This document shows positions 1-64,000 of a stretch of 64,000 nucleotides of DNA, piece after piece. Made by a program: the position numbers and the translations under genes. This stretch comes from a virus (lineage: Duplodnaviria > Heunggongvirae > Uroviricota > Caudoviricetes), in IMG/VR virus record IMGVR_UViG_3300042346_001601, one strand, 5' to 3'. The notes under the pieces are model-generated. The model was given only the letters and a program-made list of their open reading frames with translations. It was not told the origin of the DNA and ran no database searches. How positions within the stretch are numbered: position 1 is the first letter of the stretch; each line of letters starts with the position of its first letter.

Positions 1-123
1 GTCGGGACTTAATCCCAATTTAGACTGGAGTTTTTTCACGTCCTCTCCTTTGGACCCAATTTTTAGTAACATAGAGTTTTTACTTTATATATCAGAAATT
101 CGTCTCAACGCTGGGAAAAAAAC

Positions 124-134
124 GATATATAAAG
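124..134 (+). promoter_or_regulatory. putative promoter -10-like element TATATAAAG 13 nt upstream of the plus-strand gene
   Basis: Sequence gaTATATAAAg at 126-134 immediately precedes the ATG at 147; resembles AT-rich phage late-type -10 boxes. Not verified. Confidence 0.25.
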
Positions 135-146
135 AAAAAAAATTTC

Positions 147-455
147 ATGGCTTACCGTATAGTTCTCCGTCAGGACACCTCAACCAACTGGACCTCCAAT
201 AACCCAACTCTGTTGAGTGGAGAATTTGGGTTTGAAACCAACACTTATAATCTTAAATTAGGCAACGGGGTTTCAACCTGGACATCTTTACCTTATTGGA
301 ACTCGATTGTAGCTGGTCCTGCTGGGGCTCCTGCCACCGGAGGATCTACTGGAGCAACTGGACAAATGGCTTTCACTGGTAGTTCTACCGGAGGGTATCT
401 TTATGTCTGTGTTGCAGGTTCTACCTGGTTGAGAACAGAATTGACTAGTTTTTAA
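147..455 (+). CDS. phage tail-fibre-like small protein (conserved fibre-type N-terminal domain plus Gly-rich stretch)
   Basis: N-terminus MAYRIVLRQDTSTNWTSNNPTLLSGEFGFETNTYNLKLGNGVSTWTSLPYW matches the widespread phage tail-fibre N-terminal motif (RxDTxxNWTxxNP..GExGxETdT..KiGdG.t.W..LPY), followed by Gly/Ala/Thr-rich collagen-like segment. Only plus-strand gene in the first 57 kb. Confidence 0.5.
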   Translation: MAYRIVLRQDTSTNWTSNNPTLLSGEFGFETNTYNLKLGNGVSTWTSLPYWNSIVAGPAGAPATGGSTGATGQMAFTGSSTGGYLYVCVAGSTWLRTELTSF

Positions 456-649
456 ATTCGGTTTTTGACTTCCTGCTTTTTCCACCAAAGGCGGGCTAAA
501 TCCCTTTTCAGATTACTACAGCTAAAAAGCTGCCCAACCCCTAGTAATAAAGTCACTATTGCCCAGATTTTTGGCAAAAAGATGAGGCACAGAAGCCACA
601 CAAAAAAACCCAGAGCATAGGCTGGGAAATTTTCTTTAAGATTTTTCAT
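452..649 (-). CDS. hypothetical small membrane protein
   Basis: ORF in minus-strand tiling, hydrophobic stretch; no motif recognised. Confidence 0.3.
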   Translation of the reverse strand: MKNLKENFPAYALGFFVWLLCLIFLPKIWAIVTLLLGVGQLFSCSNLKRDLARLWWKKQEVKNRI

Positions 650-839
650 GTTTGGAGGAAAGATATTGTTGTGCTGCTCTGCCCATCCACTGTAAGGGAT
701 CTTCTAGCTTGGGCTCGCCCTTCACGGATCCGGAATGAAATCCTGAATTGGGAGTGGCATTTGGACTGCCGGTGGAGGCCAGATTGAGTCTTTCCAATTT
801 GGAAACAATCTGTTTTAAATATTCTGGATTTGAATACAT
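636..839 (-). CDS. hypothetical protein
   Basis: minus-strand tiled ORF; no motif recognised. Confidence 0.3.
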   Translation of the reverse strand: MYSNPEYLKQIVSKLERLNLASTGSPNATPNSGFHSGSVKGEPKLEDPLQWMGRAAQQYLSSKHEKS

Positions 840-882
840 AGGCCTTGAATTGGCTTATATATCTTTCATCAACTCTGGTTTT

Positions 883-1140
883 TTATTCCCTCCCCTGTGA
901 TTCCACCAGTGAAATCACCTGGTCCAGAGTTTTAAAGATCATCATAGATGGATCCTGGTCGTCCTGGATACCCAACAGCATCTCTCCAGATTCTGATCTA
1001 CCCACTCCCAGGGTGCCTAGACCCTCGCAGATCAAAGGATAGAATTCATTCGGCTGAAGTTTTTCCCAGATTTCTGCGTAGTCGAAATCATGCCAATCAA
1101 AGTTAAATGCTTCTTCGTATTGCTTGCTAAATTCTGCCAT
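883..1140 (-). CDS. hypothetical protein
   Basis: minus-strand tiled ORF, acidic; no motif recognised. Confidence 0.4.
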   Translation of the reverse strand: MAEFSKQYEEAFNFDWHDFDYAEIWEKLQPNEFYPLICEGLGTLGVGRSESGEMLLGIQDDQDPSMMIFKTLDQVISLVESQGRE

Positions 1141-1256
1141 TTGAGGAGAGGTGGGTTAATTTTTTGTAATTTCGGATGAATGTGAGTGGATAAGTTAAGA
1201 AGAAATCCCGTGTTTAAAATACAAGATCCCTTGTAAGAGTTTTTGGGTTTAGATCT

Positions 1257-1439
1257 CTAGTCCTCGTAGAAAGAAAAAGCACCATCGGTGTCCGTGTAGT
1301 CCAGAAAGTATTCCGTTTCGGATTCAAAAAGGTCTGTTTTTAAAGGGATAGCGGAAACTTCTGACTGCTGCTGGTGAGAGTCAGCAGAAGATGATTTTTG
1401 GGGTCCGTTCTGTAGAGGTGGAAGAGAATCAAGAGACAC
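1257..1439 (-). CDS. hypothetical protein
   Basis: minus-strand tiled ORF abutting next ORF (shared coordinate 1439). Confidence 0.35.
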   Translation of the reverse strand: MSLDSLPPLQNGPQKSSSADSHQQQSEVSAIPLKTDLFESETEYFLDYTDTDGAFSFYED

Positions 1440-1639
1440 TAGTTGTCAGATGATTTTTGGGTCTGCTCTTTTTGGACTTGATTCAATAAAGTCACAAGGA
1501 TCTCCCCTAATTCATAGTAGTTGGGACAGCTAGAGGTTAACTTTTGGGCTACCTGAATAAAGTCACCGGGTCCGAACAGAGGGGAGTTGTTGATAATTTC
1601 TTTGCATTCGGCTAAGACAAGATCTTTTTCTGGTTTCAT
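1439..1639 (-). CDS. hypothetical protein
   Basis: minus-strand tiled ORF. Confidence 0.4.
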   Translation of the reverse strand: MKPEKDLVLAECKEIINNSPLFGPGDFIQVAQKLTSSCPNYYELGEILVTLLNQVQKEQTQKSSDN

Positions 1640-1651
1640 ATGATTGTGGAA

Positions 1652-1915
1652 TTAAGAAGTGATGTATTCTAAGATGTCTGACATCTTTGCTCTTCCCGAT
1701 TCCTCTGGGAAGAACCAGGATTTTCCTCGACTATCTATGATAGCAAAATTTCCTTCTAGCCATTCTCCTAATGCGGTGGGGGTAAGCGTATAACATTTTT
1801 CATCCCACTGATCGTACACGTCGAAATAATTCTTAGTGCCTGGAGATTTAACAATTCTTAAATTATCTCCTTCGTAGTTGATGAGGGGAGTGCCTTTGGC
1901 GGAAGAATGCTTCAT
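1652..1915 (-). CDS. hypothetical protein
   Basis: minus-strand tiled ORF. Confidence 0.45.
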   Translation of the reverse strand: MKHSSAKGTPLINYEGDNLRIVKSPGTKNYFDVYDQWDEKCYTLTPTALGEWLEGNFAIIDSRGKSWFFPEESGRAKMSDILEYITS

Positions 1916-1973
1916 TCTTATGTTTTTTTTTATATATTTATTTTTAAAAAGAAGTTTCGGATTTTTTGGCAGT

Positions 1974-2210
1974 TCATGAAACTATTTTCACCTCCGAGTC
2001 GGTTTCTATGACGACTCTGGCCCCACAAGAAATGAGGGGCTTGGTCTCGGTGCCCGATCCGCAGTAGGTAATCTTACTTGGCCCTAAAATCTCAACCTCA
2101 TTACAGTAGGTATTTTTTTTACCTTGTTTCACTGTAATAACTGGTAAATCCGTTCCTTTTGTTTTGTTGGAACGAATGTGATGTTGGTTGACGTGGATTT
2201 TAGTTTTCAA
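1974..2210 (-). CDS. hypothetical protein
   Basis: minus-strand tiled ORF. Confidence 0.4.
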   Translation of the reverse strand: MKTKIHVNQHHIRSNKTKGTDLPVITVKQGKKNTYCNEVEILGPSKITYCGSGTETKPLISCGARVVIETDSEVKIVS

Positions 2211-2222
2211 AATTCAAAAGAT

Positions 2223-2396
2223 TTAATTGTTGGGTGTGATTGATTTTTTAATCTCTTCTAATAAAAAATCTACTTGTTCATCTAACATACTTATACCATG
2301 TATTTCTTTTATTGATTGGTATTCATTTACACTAATTATTGCTTTAGCTTCTTTTTCACCATCTGTGATTGTAATTTTAATTTGTAAATTTTTCAT
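2223..2396 (-). CDS. hypothetical small protein (57 aa, below ORF-track cutoff)
   Basis: ATG (cat at 2394-2396) to TAA (tta 2223-2225) fills the 2211-2480 gap: MKNLQIKITITDGEKEAKAIISVNEYQSIKEIHGISMLDEQVDFLLEEIKKSITPNN. Confidence 0.25.
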   Translation of the reverse strand: MKNLQIKITITDGEKEAKAIISVNEYQSIKEIHGISMLDEQVDFLLEEIKKSITPNN

Positions 2397-2480
2397 AATT
2401 TAAATTTTTAATTTGATAAAGGTATTGTTATTTTTTAATATCTTTCTTATAAATCTGCTTTAAATATTGTTTTTCATTAT

Positions 2481-2738
2481 CTAATAAATATGTACAAGTT
2501 CAGTATTTATATCATCGAGTTTTATCCCTTTTTCTAACACATTTTGAATGAAATTAAGAGCATCATCATAATTATAAAATCTAGTAAGGCCGGTATATTC
2601 CCCACCATCATAATGTCTTATAGACTTCCAATAAGGTATTCCTATAAAGGTTTTCCTTTTTTTAATCCAAAAAAATGGTGTACCTTCTTTACCATACTCA
2701 TCTACATACACACTTTTAAATATTTTGTAGTTGCTCAT
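2481..2738 (-). CDS. hypothetical protein, paralog of 25296..25565
   Basis: C-terminal ...YDDALNFIQNVLEKG resembles ...LKDAIDFVENVHSG of ORF 25296..25565. Confidence 0.45.
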   Translation of the reverse strand: MSNYKIFKSVYVDEYGKEGTPFFWIKKRKTFIGIPYWKSIRHYDGGEYTGLTRFYNYDDALNFIQNVLEKGIKLDDINTELVHIY

Positions 2739-3304
2739 AAAAAATCAGGTTTTTTGTAATACTCCCATACTTCATCCAATTGTTTTGGGTCTTTTACCCA
2801 CATAATCCAATCATCTTTTTTAATTTCTTCCTCCAACACATCAATGTAAAATGTTTTTGGTGTAAATGGAAATCCTTTAATTTCCAAAGAACTATGAAAT
2901 CGGTTTGTATTGTTGATAGCATCCTCTCGAGTCATGTAAATAGGTCCTGACCAAGTTGTTCCATTAGGACATCTTTTGATAATAGCGTCATTATATGTAA
3001 CCCTACCATCCTTATCCTTAAACAATCCACCCTCTCTTTTGTTTTGATACCAAGGTTTACCTGCTAAATCACTAACATTTCCCCACTCTTCATCTTTACC
3101 TGTAATAGGCCCCAGTGGTTTGTAGTTAGCTAATTTGTGAAATAAAGAGGCTACAATCGGTGCTGAACCACCTGAGTGTCCTTGTTTTTCAAATACCTCC
3201 ATTAGTTCCATAACTGCCTCTCCGATGGCTCCTCCATAGTCAGAATCTTCTCCAAAGAAGCCTGCTAATTCTAATTCAAATTTTGCGTGTGATGTTGTGC
3301 TCAT
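2735..3304 (-). CDS. hypothetical protein
   Basis: 189-aa ORF, ATGA start/stop overlap with downstream gene; no motif recognised. Confidence 0.5.
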   Translation of the reverse strand: MSTTSHAKFELELAGFFGEDSDYGGAIGEAVMELMEVFEKQGHSGGSAPIVASLFHKLANYKPLGPITGKDEEWGNVSDLAGKPWYQNKREGGLFKDKDGRVTYNDAIIKRCPNGTTWSGPIYMTREDAINNTNRFHSSLEIKGFPFTPKTFYIDVLEEEIKKDDWIMWVKDPKQLDEVWEYYKKPDFL

Positions 3305-3334
3305 AACTTATATTTTTTTAATTGCTGGATGTGA

Positions 3335-3898
3335 TTATAGTACCGCATATCGTAATGTACACCCAGTATATCCCATAGGTCTATACTCTTCAGGATTATC
3401 TAATACTCTTTCTAACATATTACGAATCATTTGTTTATCATCTTCATATGTTCTTTTAGGCGCGTCAATATCTTGAGGAAACTCAGGTGACCAAGTTAAT
3501 GTTATACTTTGTTTTGGTTCAAAGGTTTCTGGGTTAAATGTTATAGGTGCAAACACACACCCATCTTTTACTGGCTTATACATCTCTTCTGGTTCGTATA
3601 TTTTTGGAGTAAATGATATAGTATAAACATATCCTACTTTATGTTTATAAGTTGGATTTTCGGAATCTGATATTTTAATAGATTTCGCAACAATGGGAGT
3701 TGTCTTGTCTTCAGTAAGACCTGAAGGTAATTCCATCCATATAATCTTATCAAACTCAAAATGTTTAATTAGTTCTGCTTCTACTTGAATACGTTGTTCT
3801 TCTGATAGTTTAGTTATCGATTCAATATCATTATAACCATAAGTTTTATCTGCACTTCCGCAGATTGATAGTAGTTTTTCTGTTAAATTTGATTTCAT
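3335..3898 (-). CDS. hypothetical protein
   Basis: 187-aa ORF; no motif recognised. Confidence 0.5.
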   Translation of the reverse strand: MKSNLTEKLLSICGSADKTYGYNDIESITKLSEEQRIQVEAELIKHFEFDKIIWMELPSGLTEDKTTPIVAKSIKISDSENPTYKHKVGYVYTISFTPKIYEPEEMYKPVKDGCVFAPITFNPETFEPKQSITLTWSPEFPQDIDAPKRTYEDDKQMIRNMLERVLDNPEEYRPMGYTGCTLRYAVL

Positions 3899-4003
3899 AA
3901 ATTATATTTTTAATTTCATAAATGTTTCTTTTTGTGTTGTACTAGATTACCATACCCACCAATTTGTTTGCTACAAATATCACAAACAAATTTTTCTAAA
4001 GTT

Positions 4004-4573
4004 TTACCTTTGTTCCATGTAGGTTTTCCCTTTTTTGGTTTCACTTATTTTGTTACTATGTTCTTTTGTTCTTGGTGGTTTTGGTTTCCTTAATTTTTCT
4101 CTATTCTCTCCTTTTTTCATTGGATTATTATCACCTGATAATGCAATGCTCATTTTATATCTATACTCATCAGATTTATGAAATCCATGTGATATTCTTT
4201 TTTGTATTGTTTCTTCGGATTGCGTTACCCCAATTTGATATTCTCTTAATTTTTGTTTTTGCTCTTCTGTTCTTGCGTATCTTAACTTTTCTCTAACTTC
4301 ATCTGATGGATTGAATAACCCCTCACCCCCATCTGTCATATTTGTCAACATATCTCTACCATATTTTTGAATTAAATATTTTTCAGTGTCACATGCACCT
4401 TCCCATTCAATATCCGATTCAATAATTTCAACATCATATCCATATTTAGCAACAACGTTTTTCCAATGTATGTTTCTATTTCTATAAGAATAAGCTCTTT
4501 CTTCATAAAGGCCAATCCCAACATAAAAAACTTCATTAGTATTTTTCTTTTTGTGTAAATAAACAACTGCCAT
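4004..4573 (-). CDS. GIY-YIG family homing endonuclease (freestanding, I-TevI/Seg-like) with C-terminal NUMOD-like basic tail
   Basis: N-terminal VVYLHKKKNTNEVFYVGIG...YSYRNRNIHWKNV...KYG fits the GIY-(x10)-YIG..R..H..N motif; lysine-rich DNA-binding C-terminus. Sits 71 nt downstream of thyA C-fragment, like I-TevI and td in T4. Confidence 0.8.
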   Translation of the reverse strand: MAVVYLHKKKNTNEVFYVGIGLYEERAYSYRNRNIHWKNVVAKYGYDVEIIESDIEWEGACDTEKYLIQKYGRDMLTNMTDGGEGLFNPSDEVREKLRYARTEEQKQKLREYQIGVTQSEETIQKRISHGFHKSDEYRYKMSIALSGDNNPMKKGENREKLRKPKPPRTKEHSNKISETKKGKTYMEQR

Positions 4574-4587
4574 ATATTATTTCTTTT

Positions 4588-4601
4588 GGTATAAATATAT
4601 G
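4588..4601 (-). promoter_or_regulatory. putative promoter element (sense strand CATATATTTATACC) upstream of GIY-YIG gene
   Basis: Plus-strand GGTATAAATATATG; near-identical 14-mer GGTATAAATATACG recurs at 28877-28890 upstream of another gene; member of recurrent CGTATATTT(G/A) family. Confidence 0.3.
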
Positions 4602-4644
4602 AAAGTTGTGAAAAAGGTGTTTTAATTGTAGGTTATTTTTCATG

Positions 4645-5445
4645 TCAATTGGACAGGGGCGCTTTAATTGTTGGATGTGATACATAATTTTCTAAAATAA
4701 TATCTCCTGGCATAAATGATTCGATACCATCTCTAACGTGAACATTTGGTAGTCTAAATGGTTCTCTTTTTATTTGCTCTTTTGCTTGTTCAATATGATT
4801 TAAATACAAATGTGTATCTCCTAAATTACCAATCAATTCATCAGGTATCATTTGTACTTCATCTGCAATCATTTCCAATAATAATCCATAAGAAGCAATG
4901 TTGAATGGTAAACCCAAGAATGTATCTACTGAGCGTTGATTCCACATTAGAGAGATTGCTCTGGTTGGAACTTCGGCTTCATTCATTATTTTAATATTTA
5001 ACTCTTTAATATGTTCTCGGGTTTCCATTTTAAATCTTTCTGTTGATTGAAATATATTACACCGTTCTTCATAACTTAACTCTCTTGTATAAACTTGAAA
5101 TCCATAATGACAAGGTGGGAGAACCATTTGGTCTAATTCACCTACATTCCAAGCCGAAACCATTAATCTCCTACTATCAGGATTTGTTTTAAGGTCGTTG
5201 ATTAGGTTTTGGATTTGGTCAATATACTGTGTTCCTTTTACATATAAGGGTTCAATATCATCACCATCATCAATTTTTAATGTTGTTGGAATAGCAACTT
5301 CGGTTTTCCATTTTCTCCACTGTTTACCATAAATTGGTCCCAAATCACCCCACTTCTTAGCAAACTCATCATCTGTTTTGATTTTGTTGATGAATTCTTC
5401 TTGGGTGTATGGTCTTCCATCTGGGTGTAAGTGTTCTTTATTCAT
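4645..5445 (-). CDS. thyA: thymidylate synthase ThyA, C-terminal fragment (from GDLGPIYGKQWR to C-terminus) with own ATG and 30-aa N-extension
   Basis: Contains canonical TS motifs DLGPIYGKQWR, DSRRLMVSAWN, LPPCH (catalytic Cys), QRSVDTFLGLPFNIASY, GDTHLY. Lacks first ~85 residues of TS, which are encoded by ORF 6454..6771. Confidence 0.9.
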   Translation of the reverse strand: MNKEHLHPDGRPYTQEEFINKIKTDDEFAKKWGDLGPIYGKQWRKWKTEVAIPTTLKIDDGDDIEPLYVKGTQYIDQIQNLINDLKTNPDSRRLMVSAWNVGELDQMVLPPCHYGFQVYTRELSYEERCNIFQSTERFKMETREHIKELNIKIMNEAEVPTRAISLMWNQRSVDTFLGLPFNIASYGLLLEMIADEVQMIPDELIGNLGDTHLYLNHIEQAKEQIKREPFRLPNVHVRDGIESFMPGDIILENYVSHPTIKAPLSN

Positions 5446-6409
5446 AACTTTTTATTTCATTTTTTAATTGTTCTAAATCAATATCACATCTTTTACTTTT
5501 AGTTCTATTACTACTCCATTCTATCATTTGTAGATTACAGTGATGACTAATAATTTCAGGTTCTACATTATTCAAAAATCCTTCAATTATTGAGTATTTG
5601 TGGTCTAATTGGAACCCAATTTTTCCATTTGTTACTCTTTCTAAATTATTTGGGTTTATAATGTTTTTATACATTTTATATGTTGTTTCAGTTAATCGTT
5701 TAACTTTTTTTCTATAAATTTGGTAATCCGACAAAAACTCATCAGGTATTATCCATCCTCTTTCGATTTTTGTTTTAATACCATTACCAATTCTATTTTC
5801 CGAGTTAATATTAGCGGAATTATTAACCCCGTATTTATCTTTTAATACTTGCTTTATTTTCTCTTTTATACTGTGAGATTTAAACGGGTTGTCAACACCA
5901 TACTTTTTAATCCAAGTATTTAACGCTTTTTGTTTTATTGCATCACTATGAAAAGAATGTTCAACACCATATTTTTTAATCATAGTTGATTTAATTTTCT
6001 TTTTTAGTTCAGGACTTTGTAAAGTATAACCACCGTATTTTTCATTAACAGTTTTACGTCTTTTATTATTTCTTATGATTTTATCTGTTTCCGATAAACT
6101 ATTATATCTTTCTCTAAATTTATTTTTAGTTAGTTCCGAATTGTTATTACACTTTGCAGAACAAAATTTTCTATTCAAATCAATAATTGGGTTACCACAA
6201 TGGAAGCAAGTATTAACGGAGTTTCTATCTTTCAAGATATACCTTATCCTATCAACCAATTTAGGATTGTAAATAGTTAGATATTGAGTACTATCAATAA
6301 TATCCTGTTTAAGTGATGATTCAATTACTCTTAATTTTTGAGACAATATTTTATACTCATTATTTTTTATAACACACAAGGTTGTTTCAATTTTAGTTTT
6401 TAGACACAT
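5438..6409 (-). CDS. HNH homing endonuclease with NUMOD-like KYG repeats, inserted between the two thyA fragments
   Basis: C-terminal QLDHKYSIIEGFLNNVEPEIISHHCNLQMIEWSSNRTK = HNH motif (DH..N..HH.NL); repeated KYGV.NPF/KYGVEHSF modules; Cys cluster CFHCGNP..CSAKC. Stop overlaps thyA-C start (TATGAATAA). Confidence 0.8.
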   Translation of the reverse strand: MCLKTKIETTLCVIKNNEYKILSQKLRVIESSLKQDIIDSTQYLTIYNPKLVDRIRYILKDRNSVNTCFHCGNPIIDLNRKFCSAKCNNNSELTKNKFRERYNSLSETDKIIRNNKRRKTVNEKYGGYTLQSPELKKKIKSTMIKKYGVEHSFHSDAIKQKALNTWIKKYGVDNPFKSHSIKEKIKQVLKDKYGVNNSANINSENRIGNGIKTKIERGWIIPDEFLSDYQIYRKKVKRLTETTYKMYKNIINPNNLERVTNGKIGFQLDHKYSIIEGFLNNVEPEIISHHCNLQMIEWSSNRTKSKRCDIDLEQLKNEIKSYE

Positions 6410-6453
6410 TTTGGTTTCTTTTATAATAAATATCTAAAAACCAACAAAAGTCA

Positions 6454-6771
6454 TTATTTTTCCTCATCTTTCTTTAACTTCTCACATTCTTTTAGGTATG
6501 CTTGATAAGCATCCCCCGTCCAAATGTTACAGTCATTTTTAAGAAGATACTCTATTGATGTATCGCCTCTTAAAAACCAAAGTAATTCTGTACATATTGA
6601 CTTCCACGCCATTTTCTTGGTTGTAAGAAGTGAAAACCCTTCACTCATTTTATGACGGATTTGTCTACCAAATACTGAAATAGTACCAGTACCTGTTCTA
6701 TCTTTCTTTTCCACTCCATTATCTAATATATCTTGGAGTAGTGATTGATACTGTTTATCGAGGTTGTTCAT
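6454..6771 (-). CDS. thyA: thymidylate synthase ThyA, N-terminal fragment (residues ~1-85) ending in its own stop codon
   Basis: [84 protein letters not shown] aligns to E. coli ThyA 1-85 (KNDRTGTGTLSIFG...FPLVTTKR...ELLWFLQGDTNIAYL...NVTIWD). Confidence 0.9.
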
Positions 6772-6943
6772 AATGTTCTAATTGTTGTTCGTTAAAAATG
6801 TGTAATAATCCATATTCATCCATTTCGGCTACTAATCTAATTTCACCTTTTATTGTTGTGAATACGGATACAATTGTGCAAGGAAATTTATATCCTTTCG
6901 GTTTCCACGCTTTATCTCCTACTTTAAATTTTGTGTTATTCAT
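6755..6943 (-). CDS. hypothetical protein
   Basis: minus-strand tiled ORF. Confidence 0.4.
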
Positions 6944-6947
6944 ATAT

Positions 6948-7241
6948 TTAATAATTTATTCCATTTTCATATTTGTTAATTGTATCTTCCATCTGATGGA
7001 ACATTTGTTTAATTCTCATCCCAAGTTCATATGGGTCGGCATGCTTAACACCTTCTAATGTTATTCTATGGTTGGCTTTAAACCATTGTGGTGTTTTAGA
7101 CCATTTTTCTTCGCCTAAAAATCCTTCATATTTTCTGTATGCCACATCATGCATTGTAACCAAACAATCAAATCTGATTTCACATACTCGTTGTGTATTT
7201 GCAACAATTTCAGGTACAGGTGTTATTTCTATTTTATTCAT
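6948..7241 (-). CDS. hypothetical protein
   Basis: minus-strand tiled ORF. Confidence 0.45.
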   Translation of the reverse strand: MNKIEITPVPEIVANTQRVCEIRFDCLVTMHDVAYRKYEGFLGEEKWSKTPQWFKANHRITLEGVKHADPYELGMRIKQMFHQMEDTINKYENGINY

Positions 7242-7268
7242 GACTTTCTATAGTTTTGTTGTTGTATG

Positions 7269-7724
7269 TTAAGATAACTGGAGTAAAATTCTATCTTCTT
7301 TTTTAAAACATTCCCCATTTATTATCATATCGCCACTTTCATTTTTTTCAGTTTCAACGGTACAATAAATCCATCTGAGTTGTTGAAGGTGAGATACAAC
7401 GCTAGATATTTTACACCATTTAGGTTTAAACATATCACTTGCCGTGTCGATATCATCTAACAACTTAAACATAAATTCAAGTTTATGTGTTAATGTTGCA
7501 ATATTAATACCTCTACGTTGTGATAAATCAATAGCATAAGTGTCTTCAGTCATTTTAACTAATTCATCATCAACAGAGTGAGCTTCTTTTGCTTTGTTAT
7601 AGCAATACTTCACATAATTTTTATTACCTTCTATCCCTTCATACCCTTCGAGAATATCTTCAATTGATGATAACACATCTCTTAATTTGTTTGCTGAATA
7701 TAGCATTTTGTGTTTGTCGTTCAT
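7269..7724 (-). CDS. hypothetical protein
   Basis: 151-aa ORF; no motif recognised. Confidence 0.5.
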   Translation of the reverse strand: MNDKHKMLYSANKLRDVLSSIEDILEGYEGIEGNKNYVKYCYNKAKEAHSVDDELVKMTEDTYAIDLSQRRGINIATLTHKLEFMFKLLDDIDTASDMFKPKWCKISSVVSHLQQLRWIYCTVETEKNESGDMIINGECFKKEDRILLQLS

Positions 7725-7827
7725 AACTTTCTAGTGTTTTAGATGTTTTTTCCAAATGTTTACTACCGCTTCTGCTCTTGGGCCTTTTAGTTTTGACCAA
7801 CGATTAATCCAGTGTTGTATTTCTTCT

Positions 7828-8589
7828 TTATTCATCATCTTTTTTTTCATGTCTAAACCAATTAATCATTCCATCATAAAAAACACTACCATGATTTATC
7901 GAACCATAATCTTTATGTTCTGCAAAATGTTCAGCATCCAGCAAATCATCTTCGTTTTGTGTTGAGTTTGGTGGTTTCACATTTGATTTTCTTTTTTCCA
8001 ACTCATTCCACCATTCATCCGATGTCATATAACTCAAATCGGGATTAATCCTAATTTCTCCGGGTTCATATCCCAATAAGATTGTGGCCGGTAATCCATA
8101 ATACCATATTTTTCTTCCAATCTCTTTTTCTGGGTTTATGAAATTAAAAGGATGTTCTGATATTTTACTTATCAAAGAATGTGCTTCAGCCAATGCCCCT
8201 CCTAAATCTCTCCAATGAAATTTATAAACTTCCTTACCATTTGCTTTAATTGTACATATCCCACCATTTCTGATGCTCCACTCATCCCACTTATATTTGG
8301 TTGAATTAAATTGTCTATAATTTATTTCCCAGCAAACTCTATGAACACCCGTATCGATGTATGGGATAAGCTCTCTCATGGTTGGTACTTCATCATCATT
8401 ATCCGAATGATAAACTGAGTAGTCTAACCACCATGTATCAGGACACCCATTCCATTTACCTAAATTGTGTTCATATCCATCAATTGAGTAAACTGGATAA
8501 AGTCTATCTCCTATTTGAATATCAAATATTTTATGCGGTTTTCCAAATTTTTCGGCGGCCTGTTCTAATGTGTAATTTTGTTGTTCCAT
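7828..8589 (-). CDS. hypothetical protein
   Basis: 253-aa ORF, Trp-rich; no motif recognised. Confidence 0.5.
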   Translation of the reverse strand: MEQQNYTLEQAAEKFGKPHKIFDIQIGDRLYPVYSIDGYEHNLGKWNGCPDTWWLDYSVYHSDNDDEVPTMRELIPYIDTGVHRVCWEINYRQFNSTKYKWDEWSIRNGGICTIKANGKEVYKFHWRDLGGALAEAHSLISKISEHPFNFINPEKEIGRKIWYYGLPATILLGYEPGEIRINPDLSYMTSDEWWNELEKRKSNVKPPNSTQNEDDLLDAEHFAEHKDYGSINHGSVFYDGMINWFRHEKKDDE

Positions 8590-8592
8590 AAC

Positions 8593-8811
8593 TTATTTTT
8601 CAAATTTTTTTAATTCATCGTATAAATCTTGATTTAACTCTTTGAGTTTATTTCCCAACTCTAAAAGAGCATGTTCGTTCCAATACCCTTTTTCATCTTC
8701 GGGTCTAAAATAGTAAAATCCATCAATATCAGGCACAAAATAACCTATCAATTTTCCACCATGTGTGGTGGTAATTTTATAACTATGTTCTACTAATTCG
8801 TAATTTAACAT
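8593..8811 (-). CDS. hypothetical protein
   Basis: minus-strand tiled ORF. Confidence 0.4.
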   Translation of the reverse strand: MLNYELVEHSYKITTTHGGKLIGYFVPDIDGFYYFRPEDEKGYWNEHALLELGNKLKELNQDLYDELKKFEK

Positions 8812-8867
8812 TGAGTTTAATTTTGGTTTTCAAAATAGGTAGTCTTGTGTGTGAATTAGTTTGTGTG

Positions 8868-9140
8868 TCATAACAAGTTTTTTAAAGTATATTCAATAGC
8901 TGCTTCATATGCTTCTGTTGGTGAATCATAGTGTGTGTCTGTAGGTTTAAATTCAGCATTCCTCTTCTCTTTCAAATTAAAATGCTCAAAATACCAAGAC
9001 CCCATAATGTTCACATTCACTACAGTCCAAATCCCATGCTTCTCATACAACCACATTACTACGTCTGATATAGTTGACAATAATACTCCATGTTTTTTAA
9101 ACAGAATTTCAGCAATTTCAAATTTTACTGGTGTGTTCAT
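8868..9140 (-). CDS. paralog-family protein (MNTPV.FEIA...TPTEAYEAAIEYTLNNL family), short form
   Basis: Shares N-terminus MNTPVKFEIAEIL and C-terminus SPTEAYEAAIEYTLKNLL with ORFs 9137..9571, 9568..9954, 12323..12688. Confidence 0.55.
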   Translation of the reverse strand: MNTPVKFEIAEILFKKHGVLLSTISDVVMWLYEKHGIWTVVNVNIMGSWYFEHFNLKEKRNAEFKPTDTHYDSPTEAYEAAIEYTLKNLL

Positions 9141-9571
9141 ATTAAATTATTTAGCGTGTACTCAATAGCTGCTTCGTATGCTTCTGTTGGTGTTTTGAAA
9201 TTTTCTCCTGATGTAAACTCTTTTTTATCAGTATCAATAGACCAATAAAATTCTTTTTGGTCTATCCTATGTGCATAAATCCAAATCCCATGTTTCTCAT
9301 ACAACCACATCACAACTTCTGCAATGGTTGGTGCTGAGTAGTAGATTGCATTATCATCATTCGGGTATGGAATTTTTTTTAAAAGCATACCTGATTTACC
9401 ACCATTCAAGTTCCAATCCCAAATACAATCTTTATCGGATTCATATTCTGTACCTGTTGTTAAATAAAATTCTTTATCGTACTTACTTTTGCGATAAAAG
9501 TGACGACATTCCCAAGAAAATCCTTTTTCTTTTAGGAGTTTTGCAATTTCAAAATTTACTTCAGTGTTCAT
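9137..9571 (-). CDS. paralog-family protein (same family), long form
   Basis: MNTEVNFEIAKLLKEKGF...YYSAPTIAEVVMWLYEKHGIW...TPTEAYEAAIEYTLNNLI. Confidence 0.55.
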   Translation of the reverse strand: MNTEVNFEIAKLLKEKGFSWECRHFYRKSKYDKEFYLTTGTEYESDKDCIWDWNLNGGKSGMLLKKIPYPNDDNAIYYSAPTIAEVVMWLYEKHGIWIYAHRIDQKEFYWSIDTDKKEFTSGENFKTPTEAYEAAIEYTLNNLI

Positions 9572-9954
9572 ATTAAATTATTTAGCGTGTATTCAATAGC
9601 CGCTTCGTGTGCTTCTGTTGGTGAATTATAGTGTGTATCTGTAGGTTTAAATTCAGCATTCCTTTTCTTTTTCAAATCAAAATGTTCAAAATACCAAGAC
9701 CCCATAATGTTCACATTCACTACAGTCCAAATCCCATGTTTCTCATACAACCACATCACAACTTCTGCAATGGTTGGTGCTGAGTAATATCCAGCATTTC
9801 TTTTATGCATAGATGTATCTCCAATAGTATGATTATTCCAATCTCCAAGTTCAAAAGTATAAAGATTTAAAGATGAATAATAACTCCAACATGGTATATC
9901 AAACCCTTTCTCTTTTAGCAACTTTGCTATCTCAAAACTTACTGGCGTGTTCAT
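9568..9954 (-). CDS. paralog-family protein (same family)
   Basis: MNTPVSFEIAKLLKEKGF...YYSAPTIAEVVMWLYEKHGIW...SPTEAHEAAIEYTLNNLI; ~40 nt at 5' end identical to ORF 12323..12688. Confidence 0.55.
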   Translation of the reverse strand: MNTPVSFEIAKLLKEKGFDIPCWSYYSSLNLYTFELGDWNNHTIGDTSMHKRNAGYYSAPTIAEVVMWLYEKHGIWTVVNVNIMGSWYFEHFDLKKKRNAEFKPTDTHYNSPTEAHEAAIEYTLNNLI

Positions 9955-10306
9955 TGGTTAGTGCTTTAATTAGTGCATCCGCTTTCATTACTTTAATTTT
10001 TGCCTCTACAAGCATCCACCATTTCATTCTTTCTAAATCAGGAGAACGCGGAATATCTGAATCCATTAACGGCCTAACCGTGTCATAGGTATAATCATCC
10101 ACCGGCATAATAGAAGCAAAGTACTCGCGCTTGGTTAATTTGCCATGAATAAAATCGTCTGGGTGTGTTTCGTTATTGCTCATAGTGGGCAATTCAATAG
10201 GGGTTACATACTCGTCAATGTATTGCATGATGTGTTTTGCGTCTATCATTGACACCTCGCATTTTTCAGCGGCAGTTAAAAACATCTCTTTTGTGTATAG
10301 TTTCAT
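9932..10306 (-). CDS. hypothetical protein, MKLYTKE-family
   Basis: Starts MKLYTKE with conserved nucleotide leader (plus strand ttttgtgtatagtttcat) shared with 10330..10662 and 15212..15475. Confidence 0.5.
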   Translation of the reverse strand: MKLYTKEMFLTAAEKCEVSMIDAKHIMQYIDEYVTPIELPTMSNNETHPDDFIHGKLTKREYFASIMPVDDYTYDTVRPLMDSDIPRSPDLERMKWWMLVEAKIKVMKADALIKALTNEHASKF

Positions 10307-10329
10307 AGTTTGGTTTGGTTTAGGTTGGG

Positions 10330-10662
10330 TTACACGATTCTACCCTTAATCGCACCTGCATAATGTTTGACAAATTTTTCGACTTCAACTTTTAATTCGT
10401 CAAGAGTATCGGTTTTAAACTCTTTCCTCAAAATTTCATCATCAAGGAAATACACTTGGACTGTTCCTTCCCAAAAATTACCAATGTTTTTATGTGGTGG
10501 ATAAAACCTGCTGCTAATTGACAGCAAGGAGCCATCAAAGTCCAATTTAAATCCACAGTCCCATTTCCATTTTGGTTCATTGTGTATTTCCTTTTTTTCG
10601 TTTGCTTTGGCTTCCCAGAGCATTGCAAAATCCCAATCCAATTCTTTTGTGTATAGTTTCAT
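10330..10662 (-). CDS. hypothetical protein, MKLYTKE-family
   Basis: Starts MKLYTKE; identical 18-nt start region as 9932..10306. Confidence 0.5.
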   Translation of the reverse strand: MKLYTKELDWDFAMLWEAKANEKKEIHNEPKWKWDCGFKLDFDGSLLSISSRFYPPHKNIGNFWEGTVQVYFLDDEILRKEFKTDTLDELKVEVEKFVKHYAGAIKGRIV

Positions 10663-10675
10663 AGGTTAGTTTGGT

Positions 10676-10936
10676 TTAGGTTGGCATGTAATCTTCAAAG
10701 TCCTTTTTTGCTTTTTCCATTTTTTCTTTCAATCGGTTTTTTTCATCCACGATAATTGCAGACGCTTGCTCTCTTGAGATTTTAAATTCATAAATTTTCG
10801 TTCCATGGTTATAAAGCGTAATTTGAGGAGTAGTGTATTGTTGGTTTACTCCTGCAGCAAAGGATTCGTAATCAGCGACAGCCCTGTTGAGCTTATCCAT
10901 AAGCTCTCTTGCGTGGTTTAATTGATGGTGATTCAT
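10676..10936 (-). CDS. hypothetical protein
   Basis: minus-strand tiled ORF. Confidence 0.45.
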   Translation of the reverse strand: MNHHQLNHARELMDKLNRAVADYESFAAGVNQQYTTPQITLYNHGTKIYEFKISREQASAIIVDEKNRLKEKMEKAKKDFEDYMPT

Positions 10937-10949
10937 GGTTTAGTTTGGT

Positions 10950-11690
10950 TTAGTAAATGTATTTCCCTACCCATTGGGTATGACCTTCGGGGGTTGTTGT
11001 TTCCTTATGTACTTTTTTCAAAGGACAGGTAGGTATTTCTTTTCTGATAGATTCATATTGAGACTCATCAAACTTAACCCAACCGGCTTCTGTGCCATAA
11101 TAATATTCACTTGACATATAAAAATATTGTATCTCACATTCAAACGCAGTAGGTAATTCGGGTTGTGATAAAGATTCAACATAATTATCAAACCACTTAG
11201 TATATTTTGAAATAGCTTGAATCATATCCCACGCCGTAACATCTCCTGTTGGAAGTAGAGTAACTAAATTGTTTCTAATTGTAAGCATATCCTCATTGGT
11301 GTACTTGTACTTCTCTTTGGCCTTGTTGTAGCCATTTATAAAGCCAGCCTTTAAGTAACCAGTATAATTAAAAAATTCGTTTGGATCATCATCACATGAT
11401 TGACTCTGCTCGCTGTATTCTCTTTCCGCTAACTCTTCAACTTCATCTTCAAGCGGTGGTAGCAAATCCACACCTTCAAGGATTGGAAAGTCATTAAGTG
11501 GTAGATGAGCAATGATTTTTTTGAAATTAAGTCCATTTTTCCCATTATCTGAGATTACATTTTTGTTGACTCTACCGATTTTAGCATTAAACAGAGAAGT
11601 CTCACCAAGAAAACACCAATCACCCTCTTTAATCTCTGAATCATCAACCACCAACAGGTAGTCTTTTGTGTGAATTAGGTTGTGTGGCAT
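10950..11690 (-). CDS. hypothetical protein
   Basis: 246-aa ORF; no motif recognised. Confidence 0.5.
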   Translation of the reverse strand: MPHNLIHTKDYLLVVDDSEIKEGDWCFLGETSLFNAKIGRVNKNVISDNGKNGLNFKKIIAHLPLNDFPILEGVDLLPPLEDEVEELAEREYSEQSQSCDDDPNEFFNYTGYLKAGFINGYNKAKEKYKYTNEDMLTIRNNLVTLLPTGDVTAWDMIQAISKYTKWFDNYVESLSQPELPTAFECEIQYFYMSSEYYYGTEAGWVKFDESQYESIRKEIPTCPLKKVHKETTTPEGHTQWVGKYIY

Positions 11691-11714
11691 AACTTTTATT
11701 TTTTTATTTATGAT

Positions 11715-11725
11715 GTAAATATACG
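11715..11725 (-). promoter_or_regulatory. putative promoter element (sense CGTATATTTAC) ~25 nt upstream of ORF 10950..11690
   Basis: member of recurrent CGTATATTT(G/A) motif family, Bacteroidetes -7 like (TAnnTTTG). Confidence 0.3.
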
Positions 11726-11738
11726 AAAATTATTTCAA

Positions 11739-12326
11739 TCATCCAAATTGTTTGAAACAACTTATCAAATTTTCTGTTAATCCATCCCAATCTCTTTCCT
11801 CAATTATTTTATAATCAAATTCATTCCTTTCGATAGATTGGTTCTCTAAAACACCCAAAATACGTTCTTTAAGGGAAATTGAAGGAAGTACTTTGAACTC
11901 ATGCTCAAATTTTTGATAAAATGGTTCGGAGGGTATGATTACTTCTATCGTTAATATTTGTTTCTCTTTTACAATTTCAATTAACTTCCTAAGACAAGCA
12001 AGTTCTGCTTCTTCGTGACTTTGGAAACCAAAACCTTTTGTCCAATTTATTTGGTAATAATAGAATGCAAACTCTTTGTCTTCGTCATCTTTAAATCCGA
12101 CATGAGAATTTATTTTATACTTCTCTCTAATCCACCTAAATGCTTGTGAGAATGTTGGTGCGGGGTAATAATATTCTCTATTGAATTGTTCTCCATCATT
12201 CAAATACCCAATCCATAATTTTAATGTTTCCATATCATAACTACCAAAACAAGGTTCATCAAACCCAAGTTCTTTAAGTGCTAATGCTTCTTCGTAGGGG
12301 ACAAATTCTTTTTTTAATGTGTTCAT
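11739..12326 (-). CDS. hypothetical protein, distant relative of the MNTPV paralog family
   Basis: Contains YYYPAPTFSQAFRWIREKYKI resembling YYSAPTIAEVVMWLYEKHGIW of the family. Confidence 0.5.
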   Translation of the reverse strand: MNTLKKEFVPYEEALALKELGFDEPCFGSYDMETLKLWIGYLNDGEQFNREYYYPAPTFSQAFRWIREKYKINSHVGFKDDEDKEFAFYYYQINWTKGFGFQSHEEAELACLRKLIEIVKEKQILTIEVIIPSEPFYQKFEHEFKVLPSISLKERILGVLENQSIERNEFDYKIIEERDWDGLTENLISCFKQFG

Positions 12327-12688
12327 AACAAGTTTTTTAAAGTGTATTCAATAGCTGCTTCGTATGCTTCTGCTGGTGAATTAAATGGATTGATATTGAG
12401 TTGTACTATTGAATTTGTTGATCTGGATTTTTGACTTTGGATTGTAAATTGAAATTTTGAAACATTACCTAAATGTGAATACAATCCTCCATTAATCCAA
12501 ATCCCATGCTTCTCATACAACCACATCACTACTTCTACAATGGTTGGTGCTGGATAATTATTACCTCTATGATTTTCAGTCAATTCTCTTGTGTCTGGGA
12601 AATAAAATTTTTGATTATCGCCAAAATCTAATTTATATCCCTTTTCTTTTAGCAACTTTGCTATCTCAAAACTTACTGGCGTGTTCAT
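12323..12688 (-). CDS. paralog-family protein (MNTPV...AYEAAIEYTL family)
   Basis: MNTPVSFEIAKLLKEKGY...NYPAPTIVEVVMWLYEKHGIW...SPAEAYEAAIEYTLKNLL. Confidence 0.55.
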   Translation of the reverse strand: MNTPVSFEIAKLLKEKGYKLDFGDNQKFYFPDTRELTENHRGNNYPAPTIVEVVMWLYEKHGIWINGGLYSHLGNVSKFQFTIQSQKSRSTNSIVQLNINPFNSPAEAYEAAIEYTLKNLL

Positions 12689-12912
12689 TTTATATTTGTT
12701 AATGGATAAGCGTTTAAAACGGCCTCTTCAACTTCATCATAAGTTGCAATATCAGTACTAGAACCTAAACAGGGTATACTTTCAAGAGAAGCTTTTAAAG
12801 CGGCTTCAACATGAAGTTTGGCAAATTCAATCATTGCTGTTTTAACATCTTTATGATTGATAATACAACCTGTTACTTTAGTGTATGTTTCTTCTGCTGT
12901 TGGTATTTTCAT
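12685..12912 (-). CDS. hypothetical protein
   Basis: minus-strand tiled ORF preceded by conserved leader motif. Confidence 0.45.
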   Translation of the reverse strand: MKIPTAEETYTKVTGCIINHKDVKTAMIEFAKLHVEAALKASLESIPCLGSSTDIATYDEVEEAVLNAYPLTNIK

Positions 12913-12914
12913 TT

Positions 12915-13199
12915 TTATTTGGTGTTAAAGGTTTCGTTTTTTATTGTGTCTAAAACTGCTAAGACACCATCCAAGTAGATTATGTCTCTAAAAGATGATG
13001 AATTGGTTTTTGCTTCTTCAAATTTGTCAATTGCTTTTTGGATTTTAACATTCATCTCATTATTATGCATCTCTTTTGCTTGATTAAATAAGTCAACACG
13101 GGTAACACCATATTGGCCAAGTGTTATTTCCTTGTTTTCAAATCGAATTAGCAGGTCCCAGACTTGGCGTTCATACCACTCTATACTACTTTGTTTCAT
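12915..13199 (-). CDS. hypothetical protein
   Basis: minus-strand tiled ORF. Confidence 0.45.
   Translation of the reverse strand: MKQSSIEWYERQVWDLLIRFENKEITLGQYGVTRVDLFNQAKEMHNNEMNVKIQKAIDKFEEAKTNSSSFRDIIYLDGVLAVLDTIKNETFNTK
12917..12932 (-). promoter_or_regulatory. conserved leader motif (sense CCTTTAACACCAAAT) directly upstream of start codon
   Basis: plus-strand atttggtgttaaagg immediately 3' of cat(12910-12912); repeated at 13444-13459, 13670-13684, 13888-13901. Confidence 0.35.
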
Positions 13200-13438
13200 T
13201 TACTGTCAATTTTAAGATTTTCAATTTCGTGCTTTACTTGCATAAGATATGGGCTTAGTGTTAATTCGGCAATATCTTTTGCAATACCCATAGAGTGAAG
13301 TGCTGAAGCATATACCTCCATCATCTCATCAATTGCAATTAATGAACATTTTTTAGCATTATCTTCGGGATATGGTCCATCTGCGACCAGCTGATAATAT
13401 TTGTAGTAAAGTTCTTCTGATTTTTCTTTAGGTGTCAT
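13196..13438 (-). CDS. hypothetical protein
   Basis: minus-strand tiled ORF preceded by conserved leader motif. Confidence 0.45.
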   Translation of the reverse strand: MTPKEKSEELYYKYYQLVADGPYPEDNAKKCSLIAIDEMMEVYASALHSMGIAKDIAELTLSPYLMQVKHEIENLKIDSK

Positions 13439-13665
13439 TTCTCTTTGGTGTTAAATGGTTGATTTCTGATTTCAGACTCAAGTTTCATCATATCAATAAA
13501 ACATTGTCTTAGATGTGAATACATTCGTCCAAGTTCAAACCCATATACAATATCGTCCCTTTCACCACTACATAAGTCTAGAACTAATTGGGCATTGAAT
13601 TCAAACATTTTCTTGAAGTGTTCAAGTTTTTCTATTTGTTCTTGAGTAATAAGATATTCTTTCAT
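13435..13665 (-). CDS. hypothetical protein
   Basis: minus-strand tiled ORF preceded by conserved leader motif. Confidence 0.45.
   Translation of the reverse strand: MKEYLITQEQIEKLEHFKKMFEFNAQLVLDLCSGERDDIVYGFELGRMYSHLRQCFIDMMKLESEIRNQPFNTKEK
13444..13459 (-). promoter_or_regulatory. conserved leader motif copy 2
   Basis: plus-strand ctttggtgttaaatgg right after start codon of 13196..13438. Confidence 0.35.
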
Positions 13666-13669
13666 GTTT

Positions 13670-13684
13670 ATTTGGTGTTAAAGG
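13670..13684 (-). promoter_or_regulatory. conserved leader motif copy 3
   Basis: plus-strand atttggtgttaaagg right after start codon of 13435..13665. Confidence 0.35.
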
Positions 13685-13690
13685 TTTGAT

Positions 13691-13882
13691 TTATCCCCAT
13701 CCTATTAGTTTGCTAACTTCGCTGGGATTGGGGTGTTTATGCTTCTTTTCACGCATCACTTCGAGATAGTATTTTCCACATTCTCCCATAAACATAGGGT
13801 CTCCAGCTGAAGCAAATCTATATGTGCTAAGAAGTTGTTCATAGTTAGCAGAATCAATCCACTCTTTTTGTTCTTGTGTCAT
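13691..13882 (-). CDS. hypothetical protein
   Basis: minus-strand tiled ORF preceded by conserved leader motif. Confidence 0.4.
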   Translation of the reverse strand: MTQEQKEWIDSANYEQLLSTYRFASAGDPMFMGECGKYYLEVMREKKHKHPNPSEVSKLIGWG

Positions 13883-13887
13883 TTCTA

Positions 13888-13901
13888 TTTGGTGTTAAAA
13901 T
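13888..13901 (-). promoter_or_regulatory. conserved leader motif copy 4
   Basis: plus-strand atttggtgttaaaa right after start codon of 13691..13882. Confidence 0.35.
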
Positions 13902-14540
13902 TTAGTAAGCTTCAGCGTAGATTTCCATATTTCGAAAGTCTGAATAATAACCATCAGTCCAACTTACTCTACGATTGCCACATTGGCACCGGTGGTATTG
14001 TGGATTCCAACCATCACATTCATCTTCACAGTTCTGACCTGAAAAGCCAATGTAACCATCGCCGATTTCAACTTTACGTTTCTCAACTTCTTTTTGGAAT
14101 GCAATATCGTTGGCGATTGAGATTGCAGTTTCTACCGAAAGACCATCACCAAAGGTTCGTCCATTGACCAAACAAAAGGCGATAGCTTCATTGACCAAAT
14201 TAGATTTTTCAGCTTCTCGTTGTTTTAGGAGCTCTGCTTGTTTCTCTTTCTCTTCCTTTTCTTTCACCATTCTCTCACGCATTTCGTAAGTGGATTTGGT
14301 GTTGTAGTAGGAACGAGCCGCTGATTGCAGACGGTCATAAACCTCATTTGGAGTTTTCAACTTTTCCAACTTAGCTTTACTTAAACCAAAGGTACGGCCC
14401 GGAAATTCTTTATTAGCGTTCTTCAATAGTTCGTTGAATTGATTTAGATATTCCTTAGCTTTATCTTCATAAGCTTTAGACAATTCCAAATTTTCTTCTT
14501 TAGTTAGGGTTTCTTTAATTTGATAATACATAACTCTCAT
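13902..14540 (-). CDS. hypothetical protein with coiled-coil middle and Cys-rich C-terminus
   Basis: 212 aa; KEKEEKEKQAELLKQREAEK charged helix; C-terminal CEDECDGWNPQYHRCQCGNRR. Confidence 0.5.
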   Translation of the reverse strand: MRVMYYQIKETLTKEENLELSKAYEDKAKEYLNQFNELLKNANKEFPGRTFGLSKAKLEKLKTPNEVYDRLQSAARSYYNTKSTYEMRERMVKEKEEKEKQAELLKQREAEKSNLVNEAIAFCLVNGRTFGDGLSVETAISIANDIAFQKEVEKRKVEIGDGYIGFSGQNCEDECDGWNPQYHRCQCGNRRVSWTDGYYSDFRNMEIYAEAY

Positions 14541-14745
14541 TTTTTAATTACAAAGTAAAGATAAGTTATTTTTTAATTCCACCCAAACTTTCTATATTAA
14601 TTTTGTGTTAAATTTTTCTATTTTAATTGCTCTTCCACCACAGGATGTAATCATTTTATCACACCAAAATGGTAAAGTAACCCAATTGTAAATAAGATAA
14701 TAAGTCCCACCTTTCCATTTACGATACCATCTATACTGCATTAAT

Positions 14746-14979
14746 TCAAATTTCATTTGCTATACAATTAAAAGTTTCGTTGTAATATTGCTCGTAGGAT
14801 TCCCATTTTTCTTTTTGAACTGCATCAATAGCGCTGTTCCAAGTTTCAGCGTGTTCCTCTTTGTGCATCTCATGGGACTGTACAAATATCCCAATTGTTT
14901 GCATGATTTGCTGGTGTGTTAATATGGTCTCTAATGCCTGTTGTAACCATAAAATACTACTTTGTTTGGTGTTGTTCAT
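14746..14979 (-). CDS. hypothetical protein
   Basis: minus-strand tiled ORF. Confidence 0.4.
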   Translation of the reverse strand: MNNTKQSSILWLQQALETILTHQQIMQTIGIFVQSHEMHKEEHAETWNSAIDAVQKEKWESYEQYYNETFNCIANEI

Positions 14980-15215
14980 TGTTGTTTTAATTTCATTTTA
15001 TGCCCGAAATAAATAAATTCCGTTATGTTATTATCGGGACTAAATATATTCACACCGTCAAATGGTGGTTGTAAATAATGATTAGCTAATTCGTTGAAAA
15101 AAATTTGTAACTCTTGGCTATCAAATTCAAATGTTAAATTTTCCGGAATATCAATTCCAGCCGACTTTAATTGATTGATGAATTTTATCAATGCACTTTC
15201 CGAATCAACCCTCAT
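14976..15215 (-). CDS. hypothetical protein
   Basis: minus-strand tiled ORF, ATGA overlap. Confidence 0.4.
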   Translation of the reverse strand: MRVDSESALIKFINQLKSAGIDIPENLTFEFDSQELQIFFNELANHYLQPPFDGVNIFSPDNNITEFIYFGHKMKLKQQ

Positions 15216-15475
15216 TTGTTACCTCCTTGTATTTGATCACGCATCCATTTCGCTCCCTCAATAAAACTACCAAGGTTATCTCCTGCTGTATCATCATTGT
15301 TTGACCATTTCATTGAGTTTTTATCAAATACCCAATTACTTGCATTGTGATATATCTCATCCTCATTTGGTAGTTCGATGGGTTTAAGTGTAACCATTAA
15401 TAAATATGCTAGCTCAGGGTTAGCTTTTGCTTGAGCAATTGCAATACTCATTTGTTCTTCTGTGTATAGTTTCAT
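15212..15475 (-). CDS. hypothetical protein, MKLYTKE-family (start moved to internal Met)
   Basis: Internal MKLYTEEQ with the same conserved nucleotide leader as 9932..10306; the start at 15475 creates an ATGA overlap with the stop of upstream ORF 15472..15753. Confidence 0.45.
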   Translation of the reverse strand: MKLYTEEQMSIAIAQAKANPELAYLLMVTLKPIELPNEDEIYHNASNWVFDKNSMKWSNNDDTAGDNLGSFIEGAKWMRDQIQGGNK

Positions 15476-15753
15476 AGATTTTGTTTTATCTTTTGATCCC
15501 AAAAAAATCTTAAACATCCCCAGTAAATAAGCACCAAACATTGCCACTTGGGTACCCATCCGGCCATGGGGGATTCAGTTTTCCACAAAAAATAGGTGTG
15601 GATGTTTTCAGAGTCATTCCAATGTCTCTCAGAGGGTGCAAATTCAATGAGAACAGTGGACCACCTTGCTCTAAAATAAAAATAGTGGTTTAAAAATTCT
15701 CCCTCTGCCTGGATAGGACACTGACCGGAGGGTTTGTAGAGCCATTTTATCAT
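15472..15753 (-). CDS. hypothetical protein
   Basis: minus-strand tiled ORF. Confidence 0.4.
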   Translation of the reverse strand: MIKWLYKPSGQCPIQAEGEFLNHYFYFRARWSTVLIEFAPSERHWNDSENIHTYFLWKTESPMAGWVPKWQCLVLIYWGCLRFFWDQKIKQNL

Positions 15754-15818
15754 TTTTTTTGGATATGCCGGACGTAGTTAAGATTTCCAAATTATTCGCA
15801 GTACTTTGACAAGATCTA

Positions 15819-16178
15819 TCAAATCTTTTTCCTCCGTGATAGACATATCTTCTCCTTCAAAAGGAAATCCGGATTTTTAGCAACGCACTCCCAGAATTCT
15901 TGCTCGGTCATCAGACGAGTGCAATTGTTGACTGGATCATCGACGTGGAGTGAATAGTCTACCTCTTCCATCCCTCCGGCCACGCGAACATACTCTTGAT
16001 ACAGGTTTTCGGAGGGTGTAACGGGCTCGTGGTCATTTAATAGATCTACTTCTAGACCTTCACTGAATAGATCTAGACCTTTATAATCAGGGTTGTTCTC
16101 GTGCATGTAGGTTATGCCTTTTACCCAGAGTAGGGTAATCACCACGGCAGCAATAAAAATTATCAGAAAAGGAGACAT
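15819..16178 (-). CDS. hypothetical membrane-anchored protein
   Basis: N-terminal TM helix MSPFLIIFIAAVVITLLWV. Confidence 0.45.
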   Translation of the reverse strand: MSPFLIIFIAAVVITLLWVKGITYMHENNPDYKGLDLFSEGLEVDLLNDHEPVTPSENLYQEYVRVAGGMEEVDYSLHVDDPVNNCTRLMTEQEFWECVAKNPDFLLKEKICLSRRKKI

Positions 16179-16197
16179 GAAAAAATGTTTTAATTTG

Positions 16198-16437
16198 TTA
16201 TAAACTGTCAGGAGGGATAAATTTATTTTTCTTCAAATGTATTAAATAATTTTCAGATTCCTCCAAAGAACTTAAAGAAGTCAAGTAAATTTTTATATCA
16301 TCTCTTAAAAGAGAACACCTGTACTCTTTTTCAAAATGAGTGCTGGTAGAATTGTGGTAGGTGTCGGTAAGAATTAGAATCTCTCCCATGACTCCATCTT
16401 CTAAATCAAGATATCTAACGTTTTCTTCTTTCTCCAC
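16198..16437 (-). CDS. hypothetical protein
   Basis: minus-strand tiled ORF. Confidence 0.4.
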   Translation of the reverse strand: MEKEENVRYLDLEDGVMGEILILTDTYHNSTSTHFEKEYRCSLLRDDIKIYLTSLSSLEESENYLIHLKKNKFIPPDSL

Positions 16438-16438
16438 T

Positions 16439-16723
16439 TTAGGAATTTAGAGCAATGTAGGTGGGTCCTTGACCAGGATAAGTTTGGGCCGGAGCATCTT
16501 CCACAACCTCGACTATTTTCCAATTTTTGTTCATCTCTTCTAAAAGTGATCTGTGAAATTTTTTCGTTTCCGGGGGTGAATCTAGATCTTCTAACAGAAT
16601 AGAACACTTGGTGATTTCTGCAACCCTTATCTTCTTTAAATTAGAAGGAAATCCGGCAGCGTCTTTCAGATCCACCAATCTGCCGATAATGTAGATCTTG
16701 TTGAGATTGAACTGATTAGTCAT
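16439..16723 (-). CDS. hypothetical protein
   Basis: minus-strand tiled ORF, 8-nt overlap with rpiB stop. Confidence 0.4.
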   Translation of the reverse strand: MTNQFNLNKIYIIGRLVDLKDAAGFPSNLKKIRVAEITKCSILLEDLDSPPETKKFHRSLLEEMNKNWKIVEVVEDAPAQTYPGQGPTYIALNS

Positions 16724-17156
16724 TGAAAATAGGAATTAAATTAACTCTTTGTTCGTGTCTTCCCCCTTCGAAGGGAGTTTCTAAGAAGGTCTTTACTATT
16801 TTCCAGGCCTCGCTGGAGGAGATAAACCTGGCAGGTAGACATAAAATGTTGGCGTCGTTGTGGCTTCTGGCCAGTCTAGAAACTTCCTCGTTCCAACACA
16901 AAGCTGCTCTGGACCTATTCCACTTATTAGCAGCCATGGTCATTCCGTTGCCCGAACCACAAATTAGAATTCCAATGTTGTTATAAAGGGTTCCTGACAG
17001 TGAATGAGCGATGTTTGGATAGTCTACTGACTCTTCAGAATGGGTACCGAAATCTCTGACCGTGAATTCGTTTTCTTGAAGCTTGTCGATGATAAAACTT
17101 TTGAGCTCATAGCCTGCATGATCCGAGCCAATGTAAATTGTTTTTTTATTTGTCAC
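16716..17156 (-). CDS. rpiB: ribose-5-phosphate isomerase B (RpiB/LacAB family)
   Basis: IYIGSDHAGYELK...DFGTHSEESVDYPNIA...GILICGSGNGMTMAANK...RAALCWN...ARSHNDANILCL...PFEGGRHEQRV closely matches RpiB family signature. Confidence 0.85.
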   Translation of the reverse strand: MTNKKTIYIGSDHAGYELKSFIIDKLQENEFTVRDFGTHSEESVDYPNIAHSLSGTLYNNIGILICGSGNGMTMAANKWNRSRAALCWNEEVSRLARSHNDANILCLPARFISSSEAWKIVKTFLETPFEGGRHEQRVNLIPIFND

Positions 17157-17227
17157 GTGGGATTTATTTTTTATGAATTTGAATAAGGTATTTATCTTAT
17201 AGGAGAAATATTCTGATTATTTCTTAC

Positions 17228-17479
17228 TTAGTCCTCTGTCCTGCAATTTTTTCTGAATAAATGAACTAATTGGATCAATTCATCGTCAAATTCAATTCTT
17301 AAATGAGAAGAAAAAGTAGAAATAACAAACCAGGAATTGGAATCGTCTGTGAAAGGCAGGCCCTGCAAGGTAAAATCTGGAAAATTGAGCACATAGTGGG
17401 GACAGCACGTTTCCCCGGTCTCGTCATCGATCATGTAATCTTTGTCAAATCCCAGGGAGATGAGGGTTGATTCTAGCAT
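17228..17479 (-). CDS. hypothetical protein
   Basis: minus-strand tiled ORF. Confidence 0.4.
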   Translation of the reverse strand: MLESTLISLGFDKDYMIDDETGETCCPHYVLNFPDFTLQGLPFTDDSNSWFVISTFSSHLRIEFDDELIQLVHLFRKNCRTED

Positions 17480-17481
17480 GT

Positions 17482-17694
17482 TTATTCGGGATTTAGGGCT
17501 TGTTTTTGACCTTCGGAAATACCCATCTCGTAGGCTTTTTGGAGATCTGATAAAGTCTGTTCGTATAATTCCCTGTAAATAGACAGGATTTCATTTTTCT
17601 TGTCGTCCGGAATTTCTCGGAGGGCTTTGAAAATCAACTTCGTGATCGGGATTCCCGTCAGGGAAAGATCCTCTAGATAAACTAATTTTTTCAT
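17482..17694 (-). CDS. hypothetical protein
   Basis: minus-strand tiled ORF. Confidence 0.4.
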   Translation of the reverse strand: MKKLVYLEDLSLTGIPITKLIFKALREIPDDKKNEILSIYRELYEQTLSDLQKAYEMGISEGQKQALNPE

Positions 17695-17713
17695 TTTTTT
17701 TATTTTTTTAATA

Positions 17714-18247
17714 TTAATCCCACCAAGATTTCAACCCAGTGTTTGTATCCTTTAATATTTCAAATAGTTCATCCCATTCATCGTTTTCTATTTTAAGTGA
17801 ACACTCAGATACTTTAGAATTATGTTCACTCTCTTCTTTAGTTAGGTTATCTTTCAATGTAAATAATTCAGAATTATCGGTTAGTGGAACAAACTTAAAT
17901 TCTCTATGAACTAATTTACCACACTCTTTTTCGGCCAATTCAATATAAGAATCATCTAAGTGATTAGACAAAATTTGGATAGCCCTTCGCATTTTGGTAA
18001 TTTTTACAAGCCGTGTCTCATTAACCTCCGAACCTTTGGTTTCTATACCATTTGCCATATCACTAATTCCTATTTTCATAAAATGTAATAAACTATGATT
18101 ATCCCACCATTTAAACTCATATAGGGGTTTTCTGAACATCCAAATGTTCTTAAAGAAGTTGATACACATTTTAATAGGGTATATAAAATCGTTATAGTAA
18201 TACTTAACCATATAGCTGTTTAAATATTTGCATTCGTTCTTCCTCAC
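17714..18247 (-). CDS. hypothetical protein
   Basis: 177-aa ORF. Confidence 0.45.
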   Translation of the reverse strand: MRKNECKYLNSYMVKYYYNDFIYPIKMCINFFKNIWMFRKPLYEFKWWDNHSLLHFMKIGISDMANGIETKGSEVNETRLVKITKMRRAIQILSNHLDDSYIELAEKECGKLVHREFKFVPLTDNSELFTLKDNLTKEESEHNSKVSECSLKIENDEWDELFEILKDTNTGLKSWWD

Positions 18248-18581
18248 TCATTGCTCGGGGTAACTCATAATCATCAGTTCGATTTTCTTCCAAGTATTGG
18301 TGTAGTTCTTCTACCGTTCGACATAATTCGTCCCCATCTTTATCTGTCATTTTCAAATCCATTCGTTCTCCCCATTCTTTTTCCCAACACCACCAATCAA
18401 ATGTTTCTTTACCTTCTTTGCCATAGATTGAACCAATTAACATAGAGATAGCACTTTCTAATGGGTCAACAAAATTTATAAGGTCAACACCTGATTTATA
18501 CGCTTTATCTAAGCTTTCTTGTTGTTCTTTAAGTTTAGAAACAATTTCTTTGAACACTTCTAGTTTTATGCTGTAATCCAT
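18204..18581 (-). CDS. hypothetical protein
   Basis: 125-aa ORF. Confidence 0.45.
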   Translation of the reverse strand: MDYSIKLEVFKEIVSKLKEQQESLDKAYKSGVDLINFVDPLESAISMLIGSIYGKEGKETFDWWCWEKEWGERMDLKMTDKDGDELCRTVEELHQYLEENRTDDYELPRAMSEEERMQIFKQLYG

Positions 18582-18871
18582 TCTGTTTTACTTTTAAGTT
18601 GGATACTTTCACTTCCATCATATTCATTGATAATAAAATCTTCTCCTTCATCTACCCACACTACGACTAAATCTTCAACCCCACCGATGTACGTGTCCAT
18701 ATAGGTATTTCTAGCATACTCGTTTGCACCATCAAAATCTTCTGATCCAACCAACTCTACTAACTTTGGATCAAATATTGCCTCAATGGGCGCTCCCCAA
18801 GTGTAGAACCCAGCTCCGTATCCACGGGAAATAAGAACTGCTACTTTACCATCTTTAATTAATTTATTCAT
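18566..18871 (-). CDS. hypothetical protein
   Basis: 101-aa ORF. Confidence 0.45.
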   Translation of the reverse strand: MNKLIKDGKVAVLISRGYGAGFYTWGAPIEAIFDPKLVELVGSEDFDGANEYARNTYMDTYIGGVEDLVVVWVDEGEDFIINEYDGSESIQLKSKTEWITA

Positions 18872-18875
18872 AGTT

Positions 18876-19193
18876 TTACATATTTTTAATTTCTTTTTCT
18901 ACCTCCACCCAGAATGTTGTTTTGGGATGGTTTGCCCAATAACAGGTTTCCGATTCTTCGTCATCATCTTTCATAAACTGGAATATTTCACCAACAACAG
19001 CAAGAGCTGATTCTTTCCATTTTGGATTTGAATAGAAACTTTTGTATTCACCGGTTGTTACTTCATAAACTTTATTAGTTGAAAATCCAACCGACCCGAC
19101 TATTTGAAGTGCCTTTTCTTTTGGTGTAATTGTGATTGGTTTGTATTTAGACATAGAATTTTTTTGAGTTAAAGAGCTTATTTTCAAGCTCAC
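18876..19193 (-). CDS. hypothetical protein
   Basis: 105-aa ORF. Confidence 0.45.
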   Translation of the reverse strand: MSLKISSLTQKNSMSKYKPITITPKEKALQIVGSVGFSTNKVYEVTTGEYKSFYSNPKWKESALAVVGEIFQFMKDDDEESETCYWANHPKTTFWVEVEKEIKNM

Positions 19194-19573
19194 AGAACAA
19201 TTTCGAATCTTTCCTTCATTTGGAGGATTCTTTCGTCAGGTACTCCGTGGACATTCTTTCCCCCGTGTCTGTTTTCAACAATCAATGAAAAAACGGTGAA
19301 TCCGTATTTTTCTGCAAGTTCATAATAGGCCGACATTTCCCATTTTCTGGTGAAAGTGTTGGACACGACTACCTTATCTTCTCCTCTACTCATAGCAGTT
19401 TCTGCAGTTTTTTTGCACCACTCGTGAGCTTCTTTGAGCAGAAGAGGATCAAATTTATATTCGTTGTCTTTCATGAAGAACATATCAGCCTCGACGTGAG
19501 AACCCCCGATTGCTTTGGCTAGGGTGGATTTTCCAGCCCCTGGGCAGCCTCTTAATAAAAATAAAGATTTCAT
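19190..19573 (-). CDS. P-loop polynucleotide kinase-like protein (T4 Pnk kinase-domain-like, stand-alone)
   Basis: Walker A LLRGCPGAGKSTLAK, compare T4 Pnk N-terminus LTIGCPGSGKSTWA; small (127 aa) kinase encoded directly downstream of the HAD phosphatase. Confidence 0.6.
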   Translation of the reverse strand: MKSLFLLRGCPGAGKSTLAKAIGGSHVEADMFFMKDNEYKFDPLLLKEAHEWCKKTAETAMSRGEDKVVVSNTFTRKWEMSAYYELAEKYGFTVFSLIVENRHGGKNVHGVPDERILQMKERFEIVL

Positions 19574-19591
19574 CCTTTTGTCGAATTTGTT

Positions 19592-20047
19592 TTAGAATGC
19601 TCCGTAGTTAACTTGAAAACAGGCAATACCTTGGTCCCTCCACATTTTTACTACTTTATCTCTATCATCATAAACGCACATTATTTCATTTCCCTCCGAG
19701 ATAAATTTATCCATCCATGCCTTCTTCAAGACCTCGTCCGGGGTGTAATCGTGATGTGATCTCATTTGGAGGAAATCAGGCACGATCCCTTGATCACCCA
19801 ACCACTGCTCGGTTTCTTTTCTGGAAATCTCATCTCTCCCCGAGAAAATCCCTACCTTTAATCCTGCCTGCTTTAAAAACTGAAAAGTTCGGATAACTGG
19901 TAAATTGGGCTCATCCAATTGGATGTTCTCAGGAGCAAAAAATTCTTTCCAGTTCAATTTGCCAGTTGGCAGAGTAGCCTTGGATCTTCTTTTTTCGATC
20001 AGAGCCAGGGTTCCATCCAGATCGAAAATAACCGATAATTTTTTCAT
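19592..20047 (-). CDS. HAD-superfamily phosphatase, polynucleotide 3'-phosphatase-like (Pnk phosphatase-domain-like, stand-alone)
   Basis: Motif I VIFDLDGTL (DxDxT), motif II FSGR, motif III K...YDDRD; same architecture as T4 Pnk C-terminal domain. Confidence 0.7.
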   Translation of the reverse strand: MKKLSVIFDLDGTLALIEKRRSKATLPTGKLNWKEFFAPENIQLDEPNLPVIRTFQFLKQAGLKVGIFSGRDEISRKETEQWLGDQGIVPDFLQMRSHHDYTPDEVLKKAWMDKFISEGNEIMCVYDDRDKVVKMWRDQGIACFQVNYGAF

Positions 20048-20054
20048 GATTTTA

Positions 20055-20747
20055 TTAATTTGATAAACTTAAAGGCAAAAAGAGAAGTGTGGGATTTTTC
20101 TTTTGAATGTCGACATCTGGATATTTTTTTCTAAATTCCATAACGTCAAACTTTTTGGTGATTAAATGGTGGCCGTTTTTGGTGGGGATAATAGCCTCTA
20201 TTTTCGGACCCACCTTGTGGCCGACAGGAAACCCAGCTTCATCAAAGTCGACTACGGTGATGGGTTGGCATCGATACTCCAAATAGGACATCATCATAGG
20301 ACTTGGAGTTTGTGACCCATCAACATCCACAATCCATCTTTTCTCGTGGGTTTGGATTTGGCCAACAACAGAATCGAAAAGATTTTTTTGGTTCGCTTGA
20401 CCATTTCGAATTCTTTCTGCCAAGGCAACCATCATGCTCAAAGAAACATCTTGGTGATTTTGCTTTTGAACATGAATATAAGCACGGGCTTTAAACAGCT
20501 CGCACAATTGTTTAATTTCATCGTATCTACGGTCTAAGTGGTCAACACTTTCGATACAGTAGGTTTTGATTGTTCTGACCGATTGGTGGTTGTCCCTTTC
20601 TTCTCCGGGCTGGTCCTTTTTTCTCTTTAACACATAGAGCATGTAAAAATCTCCAGTTTTCTCAAAATTGAGCAGAGGTTTTATTAGATGAAGGTTGTCG
20701 ATCATGGTGTTGTAATTTGTAGCAAATATACGAAAAAGATCCGACAA
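20055..20747 (-). CDS. hypothetical protein
   Basis: 230-aa ORF immediately downstream of kinase/phosphatase pair; no motif recognised. Confidence 0.5.
   Translation of the reverse strand: MSDLFRIFATNYNTMIDNLHLIKPLLNFEKTGDFYMLYVLKRKKDQPGEERDNHQSVRTIKTYCIESVDHLDRRYDEIKQLCELFKARAYIHVQKQNHQDVSLSMMVALAERIRNGQANQKNLFDSVVGQIQTHEKRWIVDVDGSQTPSPMMMSYLEYRCQPITVVDFDEAGFPVGHKVGPKIEAIIPTKNGHHLITKKFDVMEFRKKYPDVDIQKKNPTLLFLPLSLSN
20723..20732 (-). promoter_or_regulatory. putative promoter element (sense CGTATATTTG) upstream of ORF 20055..20747
   Basis: exact match to Bacteroidetes -7 consensus TAnnTTTG (TATATTTG). Confidence 0.3.
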
Positions 20748-20825
20748 AAAATAAAACCAAAAAAGGTTTAAATTTGGATCGGCAAAAATTATTCCATTTC
20801 AGAATTTACTTAAAGAGTCTTATTT

Positions 20826-21215
20826 TTAGTTTTGGTCTTTTTGAGACTCAGCGTTTTTGAAAATAAATATAAGATGCATTACTAACATTAAGAAGTTTAA
20901 TAATTTAAAAAATACATCTCCAACACCGATATTTTCAAATACCAGGACACACCCGATTACAACACTCACCCCGGTCCATAGATTAGCATTTTTAGAATCA
21001 ATAGCATTTGCTCTTTTATAAATGGTCGCAAAGGTATACCAATAAACTAAAAATAACATACCACATCCTAATAGTAACACTATTATATTTAACTCCCATC
21101 CCACACCACATGTGAACCCAGCTAGGTACTGCAAAATATTTGCAAGAATAGACCTTAAAAAATAAGTGGTACCGCCAATTCGACCAGAGAAGTCAAAATA
21201 TTTATTTTTAATCAT
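20826..21215 (-). CDS. hypothetical multi-pass membrane protein
   Basis: 3-4 predicted TM helices; start placed at internal Met (MIKNKYFDF) to avoid 98-nt overlap with upstream ORF. Confidence 0.45.
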   Translation of the reverse strand: MIKNKYFDFSGRIGGTTYFLRSILANILQYLAGFTCGVGWELNIIVLLLGCGMLFLVYWYTFATIYKRANAIDSKNANLWTGVSVVIGCVLVFENIGVGDVFFKLLNFLMLVMHLIFIFKNAESQKDQN

Positions 21216-21603
21216 CGTTTCTTTCTTTGATTGAATCTGATGAAGAATCAGGAGGAATTGCACCCCATATTTTCGCAAAATCCTTGTCTGATATTGAACG
21301 AGCAATAAAGTCGGATTTCGTGAGTGGATCGTTCAGAGTGTACATCCAGGCGTTGTAGTACTTTTGGTAGGCAGAATCCATTCTTGATATTTGTGAATTG
21401 GAGGTTGCCAAATCAATCCCGTGATGCACTCCCCTAATAAATTCTTCAATCTCCTGGTTTGAAATTAGGGGCAGGGATTTACCTAAAGCCAAGCCTACCT
21501 CGTTGCCTAAATCCGACACTTCACCATTAGGGTAGGAAACATTTTTTAAGTGGTCTGAAATTTCCTCTGTTATCCTTTTGAAGTCGAAGTTTTGGTAGGT
21601 CAT
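21208..21603 (-). CDS. hypothetical protein
   Basis: 131-aa ORF. Confidence 0.45.
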   Translation of the reverse strand: MTYQNFDFKRITEEISDHLKNVSYPNGEVSDLGNEVGLALGKSLPLISNQEIEEFIRGVHHGIDLATSNSQISRMDSAYQKYYNAWMYTLNDPLTKSDFIARSISDKDFAKIWGAIPPDSSSDSIKERNDD

Positions 21604-21620
21604 TTTTTATGATAACTTTC

Positions 21621-22261
21621 TTAATTTATTTTCTGAAATGTGGTAACCAGATCTGTTGTAAGTGGAGATGGACTGCACTGAACCTGCTGAACGATCTTAA
21701 AACCAAGTCGATGAAGTTCTTTGTTAAGTTCTTCATGATCTAGATTTGCTCTGCCACCCTTGTTTTTAAAGGACAGATCTTCACCTCCTCCAAACCAGGC
21801 GTGATGCAAAGTTGCCTTTCCCCCTATATTTAAAACTCGATGCATTTCCGGCAGATAATCTCGAATAATATCCCAGTGAATATGAACAAAAGAATCGAAG
21901 GAAACAATTGCATCGAAGGATGAACTTGGGAAGCAGGTCAAAGATTTTCCATCGTTCATGTGGTAACCGTGGATTCTATCTCCAAATCTATCTAAACAAA
22001 ATTTAAGAGGAACAGAGTTGTATTCAACCAAACTCAGGGAAGGACAGTGATTCAAGAAAAATTCTGTGATTCTACCACCTCCGGCGCTATTTCTAAATTT
22101 CTATTTCCCAGATGGGGAACATAAAGAGGATAAATTAGATCAGTCCAAAGCTGCTCAGGGGAAGAAAAATTAGTTGACCAGTATTTAAGATCGTTTTTAT
22201 TTTCCCAAATTGCAGGATCATTCCAGAATTTCTGCTCTTCTAAATTGATATGGACTTGCAC
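21621..22261 (-). pseudogene. class I SAM-dependent methyltransferase interrupted by a frameshift inside motif I
   Basis: ORF 22052..22261 ends ...NRNLEIAPEVV and alternate frame continues SAGGGRITEFFLNHCPS... into ORF 21621..22055 (..FDAIVSFDSFVHI..VLNIGGKATL). Joining them restores motif I (N)LEIGAGGG. Either sequencing error, programmed frameshift or decay. Confidence 0.5.
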
Positions 22262-22264
22262 TAG

Positions 22265-23335
22265 CTATTCGTTTTTAAGTAAAAATCTGTTGCTGATGAC
22301 CTTGAAAGAAATAGTTGTGTCCATGCTGCGAATGACCAATCCTTCCCTCTCGGCATTGGGGTTGAGAACAGATTTCCCTTCAGTCTGCTGTAAGAGTTCT
22401 TCGATGGTGTCTGGTAGAAGAAACTCAGTCCCGAGAATCGGTACGGTCTCAAATCCTAAGTCTTCCATAAGGGAGATAAAAGATCTGAGGTTGAATCTTT
22501 CCTGTTTATCAATGTCAAAAGCATTGTAGAAACGAACGGTATGACCTTTGAGCTTGTAAGGATTCTTCTGAATTCCTTCCCCGATCAATTCACCCTGAAT
22601 GCAAAGGTTAAGACCAGTATCCAGTAGCTTCTTCTTGATGTCCATTTCACGGGCCACTTTCCAGAAAGTGTTTTCCCGCTTAGGCCGTTCGATCCCATCA
22701 TCGCACAGTTCCGTTCCTGACACAAATTCACCTGGTTCTGCCAACTCGAGATTTCTAGAGCAAACCCCAAATTCACCGTCTTTGACATAAAATGATGCGG
22801 AACTGCCGTCCAACTTTTCGGTTGCATAGAACTGGTGTTTACTGGTGATCTTCCATTCTTCGTATTCTCTAGACAAATTTTGGACCCTTTCCTCATCGGT
22901 TCGGCGGAGAAAAGAAGGAAAGTAGCCTTTTACTTTGCCAGCCAGTTCGGCGGGAATGGGTGGTTCGTATTTAATCACCCCAAGAATTTCGGTTACATCC
23001 ATGCCAAGATATACATTTCCCCTAACGGGAAGCACATTCAGGGGCATGAGCAATCCCTGGGATAATTCTCCTTTCAAACGGATGGTCTTGAGTCTAAATC
23101 CCTCGACATCTCCCATTTTCTTGAAAGATGATTTTCGGAGAAACTCAAATTCATCCCGGACCGGAAGAAAAGAATCAATCTCAAAATAAACACAGGTATC
23201 TCCAGGTTTAAACTCTCCTTTCTTGGTTACCACCTGCCACCCATCAACAACAGCCAATTCGATGGCGTCTGCTCCTTTGATGGACTTGATCTCCTTGACC
23301 AATCTGATGGAAGCTAATTTTCTGGTTTGTTCCAT
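22265..23335 (-). CDS. ATP-dependent RNA ligase, DraRnl/NgrRnl (Rnl5)-like with N-terminal OB-like domain
   Basis: N-terminus LASIRLVKEIKSIKGADAIELAVVDGWQVVTKKGEFKPGDTCVYFEIDS typical of this ligase family; nucleotidyltransferase motif I ATEKLDGSSASFYV (KxDG). Confidence 0.8.
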   Translation of the reverse strand: MEQTRKLASIRLVKEIKSIKGADAIELAVVDGWQVVTKKGEFKPGDTCVYFEIDSFLPVRDEFEFLRKSSFKKMGDVEGFRLKTIRLKGELSQGLLMPLNVLPVRGNVYLGMDVTEILGVIKYEPPIPAELAGKVKGYFPSFLRRTDEERVQNLSREYEEWKITSKHQFYATEKLDGSSASFYVKDGEFGVCSRNLELAEPGEFVSGTELCDDGIERPKRENTFWKVAREMDIKKKLLDTGLNLCIQGELIGEGIQKNPYKLKGHTVRFYNAFDIDKQERFNLRSFISLMEDLGFETVPILGTEFLLPDTIEELLQQTEGKSVLNPNAEREGLVIRSMDTTISFKVISNRFLLKNE

Positions 23336-23348
23336 ATTATGTAATCAA

Positions 23349-23543
23349 TTAAGACTCGGTTGAAACGGAAGAATCACTTCCTGAAGGAGCAGAAGCCAAA
23401 ATCCACACAAAAAGAGAAATAAGCACCAGTCCAAATCTGTCGTCGTTACTCCAATTTGAAATCATCAGATCCCATCTGATAAATCCAATAATTAAATAGA
23501 GGGAAAATAAAGATTTTAGAGGAGTGATAAACCATTTTTTCAT
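23349..23543 (-). CDS. hypothetical small membrane protein
   Basis: two hydrophobic helices. Confidence 0.35.
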   Translation of the reverse strand: MKKWFITPLKSLFSLYLIIGFIRWDLMISNWSNDDRFGLVLISLFVWILASAPSGSDSSVSTES

Positions 23544-23618
23544 AAGACAATTTTTTTTTATTCTTCTAAACGATTTGAAAGGAGAAAAGTTCCGAATAAT
23601 CTTTCAGATCCTTTCTTT

Positions 23619-24068
23619 CTAAACGCTATGCGGGATGTTAACTCGAACACAGGATTGAGACTGTCCCTCATTCATCAAAAAATTGTTGATGTATCCCATG
23701 ATGTTAGCAGAGCCAATTGGATTGGCCGAATGGGTGTAAACTAAGGGGAAAATAATGCCCGATGATTTTTTCCCTACCCTGCCCTCGAGGGTGTCGTATT
23801 TATTCAGGTAGTAATCGACCAACCATTTTGCACAGTCCATCTCAGTCTTTTCAAGGATGTTTGAGTAGTTGAGCTCGTAATTAGGTTTAACATTGTTGAA
23901 ATATTCCTCCATGACAGTATCACCCAGATCGTGGTCCAGTGAAATGATCTCAATGTTTTCTAATCCTATATCAGTGACAACTTTTACAAACTGCTCGTAA
24001 TTTCGAACAACTATCCAGTTTTCATCGTTTGGGGTTCGAATATCATCTAAGTAAATTCTTTTTTTCAT
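23619..24068 (-). CDS. hypothetical protein, copy A of duplicated gene (paralog of 27968..28417)
   Basis: ~75% aa identity and ~80% nt identity to ORF 27968..28417 (MKKRIYLDDIRTP...ISLDHDLGDT...YTHSANPIGSANIMGYINNF). Confidence 0.55.
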   Translation of the reverse strand: MKKRIYLDDIRTPNDENWIVVRNYEQFVKVVTDIGLENIEIISLDHDLGDTVMEEYFNNVKPNYELNYSNILEKTEMDCAKWLVDYYLNKYDTLEGRVGKKSSGIIFPLVYTHSANPIGSANIMGYINNFLMNEGQSQSCVRVNIPHSV

Positions 24069-24098
24069 TTTTTGTGAGCTATTTTTTGCATTCTTGTG

Positions 24099-24230
24099 TA
24101 GTCAGGACAGGATTCGAACCTGTACGTGGGTTGAGTCCTTTGAGAATAACACCTTTCGGTCTCTTGAGTCTCTCCTGCAACATCCCCCACAGCTTTAGCT
24201 TACTTGCTTCTACCATTCCGCCACCTGACT
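24099..24230 (-). tRNA. tRNA-like element, 132 nt: canonical acceptor stem and T-arm, noncanonical/expanded centre
   Basis: Minus-strand RNA 5'-AGUCAGG UG GCGGAAUGGUAGAAGC...ACAGG UUCGAAU CCUGU CCUGACU A-3': 7-bp acceptor stem, U8, tRNA-Leu-like D-loop GGAAUGGUAGA, perfect T-arm GGUUCGAAUCC; but ~80 nt between D- and T-arms (possible intron or long extra arm closed by GUGGG/CCCAC). No anticodon arm could be assigned by eye. Confidence 0.45.
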
Positions 24231-24310
24231 ATAATTCACCTGCCTTTTATCTCCTCATATATTCCGCCCAAAATTATTATTATAATTATAAGTAAAAACG
24301 TCTGCATATT

Positions 24311-24601
24311 CTAAAAATGCTCCCCGAAGCCGTGTTGAGTGGCTACCAACTGTGGGTTTTCCAAGTAGCGACCAATCTCTTTGTATCCAGCCTCGATGCT
24401 TGTAAATGCAATACTCTTACATCCAACCTTGACGATACATCCTCTGTCTAGCGCGTGAATGCCAATCTCCCAGCGTTTAAGGTTTTCAATCCTTCTGCGT
24501 TGCTCTCCTTGTTCTTTGCTTTCGCATTGCTCTGTTGACTTTTCAAAGCACTGTGGCATTTCTCCGACAGGTTCTACTCTTAATGTTTGTTCTTCGTTCA
24601 T
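24311..24601 (-). CDS. hypothetical protein flanked by the two tRNA-like elements
   Basis: 96-aa ORF. Confidence 0.4.
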   Translation of the reverse strand: MNEEQTLRVEPVGEMPQCFEKSTEQCESKEQGEQRRRIENLKRWEIGIHALDRGCIVKVGCKSIAFTSIEAGYKEIGRYLENPQLVATQHGFGEHF

Positions 24602-24635
24602 TTTGATTGGGTTTAAATTGTTTTTATATTTTTAG

Positions 24636-24715
24636 TAGTCAGGACAGGTACTGCCCCTGTTGCTTGTTCTTTTGCTTTTATGCTCACACATGAGTTACTT
24701 TTACTCCACCTGACT
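24636..24715 (-). ncRNA. degenerate tRNA-like element (80 nt) sharing acceptor-stem and T-stem sequence with element at 24099..24230
   Basis: 5'-AGUCAGGUGG...ACAGG GGCAGUA CCUGU CCUGACU A-3': identical 5' 10 nt and 3' 13 nt to the first element; internal region does not fold into D/anticodon arms. Confidence 0.3.
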
Positions 24716-24720
24716 GTTTG

Positions 24721-25284
24721 TTAATCTAATTTACATTTTATTTTATCAAAATCCTTTGTTCCCAAATGAACTGAACTATCTACAGTCATATTAGAACGGG
24801 TTTCATCTTGTTTCCAAAATTCATGGCGAATAACTTGAACAATATCATAAGTTACTCTTGCACTTTCATCTACTACATCGGGATTGTAAATACCAAAACT
24901 TCCGCCATTAGCAAAGTTTTCTTGTAAAAGCATGTTAGCAGCATTATGTAATATTTTATCTGCTTCATCTCTAATACTGTGGTATTTTTCATAATCAATA
25001 GATAATTTTACATCCCCAACATCAGTCCAAGTACGAATTTCTTCTCCATTACCCCAATGACCTTTGGTTTTAATGTAACCATCTCCAATTTCTATCACCT
25101 CACCACGTTCGGTACTATCACCAACTTCTATTTCTTTTTTAGGTCGGAGTTTATCCCGTAGAACATTGTAATATGTTGGATGGTCTTTAATTACCCATAA
25201 TTGGCCGATACCGATACGGGAGTACATATCTAACGCCTGTTGAATTAGTCTAAGTTGTTCGTTTGTAACTTCTAATGTTGCCAT
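24721..25284 (-). CDS. hypothetical protein
   Basis: 187-aa ORF. Confidence 0.5.
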   Translation of the reverse strand: MATLEVTNEQLRLIQQALDMYSRIGIGQLWVIKDHPTYYNVLRDKLRPKKEIEVGDSTERGEVIEIGDGYIKTKGHWGNGEEIRTWTDVGDVKLSIDYEKYHSIRDEADKILHNAANMLLQENFANGGSFGIYNPDVVDESARVTYDIVQVIRHEFWKQDETRSNMTVDSSVHLGTKDFDKIKCKLD

Positions 25285-25295
25285 AATTTTTATTT

Positions 25296-25565
25296 TTAAG
25301 ATTTTGCGTAAATTATTTTATTTTGAAAATTTCCACTATGGACGTTTTCAACAAAATCAATTGCGTCTTTTAAAGTATTAAAAGTGTTTATCCCATTCCT
25401 AAAGTTCATTTGAGCCCAAAAAGGCCACCACCATCTCCATACTTGACATTCATAACCATGATAGCTGTCGTCTACAATTCTATATTTAATAGTTTTGTAA
25501 CCTAAAAAAGATTTTGAAGGCAATTTTTTCATAATAGTATTTTTAAAATCCCAAACGATATCCAA
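25296..25565 (-). CDS. hypothetical protein, paralog of 2481..2738
   Basis: Trp-rich; shared C-terminal motif. Confidence 0.45.
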   Translation of the reverse strand: MDIVWDFKNTIMKKLPSKSFLGYKTIKYRIVDDSYHGYECQVWRWWWPFWAQMNFRNGINTFNTLKDAIDFVENVHSGNFQNKIIYAKS

Positions 25566-25632
25566 AATAATATAACAATGAATGCAAATGCTACCGTAAA
25601 ATAATAGAATTTATCTTCCGATTTTAGATTTT

Positions 25633-25818
25633 TCATTTATTAAATAGTCTTGAAAAAAATTCAATTGTAAAAGCCACACAAAAAGGAATCCAAAGTGGAG
25701 ACGTTACCCACCACCAAGACCAATTGGCAACTACCCCGGCATCTGATAGTTTTAGAATTAAAAATATCAGAAAAATTATCCCTGCAATACCTAAACTCTT
25801 GTTTGTTTTCTTTTCCAT
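25633..25818 (-). CDS. hypothetical small membrane protein
   Basis: two TM helices. Confidence 0.35.
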   Translation of the reverse strand: MEKKTNKSLGIAGIIFLIFLILKLSDAGVVANWSWWWVTSPLWIPFCVAFTIEFFSRLFNK

Positions 25819-25846
25819 AACTTTTATTTTTATAGCGTAAATATAC

Positions 25847-25857
25847 TAGAAATTTTC
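25847..25857 (-). promoter_or_regulatory. putative promoter element (sense AGTATATTTAC) upstream of ORF 25633..25818
   Basis: member of recurrent motif family. Confidence 0.25.
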
Positions 25858-26262
25858 TTACTTTTCATCAATTTTAAAATTTTCGAAAAAAAATTTCACC
25901 TCCCTTCCTGTTTCTTCAATCAGCCCATATCTTTTTATGAATTTGTATTGTGTACTGTACTGGTTGAGCGAATTTAAAAAACCTTGAATATTGGATCTAA
26001 ATTGTTCTAACGTGAAAGAATTTTTTTGAATATTACAACTAGAGCAAGCTGGATTATAGTTTTCTAAAATCTCATTTTCTGGATACCTACATGTTCCACT
26101 ATTTACAAACTTACCTTTTTTTCTGTCCCATTTACTGTCCCTGACAATTGGCTGGATATGGTCCGCGTGCCAACTTTTTGTCAAATCACAGCCACAATAT
26201 GCACATTTTCCACCATACTTCTCAAAAATTTTAATCCTATCAGATTTTTTCATCTGTTTCAA
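25858..26262 (-). CDS. HNH endonuclease (small, freestanding)
   Basis: CAYCGCDL...WHADHIQP...NYNPACSSCNIQK = HNHc motif with zinc-binding Cys pairs. Confidence 0.7.
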   Translation of the reverse strand: MKQMKKSDRIKIFEKYGGKCAYCGCDLTKSWHADHIQPIVRDSKWDRKKGKFVNSGTCRYPENEILENYNPACSSCNIQKNSFTLEQFRSNIQGFLNSLNQYSTQYKFIKRYGLIEETGREVKFFFENFKIDEK

Positions 26263-26617
26263 TCTTTCTGATTTTCAGAATAGCCTCTATAGGCATTGTT
26301 TTCACACAATATTCAACGATATGTTTGAATTCTTCCAAAGGAAAAACTAGAAGTTCTAGGGAGAAGACTTTTGAATCTCGGTGTTCTTCTACCTGTAAAT
26401 GTTTATTGACCTTACCTACAATCTGCTCGGCCAATCGTTGGGTTATTTGTTTGAGAATAATACAATCGATATCTGGTGATAGGTAGTGTTCTAATATTTC
26501 TCGAGATAAGGTGTGTTGACATTTGTGATGGGAATTTTCTAACATTAACGCTTGTTTGGCGGTCTGTAGAGATCTGACGAGTTCTCTAGAAACATGATCG
26601 AAATCTTGTGTGTTCAT
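26240..26617 (-). CDS. hypothetical protein
   Basis: 125-aa ORF. Confidence 0.45.
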   Translation of the reverse strand: MNTQDFDHVSRELVRSLQTAKQALMLENSHHKCQHTLSREILEHYLSPDIDCIILKQITQRLAEQIVGKVNKHLQVEEHRDSKVFSLELLVFPLEEFKHIVEYCVKTMPIEAILKIRKIETDEKI

Positions 26618-26621
26618 TGAT

Positions 26622-26996
26622 TTATGTTTTTGGGTTTGATCTTTCCAATCTGAAACAAAATTCAGTATGAAAAAAACTTTTAGTGCTCGACAGAGAGTTT
26701 TTCCAATCTACAAATGCTCTAGTAAATGCCTCGAAATCCATTTTGTCATAATGGTTCAATTCGGCCAGACGAACTAACTCATTGTAGTCCATGTCTCTTA
26801 AATATCCTTTTAGTGGCATTACTCTACCCACACAAGTGCTCCAACGAAAATCTCTACCATTAAAAGTAATATAGTAGTAATCTTCGCCATCGTCTCCTAT
26901 TGCAACTAATCTTTCTATCTCGCTATATGATATAATCACAAATTGTCCCTTGAGTAGTTCAAATTCTTTTAAAATTTTCTCTAAGTTACTGTCCAT
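26622..26996 (-). CDS. hypothetical protein
   Basis: 124-aa ORF. Confidence 0.45.
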   Translation of the reverse strand: MDSNLEKILKEFELLKGQFVIISYSEIERLVAIGDDGEDYYYITFNGRDFRWSTCVGRVMPLKGYLRDMDYNELVRLAELNHYDKMDFEAFTRAFVDWKNSLSSTKSFFHTEFCFRLERSNPKT

Positions 26997-27228
26997 TTTT
27001 TGCTTGGTTTTTAATATTTTGATTATGTAGTGCTACAATATGCTCTACTATTTCTTTGCTTAGCTCTCCACCTACTAGAATATGATATTCCTCTTGAAAG
27101 TCTCCATCTTTAAATAAAATAGGTTCAACTGGACTGATAGTACGGCACCAACATTGCTCTCCCTGAGAGCAAGTGCCAATCTTCCACTCGACTAGGAGTG
27201 ATTTTTCTTTAGCTTGAGAGTAGTCCAT
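26986..27228 (-). CDS. hypothetical protein
   Basis: 80-aa ORF. Confidence 0.4.
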   Translation of the reverse strand: MDYSQAKEKSLLVEWKIGTCSQGEQCWCRTISPVEPILFKDGDFQEEYHILVGGELSKEIVEHIVALHNQNIKNQAKNGQ

Positions 27229-27239
27229 TGTGTTAAACT

Positions 27240-27938
27240 TTAGGAATGTATTTGAACTTCAAATATCTGACTTTCGTGTGCATCCGATACATAACAACCC
27301 ATAACGAGCAAAAATGTTTTTTCTCCGGGTATTCCAAAAAAACACCTATAATCGTTGGTGGAAAAGATTTCCAATTCAGATATTCCAACGAACAAAAGAT
27401 TATCAATCAATTCCCTTGTAGTCTTCATAGACAAGTAAACTCCATCCACATTAAAGTAATGATTTTCTGGTAAGTGGTAATGTCCAGTTTCCTCCGTGCC
27501 TGAGGGTATTTCACCTTCGCCATCACATTTTTCACAATCAGATTCTGAACCACAACAGTCACACTCTATAGTTCCAAATCCATCACACTCAGAGCATTCT
27601 ATGTATTTTTCCGAAAATTCTGGAATTAATTTGATTTTCTCAAAAACTTCTTCAAAATCCTTGATTTTGATTCTACCGATAGGTCGAGGCACACCCTCGT
27701 AAAATTCGGAGAATTTCTCAACAACTGGAAGTGCCTTGATCCCCTCTGTATCCGAATAAATGTATCTGTTTTCAAAATTTTTATAATCAGGATCGTACGT
27801 CCAAATTAATTTGTAGGTGTCCGTAGCGCAGACCCATCCATCGTCAAAACAAGTTGGTTTCAACATTTGTGTTCTATATGAATCCTTAGAACACCAGGAT
27901 TCAATGAACGTTTGATATTTTGGATTTTCTCTAATCAT
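27240..27938 (-). CDS. hypothetical protein with Cys-rich CxxCxGxG zinc-finger-like segment (start moved to internal Met)
   Basis: CSECDGFGTIECDCCGSESDCEKCDGEGEI; the start is placed at MIRENP (27938) so that the promoter-like motif at 27949-27960 lies upstream and the overlap with 27968..28417 is removed. Confidence 0.45.
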   Translation of the reverse strand: MIRENPKYQTFIESWCSKDSYRTQMLKPTCFDDGWVCATDTYKLIWTYDPDYKNFENRYIYSDTEGIKALPVVEKFSEFYEGVPRPIGRIKIKDFEEVFEKIKLIPEFSEKYIECSECDGFGTIECDCCGSESDCEKCDGEGEIPSGTEETGHYHLPENHYFNVDGVYLSMKTTRELIDNLLFVGISELEIFSTNDYRCFFGIPGEKTFLLVMGCYVSDAHESQIFEVQIHS

Positions 27939-27948
27939 TATTTTTTTT

Positions 27949-27960
27949 ACAAATATACGG
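27949..27960 (-). promoter_or_regulatory. putative promoter element (sense CCGTATATTTGT)
   Basis: exact TAnnTTTG match (TATATTTG) 11 nt upstream of ATG at 27938. Confidence 0.3.
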
Positions 27961-27967
27961 AAAAATC

Positions 27968-28417
27968 TCAAACAAAGTGTGGAATGTTCACACGAACACA
28001 AGATTGAGGTTGACCCTCATTCATCCAAAAATTATTAATGTATCCCATAATGTTGGCAGATCCGATTGGATTTGCCGAATGGGTATACACTTGTGGAAAA
28101 ACGATACCAGATGATTTTTTTTCTGACCTACTTTTCTGAGTAAGGTAATTGTCAAGATAGTGATTGACCAACCACTTAGCACAATCCATTCCCGTCTTTT
28201 CAAGGATGTTATTGTAATCCAATTTGTAGTTTGGACTCACGTTATTGAAATATTCATTCATCGCTGTATCACCCAAATCGTGATCCAAGGAAATTACATC
28301 TATGTTTTCTAATCCTATATTTGTTACCGCTTCCACGAACTCGTCATAATTCCTCACAACCACCCAAATATCTTCTTTGGGGGTTCTAACATCATCTAAG
28401 TAAATTTGTTTTTTCAT
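27968..28417 (-). CDS. hypothetical protein, copy B of duplicated gene (paralog of 23619..24068)
   Basis: MKKQIYLDDVRTP...ISLDHDLGDT...YTHSANPIGSANIMGYINNF. Confidence 0.55.
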   Translation of the reverse strand: MKKQIYLDDVRTPKEDIWVVVRNYDEFVEAVTNIGLENIDVISLDHDLGDTAMNEYFNNVSPNYKLDYNNILEKTGMDCAKWLVNHYLDNYLTQKSRSEKKSSGIVFPQVYTHSANPIGSANIMGYINNFWMNEGQPQSCVRVNIPHFV

Positions 28418-28418
28418 T

Positions 28419-28856
28419 TTAAAGTTTGTTTATGACTTCACCCTTTGAGTTTTCATAGTAAGTTTCATATCCTTTGGAGTTATACTCTATTCTTTCCCAC
28501 ATCCCATTGGAATCCTCTGTTCGACAACCATTATTTGAATATGTAGTTTGTTTCCAATACCCTGTCGAATCTTCATACAAAGTTATATCCCGTTCAGAAT
28601 TGTATTCATACCTTGCCCAAAACCCATTTGACGTAGTTTCTTTAATCCGATTATCATTAGAATCATATTCATATCGTTCCCAACGGTTCTTTGAATTTTC
28701 CCAATAAATTTGGTTACCTCTATCATCTCGTTCACTACTTTCCCAATAACCGGTGGCATCTTCGCTATAAGCAACCTGCCCGTCTTTAGTTTCAATTACC
28801 AAGTCGCCATCTATTTCAAAGTTCCATTTAAGCAACTGTCCAATTGTTTGTGTCAT
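28419..28856 (-). CDS. MORN/YwqK-like repeat protein
   Basis: Repeated units GYWE..ER...G..IYWENS...WERYEYDSN..., ~6 tandem ~22-aa Tyr/Trp/Glu repeats typical of MORN_2 (YwqK) proteins. Confidence 0.5.
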   Translation of the reverse strand: MTQTIGQLLKWNFEIDGDLVIETKDGQVAYSEDATGYWESSERDDRGNQIYWENSKNRWERYEYDSNDNRIKETTSNGFWARYEYNSERDITLYEDSTGYWKQTTYSNNGCRTEDSNGMWERIEYNSKGYETYYENSKGEVINKL

Positions 28857-28876
28857 ATTTTTTATTTTTATTTATG

Positions 28877-28890
28877 GTATAAATATACGA
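28877..28890 (-). promoter_or_regulatory. putative promoter element (sense CGTATATTTATACC) upstream of ORF 28419..28856
   Basis: near-identical to 14-mer at 4588-4601. Confidence 0.3.
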
Positions 28891-28931
28891 ACGAATTTTC
28901 GTGTCTCCAAATGACGGAGTTATAACCAATG

Positions 28932-29279
28932 CTAAACAAGCACTGCATATTCATAGCCAAAATTAGTTGCCCCATCAGTTACGACATACTTCCAATCAAC
29001 TTCGAATTGTTCAAGTTCACATACAGGCTTGTTGAATTTTTGGACAAGTAGTAAATCTGCAATTTGCTCGCTTTCTTTTTCAAGTTCATAAATTGGTAAG
29101 CAGTGATGCCAGTTGTTTTCTCCAGCAGGTTCAGTAATGTAATCAACAAACCATTTTCCATTTGCTTTGGTTAGTTTTCCTTTGTTTATTTCGGTTGTAA
29201 TGTTTGACATAAATTCCATATTTGTATTATTTAAGTTTAAAAATTCGTAAAAGCACTGGTTATAACAGCACATAAGCAA
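28932..29279 (-). CDS. hypothetical protein
   Basis: 115-aa ORF. Confidence 0.4.
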   Translation of the reverse strand: MLMCCYNQCFYEFLNLNNTNMEFMSNITTEINKGKLTKANGKWFVDYITEPAGENNWHHCLPIYELEKESEQIADLLLVQKFNKPVCELEQFEVDWKYVVTDGATNFGYEYAVLV

Positions 29280-29339
29280 AAGCCCAAATCCAACAGCACA
29301 ATGCCCACGCTATTTGTGCCTTCGCTTATCTGCAAAACG

Positions 29340-30059
29340 TTATGACATATTACCAACTTTAAGTTCACCATCATAAATCAAATATTGCTTTGATGGTAAA
29401 GCATCTATCATATAATATCTACCACCCATGTGTTTATTCATACCATTCAAATCTATTTCTTTAATTTGAGTATGTCCAAATATTTGAATAAAACGTTTTT
29501 TGATTGCGTTTTCATTTCTTCGTTTGTTAGACATTAACAATGAAGTAGGTCTTATCCACACAGGAGTTTGAGTTACATTATCCCCATAAGCATTAAATCC
29601 ATTAAAAGCAAAAGCATGAGGCCTGTGTTTAAATAGCTCATTGATTTCATCAACCAAAGTATCTACATTACAACGACCAAAAGTTTCTACAACCCAATAA
29701 TGGCTTACTCCTGCGTGAGTGCAAAGAAAATCATCAAATGAGTATGCCATTTGCAACAGGTCCATATTCTCTGATAAAACATGGCTGATATCAAACTGAA
29801 GAGCGGGTTGAAAACCTGAATAAGTTTCGTTGATATGCATATAGTGTAGGTCATGATTACCTGTCAATAGAATCACTTCCTTGTCGGAGTTTCGTTTAAA
29901 CTCACATATCTCCTTAAAGTTATGTATTTGGTCAACACCGGGTATATCAAAAGAATCAAAGTAATCTCCAACAAAGATTATTCTATCTGCGTTTTCTTTT
30001 GCTACAATGTCCTTCCAAATTGGACGGCCGTGGATATCTCCAATGAATATTGTTTTCAT
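29340..30059 (-). CDS. calcineurin-like Ser/Thr phosphatase (PPP family, lambda-phosphatase/PrpE-like)
   Basis: GDIHG, VGDYFD, LLTGNHD, ...THAG motifs of PPP metallophosphatases. Confidence 0.75.
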   Translation of the reverse strand: MKTIFIGDIHGRPIWKDIVAKENADRIIFVGDYFDSFDIPGVDQIHNFKEICEFKRNSDKEVILLTGNHDLHYMHINETYSGFQPALQFDISHVLSENMDLLQMAYSFDDFLCTHAGVSHYWVVETFGRCNVDTLVDEINELFKHRPHAFAFNGFNAYGDNVTQTPVWIRPTSLLMSNKRRNENAIKKRFIQIFGHTQIKEIDLNGMNKHMGGRYYMIDALPSKQYLIYDGELKVGNMS

Positions 30060-30475
30060 TTGTTAGTAAAGTTTATATCTCCATTAGTCATACCAACAGC
30101 GGTGTTAGTGGTAGTAGTACCGATTACTCCAGTTCCATATTTTTTTGGGTTAGGGACCATCTTATTACCCATAATACAACCACATAAACCACTTCCACCA
30201 TTTTTTGGATTACAAGAGCAAATACTTGCATAAGGAACTTCATCAGGTTCTGAACTTGTTAAACTTATACTGAACCCACCGGGATGACTTTTGTCCCAAG
30301 TTGGGATATTTGGAATATTTTCATCGTGTGGAATAGATTTATCATATTGAATTGTTTCAAGAGCATCCAACTGCTTTTTGAATGCTTTTCTTTCAGTTTC
30401 TAAAACTAAAATATCCCTATCAAGTGATTTGATATGTGATTTGATATCACTAATTGCTCTTTCAATCTTGTTCAT
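30056..30475 (-). CDS. hypothetical protein (N-terminal coiled coil, Gly/Thr-rich C-terminus)
   Basis: 139-aa ORF. Confidence 0.4.
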   Translation of the reverse strand: MNKIERAISDIKSHIKSLDRDILVLETERKAFKKQLDALETIQYDKSIPHDENIPNIPTWDKSHPGGFSISLTSSEPDEVPYASICSCNPKNGGSGLCGCIMGNKMVPNPKKYGTGVIGTTTTNTAVGMTNGDINFTNK

Positions 30476-30728
30476 AGTTTTTATGTGTTTTTAATCCCAA
30501 TAATAATAATATTTGATAATTACAATAATCAAAATAATCAACTAATTCTTTATGCCTTTCAGTTGTAAGTTCAGGATTAAGAATTAATCTTGCCGCTTCT
30601 GCTCTGTGTGAAAGAAGATTGAATAATGAGGGTTTAATTGAATTATCCCACATATCTCTATTAAAATGGGATGACTGTACAATTCTATGTTGAGTGCCCA
30701 GCGTCTCTAATGTGTTTGATTTAATCAT
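30462..30728 (-). CDS. hypothetical protein
   Basis: 88-aa ORF. Confidence 0.4.
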   Translation of the reverse strand: MIKSNTLETLGTQHRIVQSSHFNRDMWDNSIKPSLFNLLSHRAEAARLILNPELTTERHKELVDYFDYCNYQILLLLGLKTHKNYEQD

Positions 30729-31078
30729 ATTGTATTTTTGCTATCTTCCATTAACTTTTTAAGTTCTTTATTAAAATCTAAATAATCTAATTCCATATCA
30801 CACACATTTTCAACCAAAACCTCATATCCAAATACTATTCGCATATGAATATGAGATATATTTTTTTGATAATAATCCATATAGTATTCCCAGCTAAACT
30901 TGTCAGTATCTTCGCAGTGCTCTATAATCCCCATAAATTTTTCATCACCTTCCCAATCAGATTTGAAAGATTTCCATTCGTTTTTGTTGGTAGGATCAAT
31001 TGTACATAGTTCATCGTTGAATTTCATCCAATGCATTAAACAATTAATATGTTCCTGCGGTGCTCTTGCCATTCTCAT
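30725..31078 (-). CDS. hypothetical protein
   Basis: 117-aa ORF. Confidence 0.4.
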   Translation of the reverse strand: MRMARAPQEHINCLMHWMKFNDELCTIDPTNKNEWKSFKSDWEGDEKFMGIIEHCEDTDKFSWEYYMDYYQKNISHIHMRIVFGYEVLVENVCDMELDYLDFNKELKKLMEDSKNTI

Positions 31079-31088
31079 AACTGTAAAA

Positions 31089-31307
31089 TTAATGTTTCCA
31101 TCCCATTCTCATTTTGCTTATGGGAGTTAAAGCAGATGTGTAATTCATAAAGTTATCCCAATCTCCCCCACAACTATATACAACCCGTACTTCAGTATTT
31201 GTATGATCGGGGATTTCTTTTACCATTCCGTTTTCGCAGTCATCACATCCTTCGAATGGTATGTAATGAACCTTGTCTCCGATTTTCAATTTAGCAATAT
31301 CTATCAT
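31089..31307 (-). CDS. hypothetical protein
   Basis: 72-aa ORF. Confidence 0.35.
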   Translation of the reverse strand: MIDIAKLKIGDKVHYIPFEGCDDCENGMVKEIPDHTNTEVRVVYSCGGDWDNFMNYTSALTPISKMRMGWKH

Positions 31308-31316
31308 TTTTTTGTT

Positions 31317-31526
31317 TTAAAGGTCATACCAATACATTCCTAAACATACTTTCATAAAAGTACGATGAATCCAATTAGGTCTATAAGTTAAGTTTAATTG
31401 TACATAATGGGTGGATTGATTGCCAAATCTATACCCACCCACACATTTTGGTATTTCAGGACTTAGTACCGATATATTAGACTTTTCAAAATCCTTTGGG
31501 TGTAGGTTAAATGTTTCTCGTTTCAT
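31317..31526 (-). CDS. hypothetical protein
   Basis: 69-aa ORF. Confidence 0.35.
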   Translation of the reverse strand: MKRETFNLHPKDFEKSNISVLSPEIPKCVGGYRFGNQSTHYVQLNLTYRPNWIHRTFMKVCLGMYWYDL

Positions 31527-31547
31527 TAGTAAATCCTTTTTTCATAA

Positions 31548-32408
31548 TTATTTTCCTAAATTATACATCATATTAGTTCCACTACCCAATTGAGTAGTGG
31601 GTAAAACTCCATTCCATTTATTGATATACTCAAGTTGTAATAGTAATGGTGTTAAGGTTTGTTGTTTCATCCTGTTAGCTTCTGCTTCAGCTTTGGCTGA
31701 TGTTAGCATTGCTTGAGCATTACCTTCAGCTTGTGCGATTTTGATTTTGGCTTCAGCTTCAGCTTGCTTTACCCTATTTTCGGCTGTAAGTGCGGATTGA
31801 ACTGCGTTATTTTTAGCTTCAATGGCTTTCTTAAATGTTTCAGGATATACAAGATTTGATGTAAATTGAGCCAACATGAATCCTTCAGGTAGTAAGTGTG
31901 ATTCTAATACCTTTCTAACTTTCACTTCAAATTGTTCACGATTTGAAATAAGTTCATCGGCAGTATATGAGTTAGCAACCACACGAAACGCATCATATAC
32001 CGCAGTTTTTAAGAAACCTGATTCAATCTCATCCAATGTAACTCGGTATTTACTAAAAATATAGGGTACTCGTTCTCGTTTAACTGAATAGTTTAATAAT
32101 GGTGAAACGTGAAATTCTGAACCATCTTTTGAGTTTACCACAAATGATTCATCGGGATTATCTTCGCCATTGTTTTTATATTCTTTGTGCTGAACAAATG
32201 TTGGGAACTCAATGATTTTTGTGGTAAATGGATTGTAAAATACCCAACCAGTTACCTCAGTAATATCATCTACACCTTTACCATCTCCATAGAGATTTAC
32301 TTTAACACCAACGTGACCCGCATCAATGCGTTCACAACTTGATAGACTGAAAATGATTAATCCTAATGCTAGCAATGCTACTGATACAATTTTAAAAGGG
32401 TTTTCCAT
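31548..32408 (-). CDS. SPFH/Band-7 (prohibitin/HflC-like) domain lipoprotein
   Basis: Signal peptide + lipobox FSLSSC; SPFH-like core followed by Ala/Glu-rich coiled coil (AENRVKQAEAEAKIKIAQAEGNAQAMLTSAKAEAEAN). Confidence 0.7.
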   Translation of the reverse strand: MENPFKIVSVALLALGLIIFSLSSCERIDAGHVGVKVNLYGDGKGVDDITEVTGWVFYNPFTTKIIEFPTFVQHKEYKNNGEDNPDESFVVNSKDGSEFHVSPLLNYSVKRERVPYIFSKYRVTLDEIESGFLKTAVYDAFRVVANSYTADELISNREQFEVKVRKVLESHLLPEGFMLAQFTSNLVYPETFKKAIEAKNNAVQSALTAENRVKQAEAEAKIKIAQAEGNAQAMLTSAKAEAEANRMKQQTLTPLLLQLEYINKWNGVLPTTQLGSGTNMMYNLGK

Positions 32409-32422
32409 AGTTTTTTGTTTTT

Positions 32423-32629
32423 TTAGTTTTGTTTTGTTGTGGTTTTTGGTTTAAAAATGAATTGTAAGGTTAAAAATAAAAAATAAATACCAATAAATAA
32501 GGTTATTACTCCGAAGAAAAAAGCAATGGTAGATGGCATATTCATTAACGAGAAACTAAACTTCATTAGTTCTGAAAATGCTAATCCAAGTAGGATGCAG
32601 GAGAATGTTTTAATTAAAATGTTTTTCAT
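32423..32629 (-). CDS. hypothetical small membrane protein (possibly NfeD-like partner of SPFH protein)
   Basis: two TM helices, directly upstream of SPFH gene. Confidence 0.35.
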   Translation of the reverse strand: MKNILIKTFSCILLGLAFSELMKFSFSLMNMPSTIAFFFGVITLFIGIYFLFLTLQFIFKPKTTTKQN

Positions 32630-33257
32630 AGTTTATATTTTGTAAAGTTCTATTCAATTTTCCATAGTTTGTTTTACCATCAAATGCTCTACCAATACGA
32701 TACAAATGATTAGGTGATAATCCAAAGTAACCATCGCAATGATAAAATTTATCCATTTGTTCTGGAAGCATATCTGAGTCATCATCTAAAATTGCATAAT
32801 CCTCAACTTCAGGTCTTTTATCTAGCCATTCCTTTATTTCTTCTCCTCTCATACCAAACCCACCTCCTGTGATACCAACAAAAGTTCCCTCATTAAATCC
32901 AAAATGAACCAATGCGCGTTCCCACCACTGGGGAATTACGTTTTTCTCCGTTCCAAAATGGCGTTTCCAAACAGATGAAATACAAATTTTAGTTCCAGTC
33001 CTATTACAAAAATCAGAAAGCCACTGCCATTTTTGGGGGCAAGTCTCTTCAATCAACCTTTTAAGTTGGTATTCATAAGTGTAATGGCTATCGGGTGTTT
33101 TGTAATTTGCTAAACTCACAGGTTTTGATTTAATACCTAAAAACTTTCTGATTAGGTAGTAGTAAGTCCTGGGTTTCAACCACCTTTTTTTGTGTCGGTT
33201 CTCGTAAAAAATATGGGAGTTCATAACTCCATCAATATCTAAAAATATAACTTTCAT
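32610..33257 (-). CDS. HAD-like phosphatase-fold protein (RNA-repair-associated HAD type)
   Basis: N-terminal MKVIFLDIDGVMN (DxDGV motif I) typical of HAD domains found in RNA-repair loci. Confidence 0.5.
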   Translation of the reverse strand: MKVIFLDIDGVMNSHIFYENRHKKRWLKPRTYYYLIRKFLGIKSKPVSLANYKTPDSHYTYEYQLKRLIEETCPQKWQWLSDFCNRTGTKICISSVWKRHFGTEKNVIPQWWERALVHFGFNEGTFVGITGGGFGMRGEEIKEWLDKRPEVEDYAILDDDSDMLPEQMDKFYHCDGYFGLSPNHLYRIGRAFDGKTNYGKLNRTLQNINYEKHFN

Positions 33258-33266
33258 ATCAAAGGT

Positions 33267-33983
33267 TTATTTTGTAAGTAATTCTTTAAATCTTTTTCTT
33301 AACATTCTAACATATACATCATTGGATAGTCCGTAATTTCCGATAGCCCACATATCATTGTATTCAATAACTACGTTCTGACCCCCACTCAAAACACCTA
33401 TATCAATTGTGTAGGCCGATGGAAAAGTATTTCTATTGTTTTGGATTATTTTTTCTAAATACGAACTATCAATCGAAACATAAAGATTACCAGAGTAGTT
33501 TGCTAGATATTCAATGCGGTGATCGTTGATATAGCATCTCCATTCACTCTCAATTGGTTGATCAAAAACATCATAAACCATAACTCGTGTTTCTTCAGGA
33601 ACATTAGAAATTGATGTGTTCTGCATTTGATCAATCACAAAACCAGTGAATAATTTTATGTCAAATGGTTTTATGAAAAACTTTTGACCTAGTTGTGCTA
33701 ATCTCTTAATTTCCCCTAAGGTTTGTATGCTGTGTTTTCTATCGGAATTCATAGGTAGTCTAGGATCTTCAACACCAGCGATTTGAAACACAACTCTCAT
33801 GAACTCAACAGAACCAACAAATAAATTGTTAGATGTTACTAATTTATTAAACTTGCCGGAAATTAAATCATCATAAGTAATAAGTCTAAAGTCCTGTCCA
33901 GTATCCATAGCACCATACATAGCACAAGAAACATCAAAGTGATGTGGTAACTCTCGGTTGCTGTCTTTTTGTAAATAAATCAT
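33267..33983 (-). CDS. possible ATP-grasp-fold protein
   Basis: C-terminal VVIEYNDMWAIGNYGL resembles the ATP-grasp C-terminal strand; weak, by eye only. Confidence 0.35.
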   Translation of the reverse strand: MIYLQKDSNRELPHHFDVSCAMYGAMDTGQDFRLITYDDLISGKFNKLVTSNNLFVGSVEFMRVVFQIAGVEDPRLPMNSDRKHSIQTLGEIKRLAQLGQKFFIKPFDIKLFTGFVIDQMQNTSISNVPEETRVMVYDVFDQPIESEWRCYINDHRIEYLANYSGNLYVSIDSSYLEKIIQNNRNTFPSAYTIDIGVLSGGQNVVIEYNDMWAIGNYGLSNDVYVRMLRKRFKELLTK

Positions 33984-33990
33984 AATGGTG

Positions 33991-34000
33991 CAAATATATA
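33991..34000 (-). promoter_or_regulatory. putative promoter element (sense TATATATTTG) upstream of ORF 33267..33983
   Basis: TAnnTTTG match. Confidence 0.25.
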
Positions 34001-34079
34001 CATTTTGTAACTAAAAACAAAATTTTTTAGAAAAATTACCAACCTCAACTATTTTGAATATCTAAGAGTATAACTTTCA

Positions 34080-35156
34080 TTAAATTTTATAAAATTGGGG
34101 TTTTATTATTTTCCAAATTAATGAGGAGTATTCCTTACGATCGTACATTTTAAATAAAAGGGAAGGATTTTTGTATTTTTTTGCTTCTTCGGCAAAACTA
34201 GCTCTCCACTTGAAATCTTTTATGCTCTTGAGGGTGTCGAAGATAGCCAAATACTCCTTCTCTACCTCCTGGTATTGACTTATCAGCTCGTTGGCATATC
34301 CTGTCACCTTTCCATAAAACTCATCGGGGGTGTCGACAAGGATGGCTGACATGTCACCTCCGGTAGACAAGACCTCCCAGATCGAAGTGGAAGTAACATT
34401 TGTCATTATTCTGTGCAACCTGAGATACTCCTCAAATTTAATTTTCATCCGAAAGTTACCAGGTTGAAATCTAAGAACGAAACCCTCCTTGTTAACATCG
34501 TTCTGTGCCTTCAAACTACGGTATAACTGATCGGAAAAGTTAAAATGCTGCTTTGTTTGGGTGATGTCTTTATCAGAGACACCGTTGAACTTAAAGACAT
34601 CACAGGCCATAGACCAATGTAATTCTTCTTCGTTGGTTTGTTTGTAAAAATTATTGGGGACCGCAGATAAAAATATGACTTTTTCTTCCCCGTAATTTAC
34701 AACGATACGATTTTCCGGGTAGATGATCTCAACCAAGTACGCGTATTCTTTTATCCAACTATCCAACTTGTATTTGGATTGAACCATCTCTAATCCCTTT
34801 ATTGCCTGGTCTGAGGTAAAAGAACCCCGGGTAGCCATAATCCATTCACCCTCGTAGTAAAACAGTATGCCTAAAGAGCCATCCGCCTTTTCCTGCACAT
34901 ACACACAGTCTCCTTGGGTTGGAATTTGTCCTTTGTTCACAATTTCTTCGTAGTTGAAAAACTTTGGAAAGGGTTTAACAAGGATCCCGCCGGTAACATC
35001 ATCGGTAATAAGACCTCTACACATAAGGGTCACATCGTCCCATAATCCATCGTATTGAACCTTTTCGCTGTAGTTCCAAATTGTCAGCGGAAAGCGAGGA
35101 TGGGACTGGGAGTGGAGCAGGCCCCTTTCCTTATAATCTTCTAGTACGTTTCTCAT
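34080..35156 (-). CDS. RNA ligase, T4 Rnl1-like
   Basis: MCRGLITD / PFPKFFNYEE / VQEKADGSLGILF align with T4 Rnl1 ECRGIMFE / PMEKFFNLNE / LTKEDGSLVSTY (motif I lysine KxDGSL). Confidence 0.8.
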   Translation of the reverse strand: MRNVLEDYKERGLLHSQSHPRFPLTIWNYSEKVQYDGLWDDVTLMCRGLITDDVTGGILVKPFPKFFNYEEIVNKGQIPTQGDCVYVQEKADGSLGILFYYEGEWIMATRGSFTSDQAIKGLEMVQSKYKLDSWIKEYAYLVEIIYPENRIVVNYGEEKVIFLSAVPNNFYKQTNEEELHWSMACDVFKFNGVSDKDITQTKQHFNFSDQLYRSLKAQNDVNKEGFVLRFQPGNFRMKIKFEEYLRLHRIMTNVTSTSIWEVLSTGGDMSAILVDTPDEFYGKVTGYANELISQYQEVEKEYLAIFDTLKSIKDFKWRASFAEEAKKYKNPSLLFKMYDRKEYSSLIWKIIKPQFYKI

Positions 35157-35205
35157 TCCCCAAATATAAGAATAAATTCTAAAATTAATTCACAAAAAAT
35201 CGAAC

Positions 35206-35433
35206 CTATCCATTAAAAAAAGTTTCCCTCTGAATCTTCTCCACAAAAGACAGAAAATATTCAGAAGGCAAAACTTTTTCCAAATCAGACACAAGAACCA
35301 CATCCCGGCCAGAAACCGATTGGATTTGAAGAGATTCCCCGCATTTCTCTAACAACTGGCCGTCAAAGAAATTTGAAACCAATCCCACGGGAACTAACTC
35401 AGGAATGTTCAGTGCTTCCATTAATTTGGTCAT
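35206..35433 (-). CDS. hypothetical protein
   Basis: 75-aa ORF. Confidence 0.35.
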   Translation of the reverse strand: MTKLMEALNIPELVPVGLVSNFFDGQLLEKCGESLQIQSVSGRDVVLVSDLEKVLPSEYFLSFVEKIQRETFFNG

Positions 35434-36055
35434 TAATTCTTTTTATTTTATTCATCTTATGAATTTCTAGATATTTTGCCAAATCCTCATTACTCATCCA
35501 CTTATTGAAATCCGGTTCAATTTTTTTGATTTGTTCGGTTAAATCTTTTTTGTAACCTTTTCGATAGTAATAATCTTCAATGGAATCAGCAAGGTCCTGA
35601 ATGTATTGAGGTGCAGCAACTGAGATTCTTAAATCATACCATTCCCACTTTGTTTTATAATCTACAAATGTAATTCCTTTGGTTAGTTTTCTATGTAAAT
35701 TATGTAGTGCCCTATTACGAACCCTTACAATAGATTTATCGTTACCAAACACATCGAGAAATCTAAGAAACCAACGAGGACACCACCAAGGTTTTGCTTC
35801 ATAGTCCATAGCCAAAACTAATGGGACCATAGCTTTATTACAGTTATTGTAATCAGGTACAGAACCTAAATACCCATACTTTTCAGAAAAATCTTTAGGA
35901 AAGAAAATATAACGAATATCATCCCACTCCAAATCACGAGTATGTACTATACCTTTCTTTCTACCCTTCCAAAATAGGAGAGATTGTCCAAAGTCTTTAG
36001 CTTTTGCACTAAATGGGCGATTGTCCTTAAAAGGACCAAATTTACTTTTTTTCAT
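35399..36055 (-). CDS. hypothetical protein
   Basis: 218-aa ORF. Confidence 0.45.
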   Translation of the reverse strand: MKKSKFGPFKDNRPFSAKAKDFGQSLLFWKGRKKGIVHTRDLEWDDIRYIFFPKDFSEKYGYLGSVPDYNNCNKAMVPLVLAMDYEAKPWWCPRWFLRFLDVFGNDKSIVRVRNRALHNLHRKLTKGITFVDYKTKWEWYDLRISVAAPQYIQDLADSIEDYYYRKGYKKDLTEQIKKIEPDFNKWMSNEDLAKYLEIHKMNKIKRINDQINGSTEHS

Positions 36056-36180
36056 ACTATTTGGTTAACAAATCATAAAGGATAATTCCAAGTCCTATCA
36101 ATAAAATCGTGGAGGTTACGAAAGAAATTACTGAAGAAAGGAGGAGCAAATAAAATTTTTTGTGTTTTAGTTTCATGAGT

Positions 36181-36501
36181 TTATGGTTTTAGTGAATCCT
36201 GGATTGAGCTTTTCTCTATTGTTGTGTCCATGTGCTGACAATGTATTTTTCCACATTTTTCAGTCACCAATTTGGTAATGTAAATAGTATCTGTTGTTTT
36301 TATAGGGGGTTCTTCCTTTTTTATTTCATGAATTACTGTTCCTTCTATATCCTGTGTGGAGCTGGATCTAAAAAAATCAGAGGTGGCAACTTTATAAATA
36401 AAATAAATGCTGAAGAAACAAAAAATAAAGAAAAGCAAAAAACCCAGGCTTAGAAAAAGGGTAAAATTGTGATTTTTAGTGTTTTTGGGTGATTTCATCA
36501 A
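36181..36501 (-). CDS. hypothetical membrane-anchored protein
   Basis: N-terminal TM helix. Confidence 0.4.
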   Translation of the reverse strand: MMKSPKNTKNHNFTLFLSLGFLLFFIFCFFSIYFIYKVATSDFFRSSSTQDIEGTVIHEIKKEEPPIKTTDTIYITKLVTEKCGKIHCQHMDTTIEKSSIQDSLKP

Positions 36502-36901
36502 GGAGATTTTTAAGTGAATAACGGATATTAGCGGTGATGTCAGCCTCTAGAGAATGCCTTCTTTCTTCAATTTCCAAATTATAAGAATGAATTAATCTCT
36601 GCCAAGCTCTTTCCCGAAGGGTAACGGAGTAGCTGTGGATATTGTCTATAATTTGGACCTGGTTGGAGTCCATAATAACATAAATCTTTAACCTCTCGTT
36701 TTTTAAAAATCTTTTGTCGGTCAAAGGTGTCATTAAGAGAATAGAGTCTGACATTTTAGCCAGCTTTTTACACAGCATGACACACTGCGCCTCGTGGGGC
36801 AAAGGTGATTCTTTGCGGTCGCTGGTGGAGTCTAGACGCCTGAGCAAATAGATAGACAATTTTTGCATTCTACGTCTGAAGTTGTGAGTAATTAGTTGCA
36901 T
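36476..36901 (-). CDS. hypothetical protein
   Basis: 141-aa ORF. Confidence 0.4.
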   Translation of the reverse strand: MQLITHNFRRRMQKLSIYLLRRLDSTSDRKESPLPHEAQCVMLCKKLAKMSDSILLMTPLTDKRFLKNERLKIYVIMDSNQVQIIDNIHSYSVTLRERAWQRLIHSYNLEIEERRHSLEADITANIRYSLKNLLDEITQKH

Positions 36902-36968
36902 GGAGAATTTGGTTTAGACCCCAAATATAGAAAAATTCCTCCAATAGTTGATACTTCGAATAAAAAAA

Positions 36969-37886
36969 TTAGGCGGTAGTAGATAAGTCTTTGACCTCAA
37001 TGTTTTGGGCAAAATCTAGAGCTTTTCTGGTACCCTCTCCGATAATTCCGGCATCTACATTATTTCCTGGACCCGCATTGGCATTGTTAACTGCTCTAAC
37101 TGCAGTTTTTAAATCTTGAAAATCGTTCTCGTTGGAGTTGGAATACTTCTCCTTGATAGTTGGGTTGTTCAAAGTGATCTTAAAGAAGAGGGCTGCTACT
37201 TCGGCGGCAATTTTTGAATTCTTTTCTAAAGTTTCAGGATTAGCTACTAGATCAACATTAGTTCCAGCTTTTTTGAGTAAGTCTGTGTATACTCGGTAGT
37301 TTGCTTTCCCTGTGAGCCCGTTGTATCCTCTACCTCGATATTTCCAGCCGTCACCTGGCTGATCGTTGCCTAGATCCTTACCCGTACTAGTTGGACAATC
37401 TACGCCGTATACTCTATCCCAGAATTTAGCATCATCCTTTCTTAATTCTTCAATCTGAGCATCTGTTAGATCCTTGACCCTCCGTCCGAAAACATCTCTA
37501 ATCCTACTAGCCGGTGTGTTTCTATAAGAAATTTCAGCAACGCTGGGGTTGAACCCGCTTTCTTTATTCACAACTCCCAAGACCGCTCTTTGGACGTAAG
37601 GGTTTGTGAGACCGTGTTTATTGAGAGCTTCTACGAGCTCTTGCATTGCCTGCTTTTGATTAGCAGGGGCACTGGGCAGAATTAATTCTCCCGATACAGG
37701 AGATTCAGTATCAGAAGCTTTAGAAGCTGAAACTAATCCCGAATCGGAAGTGATGGTGGATCCAAAAGAGCTTCTAATTTCGGAATCCATCCATTTGTCA
37801 AAAGATTCCTTCCCCCTCTCTGAGTTCGATTTTGGTGTATTTTCATACAAGTCCCTAAAAGATTTGAGATATTTCATTTTTTTCAT
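36969..37886 (-). CDS. peptidoglycan hydrolase, GH19/lysozyme-like (putative endolysin or virion lysin)
   Basis: ...GVVNKESGFNPS...YRN...RDVFGRR...DGWKYRGRGYNGLTGKANY resembles GH19 catalytic region (YYGRGPIQL.WNYNY). Confidence 0.5.
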   Translation of the reverse strand: MKKMKYLKSFRDLYENTPKSNSERGKESFDKWMDSEIRSSFGSTITSDSGLVSASKASDTESPVSGELILPSAPANQKQAMQELVEALNKHGLTNPYVQRAVLGVVNKESGFNPSVAEISYRNTPASRIRDVFGRRVKDLTDAQIEELRKDDAKFWDRVYGVDCPTSTGKDLGNDQPGDGWKYRGRGYNGLTGKANYRVYTDLLKKAGTNVDLVANPETLEKNSKIAAEVAALFFKITLNNPTIKEKYSNSNENDFQDLKTAVRAVNNANAGPGNNVDAGIIGEGTRKALDFAQNIEVKDLSTTA

Positions 37887-37990
37887 TCTTTTGTTCTAAC
37901 TTTGAGATTTCTGTTGAAAGCCCTTGTTTTAATGTATAACGAGGGGGTCGGTCTATATATCCACAAGATAGTGCACACTTTTCATGTAGA

Positions 37991-38794
37991 CTACCAGTTT
38001 TCTAGACTGGGGTAGTACGTATCGCTATCAATGAACTGGTAAAGAAATGCATTTTCTCTAATTCTTGCTTCCATGTTTCTAACTTTCTGGTGATGATCCG
38101 ACATTGACAGAAATTCCCGGGTTACCATGGGCCAAATGGTGTAATTGTGAATATTTGTTTCAGGTGATGTAACGAAATGGTCAAAATCTTTTATACCAAC
38201 AACTGTGTCCCTCTTCTCGATATTCGCTTCTATCTTGTCAACAATGGTTCTTCTGAATATCCCAAAATTCAGGGTCGAGGCTGTGCCCAATGGTTTTGCT
38301 AGATGGTCTGTTAAGATCTCGATCCTGCCTATAAAATAGTGGTTCCCGATAAGACAATCCCAATCCTCAGGCAGGTCTTCAAAAGCTAAACGAATTTTAT
38401 CCATAGCTCCTGCAACGAGATACGAATCATCTTCCATAATAATAATGGTTTCTTCATCCTTTAGATGCTCAGTCAGACAAGTTGAGAAGGAGGCAAAAAT
38501 TCCATCTACTGGGGATTTTTTTTCTAGGGCAGAAAATCTGGTGATCTGAAAATTGGCCAAAGAGTTCTGATTCAATTTCATGAAATTCTCCCATCTATCC
38601 TCTCTTCTGTCAAGGTTGATCACATAAACTGAAGTTGGGAATTGACAGGGATTTTTCTTGAATTCTTGGGAACTTAGACGGGAGTTTTGAATTTTTTGTA
38701 GATCCGATAACCTGTTTTTATTGGACATGATTCTGAAATACCCTTTGGAGGGTCCTGAAGAAAGAGGATTGTCCATGCCTAATCCTCGGTCCAA
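37991..38794 (-). CDS. glycosyltransferase family 25-like protein
   Basis: VYVINLDRREDRWENF matches GT25 (LPS glycosyltransferase) N-terminal signature. Confidence 0.45.
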   Translation of the reverse strand: MDRGLGMDNPLSSGPSKGYFRIMSNKNRLSDLQKIQNSRLSSQEFKKNPCQFPTSVYVINLDRREDRWENFMKLNQNSLANFQITRFSALEKKSPVDGIFASFSTCLTEHLKDEETIIIMEDDSYLVAGAMDKIRLAFEDLPEDWDCLIGNHYFIGRIEILTDHLAKPLGTASTLNFGIFRRTIVDKIEANIEKRDTVVGIKDFDHFVTSPETNIHNYTIWPMVTREFLSMSDHHQKVRNMEARIRENAFLYQFIDSDTYYPSLENW

Positions 38795-39180
38795 ATGTTC
38801 AGATCCATGTCCTCGTAGAAATCGTCTTTCTCCTCAAATTGAATTTCCCATTCGTATTTATTTTTTTTCCATCCTTTGGAATAGAATGGAAAATTGTAAG
38901 TCCAAATGATTTTAGAATGGTCTGCAAATTCGCACAGTTCTTTTTCCACCTTTGTGACACACTCAAAAAACTCCTCTGCATTGGACATCTCGATTTCACC
39001 TTCATCAATGTAGATCTCCAATTTACCAGACTTACCAATAACAGAGGACTCGGAAACAGCTTCTTTCATCTCAGGGGGAATGTCTAATTTTTTCAATTTT
39101 TGTAAGAACCTCGCCAAAGATTCGGGGTTGACCTGACAGGTACTGATCAGATCCAGATGATAAATTCCAGTTTCTTCCAC
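38779..39180 (-). CDS. hypothetical acidic protein
   Basis: 133-aa ORF. Confidence 0.4.
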   Translation of the reverse strand: MEETGIYHLDLISTCQVNPESLARFLQKLKKLDIPPEMKEAVSESSVIGKSGKLEIYIDEGEIEMSNAEEFFECVTKVEKELCEFADHSKIIWTYNFPFYSKGWKKNKYEWEIQFEEKDDFYEDMDLNIWTED

Positions 39181-39194
39181 TTGTTTATTTTTTT

Positions 39195-40730
39195 TTAAAC
39201 TGAGGCAACAAAAGTTATTTTCATGCCTTCGGAGGGATGAATCAGATAGGCTTGAAGAGCTCTATTGGATCCTTCAAACCCGTGTTGGTGATGCCATCTA
39301 TCAGAACCAGACAGACTCGGCATTTGATAAACCTTCACCCCATTGAAGTCCTTCACCATCTCATGATGCAGGTGTCCAGTAAAGAAGAATCTGTGTTTGG
39401 TTCTGGACCAAAAATCAGGAGCTTCTCTGGCCATAAGGTAAGGAAGCTCTGAAAGTTTGGTTCCGTCACCGTGCGTGAATCCCATGAGATTTTCACCGTA
39501 TTCGTAGTACTGACGGAATTTATGACATTTAATCACCTCTACATCTTCACAGCTCCTATAATAGGCTCCCAAATACTCCAAAAGAACATGAGAAAGTTTG
39601 AAGTCGTGATTGCCCGCAGTTAATAAAATCTCAACGGGAGCCACCCCTCTCAGGATATCGATGAATTCTACCATCAGTTGCTGGCCCTCCACCATGATCT
39701 GGATAAAAGTACCATCGCAGTCCTGAGGTGTGCCTTTGGTCGTGGTTCCACCGAGGGTATCAACATGAAAAAAATCGGATCCTACAGGAATAATAATTTT
39801 CTCAATCTGATACTTAACAACATCGGACAAGATGGAGGCAGTTTTTCCGAGTAATAAATCCCGGGCCATTTGACGGTTGTATTCATCCCTCACCTCTCCT
39901 GACCAGGCATATTTCCCGTAGTGCAGATCAAAGGGAGAAATAACGAGGGAATGAGGTTCTCCGGGAGGCAGGGTCAATTTAGGAACCTCGTACTGGGCAA
40001 AAACCTGGGATAATTTTTCGGCCAAAGGATTGATAACCAGACCCTTAAAAGCCCACCAATTTGAGGCTGCCTCTTTGATCATTTTTTCCTCTTGCCGGGT
40101 GTATTTCTGGAAGAATGAAAATTTTCTTTTTTGTAGAGCATCTGAAACCATCTCTTCCTCGTCTCGGACGAACATTTCTTCGTCGGTATAGGGTTCGGAG
40201 TCGTGGGTCCAGCCCAGAATAGATTTAAGGGCGGTAAATATGTTTCTAGGTATTTCGAAATTCCGACAGATTTCGTTGATGGTTTCTGCACTGCCGGTCA
40301 GAGAAGAATAACGGGATTTCATGTCCCTAATGATGGTGCCGGTAAATCGATAGGCTTTGTTCTTGATGTACACTATATAGAGATCTTTTGCCTCATCATA
40401 GTAGTAGTTGGTGTTGTGCTTGTATTTTTTGTAGGCAGACCGGGCTATTTTTTCCTCCTCTTTGTCGATTTCTAATTCCATAGAAGGAGGAATTTCCTCC
40501 TGCCTGAATTTTTCCTCGATCGATTGTCTTAGAACATCTTCCGGTAATTCTTCTGACAGCTTGGCAGAGATTGCTCTTCTAAAAGAATCAATGGCCGAAG
40601 TGCCCAGATTTAGAAATTTTTCGGAAACCAATTTTTTGGCTATCTCAGTATGAGAAAAACCTTGACCGTGTAAAGACCAGATTTCCTCTGAGAATTTTTC
40701 GGCTAGGTCCTTGAGTGAAATTTGACTCAT
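39195..40730 (-). CDS. large metallophosphoesterase (calcineurin-like/Mre11-SbcD-like motifs in C-terminal half) with N-terminal HTH-like region
   Basis: ISPFDLHYG, VGSDFFHVD, TAGNHDF, GHLHHE motif series; N-terminal GFSHTEIAKKL helix-turn-helix-like. Confidence 0.6.
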   Translation of the reverse strand: MSQISLKDLAEKFSEEIWSLHGQGFSHTEIAKKLVSEKFLNLGTSAIDSFRRAISAKLSEELPEDVLRQSIEEKFRQEEIPPSMELEIDKEEEKIARSAYKKYKHNTNYYYDEAKDLYIVYIKNKAYRFTGTIIRDMKSRYSSLTGSAETINEICRNFEIPRNIFTALKSILGWTHDSEPYTDEEMFVRDEEEMVSDALQKRKFSFFQKYTRQEEKMIKEAASNWWAFKGLVINPLAEKLSQVFAQYEVPKLTLPPGEPHSLVISPFDLHYGKYAWSGEVRDEYNRQMARDLLLGKTASILSDVVKYQIEKIIIPVGSDFFHVDTLGGTTTKGTPQDCDGTFIQIMVEGQQLMVEFIDILRGVAPVEILLTAGNHDFKLSHVLLEYLGAYYRSCEDVEVIKCHKFRQYYEYGENLMGFTHGDGTKLSELPYLMAREAPDFWSRTKHRFFFTGHLHHEMVKDFNGVKVYQMPSLSGSDRWHHQHGFEGSNRALQAYLIHPSEGMKITFVASV

Positions 40731-40784
40731 GAATAAATTTTTTTACTGTAGTGTAAATCTTAAAACTGTTTCTATCCCGGCTAA

Positions 40785-41057
40785 TTATTTCTCGGTTTTT
40801 GATTCTTTGGTCAAGGTTAAAATTTGACTGAGTAGAATATCTTTCTCCAGCTTGGCGAAAAAGTTTGTGATGTACTGACATTTTTCATACTCCTCTGTCG
40901 ACTCATAGTATCTCAACAAACTAGCTTTAATGTCTTCTCTCTTTTCGAGAAGATGAGGATGGTTAATGGCGCTGCTGCCCATTTTTTCCATTCTAGATAA
41001 GGCTTTTTCGTACACCTTACGCTCTATCCTCGGTTCGGTTTTCAAATTCTGAATCAT
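40785..41057 (-). CDS. hypothetical protein
   Basis: 90-aa ORF. Confidence 0.35.
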   Translation of the reverse strand: MIQNLKTEPRIERKVYEKALSRMEKMGSSAINHPHLLEKREDIKASLLRYYESTEEYEKCQYITNFFAKLEKDILLSQILTLTKESKTEK

Positions 41058-41259
41058 TTTTTTTCAGTTTAGACTGGGTGCGCTCTACTGGGTGGATCTG
41101 ATGAAGATCCATACATTTTTCATATTCCTCGAAATCTTCTAAAACTTTAATACATTCTTCCCGCTGGGAAAAGGCAAGACTTTTCTCGCCAAATTTTACG
41201 ATGTCACTATAGACTTCTAAAGCCCTATTCAATCGGTCTATATTCTGATGATTTTTCAT
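41017..41259 (-). CDS. hypothetical protein
   Basis: 80-aa ORF. Confidence 0.35.
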   Translation of the reverse strand: MKNHQNIDRLNRALEVYSDIVKFGEKSLAFSQREECIKVLEDFEEYEKCMDLHQIHPVERTQSKLKKNDSEFENRTEDRA

Positions 41260-41554
41260 TTCTGATTCAGAAGTATATATGTTTTGACCAGAATGAATTT
41301 TCTGAGTTTAAAGTGCAAAAGACAATTTACAGCAATCTTTCTTGCCAGAATTTTTTAGGTCAGAAATTGAAAGCTATCCGGCGATTTTTGAAAGGGCACT
41401 CCAAAAGAGCCTGGAGCATTATATTCCACCAGTAACTCCACTTTCCCTTCATTATTTTTAAGTACATTCAATACCTTGACAGTTTTTTGGGAAGATTTCT
41501 CTCTTAAGATGTCACCCTTTTCTATTCTCATATCGTTCAAGTAGTGTGAACTGA

Positions 41555-41866
41555 TTAGTCTAAATCCTGAGTTTTCCATTTTTTTAGAAGTTGTAAAGTT
41601 TTTTTTATTTGCCCACACGCCTCGTAATTTTCAGTCCTTTCGTTCCAGAGTTGGCAGTTGACAAGGAATTTTTCATAGTCTTTTTTCTCAATGATTACGG
41701 AATAGCTGGGACCATCCGTGTTGAAATCTTGACCCATCGTAAAAAGAACTGCGAAATTATACCTTTGTTCTACAGCTTCGGTAATCTTTTCACGGAAGAG
41801 TTCCCAAAATCTGTCTTTATCTTTGAACTGAAGTGCTTCTTTGAACGGCGGGTGGGAATCGTACAT
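41555..41866 (-). CDS. hypothetical protein
   Basis: 103-aa ORF. Confidence 0.4.
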   Translation of the reverse strand: MYDSHPPFKEALQFKDKDRFWELFREKITEAVEQRYNFAVLFTMGQDFNTDGPSYSVIIEKKDYEKFLVNCQLWNERTENYEACGQIKKTLQLLKKWKTQDLD

Positions 41867-41875
41867 GAATTTAGT

Positions 41876-42928
41876 TTATTCTAATTCCTCGAGAGAGTTG
41901 GAGAGATATTTGGTGATTTTATAAGGATCCGCATTTGATCCTGGTCTCCTGTCTTCAAGATAACCCAACCACTTATCAGAGGTAGAAATGGGTATTCTGA
42001 TTGATGCTCCTCTATCACTTACACCCCAACTGAATTTCGAAATGCTTTGGGTTTCGTGCTTGCCGGTAAGTCTCAGATGATTGTCCGATCCATAGAGGGA
42101 AATAGCAACATCGTGGGTTTTTTCCAGCACTTGACAAATGCTGTTAAAAAATTCTTCCCCTCCTGTTTCTCTCATTCTATTATTTGAAAAATTGGTGTGC
42201 ATTCCTGATCCGTTCCAATCTTCCTCTGCTCCCATGGGCTTGGGGTGAAAGTCAACTTTGATCTGGTAATTTTCTGCAATTCTCATGAGCAAAAATCTAG
42301 ATATCCAAAGATCATCTGCGGCCGTCTGTTCTCCCTGGCCAAAAACCTGATATTCCCACTGACCGAGCATCACTTCGGCATTGGTGCCTGTGATCTGAAT
42401 GCCACAAGAAAGACAGGCATCCAAATGTTCCTCTGAAATATTTCTGCCAGCGGAATAAGGATGACCGACTGAACAATAATACTTGCCCTGAGACTCGGGT
42501 GGGTTGAAATTTTCAAATCCTACCGGCCGATTACTATTTTTATTGAACCACCTGAGCACATACTCTTGCTCAAACCCAAACCAAAGAGCATGAGAATCCT
42601 TTCCGATCAAGGCTCTAGTATTGGAAGAATGTGGGGTGCGGTCTGGATTTAGAACCTCACACATTACGAGATAGCAAAAGCCCATTCTGAGAGGATCTGC
42701 ATAAACCCTCACTGGTTTTAGAATCAAATCTGAGAAATTACCTTCAGCCTGCCGGGTGGAACTTCCATCAAAAGACCATTCTGGAAGTTCTTCTGGTCTA
42801 GGTTTTGCGTGTTGGGGCGAAAGAGTGTTCAGATTTGACGGGGTATAATCGAAAATCTTTACTTTTGATCTCAAATTTGGTTCGGGTTGATATCCATCTA
42901 ACCAAACATACTCCAATTTTAATTTCAT
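41876..42928 (-). CDS. glnII: glutamine synthetase, type II (eukaryote-like GSII)
   Basis: Near-collinear with eukaryotic GSII: YVWLDG, LPEWSFDGSST, FGFEQEY, YYCSVG, ITGTNAEVMLGQWEYQ, KPMGAEEDWNGSGMHTNFS, SIRIP, YLEDRRPGSNADPY. Confidence 0.9.
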   Translation of the reverse strand: MKLKLEYVWLDGYQPEPNLRSKVKIFDYTPSNLNTLSPQHAKPRPEELPEWSFDGSSTRQAEGNFSDLILKPVRVYADPLRMGFCYLVMCEVLNPDRTPHSSNTRALIGKDSHALWFGFEQEYVLRWFNKNSNRPVGFENFNPPESQGKYYCSVGHPYSAGRNISEEHLDACLSCGIQITGTNAEVMLGQWEYQVFGQGEQTAADDLWISRFLLMRIAENYQIKVDFHPKPMGAEEDWNGSGMHTNFSNNRMRETGGEEFFNSICQVLEKTHDVAISLYGSDNHLRLTGKHETQSISKFSWGVSDRGASIRIPISTSDKWLGYLEDRRPGSNADPYKITKYLSNSLEELE

Positions 42929-43020
42929 GTTAAATTTGTTTTAATGAACTCCTGTTTATAGCCCAAAAATTCAAAAAATTTCAATTTTTCAAGGGTATTG
43001 AAAGAAATTGTAAAGAAAAA

Positions 43021-43206
43021 TTATTTAGATTGGAGGCTCGAGAAAGTCTTTTTGAACTCTTCAAACTTCATGAGCTTACCAACCGTGGCCTGCTTCATAC
43101 CCAGAGAGCCAACTTTCGAACTGTAAGCCCTTTGATCGTACCACTTGACGAAATTATCGTCGGTGGTGTGTTTAGGGTCTGGAGCAACTGTTTGTGGATT
43201 TGACAT
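43021..43206 (-). CDS. hypothetical protein
   Basis: 61-aa ORF. Confidence 0.35.
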   Translation of the reverse strand: MSNPQTVAPDPKHTTDDNFVKWYDQRAYSSKVGSLGMKQATVGKLMKFEEFKKTFSSLQSK

Positions 43207-43215
43207 GGTGTTTTT

Positions 43216-43617
43216 TTAATTTGTATCAGATAGGAAAAAGATTTTTGCTAAAATCCCAACCAAAGTGGTGAAAAAGATCCACATAGCTTTGGTGATCCCC
43301 CCTTTCCACTTCATGAGGTCAGAGTGTTCTAGTAAGAGGTTCCGGTATTCAACCTCATCTTTCTCCTTCTGTCTCTGTTGTTCTAGTCTGAATTTGGTGT
43401 TTTCGTTTACTTTGACGATCACACCATCATCTGGATCCAGAAGTTTTTTCTTTAGCTCCGAGAGATCTTTTTTCATTTCAGACTGAGCTGCTTTGAGTTC
43501 CTCCATGCTGATCTGGATGATCCTTAGATCGTGGCCTGGAGATCTTTCCCTCATAGAGTTTAATTCATCCTGTAAAACCTCCCTGATGATCTCTGAAATC
43601 GGTTTTTGAGTTTCCAT
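43216..43617 (-). CDS. hypothetical coiled-coil protein with C-terminal TM helix
   Basis: 133 aa; C-terminal MWIFFTTLVGILAKIFFL. Confidence 0.45.
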   Translation of the reverse strand: METQKPISEIIREVLQDELNSMRERSPGHDLRIIQISMEELKAAQSEMKKDLSELKKKLLDPDDGVIVKVNENTKFRLEQQRQKEKDEVEYRNLLLEHSDLMKWKGGITKAMWIFFTTLVGILAKIFFLSDTN

Positions 43618-43652
43618 AACTGAGATTATATATCTGCATCAGGACTCATTTT

Positions 43653-43859
43653 TTACTGGATTTCCTTGTTCCAGTGAACTTTTATGTCGGGAATTAGAAT
43701 AAAATCATCAACGTAGATAGGTAGACTTTCTAGTAAAAAAAAACTATAAAATCCTTCTTCATCAAATTTGTTTTCTAAGATTTCAACCTTATGAAGATTA
43801 ATAAGGGAACAAACTTCCAGATGTGTTCTGGGCGAGGTGGTAAGAATCTTAATCTTCAA
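43653..43859 (-). CDS. hypothetical protein
   Basis: 68-aa ORF. Confidence 0.35.
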   Translation of the reverse strand: MKIKILTTSPRTHLEVCSLINLHKVEILENKFDEEGFYSFFLLESLPIYVDDFILIPDIKVHWNKEIQ

Positions 43860-44130
43860 CTTCTGGCTCTCCTAAAATTGATTTTGTAACGGGATCAATG
43901 GACATGATAAAGTATTCGGAGGTGGATTTTTTTTCAACCACAACTTGAACGGGACTGGTACTACCCCGAAGACAGTATTTTTCACCTTCCAATAGAAATT
44001 CTTGATCTAAGTGTTCTGGCAAGAGTTTGGATCTTCGAATCCACTTGTTTTGATTTCTGACGTATTGTTCCTGATAATGTTTCATCAGAGAATCCTCTGG
44101 CTTTCTGATTCTTTTAGGGGGGATTTGCAT
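43849..44130 (-). CDS. hypothetical protein
   Basis: 93-aa ORF. Confidence 0.4.
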   Translation of the reverse strand: MQIPPKRIRKPEDSLMKHYQEQYVRNQNKWIRRSKLLPEHLDQEFLLEGEKYCLRGSTSPVQVVVEKKSTSEYFIMSIDPVTKSILGEPEVED

Positions 44131-44141
44131 GCTGTTTATTT

Positions 44142-44876
44142 TTAAAATTTTTCGGACGATAATTTCATGCTCATTAGGTCATCTAAAATAGGACCCATAA
44201 GGTAATACTCTGCTGAAGGTTGGCCCTTATCACAAACTCCAGGCTGGGAATACCAGTGGACGTTATAGTGATAATGATTGTGAACTTTGCTGCTCATTCT
44301 TTTAGACCCTTCAACCTCGTTTGTCCAGGGATCTTCTCCATCAACAATGTTTTGGATTAAGTACTCTCTATTCCAGATAGTTGCATTATGAGAGTGGAGA
44401 TAATTTTCTCCTTGACTGTGCTTCATGATCCTAACCTTGTTAATGACGTAAGGGGTAGGATCTAGGCGGTAGGCATCGTAATAGTGTAATTTGGTGTGAA
44501 TCTTGATGGATTCCGCCTTTTGGACTTCTGCGAACAGCAAAAGTTGTTCTAAAACGGGATAGGGAAAAGAAGATTTTAGCCACATATCTTCCTGGAGATA
44601 AATGATCCATTTTGAGGTAATTTCGGATAAGGTTTTTTTCATTCTGGTGGAAAATCCATTTTTATCCGTCTTTCCGGTCAAAATGCTTTGCATCGCGGAG
44701 TTAGGCTTGAAGAGGTGACCCCTGCACGAAAGTTCAAAATCCTTGACATTCCGTTCTTCGGATGCCCAATAAACAGGGATTTTTTCAAAATCCCAGTACA
44801 GGTCTAAGGAATACAACATACCAAACCAAAACTGATGGTACGAATCACACGTGTGAACAACCAAAGAAAGATCCAT
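44142..44876 (-). CDS. hypothetical protein (first gene of glycan cluster)
   Basis: 244-aa ORF. Confidence 0.45.
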   Translation of the reverse strand: MDLSLVVHTCDSYHQFWFGMLYSLDLYWDFEKIPVYWASEERNVKDFELSCRGHLFKPNSAMQSILTGKTDKNGFSTRMKKTLSEITSKWIIYLQEDMWLKSSFPYPVLEQLLLFAEVQKAESIKIHTKLHYYDAYRLDPTPYVINKVRIMKHSQGENYLHSHNATIWNREYLIQNIVDGEDPWTNEVEGSKRMSSKVHNHYHYNVHWYSQPGVCDKGQPSAEYYLMGPILDDLMSMKLSSEKF

Positions 44877-44877
44877 G

Positions 44878-45879
44878 TTATAAAGTGTTAAAATAATTAG
44901 ATTGCTGGAGATGTTTCAAATAATCTAAAATTTTCAGAAATTCTTCCGGTCTTTTCTCGCCGTGGAGAACCTTGATGTCCCTTTTAGAAGGAGGAATTCT
45001 ATAAAAATTAAGAGAATAGTCCTTATTTTCCTCCGACATCCAGGTGGAAAATCCTGGATGTCCCTCTTCATAAAAATGACAAACCGTGTTGATCCCATCT
45101 CTTAAATTTATATAGCATAGTGGAAATCCTTCGTTGGTTTTTTTCCACGATAAAACGTTGTAGATTGTCTCTTCGTGAAAAGCGGCAACCCTAGATAAAC
45201 TAATTTTCAATTTGGGAAGCAGAAAACAGAATTCCCTCCATGTTTTAACAAAATTCAAACAAGATGAATTACAGAGTATAACGTTGGTTGTTCTGTAGGT
45301 TCCCCTAGATTCCGCAGGCATTTCTAAAAATTGCATTAAAGGCCATTCTAGGGTTTTGGTTAAATCGGCCTTTGGCCAGCACCCTTCAAATGGATTTCCT
45401 CTTTCAAACCCATTTGGCTCGACTATGATCATATATTGATGAATGCCCTCCGTGCAAACTGGGTAGTCTTTTACGATGGGCATCCAATCGAACATTTCGT
45501 CGATTATAGGAGAAGCTATACAATCCGAATCTAAGTAGCAGAGCTCTTCGAAACCTTCTTCTAAAGCCAGCTGCATAGCCATAGTCTTAGCACATAAAAT
45601 TTTATAAATTTTTGGATTTTCTCTGGTAACGTAAAAATTACCATTAGCTTGATGAGTAAAATTATCTAGGTAGTCTTCATCCAGTTCTAGATCTAAATTT
45701 CTAAAGATAACTTTTTCCAGTCCTTTAAAGAAAAGGGACGCATCAGGAGAGCAATTTACACCGCAAACAATAATAGGAAATTTAGAGAAGAGTTCTATAC
45801 TTGTAGCTAAATTTTTGGCTATGTCTAGATAATTTTCAGTGGCATGTGTAATAAAAGCTCTTTTCATACAAATTCCCAT
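44878..45879 (-). CDS. possible GT-A fold glycosyltransferase
   Basis: N-terminal Rossmann-like FITHATENYLDIA... and DxD-like YLDSDCIA. Confidence 0.4.
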   Translation of the reverse strand: MGICMKRAFITHATENYLDIAKNLATSIELFSKFPIIVCGVNCSPDASLFFKGLEKVIFRNLDLELDEDYLDNFTHQANGNFYVTRENPKIYKILCAKTMAMQLALEEGFEELCYLDSDCIASPIIDEMFDWMPIVKDYPVCTEGIHQYMIIVEPNGFERGNPFEGCWPKADLTKTLEWPLMQFLEMPAESRGTYRTTNVILCNSSCLNFVKTWREFCFLLPKLKISLSRVAAFHEETIYNVLSWKKTNEGFPLCYINLRDGINTVCHFYEEGHPGFSTWMSEENKDYSLNFYRIPPSKRDIKVLHGEKRPEEFLKILDYLKHLQQSNYFNTL

Positions 45880-46790
45880 CCTCCTCCTGGAAACTTTTCG
45901 GCTTGATCCAAAACGTCAAAAATTTTACCATTTCTCCAAAACTCGAATTTTTGTAAACTAGGATCAATCTCAAATTGTTGGAACTCTGATATTGTCATCT
46001 TTTGGATATCGTTATCCTTTCTTATAAAGATTTCCAAGGGTTGTTTCACATCGTAAACCAAACAGTGTTGGGGATCTGCGGTGCCAACATTTTTGGAGAA
46101 ATAAATTTTGAATTCCTGCCAGGGAGAATAATTGTAAAAATCTTCGTGCCAATTACGAAAAGTGTAAATATGATCTTCGATAATAAAATCCCTGTTAATT
46201 GAAACATTAATTTTTTGGGCAAGATCTGCCCAAAAGTGTTCCGCACAATCAAACTCCAAACATCTTTCCCAAATAAATTCAGATTCTAGATTTTCTAATT
46301 TTGATTGTGAGACGGAAAAAAATTGGGAAGCACAATCATTAATTAATTTTTTTCCATTTTCGGTTGTTCTAAAAGCAAAAAAAGATTCTTGGTTTTTGTA
46401 TTTGATGAAATTTAAAATTTGATTATCGATGACCAAATCATATAGCATAAAATAATTCATGTCATAATTTAGAATCCTTGCAAGTTGAACTAATTTCAGA
46501 ACCTGAGAAAACCCAGCAAAACGGTTATTTCTCCAAAATCTGTAAAATTTAATTTTTTTCGCTCCAAAAAATTCTTCTTTCCAAAAAAGGTTAGAAGAAT
46601 CCTCTTTTAATGGGTTATTTGGGTTGAAAAAATAAAAATCAACTAAGTTTAGAATGTCTCTTTCCAGATGAATAGACGAATAAAGCAAAATAGATGTGTC
46701 TATTTGCCTTAAAAGTTCCAAATTAATTTTTAGAACTTTTCTTTTTTCTTCTGAATCACAATGAGAACTAATTAAAACTAATTTTTTCAT
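45864..46790 (-). CDS. uncharacterised family protein (paralog 1 of 3 in cluster)
   Basis: N-terminus KKLVLISSHCDSEEKRKVLKINLELL...SIHLERDILNLVDFYFFNPNN aligns with N-termini of 49799..50920 and 56003..56983. Confidence 0.45.
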   Translation of the reverse strand: MKKLVLISSHCDSEEKRKVLKINLELLRQIDTSILLYSSIHLERDILNLVDFYFFNPNNPLKEDSSNLFWKEEFFGAKKIKFYRFWRNNRFAGFSQVLKLVQLARILNYDMNYFMLYDLVIDNQILNFIKYKNQESFFAFRTTENGKKLINDCASQFFSVSQSKLENLESEFIWERCLEFDCAEHFWADLAQKINVSINRDFIIEDHIYTFRNWHEDFYNYSPWQEFKIYFSKNVGTADPQHCLVYDVKQPLEIFIRKDNDIQKMTISEFQQFEIDPSLQKFEFWRNGKIFDVLDQAEKFPGGGWEFV

Positions 46791-46797
46791 AATTCTT

Positions 46798-47439
46798 TTA
46801 AAAATTAATTTTTTTTAAATATCCATTTGGATTAAAAGTGACATTGTAACCATAAAAATCACACCATTTTCTATCTATTTCGAATTGTGGATTTTGTGGT
46901 AAAAATTCTTCTATCGCTCTAAGAGGACCTCCGTCATAGTTTTTTTCGATGCCCATCCAATTCACAGTTCCGTCTTCAACGATCATATAGGAATCTTCGC
47001 TGATTAAATCTTTGAATTTATTCATCACAGACAAAACATCGTTATAGTTGTGTGACCCATCTTCAATCAACATAATTTTTTTAAATGAGGATGCATAATC
47101 CAAGTTGTATTCTTGATAACCTCCCAAGAATCTCTGAATTCTTGGATGTCGATTAATCAAACCCCTCTTTTCTTCGGAATTTGATAAAAAAGTTTCATCC
47201 TGAATATCCACAGTATGAACCATACCTTTACCTATATTATTTAAAATATCACCCAAATACAGACACGATCCTCCATAATTAGTCCCTATTTCTATTATCA
47301 AATCGGGTCTTATTTCATTAATTATCATTTGATACATTACGTAATCAAATGGGGATTTTTCAGTTATAATTCCTCTATATAAAGTTTTTAGATGTCCATC
47401 CATGATACCATCTAAATTTAAGTTGTATGAATTGTTCAT
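46798..47439 (-). CDS. class I SAM-dependent methyltransferase, CmcI/rhamnosyl-O-methyltransferase-like
   Basis: DLIIEIGTNYGGSCLYL motif I; MVHTVDIQDE; family architecture of CmcI-type sugar O-MTases. Confidence 0.55.
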   Translation of the reverse strand: MNNSYNLNLDGIMDGHLKTLYRGIITEKSPFDYVMYQMIINEIRPDLIIEIGTNYGGSCLYLGDILNNIGKGMVHTVDIQDETFLSNSEEKRGLINRHPRIQRFLGGYQEYNLDYASSFKKIMLIEDGSHNYNDVLSVMNKFKDLISEDSYMIVEDGTVNWMGIEKNYDGGPLRAIEEFLPQNPQFEIDRKWCDFYGYNVTFNPNGYLKKINF

Positions 47440-47449
47440 TTTTTTTATT

Positions 47450-47854
47450 TTAAAGATCCACTCTCATAGTATTGCACTCCCTGAAAAATCCACATCTTTC
47501 ATAGAAATTAATTCTCTCATCGAAACAGGATAGAATAACCTTATAACATCCAAGATCCCTGGCTTTTTCCAAAGCTTTTTGAACCAATAAAAAACCAATT
47601 TTATTACCTCTAAATTTTTCTTTCACCGCCACATCTTCAATGAATCCTGCTAACCCGCCATTTCGGATTAATTTTCTTTGGAGATGGAGTGTAATTGTTC
47701 CTATGATTTCTTGTTCTTCAACCGCAACAAAATTGTAATTATTTGTCATCCATTCAGATAAAACGTTTTCTTGTATTTCTGTGATGTACCAGGTCTCCTT
47801 CAAGATTTCCAGTAATCCAGCTTCATCTCCCTTCTGAAATTCGCGAATGGTCAT
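47450..47854 (-). CDS. GNAT family N-acetyltransferase
   Basis: motif A VAVKEKFRGNKIGFLLVQKALEKA (Q/R-x-x-G-x-G/A). Confidence 0.8.
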   Translation of the reverse strand: MTIREFQKGDEAGLLEILKETWYITEIQENVLSEWMTNNYNFVAVEEQEIIGTITLHLQRKLIRNGGLAGFIEDVAVKEKFRGNKIGFLLVQKALEKARDLGCYKVILSCFDERINFYERCGFFRECNTMRVDL

Positions 47855-47859
47855 AAATG

Positions 47860-49020
47860 TTATTTTTGTGATTCGATAACGTTTTGAATCACAAATTCAA
47901 TATCATCATCGGTTAAAAATAAATGTAAAGGTAAACTAATAATTTTCTCGCTCAGGTTCAATGAATTCGGATTCAACCCAAATTGTGATTTGTACATATC
48001 ATAATGGGTATTATCACGATAATGAACTCCTGGATATATCCCACGAATATTTAAAAATTCCATAGTTTTGTTTCTTTCTTCCACAACAATTTGATACAAA
48101 TGCCTAGAAGAAAGTTCTGTGTACGGAGAAACTTTAACTGACTGGATGCCTGCAGATTGAAATGACTTTTCATACATTTGGCAGATTTCTCTTCTTCTGG
48201 TGTTATCCTCTTCAAGATATTTCAAACCAACTAAAGCCATCGAAGCCATCATAGAATTACCATGATATTTGAAACCAACATCAACGAGATCATATTCCCA
48301 TTTATAACTTCCTTTGTCGTGTGATCTTTGGTAAGTGTCTTTAGAAATTCCAAGCCAAGATAATTTTCTGGCTAATACGTCATAATCTTCATTCTTGAAA
48401 CAGATCATTCCCGAATCTGCGGTCGGAAGATTTTTGACCGCCTGAAAACTAAAAATAGAAACATCAGCATCTAAACCAACATGATCTTTCGAGTAACCAA
48501 CACCAACCTCTGTTTTGTTTTTTATCCAGGTTCCAGCCATATGTGCGGCATCTAAAATAATTTTAAGGCCTTTGCGTTGGCAAAAATTTACTATTTCATC
48601 GAACCTCCCGGCATTACCCCCAATTCCCACAAATAAAACAGCTTTGGTTTTTTTGGTGATTTTTGATTCTACTGATTTTGGATCCAGACATAGAAATTCA
48701 TCTACGTCTGCAAAGATTGGTCTCAGTCTTTCGTACATTATTGCGTGATTTGAAGACACAAAAGTTAAGGGGGACGTGATAATCTCGTCTCCTTCTTTCC
48801 ATTTATTGGCGTCTTTTAAAATTTTTAAGGCAAGATGCAAACCAGAGGTGTTCGAATTTAGAAAATGCGCATGCTTAAATCCGGTGTATTTTTTCCATTC
48901 TTCTTCAATCTGCTGAGTTTTAAAACCTAAACCTGTCCATCCTATTTCCATACACTCTTGCATATGTTCCCAGATTTCTGATGTTCTGAACTTAGGTTTG
49001 AATAATTGAATATTTTTCAT
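47860..49020 (-). CDS. DegT/DnrJ/EryC1/StrS-family PLP-dependent sugar aminotransferase
   Basis: 386 aa; DAAHMAG...; PLP-lysine context SIFSFQAVKNL; overall collinearity with ArnB/FdtB-type enzymes. Confidence 0.85.
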   Translation of the reverse strand: MKNIQLFKPKFRTSEIWEHMQECMEIGWTGLGFKTQQIEEEWKKYTGFKHAHFLNSNTSGLHLALKILKDANKWKEGDEIITSPLTFVSSNHAIMYERLRPIFADVDEFLCLDPKSVESKITKKTKAVLFVGIGGNAGRFDEIVNFCQRKGLKIILDAAHMAGTWIKNKTEVGVGYSKDHVGLDADVSIFSFQAVKNLPTADSGMICFKNEDYDVLARKLSWLGISKDTYQRSHDKGSYKWEYDLVDVGFKYHGNSMMASMALVGLKYLEEDNTRRREICQMYEKSFQSAGIQSVKVSPYTELSSRHLYQIVVEERNKTMEFLNIRGIYPGVHYRDNTHYDMYKSQFGLNPNSLNLSEKIISLPLHLFLTDDDIEFVIQNVIESQK

Positions 49021-49031
49021 TCTTAAAAAAT

Positions 49032-49802
49032 TTAAAAATTATGAAATTTTTGATTGAAAATCGATTTAATTTCATCTAAATCTTTTTCTGTTATTTCAGT
49101 TTGAGCTTTAGATGACATTGAATCTTCTTTTTTTTCATAAACAAATGATGGATAATCAAGATATCCTATTCTACCGCGAAGAGATAATTCAAAATTGGTA
49201 GCCCAATCTATGAAATGCTTATTTTTAACATAACTTAAATCAATGTCAGTGAAATTTCTAAAAAATCTTGATGATGAGTAGCACAAGTTACTATGATGTA
49301 AAAGTTTTTTGTCAATTTCTCCGTCACTAATTGGATGTAAAACGGAGTTATACTCTGTCATAGCAGCAATCCAAAAGCTCCCATCCGCCGAGGGAACCAA
49401 TTTTCTTCCTTCACTAATCAAATATCCAGTGCTAACGAGAGAAAAATCAGGATTATTTTCTAAAAAATCAAATTGTTTTTTTAGTTTATATGGATCTATC
49501 CAATAATCATCTGGGTCTATATAAGCAACATAAGAAGTTGAACAATTTTTGAGAAGAAAAATAACGGTTTCTATAAATCCTTTGTTTTCTTTATTGGAAA
49601 ATATCGAAATTTTAAAATTTTCGTTTTCAAAATTTTTTAATCTGTGTAAAATAGCCAGACTTTGATCTGTAGAACAGTCATCGCAGGCTATAAAATGAAT
49701 ATTGCAGTCGATTTTTTGCACGTAAACGGAAAAAAAAGCACGATCTAAAAAATAAGCATAATTGTAGACCGGCATTATAACACTTATTTCTTTTCTTTTC
49801 AT
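49032..49802 (-). CDS. glycosyltransferase family 2
   Basis: ISVIMPVYNYAYFLDRAFFSV...IACDDCSTDQS...YIDPDDYW (DxD). Confidence 0.8.
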   Translation of the reverse strand: MKRKEISVIMPVYNYAYFLDRAFFSVYVQKIDCNIHFIACDDCSTDQSLAILHRLKNFENENFKISIFSNKENKGFIETVIFLLKNCSTSYVAYIDPDDYWIDPYKLKKQFDFLENNPDFSLVSTGYLISEGRKLVPSADGSFWIAAMTEYNSVLHPISDGEIDKKLLHHSNLCYSSSRFFRNFTDIDLSYVKNKHFIDWATNFELSLRGRIGYLDYPSFVYEKKEDSMSSKAQTEITEKDLDEIKSIFNQKFHNF

Positions 49803-50920
49803 TCGATTTTATAGTAATTTTTTACCAAAGCATATTTAGACAAGTTTTCTCTTTTAATTTTTATAGAATCTGTGAATTGACATGTTTCATCTTCTATATT
49901 ATGTAATTTTTTTGTGAAAACTACAGAGTCCCCATCTACAAACAAATCATTCAATTTTTCTTTGTACCACCCTCCCTTTCCTAGAATTATTTCGCGATGG
50001 AAAATTTCTTCTGAATTTTCAGTAATAATCTTAATGGAGAAGCTGACTTCATTACAAGGGCAACCTGGTTCAACATTTAAAAGTAAATAACAATCCGATA
50101 GATCTTCCTTCCAGAATAGTGAAGAAGTTGTGGTGAAATGTAAAGCGCTTGGCCCAGGTTTTATGATCGAACTTACTGTATTCCAATTTCCGAATCCGAA
50201 AAATTTATCCATCTCGGAATGTTCATCAACTAGATTATTATCCCCGCCAAAAAGTTTTAGCATCACATCTTCAAGACCACAATTGGGAAAAATCTTTTGA
50301 AAATTGGAATTATCCGAAAAATCGAGATTTGGAATTTTTTGAATCAAACTTTCGTCCAAAGTAAACCCAAAAAGGTGTGGGCAATACCAGCTACTAAAAT
50401 TTGGATTATTTTTTATAAAGTAATTTTTGTGCTCCCCTAAATTCGAAAAAATTTCAGAGAATTTTTGTTGAATATTATCCGGACATTTGAAATCTCCAAC
50501 AAAATAAAAGGCAAATTCATATCCCTTTGACCACAAAAATTTAATCGAATTAACAAATTGGGAGACAATGGAAACCGACCAACCGGTAACAACCAAATGG
50601 TCTCTAAACATTTCATTTCCTATTTGAATGTATTTCAGGTAAACTGGATTTTGTATTCCCTCTAGATTGTAATTTAGAATGTCTGAATCAAGGAAATGAT
50701 AATTGTTTTTCCTTTCAAAAATAAAATAAGTAGTGTTTTCAATAATCTCGGGAGTACATGGATGGTGGCTAGTTAAAAGAACGTCTATCTCATTTTGTTG
50801 AAAAATTTTTAGATTGGCCAGAAGAATTTCTTGTTCCTCCGTGGTTTGGGGATATGCATCTATGATGACACAGAACTTTTTATCTGATATTTTTTCTCCT
50901 ATTAAATTATCAGAATTCAT
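49799..50920 (-). CDS. uncharacterised family protein (paralog 2 of 3)
   Basis: N-terminus KKFCVIIDAYPQTTEEQEILLANLKIF...TSHHPCTPEIIENTTYFIFERKNN. Confidence 0.45.
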   Translation of the reverse strand: MNSDNLIGEKISDKKFCVIIDAYPQTTEEQEILLANLKIFQQNEIDVLLTSHHPCTPEIIENTTYFIFERKNNYHFLDSDILNYNLEGIQNPVYLKYIQIGNEMFRDHLVVTGWSVSIVSQFVNSIKFLWSKGYEFAFYFVGDFKCPDNIQQKFSEIFSNLGEHKNYFIKNNPNFSSWYCPHLFGFTLDESLIQKIPNLDFSDNSNFQKIFPNCGLEDVMLKLFGGDNNLVDEHSEMDKFFGFGNWNTVSSIIKPGPSALHFTTTSSLFWKEDLSDCYLLLNVEPGCPCNEVSFSIKIITENSEEIFHREIILGKGGWYKEKLNDLFVDGDSVVFTKKLHNIEDETCQFTDSIKIKRENLSKYALVKNYYKIE

Positions 50921-50921
50921 G

Positions 50922-51851
50922 CTAAGACAAGATCTTTTTATTCTGCCAAGCCCAGATCATATTTCCAGTGTGGTGTGTTTGAAATCCATTTTCTGAAAAG
51001 ATAAGCAATAATTGATCCGGAGGATGAATATGATATTCCAAAACTATCTTTGGTATAGACTTTAAAAATTCAGAGCTCATGTTTGGAAAAATTTCCCATT
51101 CACCTCCCTCGCAGTCTATTTTTAAAAAATCTATTTTTACCTCATTTTCTTTTGCCCATTCTTCCAGGACAACTCCTTGACAAAAAACACTTTCATCGGT
51201 GTGATCGAACGAAACAGAAACTGAATTCAAAACACTTGACTCATGAATATTTAGTTTCAAATCCTTTTTTTCCGACCACACAGCTAAATTGTGGACATGA
51301 ATTGGCAAATCACCGAAGTTTGTTTGAATAAAACTTGATAGCTTGGGGTCTGGTTCAAACGAGTGAACTTGTGCAGCTCCTTTTGTAATCGAAAAAAAGG
51401 AAAAGAAACCGATGTTTGCCCCAATATCAACAACAACATCTCCAGGTTCCACTTTACAATGTTCGTGGTTGTATTCCCCACTTAAAAAAATCTCCCAAAG
51501 TACAAGCCCTGTTACTAAGTCTTTTTTTGAAAGATTACTTCCTATATTTTTCAACCTGTTCTTTGGGTCCAAATTTCTTATATCATGCCTAAAAGTATCT
51601 GAGTAATCACAAACTTCGAGTAGGATTTCTCCAGTTTGCAAATCCTCTACTACAAAAGTGATAAATTTTGTGATTCTACCGCTATATGCTACCCAGTATG
51701 AACATTTGGGAAAAACATTAATTATGTCACCCCAATAACACAATCTTGTGTGAGAATCTATAAACTTAATTACAATTTCCCTTTCCTCGTCAAAATGACT
51801 GGTAAAGTCTATCCCGTTTCTATCCGGTAAAATGTGATTTAGAGAGATCAT
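50922..51851 (-). CDS. FkbM-family methyltransferase
   Basis: VVDIGANIGFFSFFSITKGAAQVHSFEPDPK matches FkbM (Methyltransf_21) signature. Confidence 0.7.
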   Translation of the reverse strand: MISLNHILPDRNGIDFTSHFDEEREIVIKFIDSHTRLCYWGDIINVFPKCSYWVAYSGRITKFITFVVEDLQTGEILLEVCDYSDTFRHDIRNLDPKNRLKNIGSNLSKKDLVTGLVLWEIFLSGEYNHEHCKVEPGDVVVDIGANIGFFSFFSITKGAAQVHSFEPDPKLSSFIQTNFGDLPIHVHNLAVWSEKKDLKLNIHESSVLNSVSVSFDHTDESVFCQGVVLEEWAKENEVKIDFLKIDCEGGEWEIFPNMSSEFLKSIPKIVLEYHIHPPDQLLLIFSENGFQTHHTGNMIWAWQNKKILS

Positions 51852-51858
51852 AATTTTT

Positions 51859-52635
51859 TTATTTATTATTTTGTCTTAGAACTTCTTTCTCCTTATTGAA
51901 ACAATGCAAAGAAGTGATGTGCATGGTAAAAAATCCAGGTTTAACCTCGCCCCAGGATTCGGGATTTCTTTCCCTCAATTTTTCTAGAACCCAAAAAACT
52001 TTCCGACAAGCCATATAGATATCGTCTCTAAAGTGGCGGAGATAGTCACAGGACCTGATGTAATACACGATGTGTAGATAATCCGCTCTTCTCATAAAAT
52101 GATAGCCGATTGTACAAGGAACTCGTTCCCCGTGGACAGATCCAGTGTCTTCCGGGAACCACAGGGGCAGAAAAGCCTGTCTAGTGAAAGGTTCTCTTGC
52201 CAACAAATCAATCACATCACCAAAGTCACCGTAGTTGTACCTAATGCCAAACATGGTCGAATTGGGTTCTTCTGATGCAAATTTAGGCCAGAGTCTTTCT
52301 GGATAAGTGTGAGAAAATTTCTCCTCTGTTTTGAATTGGGAATTCTTCTTTTGGTTGAAAGGCCACCATTCGTTAGAAGGAGGTGGATTCAGCGGCTGGC
52401 CCCCGATTCTTTCTTCAAAATGATCGTCCGCCCAGGGAAGATTAGGTCTGACCTCATCACGTAGTTCTTCGAGTGTGTGGGGGACAAACATAGAGAAAGA
52501 AGTATTTAAGGTTTCCCACATGTCGTCAGGGGAAGGTATACCCTGCCATCTCTCGGTCTGTACGACATATCCGTGATCGATCAATTTTTCCTTAGCCCAC
52601 TTGATGGCTTGTGAGGGCTTTTGAAATGTTTTCAA
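51859..52635 (-). CDS. thymidylate synthase-fold paralog: putative pyrimidine (dCMP-type) 5-hydroxymethylase/methylase
   Basis: C-terminal 120 aa collinear with ThyA: REPFTRQAFLPLWF~NDPDSRRIIVSAWN; ERVPCTIGYHFM~MALAPCHAFFQFY (catalytic Cys kept); YYIRSCDYLRHFRDDIYMA~LYQRSCDVFLGLPFNIASY with Asp replacing the ThyA Asn177 (the dCMP-hydroxymethylase-type switch); GFFTMHITSLHCF~GDFVWTGGDTHLY. Long divergent N-terminus. Confidence 0.7.
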   Translation of the reverse strand: MKTFQKPSQAIKWAKEKLIDHGYVVQTERWQGIPSPDDMWETLNTSFSMFVPHTLEELRDEVRPNLPWADDHFEERIGGQPLNPPPSNEWWPFNQKKNSQFKTEEKFSHTYPERLWPKFASEEPNSTMFGIRYNYGDFGDVIDLLAREPFTRQAFLPLWFPEDTGSVHGERVPCTIGYHFMRRADYLHIVYYIRSCDYLRHFRDDIYMACRKVFWVLEKLRERNPESWGEVKPGFFTMHITSLHCFNKEKEVLRQNNK

Positions 52636-52695
52636 TGGGATGAATTTTCAAATTATACGGCCTAATCTGAATTAGTTTTCGATGGATTTTAAGTT

Positions 52696-53328
52696 TCAAT
52701 CTAAAATCCAGGAAGATATTTTTTCAGGGGAAATTAAATTCAAATCTCTGGTTCTATTTTGCTGGAAAATTTTATACTCAAAATATGGGTTATCGAAAGG
52801 AACGAGCTCTTGGCTTTCCCTTTTGATCAGTCCAACACCTTCGTCGGTATTAACAGTACAAATATTCAGATCTGGCCTGGTTGCCTTTAACTTATAGATA
52901 GTTTTCCAAACTGTTCCATTCCATGCTACTCCAAGATAATCTTCGATGACCCGAATGTAATTTACTTCATACATAAAAGGATCACAATCATGAAGAACTA
53001 TAACTCCCTCTTCTGTCAAGTGATTCAAAGAATTTAAGATGTCTTTTTCTACCTGGTAAGAAAGGTGTAATCCGTCGATAAAAATAAGATCCCACTCATA
53101 ATCAGGAGGTAAATCCAACAGATTATTTTCTAGCCTGGAAAAAAATTCATCAGAGGTAAACGGATACTTGACCGGATTTTCAGGATTTTCTAGACCTGGA
53201 TCGACCCCAGATTTCTCTTCGCATTGAATTAAATCGTAACAATCCTCAGGCCATCTTACTCCTATCTCCAAGTAGGTGCTAAATTTTTTGGTACTGATAA
53301 TCTGATTGATCACTTCTGATCTATGCAT
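52696..53328 (-). CDS. class I SAM-dependent methyltransferase (Methyltransf_24/CmcI-like)
   Basis: STYLEIGV motif I; DLIFIDGLH; VIVLHDCDP. Confidence 0.55.
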   Translation of the reverse strand: MHRSEVINQIISTKKFSTYLEIGVRWPEDCYDLIQCEEKSGVDPGLENPENPVKYPFTSDEFFSRLENNLLDLPPDYEWDLIFIDGLHLSYQVEKDILNSLNHLTEEGVIVLHDCDPFMYEVNYIRVIEDYLGVAWNGTVWKTIYKLKATRPDLNICTVNTDEGVGLIKRESQELVPFDNPYFEYKIFQQNRTRDLNLISPEKISSWILD

Positions 53329-53353
53329 AAGTTCAAATTTGTAAATTAATCAC

Positions 53354-53379
53354 AAAAAACCCAGCCGAAGCTGGGTTGA
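53354..53379 (-). terminator. rho-independent terminator after small lipoprotein gene
   Basis: minus-strand AACCCAGC-UUCG-GCUGGGUU followed by UUUUUUG. Confidence 0.6.
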
Positions 53380-53392
53380 AGAGAAGAAATCT

Positions 53393-53553
53393 TATTGAGC
53401 TGAAACTGTATCAACAGGGGCGGTAGCTTCTGTTGTAGTGTCAACTGGAGTGGTTTCTTCAACTACTGCCGGTTCATCAGTTGTAGTTTCTACTACAGGA
53501 CCGCAGGAGCTTAGGATGGAAATGAGAGCGAGCGTAAGCAGGGATTTTGTCAT
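53393..53553 (-). CDS. small lipoprotein (53 aa, below ORF-track cutoff)
   Basis: MTKSLLTLALISILSSCGPVVETTTDEPAVVEETTPVDTTTEATAPVDTVSAQ: signal peptide + lipobox LSSC, Thr/Pro-rich; followed by terminator. Confidence 0.4.
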
Positions 53554-53618
53554 TGTTTTTTTTGTTTTTTGTTTTAACTTTCTTTATATATTGAATCACC
53601 AACAAGGTTTCAAATTTT

Positions 53619-54206
53619 TTAATTTGCTATTTGAAATTTTTTAGGATCTGTAAAGGCCGGCTTACGATTTGGAAAATAATAAGTTATTTTTTCTTTCTTG
53701 TCGATGGTTAGGATTTTCCAAAAACCAGTTGGAACTGTTGCTCCCGTACTTAATTTTTCAGGAGACCCTGAAAAATCTAGTTTAATGAGAACGTCGACCT
53801 GATGAAATTCTGCTACCAATTGTCTCTCTTTGGCCTCTAAAATTCTCCAAACCCCCCGATTTAAATCTTGGTGTTGGAGAGCACAGTTGAGGTAGGAGAA
53901 AGTTCTTACTAGTGACTCCTTAGAACAACTGAAAGTAGCCGCCGGGGCTAGGTGCCCTTTGTCCCAGATATTCTTTTCGTAATCCGCATGATCAGAGGTA
54001 ATGATGGAATCAACCCGGTAAAAATCCAATCCTTGTCTGCTCTCCTTTGCCGCAGTACATCTGACCGAGTATGATAATTCTAGAGGTTGCTGATATATTT
54101 CAGAGTAAACGAGAGAGTATTCCCCCGCATTAACCGCTACAGATGCTCTTTGTGAATATGTACAAAAAGGAAAAAAAAGGACAAAAAGTAAAATTCTTGA
54201 TAGCAT
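53619..54206 (-). CDS. secreted non-specific DNA/RNA endonuclease (Serratia NucA/EndoG family)
   Basis: N-terminal signal peptide MLSRILLFVLFFPFCTYSQ; active-site motif DKGHLAPAA (DRGH motif). Confidence 0.7.
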   Translation of the reverse strand: MLSRILLFVLFFPFCTYSQRASVAVNAGEYSLVYSEIYQQPLELSYSVRCTAAKESRQGLDFYRVDSIITSDHADYEKNIWDKGHLAPAATFSCSKESLVRTFSYLNCALQHQDLNRGVWRILEAKERQLVAEFHQVDVLIKLDFSGSPEKLSTGATVPTGFWKILTIDKKEKITYYFPNRKPAFTDPKKFQIAN

Positions 54207-54249
54207 TGGATATTTTTTCCTTTATATATCCAATCTGGGTGTCGTGAAC

Positions 54250-54498
54250 CTATCTAGAGGCTAAAGATTCGTACTCTTGCTCCAAGAAAGACATCTCAAT
54301 CTCGGCGGATCTCTGATCCAAGCCCATTTCAGCCATAATTAAATTTACCCCAAAATCAGTCCATTCTTTTTTAACCGAGCCTTTTAAGGGATGGTTCAGC
54401 ACCCAGAGGTGATCTTTCTTAATTTGCTCATCGTGTAATCCAGTGTAAAGCTGATGCCTTTTTTTGAGAGAATTAATAATGTGATTTTTCGTCTCCAT
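54250..54498 (-). CDS. hypothetical protein
   Basis: 82-aa ORF. Confidence 0.4.
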   Translation of the reverse strand: METKNHIINSLKKRHQLYTGLHDEQIKKDHLWVLNHPLKGSVKKEWTDFGVNLIMAEMGLDQRSAEIEMSFLEQEYESLASR

Positions 54499-54503
54499 TG
54501 ATT

Positions 54504-55289
54504 CTATTGTTTATTCTGATTTTTCTGAAATTCTTCTTTTCTCCTGGTAAAAATCAGGGACTTTTGATCAAGCCATTCTTTTTCACTTGTTTCATCCACT
54601 TTTTCTATTTCTTTAGGATGAGTTAAAGAATTCGAATGTTTCCTATAAATGTAGCTAGGGTAATGATCGTAGTTAATCTTACCCCTTAAGCTTAATTCAT
54701 AATTCATGGGCCAATCTGAATACGGAAATTCGAAAAAGTAAGGCTGAAAAAGATCCTCATAATTTCTAAAAAAACGGGAGGATGCATATACACAGTTCCT
54801 GCCGGTAGAAATAAATTCAGGGGAGGTGAAATTTTTATCCATAAATTCTTCGGGAACTCCAAAAAATAAATCTCCTTCTGGATGTGGACAAAATCCATAC
54901 TCTCCTTCTAAAGTTAAATAACCGGTAGAAGACGCGGAAAATTCTGGATTACTCTCAAGAAAATCAAATTGTTTCTGTAATTTATAAGGATCTATCCAAT
55001 AGTCATCACCATCAAGATAGGCTATATAATTTCCTTTAGCTTTAGAAAGTAATCTTTTAACTGTTTCTACTTCTCCCTTATTTTCTGTGTTGATAAAAAA
55101 GTCGAATTTGTCCTGCCCGTAAAATTTTTTGAACCGTGTTAAAATACCAGCGCTCTGATCTTGAGAAGAATCATCCCCCACTAATACTTGCACGTCGAAA
55201 TTGGTGATCTGCGAAAAAACGGAAAAAAGAGTCGTATCAAGAAATTCAGAGAAGTTGTAATTTGGAATTATGACGGTAACGGAGCTCAT
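54504..55289 (-). CDS. glycosyltransferase family 2 (paralog of 49032..49802)
   Basis: VTVIIPNYNFSEFLDTTLFSV...VGDDSSQDQS...YLDGDDYWIDPYKLQKQFDFLESNPEF (cf. YIDPDDYWIDPYKLKKQFDFLENNPDF). Confidence 0.8.
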   Translation of the reverse strand: MSSVTVIIPNYNFSEFLDTTLFSVFSQITNFDVQVLVGDDSSQDQSAGILTRFKKFYGQDKFDFFINTENKGEVETVKRLLSKAKGNYIAYLDGDDYWIDPYKLQKQFDFLESNPEFSASSTGYLTLEGEYGFCPHPEGDLFFGVPEEFMDKNFTSPEFISTGRNCVYASSRFFRNYEDLFQPYFFEFPYSDWPMNYELSLRGKINYDHYPSYIYRKHSNSLTHPKEIEKVDETSEKEWLDQKSLIFTRRKEEFQKNQNKQ

Positions 55290-55306
55290 TTTTCTCTACT
55301 CAATTT

Positions 55307-55693
55307 CTATTTTTGTGAATCACCTTTCCAAACACGATAAGAATCCTCGTCAAAGTGTTGGGTGGAAACCTCGAAGATTATCCCATCCGTTATTGCTTCC
55401 AGTTGATGTGGTTGGCCGGGCATTTGTCTGACCGAATCACCTTCTATTAAATTTTTTTCAACCACTTCTGCGTTGCGGGTGTCTATATACCGATAAATAA
55501 AAGTGCCTTCCTTTACGTACCAAGTTTCATCTTTGATCAAATGATAGTGCATTGAAAATTTGGCTCCTCCCTTAAAACATAGAAGTTTTCCACAATACAG
55601 TTCGTTATTTTCGAAGACAACCTCATGACCCCATCCTTTAGGGATGTTGCACTCATCGCAGGAGGGTACATGATATATAATAGGTGGTTCCAA
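55307..55693 (-). CDS. cupin-fold sugar isomerase/epimerase-like protein (WxcM/FdtA-like)
   Basis: 128 aa; HYHLIKDETWYVKEGTF cupin motif; size and context (next to GT2, aminotransferase, acetyltransferase) as in Fdt-type pathways. Confidence 0.5.
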   Translation of the reverse strand: MEPPIIYHVPSCDECNIPKGWGHEVVFENNELYCGKLLCFKGGAKFSMHYHLIKDETWYVKEGTFIYRYIDTRNAEVVEKNLIEGDSVRQMPGQPHQLEAITDGIIFEVSTQHFDEDSYRVWKGDSQK

Positions 55694-55781
55694 GAGATTT
55701 GTCAGTCAAATTAAATATGGACCTTTTATGAAAAAGAAAGAAATGATTTCGAATTATTTCTTAAATTTGTAAAAAAAAACA

Positions 55782-55988
55782 ATGGAAGTTAACAAGTGGA
55801 CCAATCGGATCAAGAATTTAATTCTAGATCTGGAGCTGAACCAAGACCCTGAGAAAAAGAGTGAAATTCTCGGTCGGTTAAAAGCTCATGTAGAAGATCT
55901 AAATAAAGAGCTGGAAAAATTAGAAGAGCATCACACTTTGGTGGTTTCGCAGCTAAAACAGGAGATCTCCAGATTGAATGGCCTGTAA
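55782..55988 (+). CDS. hypothetical coiled-coil protein (plus strand, in intergenic gap of minus block)
   Basis: 68 aa helical; alternative to overlapping minus ORF 55810..56019 which looks like a frame shadow. Confidence 0.3.
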   Translation: MEVNKWTNRIKNLILDLELNQDPEKKSEILGRLKAHVEDLNKELEKLEEHHTLVVSQLKQEISRLNGL

Positions 55989-56002
55989 GAAGAGATATTA
56001 AA

Positions 56003-56983
56003 TTAATAGATAGAACCATATCCGCCGTTTAAATCTGCAAACTCATACAGTTCTAAAAATCCTTTGGCACTGTAAAACTTTTCGTTCTCTTCGGTCAATT
56101 CGAATCTTTTTTCTAAGGAATATTTGCCATCCACGATTCGAACTTCCATTTTTTCAGAGGCTGGGCAGTACCAATAACCCCCAAGTGTAAGAACAATTTG
56201 ATTCTCTCCGACGTAATATATTATTTCTCTTGAGGTGTTGTTCATTAAAAAAAGATAGTAGCCAGTTTGAGATGGGAGGACTTCACACACTATCCCAATA
56301 GCGGAAATTCTATTCATCTCGCTAGTTCTAAATCCTTCCATAGCACCATCTTCGTAACATTCCTTAATCAAAAAATCAGATTCATTTACACCCAAATGCT
56401 CATAAAAATCTCTTTCGAGAATACCAGTGATATTAAAGGCATGATAGGCATCATAATTTGTGGGTAATTTGATTTTCTGCACAAAATATTCAGCATTTCC
56501 TCCAAACAAGAGAGTGTGATAATTGTAACCCTCGTTAAATTGGTATCTATGAAAGATCATTTTTTTTTCGGCATGAATCATTTCTTGCAGAAAATTATCA
56601 AAAGTAGAAAGATCTTTTTCAGAAATTAAATTGTCACATTCCAAAAAATAGAAATACTCATAGCCCATTCGGTGGGCGGCAGAAATACTAGTGTCCATAT
56701 TTTTACAGATAGCAAGCATGTGACCTATGTTCCACAGAGTTGCCTTAATAAAAGAATTAGCAAACCAACTGAATGAATGGGATCCTAAGAGTGGATTTTC
56801 TGAATCATAAATAAAATAGTCTATTTCCTTCTGCACATCAAGGGGCAGAGGTAAATGTGAAACAACCATCAGTTTGTAGTCAAGCCCCTTGAGTCTGACA
56901 ATACATTCTTTCAGAATTTGTAAATGGTAGTCACTAGAAGGAAAACAATTTATAATGAAAATTTTTTTAAATGGATAATTCAT
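56003..56983 (-). CDS. uncharacterised family protein (paralog 3 of 3)
   Basis: N-terminus KKIFIINCFPSSDYHLQILKECIVRLKGLDYKLMVVSHLPLPLDVQKEIDYFIYDSENP. Confidence 0.45.
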   Translation of the reverse strand: MNYPFKKIFIINCFPSSDYHLQILKECIVRLKGLDYKLMVVSHLPLPLDVQKEIDYFIYDSENPLLGSHSFSWFANSFIKATLWNIGHMLAICKNMDTSISAAHRMGYEYFYFLECDNLISEKDLSTFDNFLQEMIHAEKKMIFHRYQFNEGYNYHTLLFGGNAEYFVQKIKLPTNYDAYHAFNITGILERDFYEHLGVNESDFLIKECYEDGAMEGFRTSEMNRISAIGIVCEVLPSQTGYYLFLMNNTSREIIYYVGENQIVLTLGGYWYCPASEKMEVRIVDGKYSLEKRFELTEENEKFYSAKGFLELYEFADLNGGYGSIY

Positions 56984-57014
56984 AATAAATAATTCAAGGC
57001 GTAGTTCTGCGATT

Positions 57015-57407
57015 TTATCCCTCTGTCTGGGAATTTTTTTTGTTTGAAATATCGTTGAACCTCATTTGGCTCAACTCGTAATTTGCATTCACCTGAGCCC
57101 AGAGCTTATCGCATCTGGAATCCAACTGCTTTTGTAGAGATTCAAATTGTTCTCTTCCCGATCTGATTCCGACTTCTTCTCGTTTATTGATTTCGTCGAG
57201 AACTTCATCGATCCGATTGTGGATGTAAGAATCATCGGAGTGTAAATTGTTCCTTGTAATTTCAATCTCTTTCATGACCGATTCGATGTGGTCGGAGATT
57301 TTGGTTCTGATTTTTCGGTCTAAATCCGAATTCATCTTAAACACACCCGCCACGGTGACCAAGACCACCACGGTAAGCGCACCTAAAAGAAAATAAAGTA
57401 TTGCCAT
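57015..57407 (-). CDS. hypothetical membrane-anchored coiled-coil protein
   Basis: N-terminal TM helix MAILYFLLGALTVVVLVTVAGV. Confidence 0.45.
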   Translation of the reverse strand: MAILYFLLGALTVVVLVTVAGVFKMNSDLDRKIRTKISDHIESVMKEIEITRNNLHSDDSYIHNRIDEVLDEINKREEVGIRSGREQFESLQKQLDSRCDKLWAQVNANYELSQMRFNDISNKKNSQTEG

Positions 57408-57471
57408 AATTTTTAATTTTTTTTGAAGCAGAACTACGCCTTTCGAATTTCTATAAGAAATTACACAAAAG

Positions 57472-57504
57472 TTTCAAAAAAAAGTTTGTCTTACGACAAA
57501 CTTT
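57472..57504 (-). terminator. rho-independent terminator downstream of tmRNA
   Basis: perfect 10-bp hairpin AAAGUUUGUC-GUAA-GACAAACUUU followed on minus strand by UUUUUUUUG. Confidence 0.65.
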
Positions 57505-57944
57505 TGGTGGAGCTGGGCGGATTCGAACCGCCGTCCTGCTAGGTAATTCCATGAAACTCGTTCACAGGCTTAGTCCATTTTTCTAAACAGACAAATCTTT
57601 ACCTCCTAGTTTTTGACTGTGATAGGAGATAATCCACATCATCGATCCCTACAGCGATCTGAAGGGTATTGGACCGGAGCCCGCAGGGTTACTGAGGATC
57701 GACGGATTGTGTGGTACTGTTAACCCTTTTTCCCACCCTCGTGACTTTCTGTTCCTGGGTGTCACCCCCCGAGGTTTAGGCTGCCAAGGCAACTTCAACC
57801 GGCTCCGCTGAACCTAGTCCAGCCAAAGCAAAAAATGGATTTTCGCCATTTAAGAAGTACTTAGGATATTTAGGTGCTTCCAAAGCTAGCACCGCCTGCA
57901 TCATGTCAAAGAACTTATGCCTCCAGTCGATTCCTTTCAGCCCC
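57505..57944 (-). ncRNA. ssrA: tmRNA (ssrA), ~440 nt
   Basis: 5' end GGGGCUGAAAGGAAUCGACUGGAGG (cf. E. coli GGGGCUGAUUCUGGAUUCGACGGG), 3' tRNA-like end GGUUCGAAUCCGCCCAGCUCCACCA, internal tag reading frame ...GSAEPVEVALAA-UAA ending in the canonical ALAA degron. Confidence 0.85.
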
Positions 57945-58048
57945 ATTTTTTATATATTTCATCATTCTAAAAAACCCCGAATTTTTCTCTGAGATGGAAC
58001 GGAACCGTTTACGAGAATGAATATATAGTGCAAATGTAAAAAAAATTT

Positions 58049-60514
58049 ATGAAAAGAATATCCAAGAATTACAAAAAATTAAGATTATTCGAATCTGAGG
58101 AAGAACTAAAAGTCCCAGATGATGAAAAGCTTTGGCAAGCATACGGTGAGGATATGACCAAAGCAGCGAAGGAGGGAGAGATAAATGAAGTAATTGGAAG
58201 GGATAAGGAATTGGAACAGTTGCTTCGCATTCTGGCCAGGAAAACCAAGGATAATCCAGTTTTGGTTGGAGAGCCGGGCGTTGGAAAAACCGCTATTGTG
58301 GATAAGCTTGCTCTTTTAATGGCAAGCGATAAATGTCCCGGTTTTTTAAAGGGGAAAAAGTTAATAGATTTGACCTGGGCATTTAAAAAAATAGTTAATG
58401 GAGGTTATTTACCCCTTTTGGCCCGTGAAATTGAGGAAGATAACTTGATTATTTTTGTGGACGAACTCCATTCTCTACCTAAAGCAAGTTACGATGAACT
58501 CAAACCCTTTTTGGCTAAAGCCAAACTTCATATGATCGGTGGTTCCACTTATAGTGAATATGGTCAAACTATTGAGAAAGACGGAGCCATGGAAAGAAGA
58601 TTTCAACCGATCAAAGTTGAAGAGCCTACCTACGAGGAATGCATGGAAATACTTAGAGAAATCCAAGAAAAATATGGGGATTGGCATCATGTTAATTATT
58701 CACCAGAAGCCTTAGAATCCTTTTATAAACTATCTAAGCAGTATATTAAAGACCGATTTTTGCCAGATAAAGCTATCGACTTGATGGACGAATCCGGTGC
58801 ACGAATTCGCATTAAAAATGCCCCGGATGCGGAGGTTGCGAATCTAGAAAAGAAAAATTTAGAACTCCTAGACCGGATCAGGCAAAAGACGGCAGAAGGT
58901 GACTATGATGCTGCTGCAGATCTATCAGATGAAAAAGAAAAGATAGAGAGTCGGCTTGAAAAAATGGCTGCGAAAGGTCAAATGGGACCTAAAATTACCG
59001 TCACTAAAGAAATGGTGGAAAAACTAGTGGCAGATAAAACAGGGATTCCTGTTGAAACGATGAAAAAGGGCAGTAAGGCAATCCTAAAAGGAATGTCAAG
59101 CAGACTGAAATCAAAAGTTATCGGTCAAGACGAGGCGGTAGAGACCGTTGTTAGAACAATTAAAAGAAACAGGTCGGGTCTTAAAGACCCTAATAGACCT
59201 GAAGGGGTATTTTTATTCGTGGGCCCTACTGGGACAGGTAAAACCTATTTGGTGAAAAAATTGGCTGAGGAGCTTTTTGGATCTAGGGAATCTAAATTGA
59301 TTAGGATTGATATGAATGAATATTCGGAGGCTCATACAGGATCTAAATTGTTTGGATCACCTCCCGGTTATGTAGGTTATTCGGAAGGAGGCAAACTAAC
59401 AGAGCAAGTCAGAAGAAACCCTTATTCGGTAATTTTGCTAGATGAGATCGAAAAAGCAAACCCTCAAGTTATACAATCCCTGCTAGGGGTGCTAGAAGAT
59501 GGAAGGATGACGGACGGGCAAGGGAGAACGGTTGACTTTACAAACTGTGTTATTATCATGACTTCTAATGTGGGATCAAAAACAGGATCTAAAAAGGTTA
59601 AATCAAAGGAACCCAGAAAAGCGATTGGTTTTTTGGTTAAAGATGAACCAGAAGATGAAACAAAACAGACTGGAGCAGAATCACCTGAGGAAATCAAAGC
59701 AAGAGTCGATGCAGCGATCAAAAAAGAGTTTTCGCCCGAATTTATTAATAGAATAGATGATATTGTTATTTTTCAGTCAATAGACCAAGAATCAATAAAA
59801 AAGATTGCAGAAAAAGAGCTCGAGAAGGTGGCAGATAGGATTAAAAATACCCAAGACATTAATCTGACTTGGGGAACTTCGGTTTACAAGTTGTTACTTA
59901 AACACGGATTTGACCCTGAATATGGGGCTAGACCCCTTAGAAGAGCAGTGGAGAAATATATCAAGGACCCTCTAGCCAATTTTATAATCGAGGAAGAGAT
60001 TGAGGAAGGATCCAACCTCAAAATTGATTACGATTCCTTGGCAGATGAGTTAGTCATTAACGGAAAGAAAATTTCAGAGTTATCTGAATCTAGACTCAGA
60101 AAAATCCACAAAAGTTTTTCTTTGTTCGAATCTACAAGTCCTAGAAGAATCAATAGTTTTTCAGAATTTAGCGATAGATTAGACGAGGCGGAAACAGAAA
60201 GGGAGAAAGAAGAGGAAAAGGGAAAACCAGCTCCTTTGCCTAAACCACTGCCTAAACCACTGCCTAAACCTACGCCTAAACCACAGCCTAAGCCTACTCC
60301 TAAACCTACACCCAGTGAGGATGAAGATGAGGATGAGGATTTTGATCCAGATGCAGAACCGGTCCGAAGAATAACTCCTCATCCGTCAATTGCACCACGA
60401 ATTAAAGTTCCTTCTCATGCTCCTGGACCCCAAGCAATAAAGAAAAAAGCTTCAGAGATGGATGTGATCAAAAGGTACATATCAGAACTCAAAAAAAGAA
60501 AACCATTTTACTAA
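58049..60514 (+). CDS. ClpC/ClpB-family two-ring AAA+ unfoldase lacking the N-domain, with short middle coiled coil and proline-rich acidic C-terminal tail
   Basis: D1: IGRDKELEQLLRILARKTKDNPVLVGEPGVGKTAIVDKLA; D2: VIGQDEAVETVVRTIKRNRSGL...FLFVGPTGTGKTYL...ILLDEIEKANPQV; sensor-2 GARPLRRAV; C-terminal PKPLPKPLPKPTPKPQPKPTPKPTPSEDEDEDEDFD. Confidence 0.85.
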   Translation: MKRISKNYKKLRLFESEEELKVPDDEKLWQAYGEDMTKAAKEGEINEVIGRDKELEQLLRILARKTKDNPVLVGEPGVGKTAIVDKLALLMASDKCPGFLKGKKLIDLTWAFKKIVNGGYLPLLAREIEEDNLIIFVDELHSLPKASYDELKPFLAKAKLHMIGGSTYSEYGQTIEKDGAMERRFQPIKVEEPTYEECMEILREIQEKYGDWHHVNYSPEALESFYKLSKQYIKDRFLPDKAIDLMDESGARIRIKNAPDAEVANLEKKNLELLDRIRQKTAEGDYDAAADLSDEKEKIESRLEKMAAKGQMGPKITVTKEMVEKLVADKTGIPVETMKKGSKAILKGMSSRLKSKVIGQDEAVETVVRTIKRNRSGLKDPNRPEGVFLFVGPTGTGKTYLVKKLAEELFGSRESKLIRIDMNEYSEAHTGSKLFGSPPGYVGYSEGGKLTEQVRRNPYSVILLDEIEKANPQVIQSLLGVLEDGRMTDGQGRTVDFTNCVIIMTSNVGSKTGSKKVKSKEPRKAIGFLVKDEPEDETKQTGAESPEEIKARVDAAIKKEFSPEFINRIDDIVIFQSIDQESIKKIAEKELEKVADRIKNTQDINLTWGTSVYKLLLKHGFDPEYGARPLRRAVEKYIKDPLANFIIEEEIEEGSNLKIDYDSLADELVINGKKISELSESRLRKIHKSFSLFESTSPRRINSFSEFSDRLDEAETEREKEEEKGKPAPLPKPLPKPLPKPTPKPQPKPTPKPTPSEDEDEDEDFDPDAEPVRRITPHPSIAPRIKVPSHAPGPQAIKKKASEMDVIKRYISELKKRKPFY
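60235..60312 (+). repeat. tandem ~12-nt repeats (cctaaaccactg-like) encoding (PKPx)n
   Basis: cctaaaccactgcctaaaccactgcctaaacctacgcctaaaccacagcctaagcctactcctaaacctacaccc. Confidence 0.7.
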
Positions 60515-60518
60515 GAAT

Positions 60519-61535
60519 ATGTCACTAAAAGCCAATTTCACAAAGAATTTTGCATCCTTTAATGAGGCTATTAGGGTTAAAGACATGGTGAGTATTCCCC
60601 CCGACTACCTAGAGGATGTCACGAGAAGAGCTAAAGAAAAACTCGGCATCGGGAAAACTCCCGAGGGATCCCCGCAAGGAATCAGCCAAGCCGTTAGCCA
60701 GTTGATGGGAAATTTTTCGAGATCCCAGCAACTTTCTAGAGGGTATGAAAAGGAGCTAGAAGATCTAGCAAGAGAAATAATTACAGATCTATACAAGCCC
60801 CTCATTGATTACTACGACATAAAGCTTGAAATTAAACTAGTACAGGGACCAGAAATAAGGAGGATGTTGGATGACAGCTTTAGAAAAACAAGACAAAAAA
60901 ACAGACCTCGACCGGATTCTAAACCAGTAATTAAAGCTTTAGGAGCGGATTTCAGCATGCTGATTCATGAGGCAGTCAAAGGAATTTGGAGGGTTATGTC
61001 AATGTCTGCAGTACCAGATGACCCTGAACTAGCCAAGGCTATTGAAGATCAATTCGGATTGATAGACGAACCGGACGAATGGAGATATGGTCCTCAAATG
61101 GCCGAAGATCTAAGAAAATTTATCTTTGAGAATCCCAAGGTCATCAAATATTCTAATTTGAGAGAGGAACTTTGGAAATATATGGTGGATCCAGAGAATT
61201 TACCCACGGCTGAATTTTTACCTCTGATGACAGGAATTTTTAGAAAAACTCCAGAAGCCAGAAAAAAAATCGATGAATTGATTGATGTAGTCATTGAGAG
61301 GGTGGAAGCCAGAGATGCCTGGCTGGAGCAGGATAGAGCCGATAAGGCTGAGTATGAAAGGAAATTAGCAGCATGGAAAGCCAGACAAGCTGCCAAATCC
61401 CCAAGTGGTTCAGAATCACAGATCACCAAAGATTACGCTAGTATGTCCCAAGAAGAACTAAAAAGGGAATACAGAAAGGCCGACGAGGAGGGAGATTTTG
61501 ATAAAATGATGGAAATCTCTGATTACATAAAATAA
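60519..61535 (+). CDS. hypothetical protein co-transcribed with ClpC-like gene
   Basis: 338 aa, starts 4 nt after clpC-like stop. Confidence 0.5.
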   Translation: MSLKANFTKNFASFNEAIRVKDMVSIPPDYLEDVTRRAKEKLGIGKTPEGSPQGISQAVSQLMGNFSRSQQLSRGYEKELEDLAREIITDLYKPLIDYYDIKLEIKLVQGPEIRRMLDDSFRKTRQKNRPRPDSKPVIKALGADFSMLIHEAVKGIWRVMSMSAVPDDPELAKAIEDQFGLIDEPDEWRYGPQMAEDLRKFIFENPKVIKYSNLREELWKYMVDPENLPTAEFLPLMTGIFRKTPEARKKIDELIDVVIERVEARDAWLEQDRADKAEYERKLAAWKARQAAKSPSGSESQITKDYASMSQEELKREYRKADEEGDFDKMMEISDYIK

Positions 61536-61543
61536 ATTTTACT

Positions 61544-61822
61544 ATGGATAAATTCATGTCAGAAACAGAGAAAAGGAAGATGCTGAATTTGATTGGCCAG
61601 GGAGAAGCAAAGAACACCAAAAAAATCTTGCAGTTACCCGAGATAAAAAACAAATTGAAAAAAATTATGGGGGATGAAAAAGGTCAGGAATTAGCTAATT
61701 GTCTATTGGAACTTGCCAATTCAGCAGATAGACTAGATTGGTTGGATTGGACAGAAAACAGAGGCAGACAGATGGAACACGGAACATCATTTGGCGGGGG
61801 TTATTATGTTGAATGGGAATGA
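61544..61822 (+). CDS. hypothetical protein
   Basis: 92-aa ORF. Confidence 0.4.
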   Translation: MDKFMSETEKRKMLNLIGQGEAKNTKKILQLPEIKNKLKKIMGDEKGQELANCLLELANSADRLDWLDWTENRGRQMEHGTSFGGGYYVEWE

Positions 61823-62139
61823 AAGATCTACAGAAATTTTTCGGCACAATTAGGGTCAAAATGTTTTGGCTCTGCCGAGAGCTAGTTTACATGTACAGTC
61901 CCAAGAAATCTTTTTTTTCAAAGAAAAGAATAGAATCTAGTTTGGCTTTTGTTATTGGGCAATGGGGCATGATCTTCTGGATGTTAGAAAAACACTCTGA
62001 ATTGTCTGCCTCTGATGTTGCCATCTGGGCGGGGATCGAATTTGCGATTGCCGGGTACATCATGACCGAAATCCAGAAAGAAAAAAAGGAGGTTTCTCGA
62101 AACGCTGATGATTTCGAAGAACCTCCTATTCACTCTTAA
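61813..62139 (+). CDS. hypothetical membrane protein
   Basis: 108 aa, two TM helices. Confidence 0.4.
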   Translation: MGMKDLQKFFGTIRVKMFWLCRELVYMYSPKKSFFSKKRIESSLAFVIGQWGMIFWMLEKHSELSASDVAIWAGIEFAIAGYIMTEIQKEKKEVSRNADDFEEPPIHS

Positions 62140-62146
62140 TATCCCT

Positions 62147-62707
62147 TTAAATCAGAGAACGGTTGACTGTTCGGTTACTCACCCCACCTACACCTGGGTA
62201 GGAAGAGTACATGTTTTTAGGATCTTTGATGGTGTTGTCCGTTGGAGAATGTGTATTTTCAGTCAGGTCCATGTGCTTTTTGATGAAACGATAAAGTCTT
62301 TGGCATTCATCATCGATATCCGCCAAATCCAATTCACTTCCTCCCCATCTGATGGAAGGGTCTTGTGGATCGCACATAACAGACAGATTTCTAGGTCCCA
62401 GATGGCAAATTAAAGCCGGATATTCTCCACTGATGTCTCTGACGTTGGAGATATAACCTTGATAGGGAGGATTTTCAATTTCTTTGTAAATTTGTCCTAA
62501 TCTTTCCCGATCCTTGCTTGATTCAATACCAAACAGGCTTTTTGTTTTTCTTTTCATGGTTTGTAACATGCCTGGGGGTTGGTACCTTTTGTAGCCATAG
62601 CCGGCATCTTTCCATCCCTCCTGTAAAGGATCAGAAGATTCTGGAGTAAAATTGTCGTAAGAGATAATATTTTTCATAAAGTCTTTTTTTTTAAGAATGA
62701 GTGTCAA
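62147..62707 (-). CDS. hypothetical protein
   Basis: 186-aa ORF. Confidence 0.45.
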   Translation of the reverse strand: MTLILKKKDFMKNIISYDNFTPESSDPLQEGWKDAGYGYKRYQPPGMLQTMKRKTKSLFGIESSKDRERLGQIYKEIENPPYQGYISNVRDISGEYPALICHLGPRNLSVMCDPQDPSIRWGGSELDLADIDDECQRLYRFIKKHMDLTENTHSPTDNTIKDPKNMYSSYPGVGGVSNRTVNRSLI

Positions 62708-63008
62708 TTAATTTTTGATAGAGGTCGAGGTTTTTTAAGCCCGTAGCTCTTTCTACTTCTTGACCGTCTTTGATGAGCAGTACGGTCGGGAGAGATCTAA
62801 CCCCAAATTCAATGGCAGTTTCTCTGTTCTCGTCTACGTTGATTTTGTGGATGACTAGGTCTGGATTTTTGGTCTTGATTTGGTCCAGAATAGGATGGAG
62901 CATTCTACAAGGGCCGCACCATTCAGCCCAAAAATCGAGCAGGGTTAATTCAGTAAAATCTTCGGAAGTAATAGTTGATAAGTTCATATAATTTATTTTA
63001 GTAAACAA
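62691..63008 (-). CDS. trxA: thioredoxin
   Basis: LLDFWAEWCGPCRML active site (WCGPC), ~105 aa thioredoxin fold length. Confidence 0.85.
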   Translation of the reverse strand: MFTKINYMNLSTITSEDFTELTLLDFWAEWCGPCRMLHPILDQIKTKNPDLVIHKINVDENRETAIEFGVRSLPTVLLIKDGQEVERATGLKNLDLYQKLIDTHS

Positions 63009-63354
63009 TTGTTTGGGTCATATCGGGATTGGTCCGGTAGATAATTTCAGGACCCGGGGACATAATAACTGACATACCATCAGACAGAGTTTGAAGACTC
63101 TGAATGAAATTCTGAACGTCTTCTTTTTTAGAAGAGGGAAAGTTAAAGTGGGTCATCACATCTTTAACTAATTCATCTAAAGAAGATTCAAAATCTCCCG
63201 TGTCATGAAAATTCATGTATTTTTCGTATTTTTTAACGAAATCTTTGATTTCTTCCTGTTGGACTTCACTGAGAGACAGATTTGAAACAAAATCGTCGAA
63301 TTCTAGAATTTTTTTCTTATACATAGTGAGATATATATCTGAATTAAAAACCAA
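62998..63354 (-). CDS. hypothetical protein
   Basis: 118-aa ORF. Confidence 0.45.
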   Translation of the reverse strand: MVFNSDIYLTMYKKKILEFDDFVSNLSLSEVQQEEIKDFVKKYEKYMNFHDTGDFESSLDELVKDVMTHFNFPSSKKEDVQNFIQSLQTLSDGMSVIMSPGPEIIYRTNPDMTQTIVY

Positions 63355-63359
63355 AAACT

Positions 63360-63854
63360 ATGCAAACTTCTTTAGCAGAAAAAGACAAAGATTTTTACCT
63401 TCAGGATTCAACTTCGGAATTTGAAATAGAAGAAGCTGAAGTGGAAATTTCTCCCGAAGAAATAGAAGATCCTTCTGAAGAACCAGAAGATCTGGGTACA
63501 ATCGATTTCCAAATTTCATCAGATGAGGAAGAGGATCCGGATGAAAGAGAAGAAGACAAAGGGGAAGAGGACGAAGAGGAGAGCGACGAAGAAGAAGAGG
63601 TCCAGAGTATAGAATATAGCGAAGTCGATGACGAGGATGATGATGAAGATGATGAAGATGATGAAGATGATGATGAAGATGAAACAGATTACGAAGAAGA
63701 GGAAATGCTAACTGAACCTTTTCTCGGAGATGAAGATTCCGAAGAAGAGGACGAAGAAGAGGACGAAGAAGATGAAGAGGACGAAGAATCTTCATCGGAT
63801 GAAAGAACCCCAATCCTAAGTTTCAAAGATTTTATTAAAAAAACTAGGAAATAA
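63360..63854 (+). CDS. highly acidic Asp/Glu-rich protein
   Basis: 164 aa, >50% D/E (DDEDDDEDDEDDEDDDEDETDYEEEE...); divergent from upstream minus gene; minus-strand mirror ORF (His/Leu-rich) judged a shadow. Confidence 0.4.
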   Translation: MQTSLAEKDKDFYLQDSTSEFEIEEAEVEISPEEIEDPSEEPEDLGTIDFQISSDEEEDPDEREEDKGEEDEEESDEEEEVQSIEYSEVDDEDDDEDDEDDEDDDEDETDYEEEEMLTEPFLGDEDSEEEDEEEDEEDEEDEESSSDERTPILSFKDFIKKTRK

Positions 63855-63862
63855 TCCTAGAA

Positions 63863-64000
63863 TCAATCGTCGGAGGTTGTGCTTCTGCCCAGGTCTCTCC
63901 GAATCAATTTTCTAACGTAGTGAGAAATAGAAACCGGAGGATCGCCCTTGGTTAGAGCTTGCTTTGAGATCTTTTTGCCAAGTTCTTCCAGATCTTCAGA
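63863..64000 (-). CDS. partial CDS (C-terminal fragment; gene continues beyond window end)
   Basis: ...ALTKGDPPVSISHYVRKLIRRDLGRSTTSDD then TGA at 63863-63865. Confidence 0.3.
   Translation of the reverse strand, partial: SEDLEELGKKISKQALTKGDPPVSISHYVRKLIRRDLGRSTTSDD

What the first reader, a model, noticed from the sequence alone, without database searches (positions are those of the whole stretch)
44142..56983. 13-kb sugar-modification cluster enclosing a thymidylate-synthase-fold gene: candidate novel DNA hypermodification or virion glycosylation system
Fourteen co-directional genes encode 2x GT2, a DxD GT-A-like protein, DegT aminotransferase, GNAT acetyltransferase, FkbM and two CmcI-type methyltransferases, a cupin isomerase and three paralogs of an unknown family. 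Together these are the tools to build an N-acetylated, O-methylated amino-deoxy-hexose glycan. No nucleotidyltransferase or 4,6-dehydratase is present, so the precursor presumably comes from the host. A ThyA-fold paralog with a cytosine-type active site (51859..52635) and a secreted DRGH nuclease sit inside the cluster. T4 couples dCMP hydroxymethylase to glucosyltransferases and a nuclease that destroys unmodified DNA. By analogy this cluster may make glycosylated hydroxymethyl-pyrimidine DNA with a sugar not described in DNA. The alternative is glycosylation of capsid or fibre proteins, as in giant viruses.
Basis: partly seen in the sequence, partly recalled or inferred. Interest (0 to 1): 0.85.

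Follow-up and report, generated by a model that had tools for sequence, protein, structure and literature searches.

The report
Variable sugar island around phage TS-homolog
A very large, uncultured water-borne phage carries a 13-kb block of sugar-building genes that differs from strain to strain and is wrapped around a conserved, unusual relative of thymidylate synthase built to act on cytosine; whether the sugars end up on the phage's DNA or on its proteins is still open.

Summary
44142-56983 carries 17 co-directional minus-strand ORFs:
- two GT2 glycosyltransferases and a GT8-like one (model pLDDT 91);
- three distant paralogs of an unannotated family;
- DegT, GNAT, FkbM, CmcI and Methyltransf_24 enzymes, and a cupin;
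- an exported-type Endonuclease_NS;
- a divergent thymidylate-synthase-fold protein.

The TS-like protein has T4 gp42-like active-site motifs, with Asp at the ThyA-Asn177 position. A canonical thyA, split by a homing endonuclease, lies elsewhere in the window.

Comparative genomics changes the picture. The TS-like gene is a core gene of a clade of 130-430 kb T4-related phages. In most relatives it sits in a replication and nucleotide module with no sugar genes beside it. The sugar genes are lower in GC and are swapped between near-identical strains. They look like an accessory island inserted on both sides of a resident gene.

Three sub-lineages nevertheless keep an island at this spot, as T4 and RB69 keep glycosyltransferases beside their TS homologs.

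- Best reading (~0.4): a strain-variable, methylated amino-sugar glycan placed on a non-DNA acceptor, probably virion protein, with the TS-like enzyme separately modifying dCMP.
- DNA cytosine glycosylation: ~0.3.
- Host-envelope remodelling: ~0.2.

This is a new variant of a known kind.

The parts
56003..56983 (-). Paralog 1 (326 aa) of an unannotated GT/MT-associated family. It is conserved at this position in all island-bearing relatives.
   Evidence: No Pfam or PHROG hit. Thirteen close homologs give alignment A2, with an N-terminal beta-alpha-beta start and a conserved E-C-D-N motif. A full HMM search finds 1007 50%-identity clusters. The domain is fused to GT1, GT2, GT9, FkbM or Methyltransf_24 domains in proteins of 633-1664 aa.
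55307..55693 (-). Small cupin (128 aa) of the phosphomannose-isomerase type. It is core-like and 73% identical in a sister sub-lineage.
   Evidence: Pfam Cupin_2 7.5e-7 and MannoseP_isomer 5.7e-4. 73% identical to L049. GC 0.40. The sugar-isomerase role is inferred, not shown.
54504..55289 (-). GT2 glycosyltransferase b (261 aa). It is a variable cassette gene.
   Evidence: Pfam PF00535 4.3e-19. 42% identical to the other GT2. In strain L006 it is replaced by an FkbM methyltransferase.
54250..54498 (-). Conserved 82-aa protein of unknown function.
   Evidence: No family hit. Homologs lie upstream of the TS-like gene in L006, L018, L020, L049 and L058/59.
53619..54206 (-). Non-specific beta-beta-alpha-Me endonuclease (195 aa) with a signal-peptide-like N-terminus. 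It is an accessory gene.
   Evidence: Pfam Endonuclease_NS 7e-22. DKGH and N..Q..LN.G.W motifs, and the N-terminus MLSRILLFVLFFPFCTYSQ (hydrophobicity). Present in L006, L009 and L058/59 but absent from L018 and L020.
53358..53377 (-). Terminator-like hairpin after the nuclease gene.
   Evidence: 8-bp stem with 5 G-C pairs, a TTCG loop and a T-run. The total number of such sites in the region is no higher than in shuffles, so this is suggestive only.
52696..53328 (-). Class I SAM methyltransferase (Methyltransf_24, 210 aa). It is a variable gene.
   Evidence: Pfam 8.4e-8. The PHROG label 'DNA methyltransferase' (2.7e-10) is annotation only. The same Pfam domain is fused to the GT8-like family in other phages, which points to a sugar methyltransferase.
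51859..52635 (-). Divergent thymidylate-synthase-fold enzyme (258 aa, TTG start) with a cytosine-type active site. It is a core gene of the phage clade.
   Evidence: - Family hits: phrog_160 9e-26; Pfam TS only 9.4e-4, below the cut-off.
- Profile comparison: hhalign against gp42 E 0.0017, against RB69 gp48 0.0014, against the window's own ThyA 0.17.
- Residues: invariant C174, R194, S195, D197, D205, Y111 and H244.
- Composition: GC 0.43.
50922..51851 (-). FkbM-family methyltransferase (309 aa).
   Evidence: Pfam 5.9e-13 and NCBIfam fkbM_fam 6.5e-24.
49799..50920 (-). Paralog 2 (373 aa).
   Evidence: hhalign against A2 gives 91% probability, E 1.1e-6. In strain L006 the same domain (86% identical) is fused behind a GT92/GT2_4 domain in a 621-aa protein.
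49032..49802 (-). GT2 glycosyltransferase a (256 aa). It is a variable cassette gene with the lowest GC in the block (0.29).
   Evidence: Pfam 7.7e-20. Absent from L006. GC.
47860..49020 (-). DegT-family PLP sugar aminotransferase (386 aa), closest to UDP-4-keto-sugar 4-aminotransferases.
   Evidence: Pfam 8.4e-73. NCBIfam gives ArnB 196.6 bits and PseC 193.2 bits, both below the equivalog cut-offs. The best PDB sequence match is ArnB, 2.9e-43. Absent from L006.
47450..47854 (-). GNAT N-acetyltransferase (134 aa).
   Evidence: Pfam 4.7e-20. Absent from L006.
46798..47439 (-). CmcI / rhamnosyl O-methyltransferase family (213 aa).
   Evidence: Pfam 2.9e-32. NCBIfam rhamnosyl O-methyltransferase 3.4e-26, below the cut-off. 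Deleted in strains L002 and L004.
45864..46790 (-). Paralog 3 (308 aa).
   Evidence: hhalign against A2 gives 95% probability, E 1.8e-8. Conserved in L006 and L020.
44878..45879 (-). GT8-like retaining GT-A glycosyltransferase (333 aa).
   Evidence: - Structure: AF2 pLDDT 91.1, pTM 0.90. Foldseek matches XXYLT1, LgtC, LARGE1, UGGT and glycogenin at 9e-9 to 1e-7.
- Family: 166 relatives, many of them fused to GT2 or Methyltransf_24 domains.
- Motif: invariant D117-S-D119.
- Relatives: 39% identical homolog directly downstream of the TS-like gene in L049.
44142..44876 (-). Conserved 244-aa protein of unknown function. The GT-A-like motifs (N-terminal beta-strand, QED) are inferred only.
   Evidence: No family hit. 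Not related to the paralog family. 63% identical in L018. Core-like GC 0.40.
43216..44130 (-). Conserved small genes (93 aa, 68 aa, and 133 aa with a C-terminal TM segment). In relatives they directly follow the TS-like gene, so they mark the right-hand edge of the insertion.
   Evidence: tblastn synteny. phmmer finds the 93-aa homolog in 51 and the 133-aa homolog in 46 of 80 IMG/VR TS-like loci.
4645..6771 (-). Canonical thyA, split by a homing-endonuclease gene. The exons are 6454-6771 and 4645-5445; the HEG is 5438-6409. It shows that the phage makes dTMP by a separate enzyme.
   Evidence: Pfam Thymidylat_synt 2.6e-63 for the C-terminal part, with PFNIAS (Asn). The N-terminal ORF matches ThyA residues 2-97 at 6e-29.

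Best explanation
Two things lie side by side here.

(1) A core nucleotide-metabolism gene. The TS-like enzyme uses a catalytic Cys. It probably also uses a folate one-carbon donor, because the Asp equivalent to ThyA D169 is kept. It modifies C5 of a cytosine nucleotide, most likely dCMP. The product is unknown. The residue at the ThyA-L143 position is Arg, a signature not seen in any characterised class.

(2) An accessory, strain-variable glycan-assembly island inserted on both sides of that gene.
- All its enzymes are soluble.
- A host-made NDP-4-keto-sugar is transaminated by the DegT enzyme and N-acetylated by the GNAT enzyme.
- Sugars are then strung together by up to seven GT-A-type or GT-associated proteins: two GT2, one GT8-like, three paralogs, and possibly the 244-aa protein.
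- The glycan is O-methylated by the CmcI, FkbM and Methyltransf_24 enzymes.
- The product is a multi-sugar, methylated, amino-sugar-containing glycan built in the cytoplasm on a non-DNA acceptor. The most likely acceptor is phage structural protein, as in chloroviruses, mimiviruses and mycobacteriophages.
- Cassette swapping changes the glycan between strains.

Shown: gene content, folds, paralogy, the insertion and variability, and the core status of the TS-like gene.
Inferred: pathway order, the acceptor, and the independence of the two parts.
For: The TS-like gene is a resident core gene:
- It is conserved at 66-77% identity in 135-373 kb contigs, inside a module of topoisomerase, PolB, ATP-grasp, metallophosphatase, TS-like, 93-aa, 133-aa and RNase HII genes. 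No sugar gene is adjacent.
- In 80 IMG/VR loci, only 5 have a homolog of any of the sugar-gene queries (15 window genes plus 8 from related loci) within 1.5 kb, and 20 within 10 kb.
- The same family sits in plain nucleotide cassettes of small phages, with kinase, dUTPase/MazG, deaminase and Pol I.
- TS-like GC is 0.43, against 0.29-0.36 for the sugar genes.

The sugar genes are an exchangeable island:
- Strains with 96-100% identical TS-like proteins delete CmcI. Others replace GT2, DegT and GNAT by other methyltransferases and a GT92 fusion.

The glycan looks complex:
- Seven GT-type proteins and three methyltransferases are present.
- The paralog and GT8-like families occur as domains of 560-1664 aa GT-GT-MT fusion proteins. 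That architecture belongs to glycan-assembly enzymes. The characterised DNA glycosyltransferases I am aware of are single-domain enzymes.
- DNA glycans described so far reach three sugars (PMC13326640; 10.1101/2023.12.21.572611).

The enzymes and their supply fit a low-demand cytoplasmic process:
- No enzyme has a TM segment, and no flippase, polymerase or initiating transferase is present.
- No nucleotidyltransferase or dehydratase is encoded here, so supply depends on a minor host intermediate. That suits some thousands of protein sites better than roughly 10^5 cytosines per genome (inference).
Against: - Three sub-lineages whose TS-like proteins are only 68-69% identical to the window's keep a sugar island around the TS-like gene while its content changes: the window type, L018/L020, and L049/L058. 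In L049 the GT8-like gene starts directly after the TS-like gene. This could reflect selection for linkage, as in T4 (gene 42 next to beta-gt) and RB69/DLP3.
- GT-A enzymes are known to glycosylate DNA (Pyle et al.).
- The island lies among early-type genes, not next to structural genes. No structural gene or glycosylation target is visible in the window.
- The 1.5 kb and 10 kb co-occurrence counts are lower bounds, because only homologs of my query set were detectable.
Confidence: 0.4

Rival explanations
1. DNA cytosine hypermodification.
- The TS-like enzyme makes 5-hydroxymethyl-dCMP or another C5-functionalised dCMP.
- That nucleotide is incorporated during replication.
- One or more island glycosyltransferases then attach sugars to the base.
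- Cassette swapping between strains would diversify the DNA sugar, in an arms race with modification-dependent (type IV) restriction.
For: - The active site is gp42-like: C174-T, R194-S-x-D197, F-R-D-D205. The profile is closer to gp42 and RB69 gp48 (E about 0.0015) than to the window's ThyA (0.17).
- A separate canonical thyA is present, as in T4.
- In T4, RB69, DLP3 and RL38J1 the cytosine-type TS homolog sits next to GTs and sugar-nucleotide genes (PMC13326640).
- An island persists around the TS-like gene in three sub-lineages. Their variants carry a HAD+nucleotidyltransferase fusion, SDR enzymes, UDP-Glc dehydrogenase and NUDIX.
- The aminotransferase is ArnB-like. Lee et al. speculate that Ara4N-pathway parts were co-opted for DNA arabinosylation.
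- Both GT-A and GT-B enzymes glycosylate 5hmC, and ThyS+GT contigs are common.
Against: - The signatures for a hydroxyl-bearing product are absent. The L143 position is Arg, not Asp or Glu. D169 is kept, so it lacks the D169N signature that Lee et al. propose as diagnostic of 5hoC synthases.
- No dCTPase or dNMP kinase was found in the island or among roughly 70 scanned window ORFs. In RB69, DLP3 and RL38J1 a kinase is adjacent.
- Most relatives have the TS-like gene without neighbouring GTs.
- Seven GT-type proteins, three methyltransferases and multi-domain GT-MT relatives imply a glycan far larger than any DNA adduct known.
- No GT here belongs to a family shown to act on DNA.
- Precursor supply is not encoded.
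Confidence: 0.3
2. Host-envelope remodelling. The soluble GTs and methyltransferases act at the inner face of the membrane on the host's lipid-linked intermediates (O-antigen, capsule or general O-glycan). This would change the cell surface during infection, for example to block superinfection or to stop progeny adsorbing to debris. Export would use host flippases and ligases.
For: - The GT2 enzymes score best against teichuronic acid, EPS and PglI-type enzymes that act on undecaprenyl-linked acceptors.
- The CmcI and FkbM families are typical of glycolipid and O-antigen tailoring.
- Strain-level cassette variation resembles O-antigen loci.
- The likely host phylum, Bacteroidota, makes methylated surface glycans. 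The host call rests on the signal-peptide style, on Flavobacterium and Cellulophaga phage matches and on the moraphage paper. The statement about methylated glycans is from my own knowledge.
- The island lies among early-type genes.
Against: - No membrane-associated or initiating enzyme, flippase or polymerase is present, and no TM segment occurs in any enzyme.
- For a lytic phage of several hundred kb, the benefit of building a whole new surface glycan is unclear.
- The GT8-like, GT34 and GT92 families seen in the variants are more typical of eukaryote-like and giant-virus protein or glycan glycosylation.
Confidence: 0.2
3. The TS-like enzyme works on a ribonucleotide or a cytidine-activated sugar rather than on dCMP. 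This would resemble MilA, which hydroxymethylates CMP. The island would then make a modified nucleotide-sugar or a nucleoside-like small molecule.
For: - The Tyr that contacts the 3'-OH in ThyA (Y209) is Phe246 here.
- The aminotransferase is also PseC- and LegC-like, and those pathways end in CMP-activated sugars.
Against: - The fold scores do not separate MilA from ThyA or from dCMP enzymes.
- The family is a core gene next to replication genes in many phages that have no sugar genes.
- No CMP-sugar synthetase is present.
Confidence: 0.04

Closest known systems
T4 gene 42 (dCMP hydroxymethylase) with alpha/beta-glucosyltransferases, and the RB69/DLP3 5-hydroxycytosine arabinosylation clusters (PMC13326640)
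   Same: - The phage is T4-related. A related 373-kb contig's PolB fragment (L009) best matches T4-type huge-phage polymerases, and Rnl1, Rnl2 and Pnkp genes are present.
- A TS-fold enzyme has Cys-Thr, RSxD and FRxD motifs, with Asp at the specificity position.
- A separate thyA is present.
- Glycosyltransferases and sugar-tailoring genes are physically next to the TS homolog.
   Different: - The residue at the L143 position is Arg rather than Asp or Glu, and D169 is kept, so the product class is unassigned.
- No adjacent nucleotide kinase or dCTPase is present.
- The GTs are GT2 or GT8-like GT-A enzymes and unannotated paralogs, not the GT-B enzymes of T4, RB69 and DLP3.
- There are far more GTs, plus three methyltransferases.
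- The TS gene is conserved without these neighbours in most relatives.
Metavirome ThyS- or 5mYOX-associated GT-A/GT-B gene clusters that glycosylate 5hmC (Pyle et al., bioRxiv 10.1101/2023.12.21.572611; cited as Cell Rep 2024 in PMC12619734)
   Same: - An uncultured phage contig carries a thymidylate-synthase homolog within 10 kb of GT-A enzymes and further sugar-modifying genes.
- The GTs resemble LPS, teichoic-acid and capsid-glycan enzymes.
   Different: - Membership in their GT HMM families was not testable here.
- Their products are mono- to trisaccharides of hexose, HexNAc or heptose taken from host pools.
- Aminotransferase, acetyltransferase and O- or C-methyltransferase tailoring has not been reported on DNA.
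Virus-encoded capsid and fibre glycosylation machineries: chlorovirus PBCV-1 A064R-type GT-GT-methyltransferase enzymes, the Mimivirus aminosugar cluster, and mycobacteriophage capsid and tail-tube glycosylation (Freeman 2023, cited in PMC12619734)
   Same: - The GT-A enzymes are soluble and need no lipid-carrier machinery.
- A DegT-type aminotransferase is combined with an N-acetyltransferase and sugar O-methyltransferases.
- Relatives of the island proteins are multi-domain GT-MT fusions.
- The glycan differs between strains.
   Different: - No structural gene is nearby, unlike in mycobacteriophages.
- No acceptor protein has been identified.
- The comparison with PBCV-1 and Mimivirus rests on my knowledge of those systems, not on a test made here.
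'Moraphages', large freshwater Bacteroidota phages (Arch Virol 2025, PMC12619734)
   Same: - Contigs of the window's phage exceed 200 kb and its relatives run to 135-434 kb; sampling environments were not looked up.
- The gene set matches: a glutamine-synthetase-like gene, a ClpA/B-type chaperone, a PolB in two pieces and T4-like core functions.
- That paper lists four core orthologous groups as putative glycosyltransferases whose target is undecided.
   Different: - Membership was not tested, because neither marker phylogeny nor genome identifiers were available to me.
- That paper does not mention thymidylate synthase at all (0 occurrences of 'thymidylate'), so it does not describe the TS-like gene, and it does not describe the variable island.

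Membership tests
Thymidylate synthase ThyA (Pfam PF00303) | Sequence reaches the family's curated score | tested here: not met
   18.8 bits against a cut-off of 24.3. The NCBIfam archaeal TS model gives 28.9 bits against 174.6.
Thymidylate synthase ThyA (Pfam PF00303) | TS fold with the catalytic Cys, the phosphate-binding Arg-Ser and the Tyr general base | tested here: met
Thymidylate synthase ThyA (Pfam PF00303) | Asn at the E. coli 177 position (dUMP specificity), and Leu at position 143 | tested here: not met
   Asp205 and Arg171 occupy these positions. The window's true thyA has PFNIAS.
TS-homolog-initiated cytosine hypermodification (T4 / RB69 / DLP3 type) | TS homolog with Asp at the N177 position (dCMP substrate) | tested here: met
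   D205 aligns with gp42 D179 at equal spacing from the RS motif (R+11). The CT motif is shared with gp42 and RB69 gp48.
TS-homolog-initiated cytosine hypermodification (T4 / RB69 / DLP3 type) | Signature of a hydroxyl-bearing product: L143D/E for hydroxymethyl, or D169N for 5-hydroxy | tested here: not met
   R171 is at the L143 position and D197 is retained. The criteria come from PMC13326640. A new signature does not exclude a hydroxylated product.
TS-homolog-initiated cytosine hypermodification (T4 / RB69 / DLP3 type) | Companion dCTPase and dNMP kinase | tested here: inconclusive
   None was found among about 70 window ORFs scanned with Pfam or PHROGs, and none within 10 kb in relatives. 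The window covers less than a third of the genome.
TS-homolog-initiated cytosine hypermodification (T4 / RB69 / DLP3 type) | Glycosyltransferase of a family shown to act on DNA | tested here: inconclusive
   The GT2 and GT8-like GT-A folds are confirmed. No comparison with the published DNA-GT profiles was possible. Net charge does not discriminate, because RB69 gp46:47 is acidic too.
TS-homolog-initiated cytosine hypermodification (T4 / RB69 / DLP3 type) | Linkage of the TS homolog and the GTs conserved across relatives | tested here: inconclusive
   An island surrounds the TS-like gene in three sub-lineages. It is absent within 10 kb in L009 and L016, and only 5 of 80 loci have a homologous sugar gene within 1.5 kb.
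TS-homolog-initiated cytosine hypermodification (T4 / RB69 / DLP3 type) | Non-canonical cytosine in virion DNA | not testable with these tools
   This needs nucleoside LC-MS or raw nanopore signal.
Virus-encoded protein (capsid/fibre) glycosylation machinery | Soluble virus-encoded GTs and sugar methyltransferases, without lipid-carrier export genes | tested here: met
   No 19-residue window scores above 1.4 (Kyte-Doolittle) in any enzyme. No Wzx, Wzy or WecA-type family appears.
Virus-encoded protein (capsid/fibre) glycosylation machinery | GT genes adjacent to the structural genes they modify (mycobacteriophage type) | tested here: not met
   The neighbours are nucleotide-metabolism, RNA-repair, chaperone and small early-type genes.
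Virus-encoded protein (capsid/fibre) glycosylation machinery | Glycan detected on virion proteins | not testable with these tools
   This needs an isolate or glycoproteomics.
CAZy GT8 (retaining GT-A), for 44878-45879 | GT-A fold closest to GT8 members, with a DxD motif | tested here: met
   Foldseek matches XXYLT1, LgtC, LARGE1, UGGT and glycogenin at about 1e-8 on a pLDDT-91 model. D117-S-D119 is invariant.
CAZy GT8 (retaining GT-A), for 44878-45879 | Sequence reaches Pfam Glyco_transf_8 | tested here: not met
   There is no hit for the window protein. Only 3 of 47 homologs hit, and weakly (best 0.0016).

The most novel reading that the evidence does not exclude
A whole clade of freshwater phages with genomes of several hundred kb replaces or decorates cytosine.
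- It would use a so far uncharacterised branch of the TS superfamily, with Arg at the L143 position, Asp at 169 and Asp at 177. The database holds more than 4,800 90%-identity clusters of this branch.
- In the window's sub-lineage the modified base would then be glycosylated with strain-specific sugars that are aminated, N-acetylated and O- or C-methylated.
- These would be the first amino or methylated sugars found on DNA.
- Cassette swapping would record an arms race with modification-dependent restriction.
Probability: 0.27. Interest if true: 0.85.

Novelty: new variant of a known kind. Interest (0 to 1): 0.6.

Why it matters
If the glycan goes on DNA, it would extend known DNA sugar chemistry from plain hexoses, HexNAc, heptose and arabinose to tailored amino and methyl sugars. 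It would also show strain-level diversification of a DNA modification.

If the glycan goes on virion proteins, it would be a clear bacteriophage counterpart of giant-virus capsid glycosylation, with O-antigen-like variability. That bears on how phage surfaces evade or engage their hosts.

Either way, two large families are flagged for biochemical work:
- the TS-like branch, with an unassigned product signature and members in cultured Gordonia, Streptomyces, Serratia, Yersinia and Brevundimonas phages;
- the 'paralog' domain, with about 1,000 50%-identity clusters and frequent fusion to GT and methyltransferase domains.

Both are cheap to test, because cultured phages carry the TS-like gene.

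Tried and rejected
- Net charge of the GT-type proteins as a test for DNA binding. All island proteins are acidic and T4 beta-GT is basic. But the RB69 DNA arabinosyltransferase gp46:47 is acidic too, so the criterion was dropped.
- Palindrome avoidance as a proxy for unmodified DNA. 4-mer palindromes are mildly under-represented (GATC, CATG and TGCA about 20-25% below expectation). That is too weak and too ambiguous in 64 kb.
- The T4 late-promoter motif TATAAATA. There are 4 matches against 6.2 expected, and none in the island. This is uninformative.
- Sigma-70-like promoters and terminators. The counts equal those of shuffles. Only the single hairpin at 53377-53358 is worth noting.
- Repeats that might flank the cassettes. 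None was found beyond the paralogous GT2 stretch.
- Sequence searches of the paralog family, GT8-like family, cupin and Methyltransf_24 protein against PDB. Nothing useful came back.
- Megablast of the island against cultured phages found no match.
- The dU-DNA paper (PMC12697855) was checked in case this TS-like family had a role there. It does not.
- The genomic context of a 1440-aa multi-domain relative of the paralogs did not identify its host or its acceptor.

Full report
WHAT THE WINDOW IS

The 64-kb window has 36% GC and is packed with short minus-strand genes. It has no close relative among 50,697 cultured phage records.

Its gene content is that of a T4-related phage:
- T4-type RNA ligases 1 and 2 and a Pnkp-like gene;
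- homing endonucleases;
- a glutamine-synthetase-like gene and a ClpB-like ATPase;
- a tmRNA.

The exact TS-like protein of the window occurs on contigs of 0.2-1 Mb. Relatives lie on contigs of 135-434 kb. A PolB fragment from a related 373-kb contig (L009) best matches uncultured 460-735 kb phages and Lak phage. Another window protein matches exonucleases of Tunturiibacter (best hit), Flavobacterium and Cellulophaga phages.

This fits the recently named freshwater 'moraphages' of Bacteroidota (PMC12619734). I could not test membership.

CHECK OF THE OBSERVATION

All the reported genes exist at the stated coordinates.
- The two GT2 genes are paralogs, 42% identical.
- The DxD protein is a GT8-like retaining GT-A enzyme. 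Its model has pLDDT 91, and the best matches are XXYLT1, LgtC, LARGE1, UGGT and glycogenin.
- The three 'unknown paralogs' are related at 91-95% hhalign probability. The 244-aa protein is not related to them.
- A full HMM search shows that the paralogs belong to a family of about 1,000 50%-identity clusters.
- In six of the nine long members I scanned, the paralog domain shares a 633-1664 aa protein with GT1, GT2, GT9, FkbM and/or Methyltransf_24 domains.
- In a sister strain the 373-aa paralog is fused behind a GT92-like domain.
- The GT8-like family is likewise fused to GT2 or Methyltransf_24 domains in other large phages.

These fusions tie all the unannotated proteins to glycan assembly.

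The aminotransferase is closest to UDP-4-keto-sugar 4-aminotransferases (ArnB, PseC) but stays below the equivalog cut-offs. No enzyme has a membrane segment. Only the nuclease has an export-type N-terminus.

THE TS-LIKE PROTEIN

Profile alignments place it marginally nearer to gp42 and RB69 gp48 (E about 0.0015) than to the window's own ThyA (E 0.17).

The active site aligns as follows:
- C174-T matches the 'CT' of gp42 and gp48, where ThyA has 'CH'.
- R194-S-C-D197 matches 'RSND' in gp42.
- F202-R-D-D205 matches 'FRND179' in gp42.
- Y111 matches ThyA Y94.
- H244 matches ThyA H207.

Asp205 therefore sits where Asn177 defines dUMP specificity and Asp defines dCMP specificity (criteria from PMC13326640).

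Two product-class markers do not fit any known class:
- The L143 position is an invariant Arg. It is Leu in methylases and Asp or Glu in hydroxymethylases and hydroxylases.
- D169 is retained, whereas 5-hydroxycytosine synthases have Asn there.

The window also holds a canonical thyA with Asn. That gene is split by a homing-endonuclease gene, much like T4 td. The TS-like enzyme therefore has another job, most likely C5 modification of dCMP with an unassigned product.

The family is very large and I found no paper that characterises it:
- more than 4,800 90%-identity clusters in the protein database;
- 138 cultured phage records, mostly annotated 'thymidylate synthase';
- in Yersinia and Brevundimonas phages it sits in classical nucleotide cassettes with a kinase, a pyrophosphatase, a second very divergent TS-like gene, a deaminase and a DNA polymerase.

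IS THE TS-LIKE GENE PART OF THE SUGAR CLUSTER?

Evidence that it is not.

In five relatives with 66-77% identical TS-like proteins, the order is topoisomerase, PolB, ATP-grasp, DUF6734, metallophosphatase and TS-like. Homologs of window genes 43849-44130, 43653-43859 and 43216-43617 follow directly, then a roughly 520-aa protein and RNase HII. The window's nine genes from 44142 to 51851 are thus an insertion into a conserved order.

Three of the five relatives have a GT1+FkbM fusion and a GT9-like gene 6-8 kb downstream. Two have no sugar gene within 10 kb.

In 80 IMG/VR loci with TS-like proteins 55-93% identical to the window's:
- 20 have a homolog of any of my sugar-gene queries within the flanks;
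- 5 have one within 1.5 kb.
These counts are lower bounds, because only homologs of my queries could be seen.

Composition agrees. The TS-like gene, the cupin, the 82-aa gene and the 244-aa gene have GC 0.39-0.43, like the flanking core genes. The GT, methyltransferase, DegT and GNAT genes have GC 0.29-0.36.

Strains whose TS-like protein is 96-100% identical differ in cassette content:
- CmcI is deleted in L002 and L004.
- In L006, GT2, DegT and GNAT are replaced by other methyltransferases and a GT92 fusion.

Evidence that it might be.

The island is found around the TS-like gene in three sub-lineages, with very different content:
- L018/L019 carry a HAD+nucleotidyltransferase fusion, two SDR enzymes and two C-methyltransferases.
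- L020 carries a GT92-like protein.
- L058/L059 carry an SDR, a UDP-glucose dehydrogenase, a NUDIX enzyme, an FkbM+GT34 fusion and the GT8-like gene.
- L049 has only the cupin, the 82-aa gene, the TS-like gene and the GT8-like gene, plus a PIG-L-domain protein.

Either this position is a long-lived hot spot for accessory genes, as in T4-type genomes, or linkage to the TS-like gene is selected. The precedent for selected linkage is strong. T4 gene 42 abuts beta-gt. RB69, DLP3 and RL38J1 cluster their TS homolog with sugar-nucleotide genes and GTs.

WEIGHING THE ACCEPTOR

The fold of the GTs does not decide the matter, since both GT-A and GT-B enzymes glycosylate 5hmC. Net charge does not decide it either.

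What tips me towards a non-DNA acceptor is the scale and style of the machinery:
- There are up to seven GT-type proteins and three methyltransferases.
- Their relatives are multi-domain GT-GT-MT proteins.
- DNA adducts described so far stop at three sugars, and the DNA glycosyltransferases I know of are single-domain enzymes.
- No precursor supply is encoded in this strain.
- No kinase or dCTPase lies next to the TS gene.
- The TS-like gene is independent of the island in most relatives.

Against that stand the persistent co-location, the early-gene setting and the absence of nearby structural genes.

My probabilities are:
- about 0.4 for a strain-variable glycan on virion (or other) protein, with the TS-like enzyme acting separately;
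- about 0.3 for DNA cytosine glycosylation;
- about 0.2 for host-envelope remodelling;
- a few percent for a MilA-like nucleotide or small-molecule role.

THE NUCLEASE

It is a bona fide Endonuclease_NS with a DKGH motif and a signal-peptide-like N-terminus. It is present in only some relatives. A good terminator-like hairpin follows it.

An exported, accessory nuclease is a poor analogue of the cytoplasmic T4 endonucleases that degrade cytosine DNA.

NOVELTY

ThyS-plus-GT clusters as candidate DNA sugar modification systems are already published at scale (Pyle et al.). So are TS-homolog product signatures (Lee et al. 2026). Glycosyltransferases of unknown target are listed as core genes of the probably related moraphages.

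What is new here:
- an unassigned TS active-site signature in a very large family;
- tailoring enzymes for amino, N-acetyl, O-methyl and C-methyl sugars around that gene;
- strain-level cassette exchange;
- a large unannotated domain family associated with GT and methyltransferase domains.

I rate this a new variant of a known kind, with interest 0.6.

Noticed in passing
window 57505-57944 (-): A phage-encoded tmRNA: Rfam RF00023, 72.1 bits against a gathering score of 47, E 4e-26, full-length model match. It lies in the gap between the 130-aa membrane-protein gene and the divergent ClpB-like gene, at the upstream edge of the island. ARAGORN did not report it.
   Followed up: partly
window 4645-6771 (-): The canonical thyA is split. 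The N-terminal 105-aa ORF (6454-6771) matches ThyA residues 2-97 at 6e-29. The C-terminal ORF (4645-5445) matches Pfam at 2.6e-63. A homing-endonuclease-like ORF (5438-6409) separates them, and a second HEG-like ORF follows at 4004-4573. The layout resembles the T4 td intron, but Rfam found no group I intron at the gathering threshold.
   Followed up: partly
window 24099-24230 (-): A tRNA-model hit just above threshold (31.5 bits against 29) spans 132 nt. It may be an intron-containing or otherwise odd tRNA. ARAGORN found no tRNA in the window.
   Followed up: no
window 19592-20047, 22265-23335, 29340-30059, 34080-35156 (-): An RNA-repair gene set is spread over 15 kb: polynucleotide kinase/phosphatase-like, T4 Rnl2-like and T4 Rnl1-like genes, plus a metallophosphoesterase. 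It suggests a counter-measure against host anticodon nucleases.
   Followed up: no
L012 5214-6840; L013 5141-6825: In Yersinia phage vB_YenM_P744 and Brevundimonas phage Strzyga, the TS-like ortholog is preceded by a second, extremely divergent TS-like protein of 277-280 aa that keeps the Cys and the Arg. The pair sits between kinase/pyrophosphatase genes and a DNA polymerase. It may be a two-subunit or two-step pyrimidine-modifying pair.
   Followed up: partly
L007, L009, L015-L017 around 9300-10000; about 30 of the loci L024-L063: In most large-phage relatives a calcineurin-like metallophosphatase of about 220-235 aa lies immediately upstream of the TS-like gene, within a few bases or overlapping it. 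This is a conserved gene pair of unknown meaning, perhaps a nucleotide phosphatase feeding the enzyme. The window lacks this arrangement.
   Followed up: partly
window 9137-9954 and 11739-12326; 23619-24068 and 27968-28417 (-): Small-gene paralog families of unknown function are repeated within the window: three members of phrog_12005 and two members of phrog_1479.
   Followed up: no
window 37991-38794 (-) and 36969-37886 (-): Outside the island, a 267-aa protein has a weak partial PHROG match labelled glucosyltransferase (1.6e-6). Next to it, a 305-aa protein matches endolysin and tail-fibre families (7.6e-24).
   Followed up: no
window 41876-42928 (-): A glutamine-synthetase-like gene (350 aa; Gln-synt_C 1.1e-16) is conserved just beyond the island in all island-bearing relatives (L006, L020, L058). 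The same kind of gene is reported in nine moraphages.
   Followed up: no

Follow-up and report, generated by a model that had tools for sequence, protein, structure and literature searches.

The open reading frame at positions 51859–52635 of the window (the whole stretch of viral DNA that was analysed, 64,000 nucleotides of a jumbo phage) encodes a divergent protein of the thymidylate synthase (TS) fold, and its sequence predicts a dCMP-specific C5-modifying enzyme. The residue that specifies the base in this superfamily, Asn177 in E. coli ThyA, is an aspartate, the cytosine-type residue, and the most likely product is therefore a modified cytosine nucleotide destined for phage DNA. We give roughly an even chance to an enzyme that acts on dCMP instead of dUMP and probably yields 5-hydroxymethyl-dCMP. 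Annotators label the clade to which the protein belongs thymidylate synthase, and a search of the literature found no member that has been characterised or assayed.

Fold and active-site residues of the TS-like protein

The gene, the residues assigned from the alignments and the second TS gene of the window are as follows.

51859–52635, minus strand: TS-like paralogue, an open reading frame of 258 amino acids with a TTG start codon
51898–51906, minus strand: H244-C245-F246, equivalent to E. coli H207-L208-Y209
52021–52023, minus strand: D205, at the base-specificity position (N177 in E. coli, D179 in T4 gp42), from hhalign and the +8 spacing
52045–52056, minus strand: R194-S195-C196-D197, equivalent to E. 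coli R166-S167-C168-D169 (phosphate and folate/pyrimidine site)
52114–52116, minus strand: C174, catalytic nucleophile (C146 in E. coli, C148 in T4)
52123–52125, minus strand: R171, aligned with E. coli L143 (Asp145 in T4 gp42)
4645–6771, minus strand: canonical ThyA of the Asn type, in two coding pieces (6454–6771 and 4645–5445)

The TTG start is credible, since homologues also begin with MKTF. On the Pfam TS model (PF00303) the protein scores 18.8 bits (E 9e-4), below the gathering cut-off of 24.3, and its top match among the NCBIfam ThyA models reaches 28.9 bits against a cut-off of 174.55; the homologues from phages Muddy and Zuko have E values of ~1e-6 on PF00303. A search of the PDB with the sequence alone returned marginal TS matches confined to residues 137–200, and structure prediction was therefore needed for the N-terminus. 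The AF2 model (pTM 0.81) has the TS alpha/beta fold across the entire chain. The initial annotation had proposed a TS fold, which the model bears out; it had also described the N-terminal region as unlike TS, and at the level of the fold this is wrong. Model confidence is low in an insertion at about residues 80–135 and in the loop formed by residues 159–170, immediately N-terminal of the catalytic Cys. At the nucleotide level, megablast of window positions 44000–64000 showed no similarity to known phages.

The family profile was aligned with those of E. coli ThyA, T4 gp42 and PaMx74 gp52, the reference sequences having been checked against PDB entries (1b49 for T4), and conservation was counted in 122 family representatives at 50% identity. 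D205 is paired with N177 of E. coli ThyA at a probability of 95.6%, and with D179 of T4 gp42 at 94.2% over 187 columns; PaMx74 gp52 gives the top profile score among the three references (96.8%, E 2.5e-10). Residues 194–209 read RSCDYLRHFRDDIYMA, in which D205 is the second D of RDD, and VPCT corresponds to residues 172–175. D205 follows the Asp of the RSxD motif at +8 with no gap, and the identical spacing is found between D169 and N177 in E. coli, D171 and D179 in T4 gp42, and D197 and D205 in PaMx74 gp52. In the AF2 model a helix begins at residue 202 and D205 lies in its first turn; N177 likewise occupies the first turn of TS helix J. D205 is kept in 119 of the 122 representatives and is invariant in A2, and C174 is kept in 120. 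Thus, the two residue assignments made at the outset, an Asp at the Asn177 position and a retained catalytic Cys, both stand, and alignment with T4 gp42 and E. coli ThyA together with an AlphaFold-type model, the check then proposed, leaves the Asp at the specificity position.

Other active-site positions are a mixture of the familiar and the unusual. R194 and H244 are each kept in 120 of 122 representatives, D197 in 117 and R171 in 121, and the equivalent of Y209 is a Phe (F246, 105/122). In the family, as in T4 gp42, the residue after the catalytic Cys is Thr or Ser. The family has additional invariant basic residues, R76, R114 and H201, and the equivalent of E. coli R21 is not conserved. 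At the Glu58/Glu60 position, Asn65 faces T4 E60 when W68 is placed in register with W61; an invariant Glu75-R76 lies ten residues on, and the modelled helix is broken by prolines. Beyond the H207 equivalent the TS-like protein has 14 residues, compared with 30 in T4 gp42, 54 in the window ThyA, 57 in E. coli and 58–63 in PaMx74 gp52. With only 14 residues left past H244, the TS C-terminal segment is absent. Compared with ThyA of the E. coli type (PF00303, including the window thyA), the protein has in common the fold, the catalytic Cys, the RSCD motif and the His207 equivalent; it differs in the Asp for Asn177, in lacking the C-terminal ~45 residues, in the R21 position, and in keeping one of the two Arg126/127 equivalents (R152-Q153).

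The proposed reaction and its alternatives

The initial annotation relied on the rule that an N177D exchange changes the pyrimidine nucleotide recognised from dUMP to dCMP, which is documented (PMC13326640; PMC8670742). Enzymes specific for dUMP retain Asn at position 177 (PMC8670742). Phage TS homologues in which this residue is Asp produce modified dCMP, five of the seven tested giving 5mdCMP (10.1101/2024.12.05.627091).

By analogy with TS and T4 gp42, Cys174 would attack C6 of the pyrimidine, and Asp205 would hydrogen bond to N3/N4 of cytosine, whereby C is chosen over U. The cofactor would be methylene-tetrahydrofolate, donating a one-carbon unit to C5. As there is no C-terminal segment for site closure and hydride transfer, the exocyclic methylene intermediate would most likely be captured by water. 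The resulting 5-hydroxymethyl-dCMP would then be phosphorylated and built into phage DNA, and the modified DNA may be shielded from host and phage nucleases. The dTMP would be supplied by the Asn-type ThyA of the window. The missing C-terminal segment, the Thr or Ser after the catalytic Cys and the lack of a DHFR match nearby are the reasons why a 5-hydroxymethyl-dCMP synthase is tentatively favoured here over a dCMP methylase.

T4 gp42 (deoxycytidylate 5-hydroxymethyltransferase, PDB 1b49/1b5e) has several of the same properties. These include the Thr after the catalytic Cys, the RSxD motif with Asp at +8, an F-R-x-D-x motif around the specificity Asp, an S-L-H motif near the C-terminus and the lack of a long TS C-terminus. 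In both cases a separate, interrupted ThyA coexists, and jumbo-phage relatives place the gene between DNA polymerase and uvsX/helicase. The two proteins differ, however, in that identity is only ~15%, the TS-like protein has Arg for Asp145 and Phe for the Tyr after His, its Glu60 equivalent is uncertain, its C-terminus is 14 and not 30 residues, and it has the insertion at residues 80–135.

It should be pointed out that some observations count against a hydroxymethylase. According to the published rule for the L143 position, a hydrophobic residue goes with methyl formation and an acidic one with hydroxymethyl formation (PMC13326640). Arg171 fits neither half of this rule, and an invariant Arg stands where an Asp or Glu is typical of hydroxymethylases. 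The ambiguous E58/E60 equivalent, the Phe for Y209 and the low-confidence loop 159–170 also count against the explanation, as do the missing matches to a dNMP kinase, a dCTPase-like protein and a dCMP deaminase. With cassette, PaMx74 and E. coli proteins as BLAST queries, no homologue of a dNMP kinase, MazG/dUTPase, dCTPase-like protein, dCMP deaminase or DHFR was found within the 64-kb window, and Pfam scans of 45 window open reading frames gave no dNMP kinase, MazG/dUTPase, dCMP deaminase or DHFR. The lack of a DHFR match speaks instead for hydroxymethylation, and BLAST searches reaching 10 kb from the gene in 80 related loci likewise gave none.

Also to be weighed is a dCMP methylase (5-methyl-dCMP synthase) similar to those of Xp12 and PaMx74, which we regard as unlikely. 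Here the reaction would run as above as far as the exocyclic methylene, after which hydride transfer from folate would give 5mdCMP; 5mC would replace C in the phage DNA, with some of the 5mdCTP pool perhaps converted to dTTP by deamination. The Asp at the N177 position is shared with this class, and it is PaMx74 gp52 that gives the top profile score. A W-x-P-E-D...G-x-R-(x)-V-P-C motif upstream of the Cys is common to PaMx74 gp52 and the TS-like protein and is absent in E. coli ThyA. The L143 position has no acidic residue, and in small phages the gene adjoins a dCMP-family deaminase and PolA, as in 5mC systems. Since most of the tested TS homologues of such systems yield 5mdCMP, methylation is a common outcome, and this counts against the hydroxymethyl product. 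On the other hand, the C-terminal segment that TS requires for hydride transfer is missing. Carreras, Climie and Santi reportedly found in 1992 that C-terminal deletion mutants of TS perform partial reactions only. PaMx74 gp52 is moreover a near-canonical ThyA, with 30% identity to the E. coli enzyme, 100–108 bits on ThyA models, a full ThyA-like C-terminus and a DHFR close by (frd, which belongs to the same cluster and is separated from the TS homologue by a single gene, cd), and the TS-like protein has none of these. The canonical ThyA in the window would also make a bypass from 5mdCTP to dTTP unneeded.

A different chemistry or substrate is improbable. The protein could be a flavin-dependent C5 hydroxylase, a CMP hydroxymethylase similar to MilA, or a transferase that adds another group to C5 of cytosine. 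What suggests this is a signature unlike all three characterised classes (R171, Phe at Y209, an uncertain E58 equivalent and the invariant R76, R114 and H201), as well as the unconserved R21 equivalent. MilA (PDB 5jnh/5b6d) has 318–342 amino acids, 13–14% identity to the TS-like protein and Asp at the L143 position; its substrate is a ribonucleotide in Streptomyces antibiotic biosynthesis, whereas the genomic context of the TS-like gene is phage DNA replication and dNTP metabolism and not nucleoside-antibiotic synthesis. The phage 5-hydroxy-dCMP synthases (RB69 gp48, DLP3 gp80 and HY126 AfhB; PDB 9iqc/9iqu) are also short TS-fold enzymes with Asp at N177, but they carry Glu at L143 and D169N, the latter being their signature (PMC13326640). 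Every tested 5-hydroxy-dCMP synthase has D169N, and the TS-like family, with Asp at D197 in 117 of 122 representatives, does not; a 5-hydroxy-dCMP synthase is therefore rejected.

An enzyme that acts on dUMP despite the Asp, as a redundant second thymidylate synthase or as a dUMP hydroxymethylase at the start of thymidine hypermodification, is very improbable: members are uniformly annotated ‘thymidylate synthase’, the Gordonia cassette has been interpreted as ‘thymine synthesis’ (PMC10353413), nothing else is annotated as a TS in the stretches read of small phages that have the cassette, and their gene adjoins one for a dCMP deaminase, which supplies dUMP, but the Asp is near-invariant where dUMP-specific enzymes keep Asn, the Pfam and NCBIfam TS cut-offs are both failed, the C-terminus needed for dTMP formation is missing, and a canonical ThyA is already encoded in the window.

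Genomic surroundings in relatives and in the window

In small phages (Muddy, Zuko, Serbin and P744) the TS-like gene is part of a cassette that has the order helicase, thymidylate-kinase-like, MazG/dUTPase, a protein of unassigned function, TS-like, dCMP deaminase and PolA; the cassette is also present in Gordonia phages. This order matches the neighbourhood of TS(Asp), deaminase, PRA-PH and PolA reported for cytosine-modified metavirome contigs (10.1101/2024.12.05.627091). In jumbo-phage relatives the order is PolB, then TS-like, then RecA/UvsX-like, DnaB-like helicase and Mre11/SbcC-like genes, with other genes between PolB and the TS-like gene and after it. This recalls the T4 gene order 43-42-uvsX-41. 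The contexts in relatives fit a function in DNA precursor supply better than redundancy, in agreement with the non-redundant role first suggested for the paralogue.

One cassette protein is always encoded upstream of the TS-like gene; its representatives are Muddy gp47, Zuko gp75, Serbin gp51 and P744 ORF027, of which only ORF027 is cited as annotated ‘pyrimidine hmase synthase’. Its motifs raised the suspicion of a second TS-like enzyme, which was discarded when hhalign against the TS-like family and T4 gp42 gave nothing. The protein has no Pfam, PDB or NCBIfam match, and no homologue in the window.

The canonical Asn-type thyA that the initial annotation had placed in the same window is indeed there, and RSVDTFLGLPFNIASY has Asn at the equivalent position. 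The gene is interrupted by ~1 kb, which carries an open reading frame at 5438–6409; an Rfam search of the interrupted gene gave no group I intron match, whether the cut-off was the gathering threshold or E<=1.

Two further features lie on either side of the TS-like gene.

44142–51851, minus strand: sugar island beside the TS-like gene (Pfam)
53619–54206, minus strand: non-specific DNA/RNA endonuclease, a backbone neighbour of the TS-like gene (Pfam Endonuclease_NS, E=7e-22)

In 17 of the 80 related loci an Endonuclease_NS homologue lies no more than 10 kb from the TS-like gene; the endonuclease gene is directly upstream of it in two of these (L018 and L019) and ~650 bp upstream in another (L042). 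Perhaps the nuclease is a partner that degrades unmodified DNA.

The sugar island has genes for an FkbM methyltransferase, a 373-amino-acid GT-A-like protein, a GT2, a DegT aminotransferase, a GNAT, a CmcI-type methyltransferase and three unknowns. It is present only in the window and in loci L013–L015, being missing from the other 77 of the 80 loci, and it is inserted into a conserved backbone that consists of the endonuclease, the TS-like gene, genes for 93- and 133-amino-acid proteins, a GlnA-like gene and an exonuclease. The model of the 373-amino-acid protein has a GT-A-like domain and a beta-sandwich, and it most resembles xylosyltransferase, glycogenin and GnT-I rather than the DNA glucosyltransferases of T4; the family is also present in other glycan clusters that have no TS-like gene. 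Glycosyltransferase and sugar genes are thus not co-inherited with the TS homologue, as they are in hypermodification clusters. A functional link of the sugar genes to the TS-like gene was rejected as the default reading on account of the island insertion, its presence in 3 of 80 loci and the occurrence of the 373-amino-acid family elsewhere. The island is lineage-specific and probably outside the TS-like system.

Reach of the family and significance

The TS-like family comprises at least 4,875 clusters at 90% identity and several hundred at 50%, with 122–138 GenBank phage records. Among the carriers are Mycobacterium phage Muddy, which is in therapeutic use, ~80 Gordonia phages, phages of Serratia, Streptomyces and Pseudomonas, and numerous jumbo phages that have not been cultured. 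Published metavirome mining screened at 1e-7, a threshold that neither the window protein (9e-4) nor the Muddy and Zuko homologues (~1e-6) reach. As the clade is mostly missed by, or marginal on, Pfam PF00303, it would add to the sequence space known for cytosine-modifying enzymes. The N177D switch and the presence of a gene-42-like enzyme beside ThyA are already established; if the prediction is right, what is new is the clade and the correction of its annotation, and not a new principle.

The family combines an Arg at L143, a Phe at Y209, a catalytic Glu that is displaced and a missing C-terminal tail, a signature unlike that of the three characterised cytosine-directed TS classes, so that an undescribed modification is conceivable. 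It is quite improbable, though worth stating, that the clade installs an undescribed C5 modification of cytosine or feeds hypermodification; in the lineage of the window, the adjoining glycosyltransferase, amino-sugar and O-methyltransferase island might then decorate the base after replication. If so, the genomes of Muddy, of Gordonia CT-cluster phages and of many jumbo phages would contain modified cytosine that has gone unrecognised.

Should the favoured reading of a dCMP-directed enzyme be correct, a large family carries a wrong functional label (‘thymidylate synthase’ or ‘thymine synthesis’), and the phages that carry it would replace or modify the cytosine in their DNA. This would bear on susceptibility to restriction and CRISPR, on behaviour in sequencing and cloning and on host-range engineering, and the clade may be a source of enzymes for the synthesis of modified dNTPs.

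A divergent thymidylate synthase fold

51859..52635, minus strand: TS-like gene, divergent thymidylate synthase (TS) paralogue, intact, 258 aa, TTG start

The TTG start of the TS-like gene appears credible, because the N-terminus MKTF... is common to homologues. Taken alone, sequence searches give a weak indication of kinship: the Pfam TS match (E 9e-4) is under the gathering score and PDB sequence matches span only residues 137–200, and the match to PHROG 160 ('thymidylate synthase') is stronger (E 9e-26). An AlphaFold2 model from 58 homologues (pLDDT 78.9, pTM 0.81) retrieves only TS-superfamily structures with Foldseek, including MilA (E 2.7e-11), thymidylate synthases (~1e-10) and the phage HY126 dCMP hydroxylase (2e-10).

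The initial annotation proposed that the protein carries Asp at the N177 position (E. coli ThyA numbering) and keeps the catalytic Cys. The strings it quoted are all present: RSCDYLRHFRDDIYMA at residues 194–209 and VPCT at residues 172–175 of the TS-like protein, and RSVDTFLGLPFNIASY in the window's canonical ThyA. A family alignment (A2; 53 diverse sequences, 37–52% identity to the query) was set against E. coli ThyA and the dCMP hydroxymethyltransferase T4 gp42, both sequences verified against PDB, and against gp52, the TS homologue of PaMx74, a phage cited for total replacement of C by 5mC (10.1101/2024.12.05.627091). The hhalign probabilities were 95.6%, 94.2% and 96.8%, respectively. All three alignments match C174 to the catalytic Cys, R194-S-C-D197 to R166-D169 and H244 to H207. 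In each, D205 falls on the specificity residue (N177 in E. coli, D179 in T4 gp42, D205 in PaMx74 gp52), which follows the RSxD motif at +8, gapless, in every sequence compared. In the model, the helix that follows the strand ending at D197 has D205 in its first turn, and N177 has the equivalent place in TS. Of 122 sequences representing clusters at 50% identity, 119 retain D205, 120 C174, 120 R194, 117 D197 and 120 H244. The alignments and this conservation therefore confirm the Asp observation and extend it, with the catalytic Cys, to the whole family.

Published rules hold that N177 to Asp turns specificity from dUMP to dCMP, that the L143 position is hydrophobic with methyl products and Asp/Glu with hydroxymethyl products, and that D169N marks flavin-dependent 5-hydroxy-dCMP synthases (PMC13326640, PMC8670742). 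In the TS-like protein positions 169 and 177 are both Asp, and by the D169N signature it is therefore not a hydroxylase. The L143 position holds an invariant Arg (R171; 121 of 122 representatives), so the methyl/hydroxymethyl rule is inapplicable. R171, T/S175 and F246, without a C-terminal tail, are the clade's own signature.

What the enzyme may make

The TS-like enzyme probably modifies C5 of a cytosine nucleotide in one way or another, and there is about an even chance that it is a dCMP hydroxymethylase. The analysis shows the fold, the residue equivalences, their conservation and the gene contexts; the substrate, cofactor, product and role are inferred and would then be as follows. Cys174 would add to C6 of dCMP, Asp205 would read cytosine's N3/N4 face, and CH2-THF would supply a methylene to C5. 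The missing C-terminus would leave the active site open, and the intermediate would be trapped by water. This would yield 5-hydroxymethyl-dCMP, which, once phosphorylated, would serve in replication, with dTMP made by the Asn-type ThyA encoded at 4645..6771. The neighbouring non-specific endonuclease could contribute to the destruction of unmodified DNA.

Thymidylate synthase closes its active site for hydride transfer with its C-terminus, and C-terminal deletion mutants perform partial reactions only. After the H207 equivalent, the TS-like protein has 14 residues, E. coli ThyA 57, the window's ThyA 54 and T4 gp42 30; gp42 likewise lacks the TS C-terminal segment. The family also has Thr/Ser after the catalytic Cys, like gp42. 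BLAST detected DHFR homologues neither in the window nor in 80 related loci out to 10 kb, whereas the PaMx74 cluster includes frd, one gene from the TS homologue. Hydroxymethylation is favoured over methylation because of these three features. A methylase is rather unlikely, despite a PED...GxR(x)VPC motif common to the TS-like protein and PaMx74 gp52, the family's best profile score with gp52, and 5mdCMP production by five of seven Asp-type TS homologues assayed (10.1101/2024.12.05.627091); the short C-terminus, against 58–63 residues in gp52, and the DHFR result argue against it. It should be pointed out that the equivalent of E58 (E60 in gp42) is ambiguous in the hhalign alignment to T4 gp42, being N65 or E75, and this counts against the choice of a hydroxymethylase. 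Another chemistry or substrate is less likely still, and a dUMP enzyme is quite improbable given the Asp at position 177. No assay of any clade member was found in the literature.

Genomic neighbourhoods

In phages Muddy, Zuko, Serbin and Yersinia phage P744, the TS-like gene lies in one conserved cassette ordered helicase, thymidylate-kinase-like, MazG/dUTPase-like, unknown protein, TS-like, dCMP-family deaminase, PolA. This is the same neighbourhood type (TS with Asp, deaminase, PRA-PH, PolA) as in modified-cytosine metavirome contigs (10.1101/2024.12.05.627091). A genome announcement interpreted the cassette as 'thymine synthesis' (PMC10353413).

The position just upstream of the TS-like gene in this cassette is always taken by an uncharacterised protein of 270–350 aa with an invariant G-x-C-M motif. 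It falls in PHROG 13667 / 34294 (unknown function), and its P744 annotation reads 'pyrimidine hmase synthase'. No similarity to TS, Pfam, PDB or NCBIfam was detected, and the window has no homologue.

L011 5069..5962: Muddy gp47
L012 4886..5947: Zuko gp75
L010 5192..6001: Serbin gp51
L009 5214..6047: P744 ORF027

For the jumbo-phage context, neighbours in the 80 closest IMG/VR loci were clustered and Pfam-annotated. PolB lies ~7.8 kb upstream of the TS-like gene; downstream are RNase HII, RecA/UvsX-like (+4.3 kb), DnaB-like helicase (+5.7 kb) and Mre11/SbcC-like genes (+7.6, +8.6 kb). This order is similar to 43-42-uvsX-41 of T4. Immediately upstream is an IMPDH/GMP-reductase-family gene (26 loci, e.g. 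L060 8886..9950) or a 230-aa metallophosphatase (22 loci). A 276-aa protein without Pfam match adjoins the TS-like gene downstream in 21 loci. A non-specific endonuclease occurs <10 kb from the TS-like gene in 17 of the 80 loci, directly upstream in several.

53619..54206, minus strand: non-specific DNA/RNA endonuclease (Endonuclease_NS)
L018/L019 9366..9956 and L042 8762..9346: its homologues

Sugar genes flank the TS-like gene in the window.

44142..51851, 52696..53328, 54504..55693, minus strand: lineage-specific glycan island inserted in a backbone conserved among relatives; two GT2, DegT aminotransferase, GNAT, three methyltransferases (CmcI-type, FkbM-type, Methyltransf_24), small cupin, unknowns of 244, 308, 333 and 373 aa
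49799..50920, minus strand: the 373-aa protein, no Pfam or PHROG match

In RB69 and DLP3 the TS homologue is encoded in a cluster with genes for sugar nucleotides and for DNA arabinosyltransferases (PMC13326640), which prompted tests of whether the window's sugar genes are tied to DNA glycosylation. The outcome speaks against this. The backbone in L018, L019 and L042 runs EndoNS, TS-like, 93-aa, 133-aa, GlnA-like, exonuclease, and the sugar genes are an ~8 kb insertion present only in the window and L013–L015. The 373-aa protein has 44 homologues, and some belong to glycan clusters elsewhere (DegT, hexapeptide acetyltransferase, GT2, GT9, GT1, methyltransferases) that lack a TS-like gene. Its confident AlphaFold2 model (pLDDT 90), a GT-A-like domain with a C-terminal beta-sandwich, resembles protein and glycan glycosyltransferases, not T4 DNA glucosyltransferases. 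Joint action of the sugar genes with the TS-like enzyme in DNA glycosylation is thus of low probability; the island probably makes a methylated acetamido-sugar glycan. Its 373-aa family occurs in phage and metagenome glycan clusters, with a GT92 domain fused in one homologue.

The phage genome and the spread of the family

The window, with low GC (30–41%) and many small co-oriented genes, is a stretch of a large phage. Public assemblies contain the identical TS-like protein in 46 blocks (contigs ≤118 kb), and 70%-identity homologues lie on phage contigs of 220–430 kb that additionally encode PolB and a domain of type II topoisomerase. The ~1 kb that splits the window's thyA resembles an intron bearing a homing-endonuclease-type ORF, like that of T4 td; Rfam found no group I intron there at the gathering threshold or E<=1. 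The 189-aa ORF directly downstream of thyA is, from its motifs, probably a free-standing homing endonuclease, and the Tad3 match is an anti-defence gene.

2735..3304, minus strand: match to Tad3, Type I Thoeris inhibitor, 189 aa (Pfam E 2e-35)
4004..4573, minus strand: 189-aa ORF, NUMOD3 motif, GIY-YIG-like N-terminus (YVGIG...)
4645..6771, minus strand: canonical thyA, coding pieces 6454..6771 and 4645..5445
5438..6409: 323-aa ORF in the thyA insertion, DUF7487 match
16716..17156: ribose-5-phosphate isomerase B
19592..35156, minus strand: RNA-repair gene set
19592..20047, minus strand: PNKP-type HAD phosphatase
22265..23335, minus strand: Rnl2-type RNA ligase with OB fold
23619..24068 and 27968..28417, minus strand: cyclic-phosphate-processing cREC_REC proteins
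31548..32408: SPFH/Band 7
33267..33983: R2K-clade ATP-grasp
34080..35156, minus strand: T4 Rnl1-type ligase
39195..40730: 511-aa exonuclease, PHROG 'DNA repair exonuclease' family
41876..42928: glutamine-synthetase-like
58049..60514: ClpB-like double AAA+ ATPase

The TS-like family comprises at least 4,875 clusters at 90% identity, with 145 (E<1e-30), 304 (E<1e-10) or 674 (E<1e-3) representatives. Some members are far longer than the query (P0121, 636 aa; P0124, P0150, P0159, P0164 and others, ~390–420 aa) and match it in two stretches broken around residue 100 or 190, a pattern suggestive of large insertions (intein or extra domain) in low-confidence loops. GenBank phages carry the family in 122–138 records, among them ~80 Gordonia phages, Mycobacterium phage Muddy and Serratia, Streptomyces, Pseudomonas, Brevundimonas and Clostridium phages, and almost all are annotated 'thymidylate synthase'.

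In principle, both the N177D switch and the pairing of a gene-42-like enzyme with an interrupted td-like gene are textbook, and large-scale mining on this principle has already been done. The novelty lies in the clade itself, mostly under or near the Pfam cut-off, whose members, that of the clinically used phage Muddy among them, are systematically labelled thymidylate synthase.
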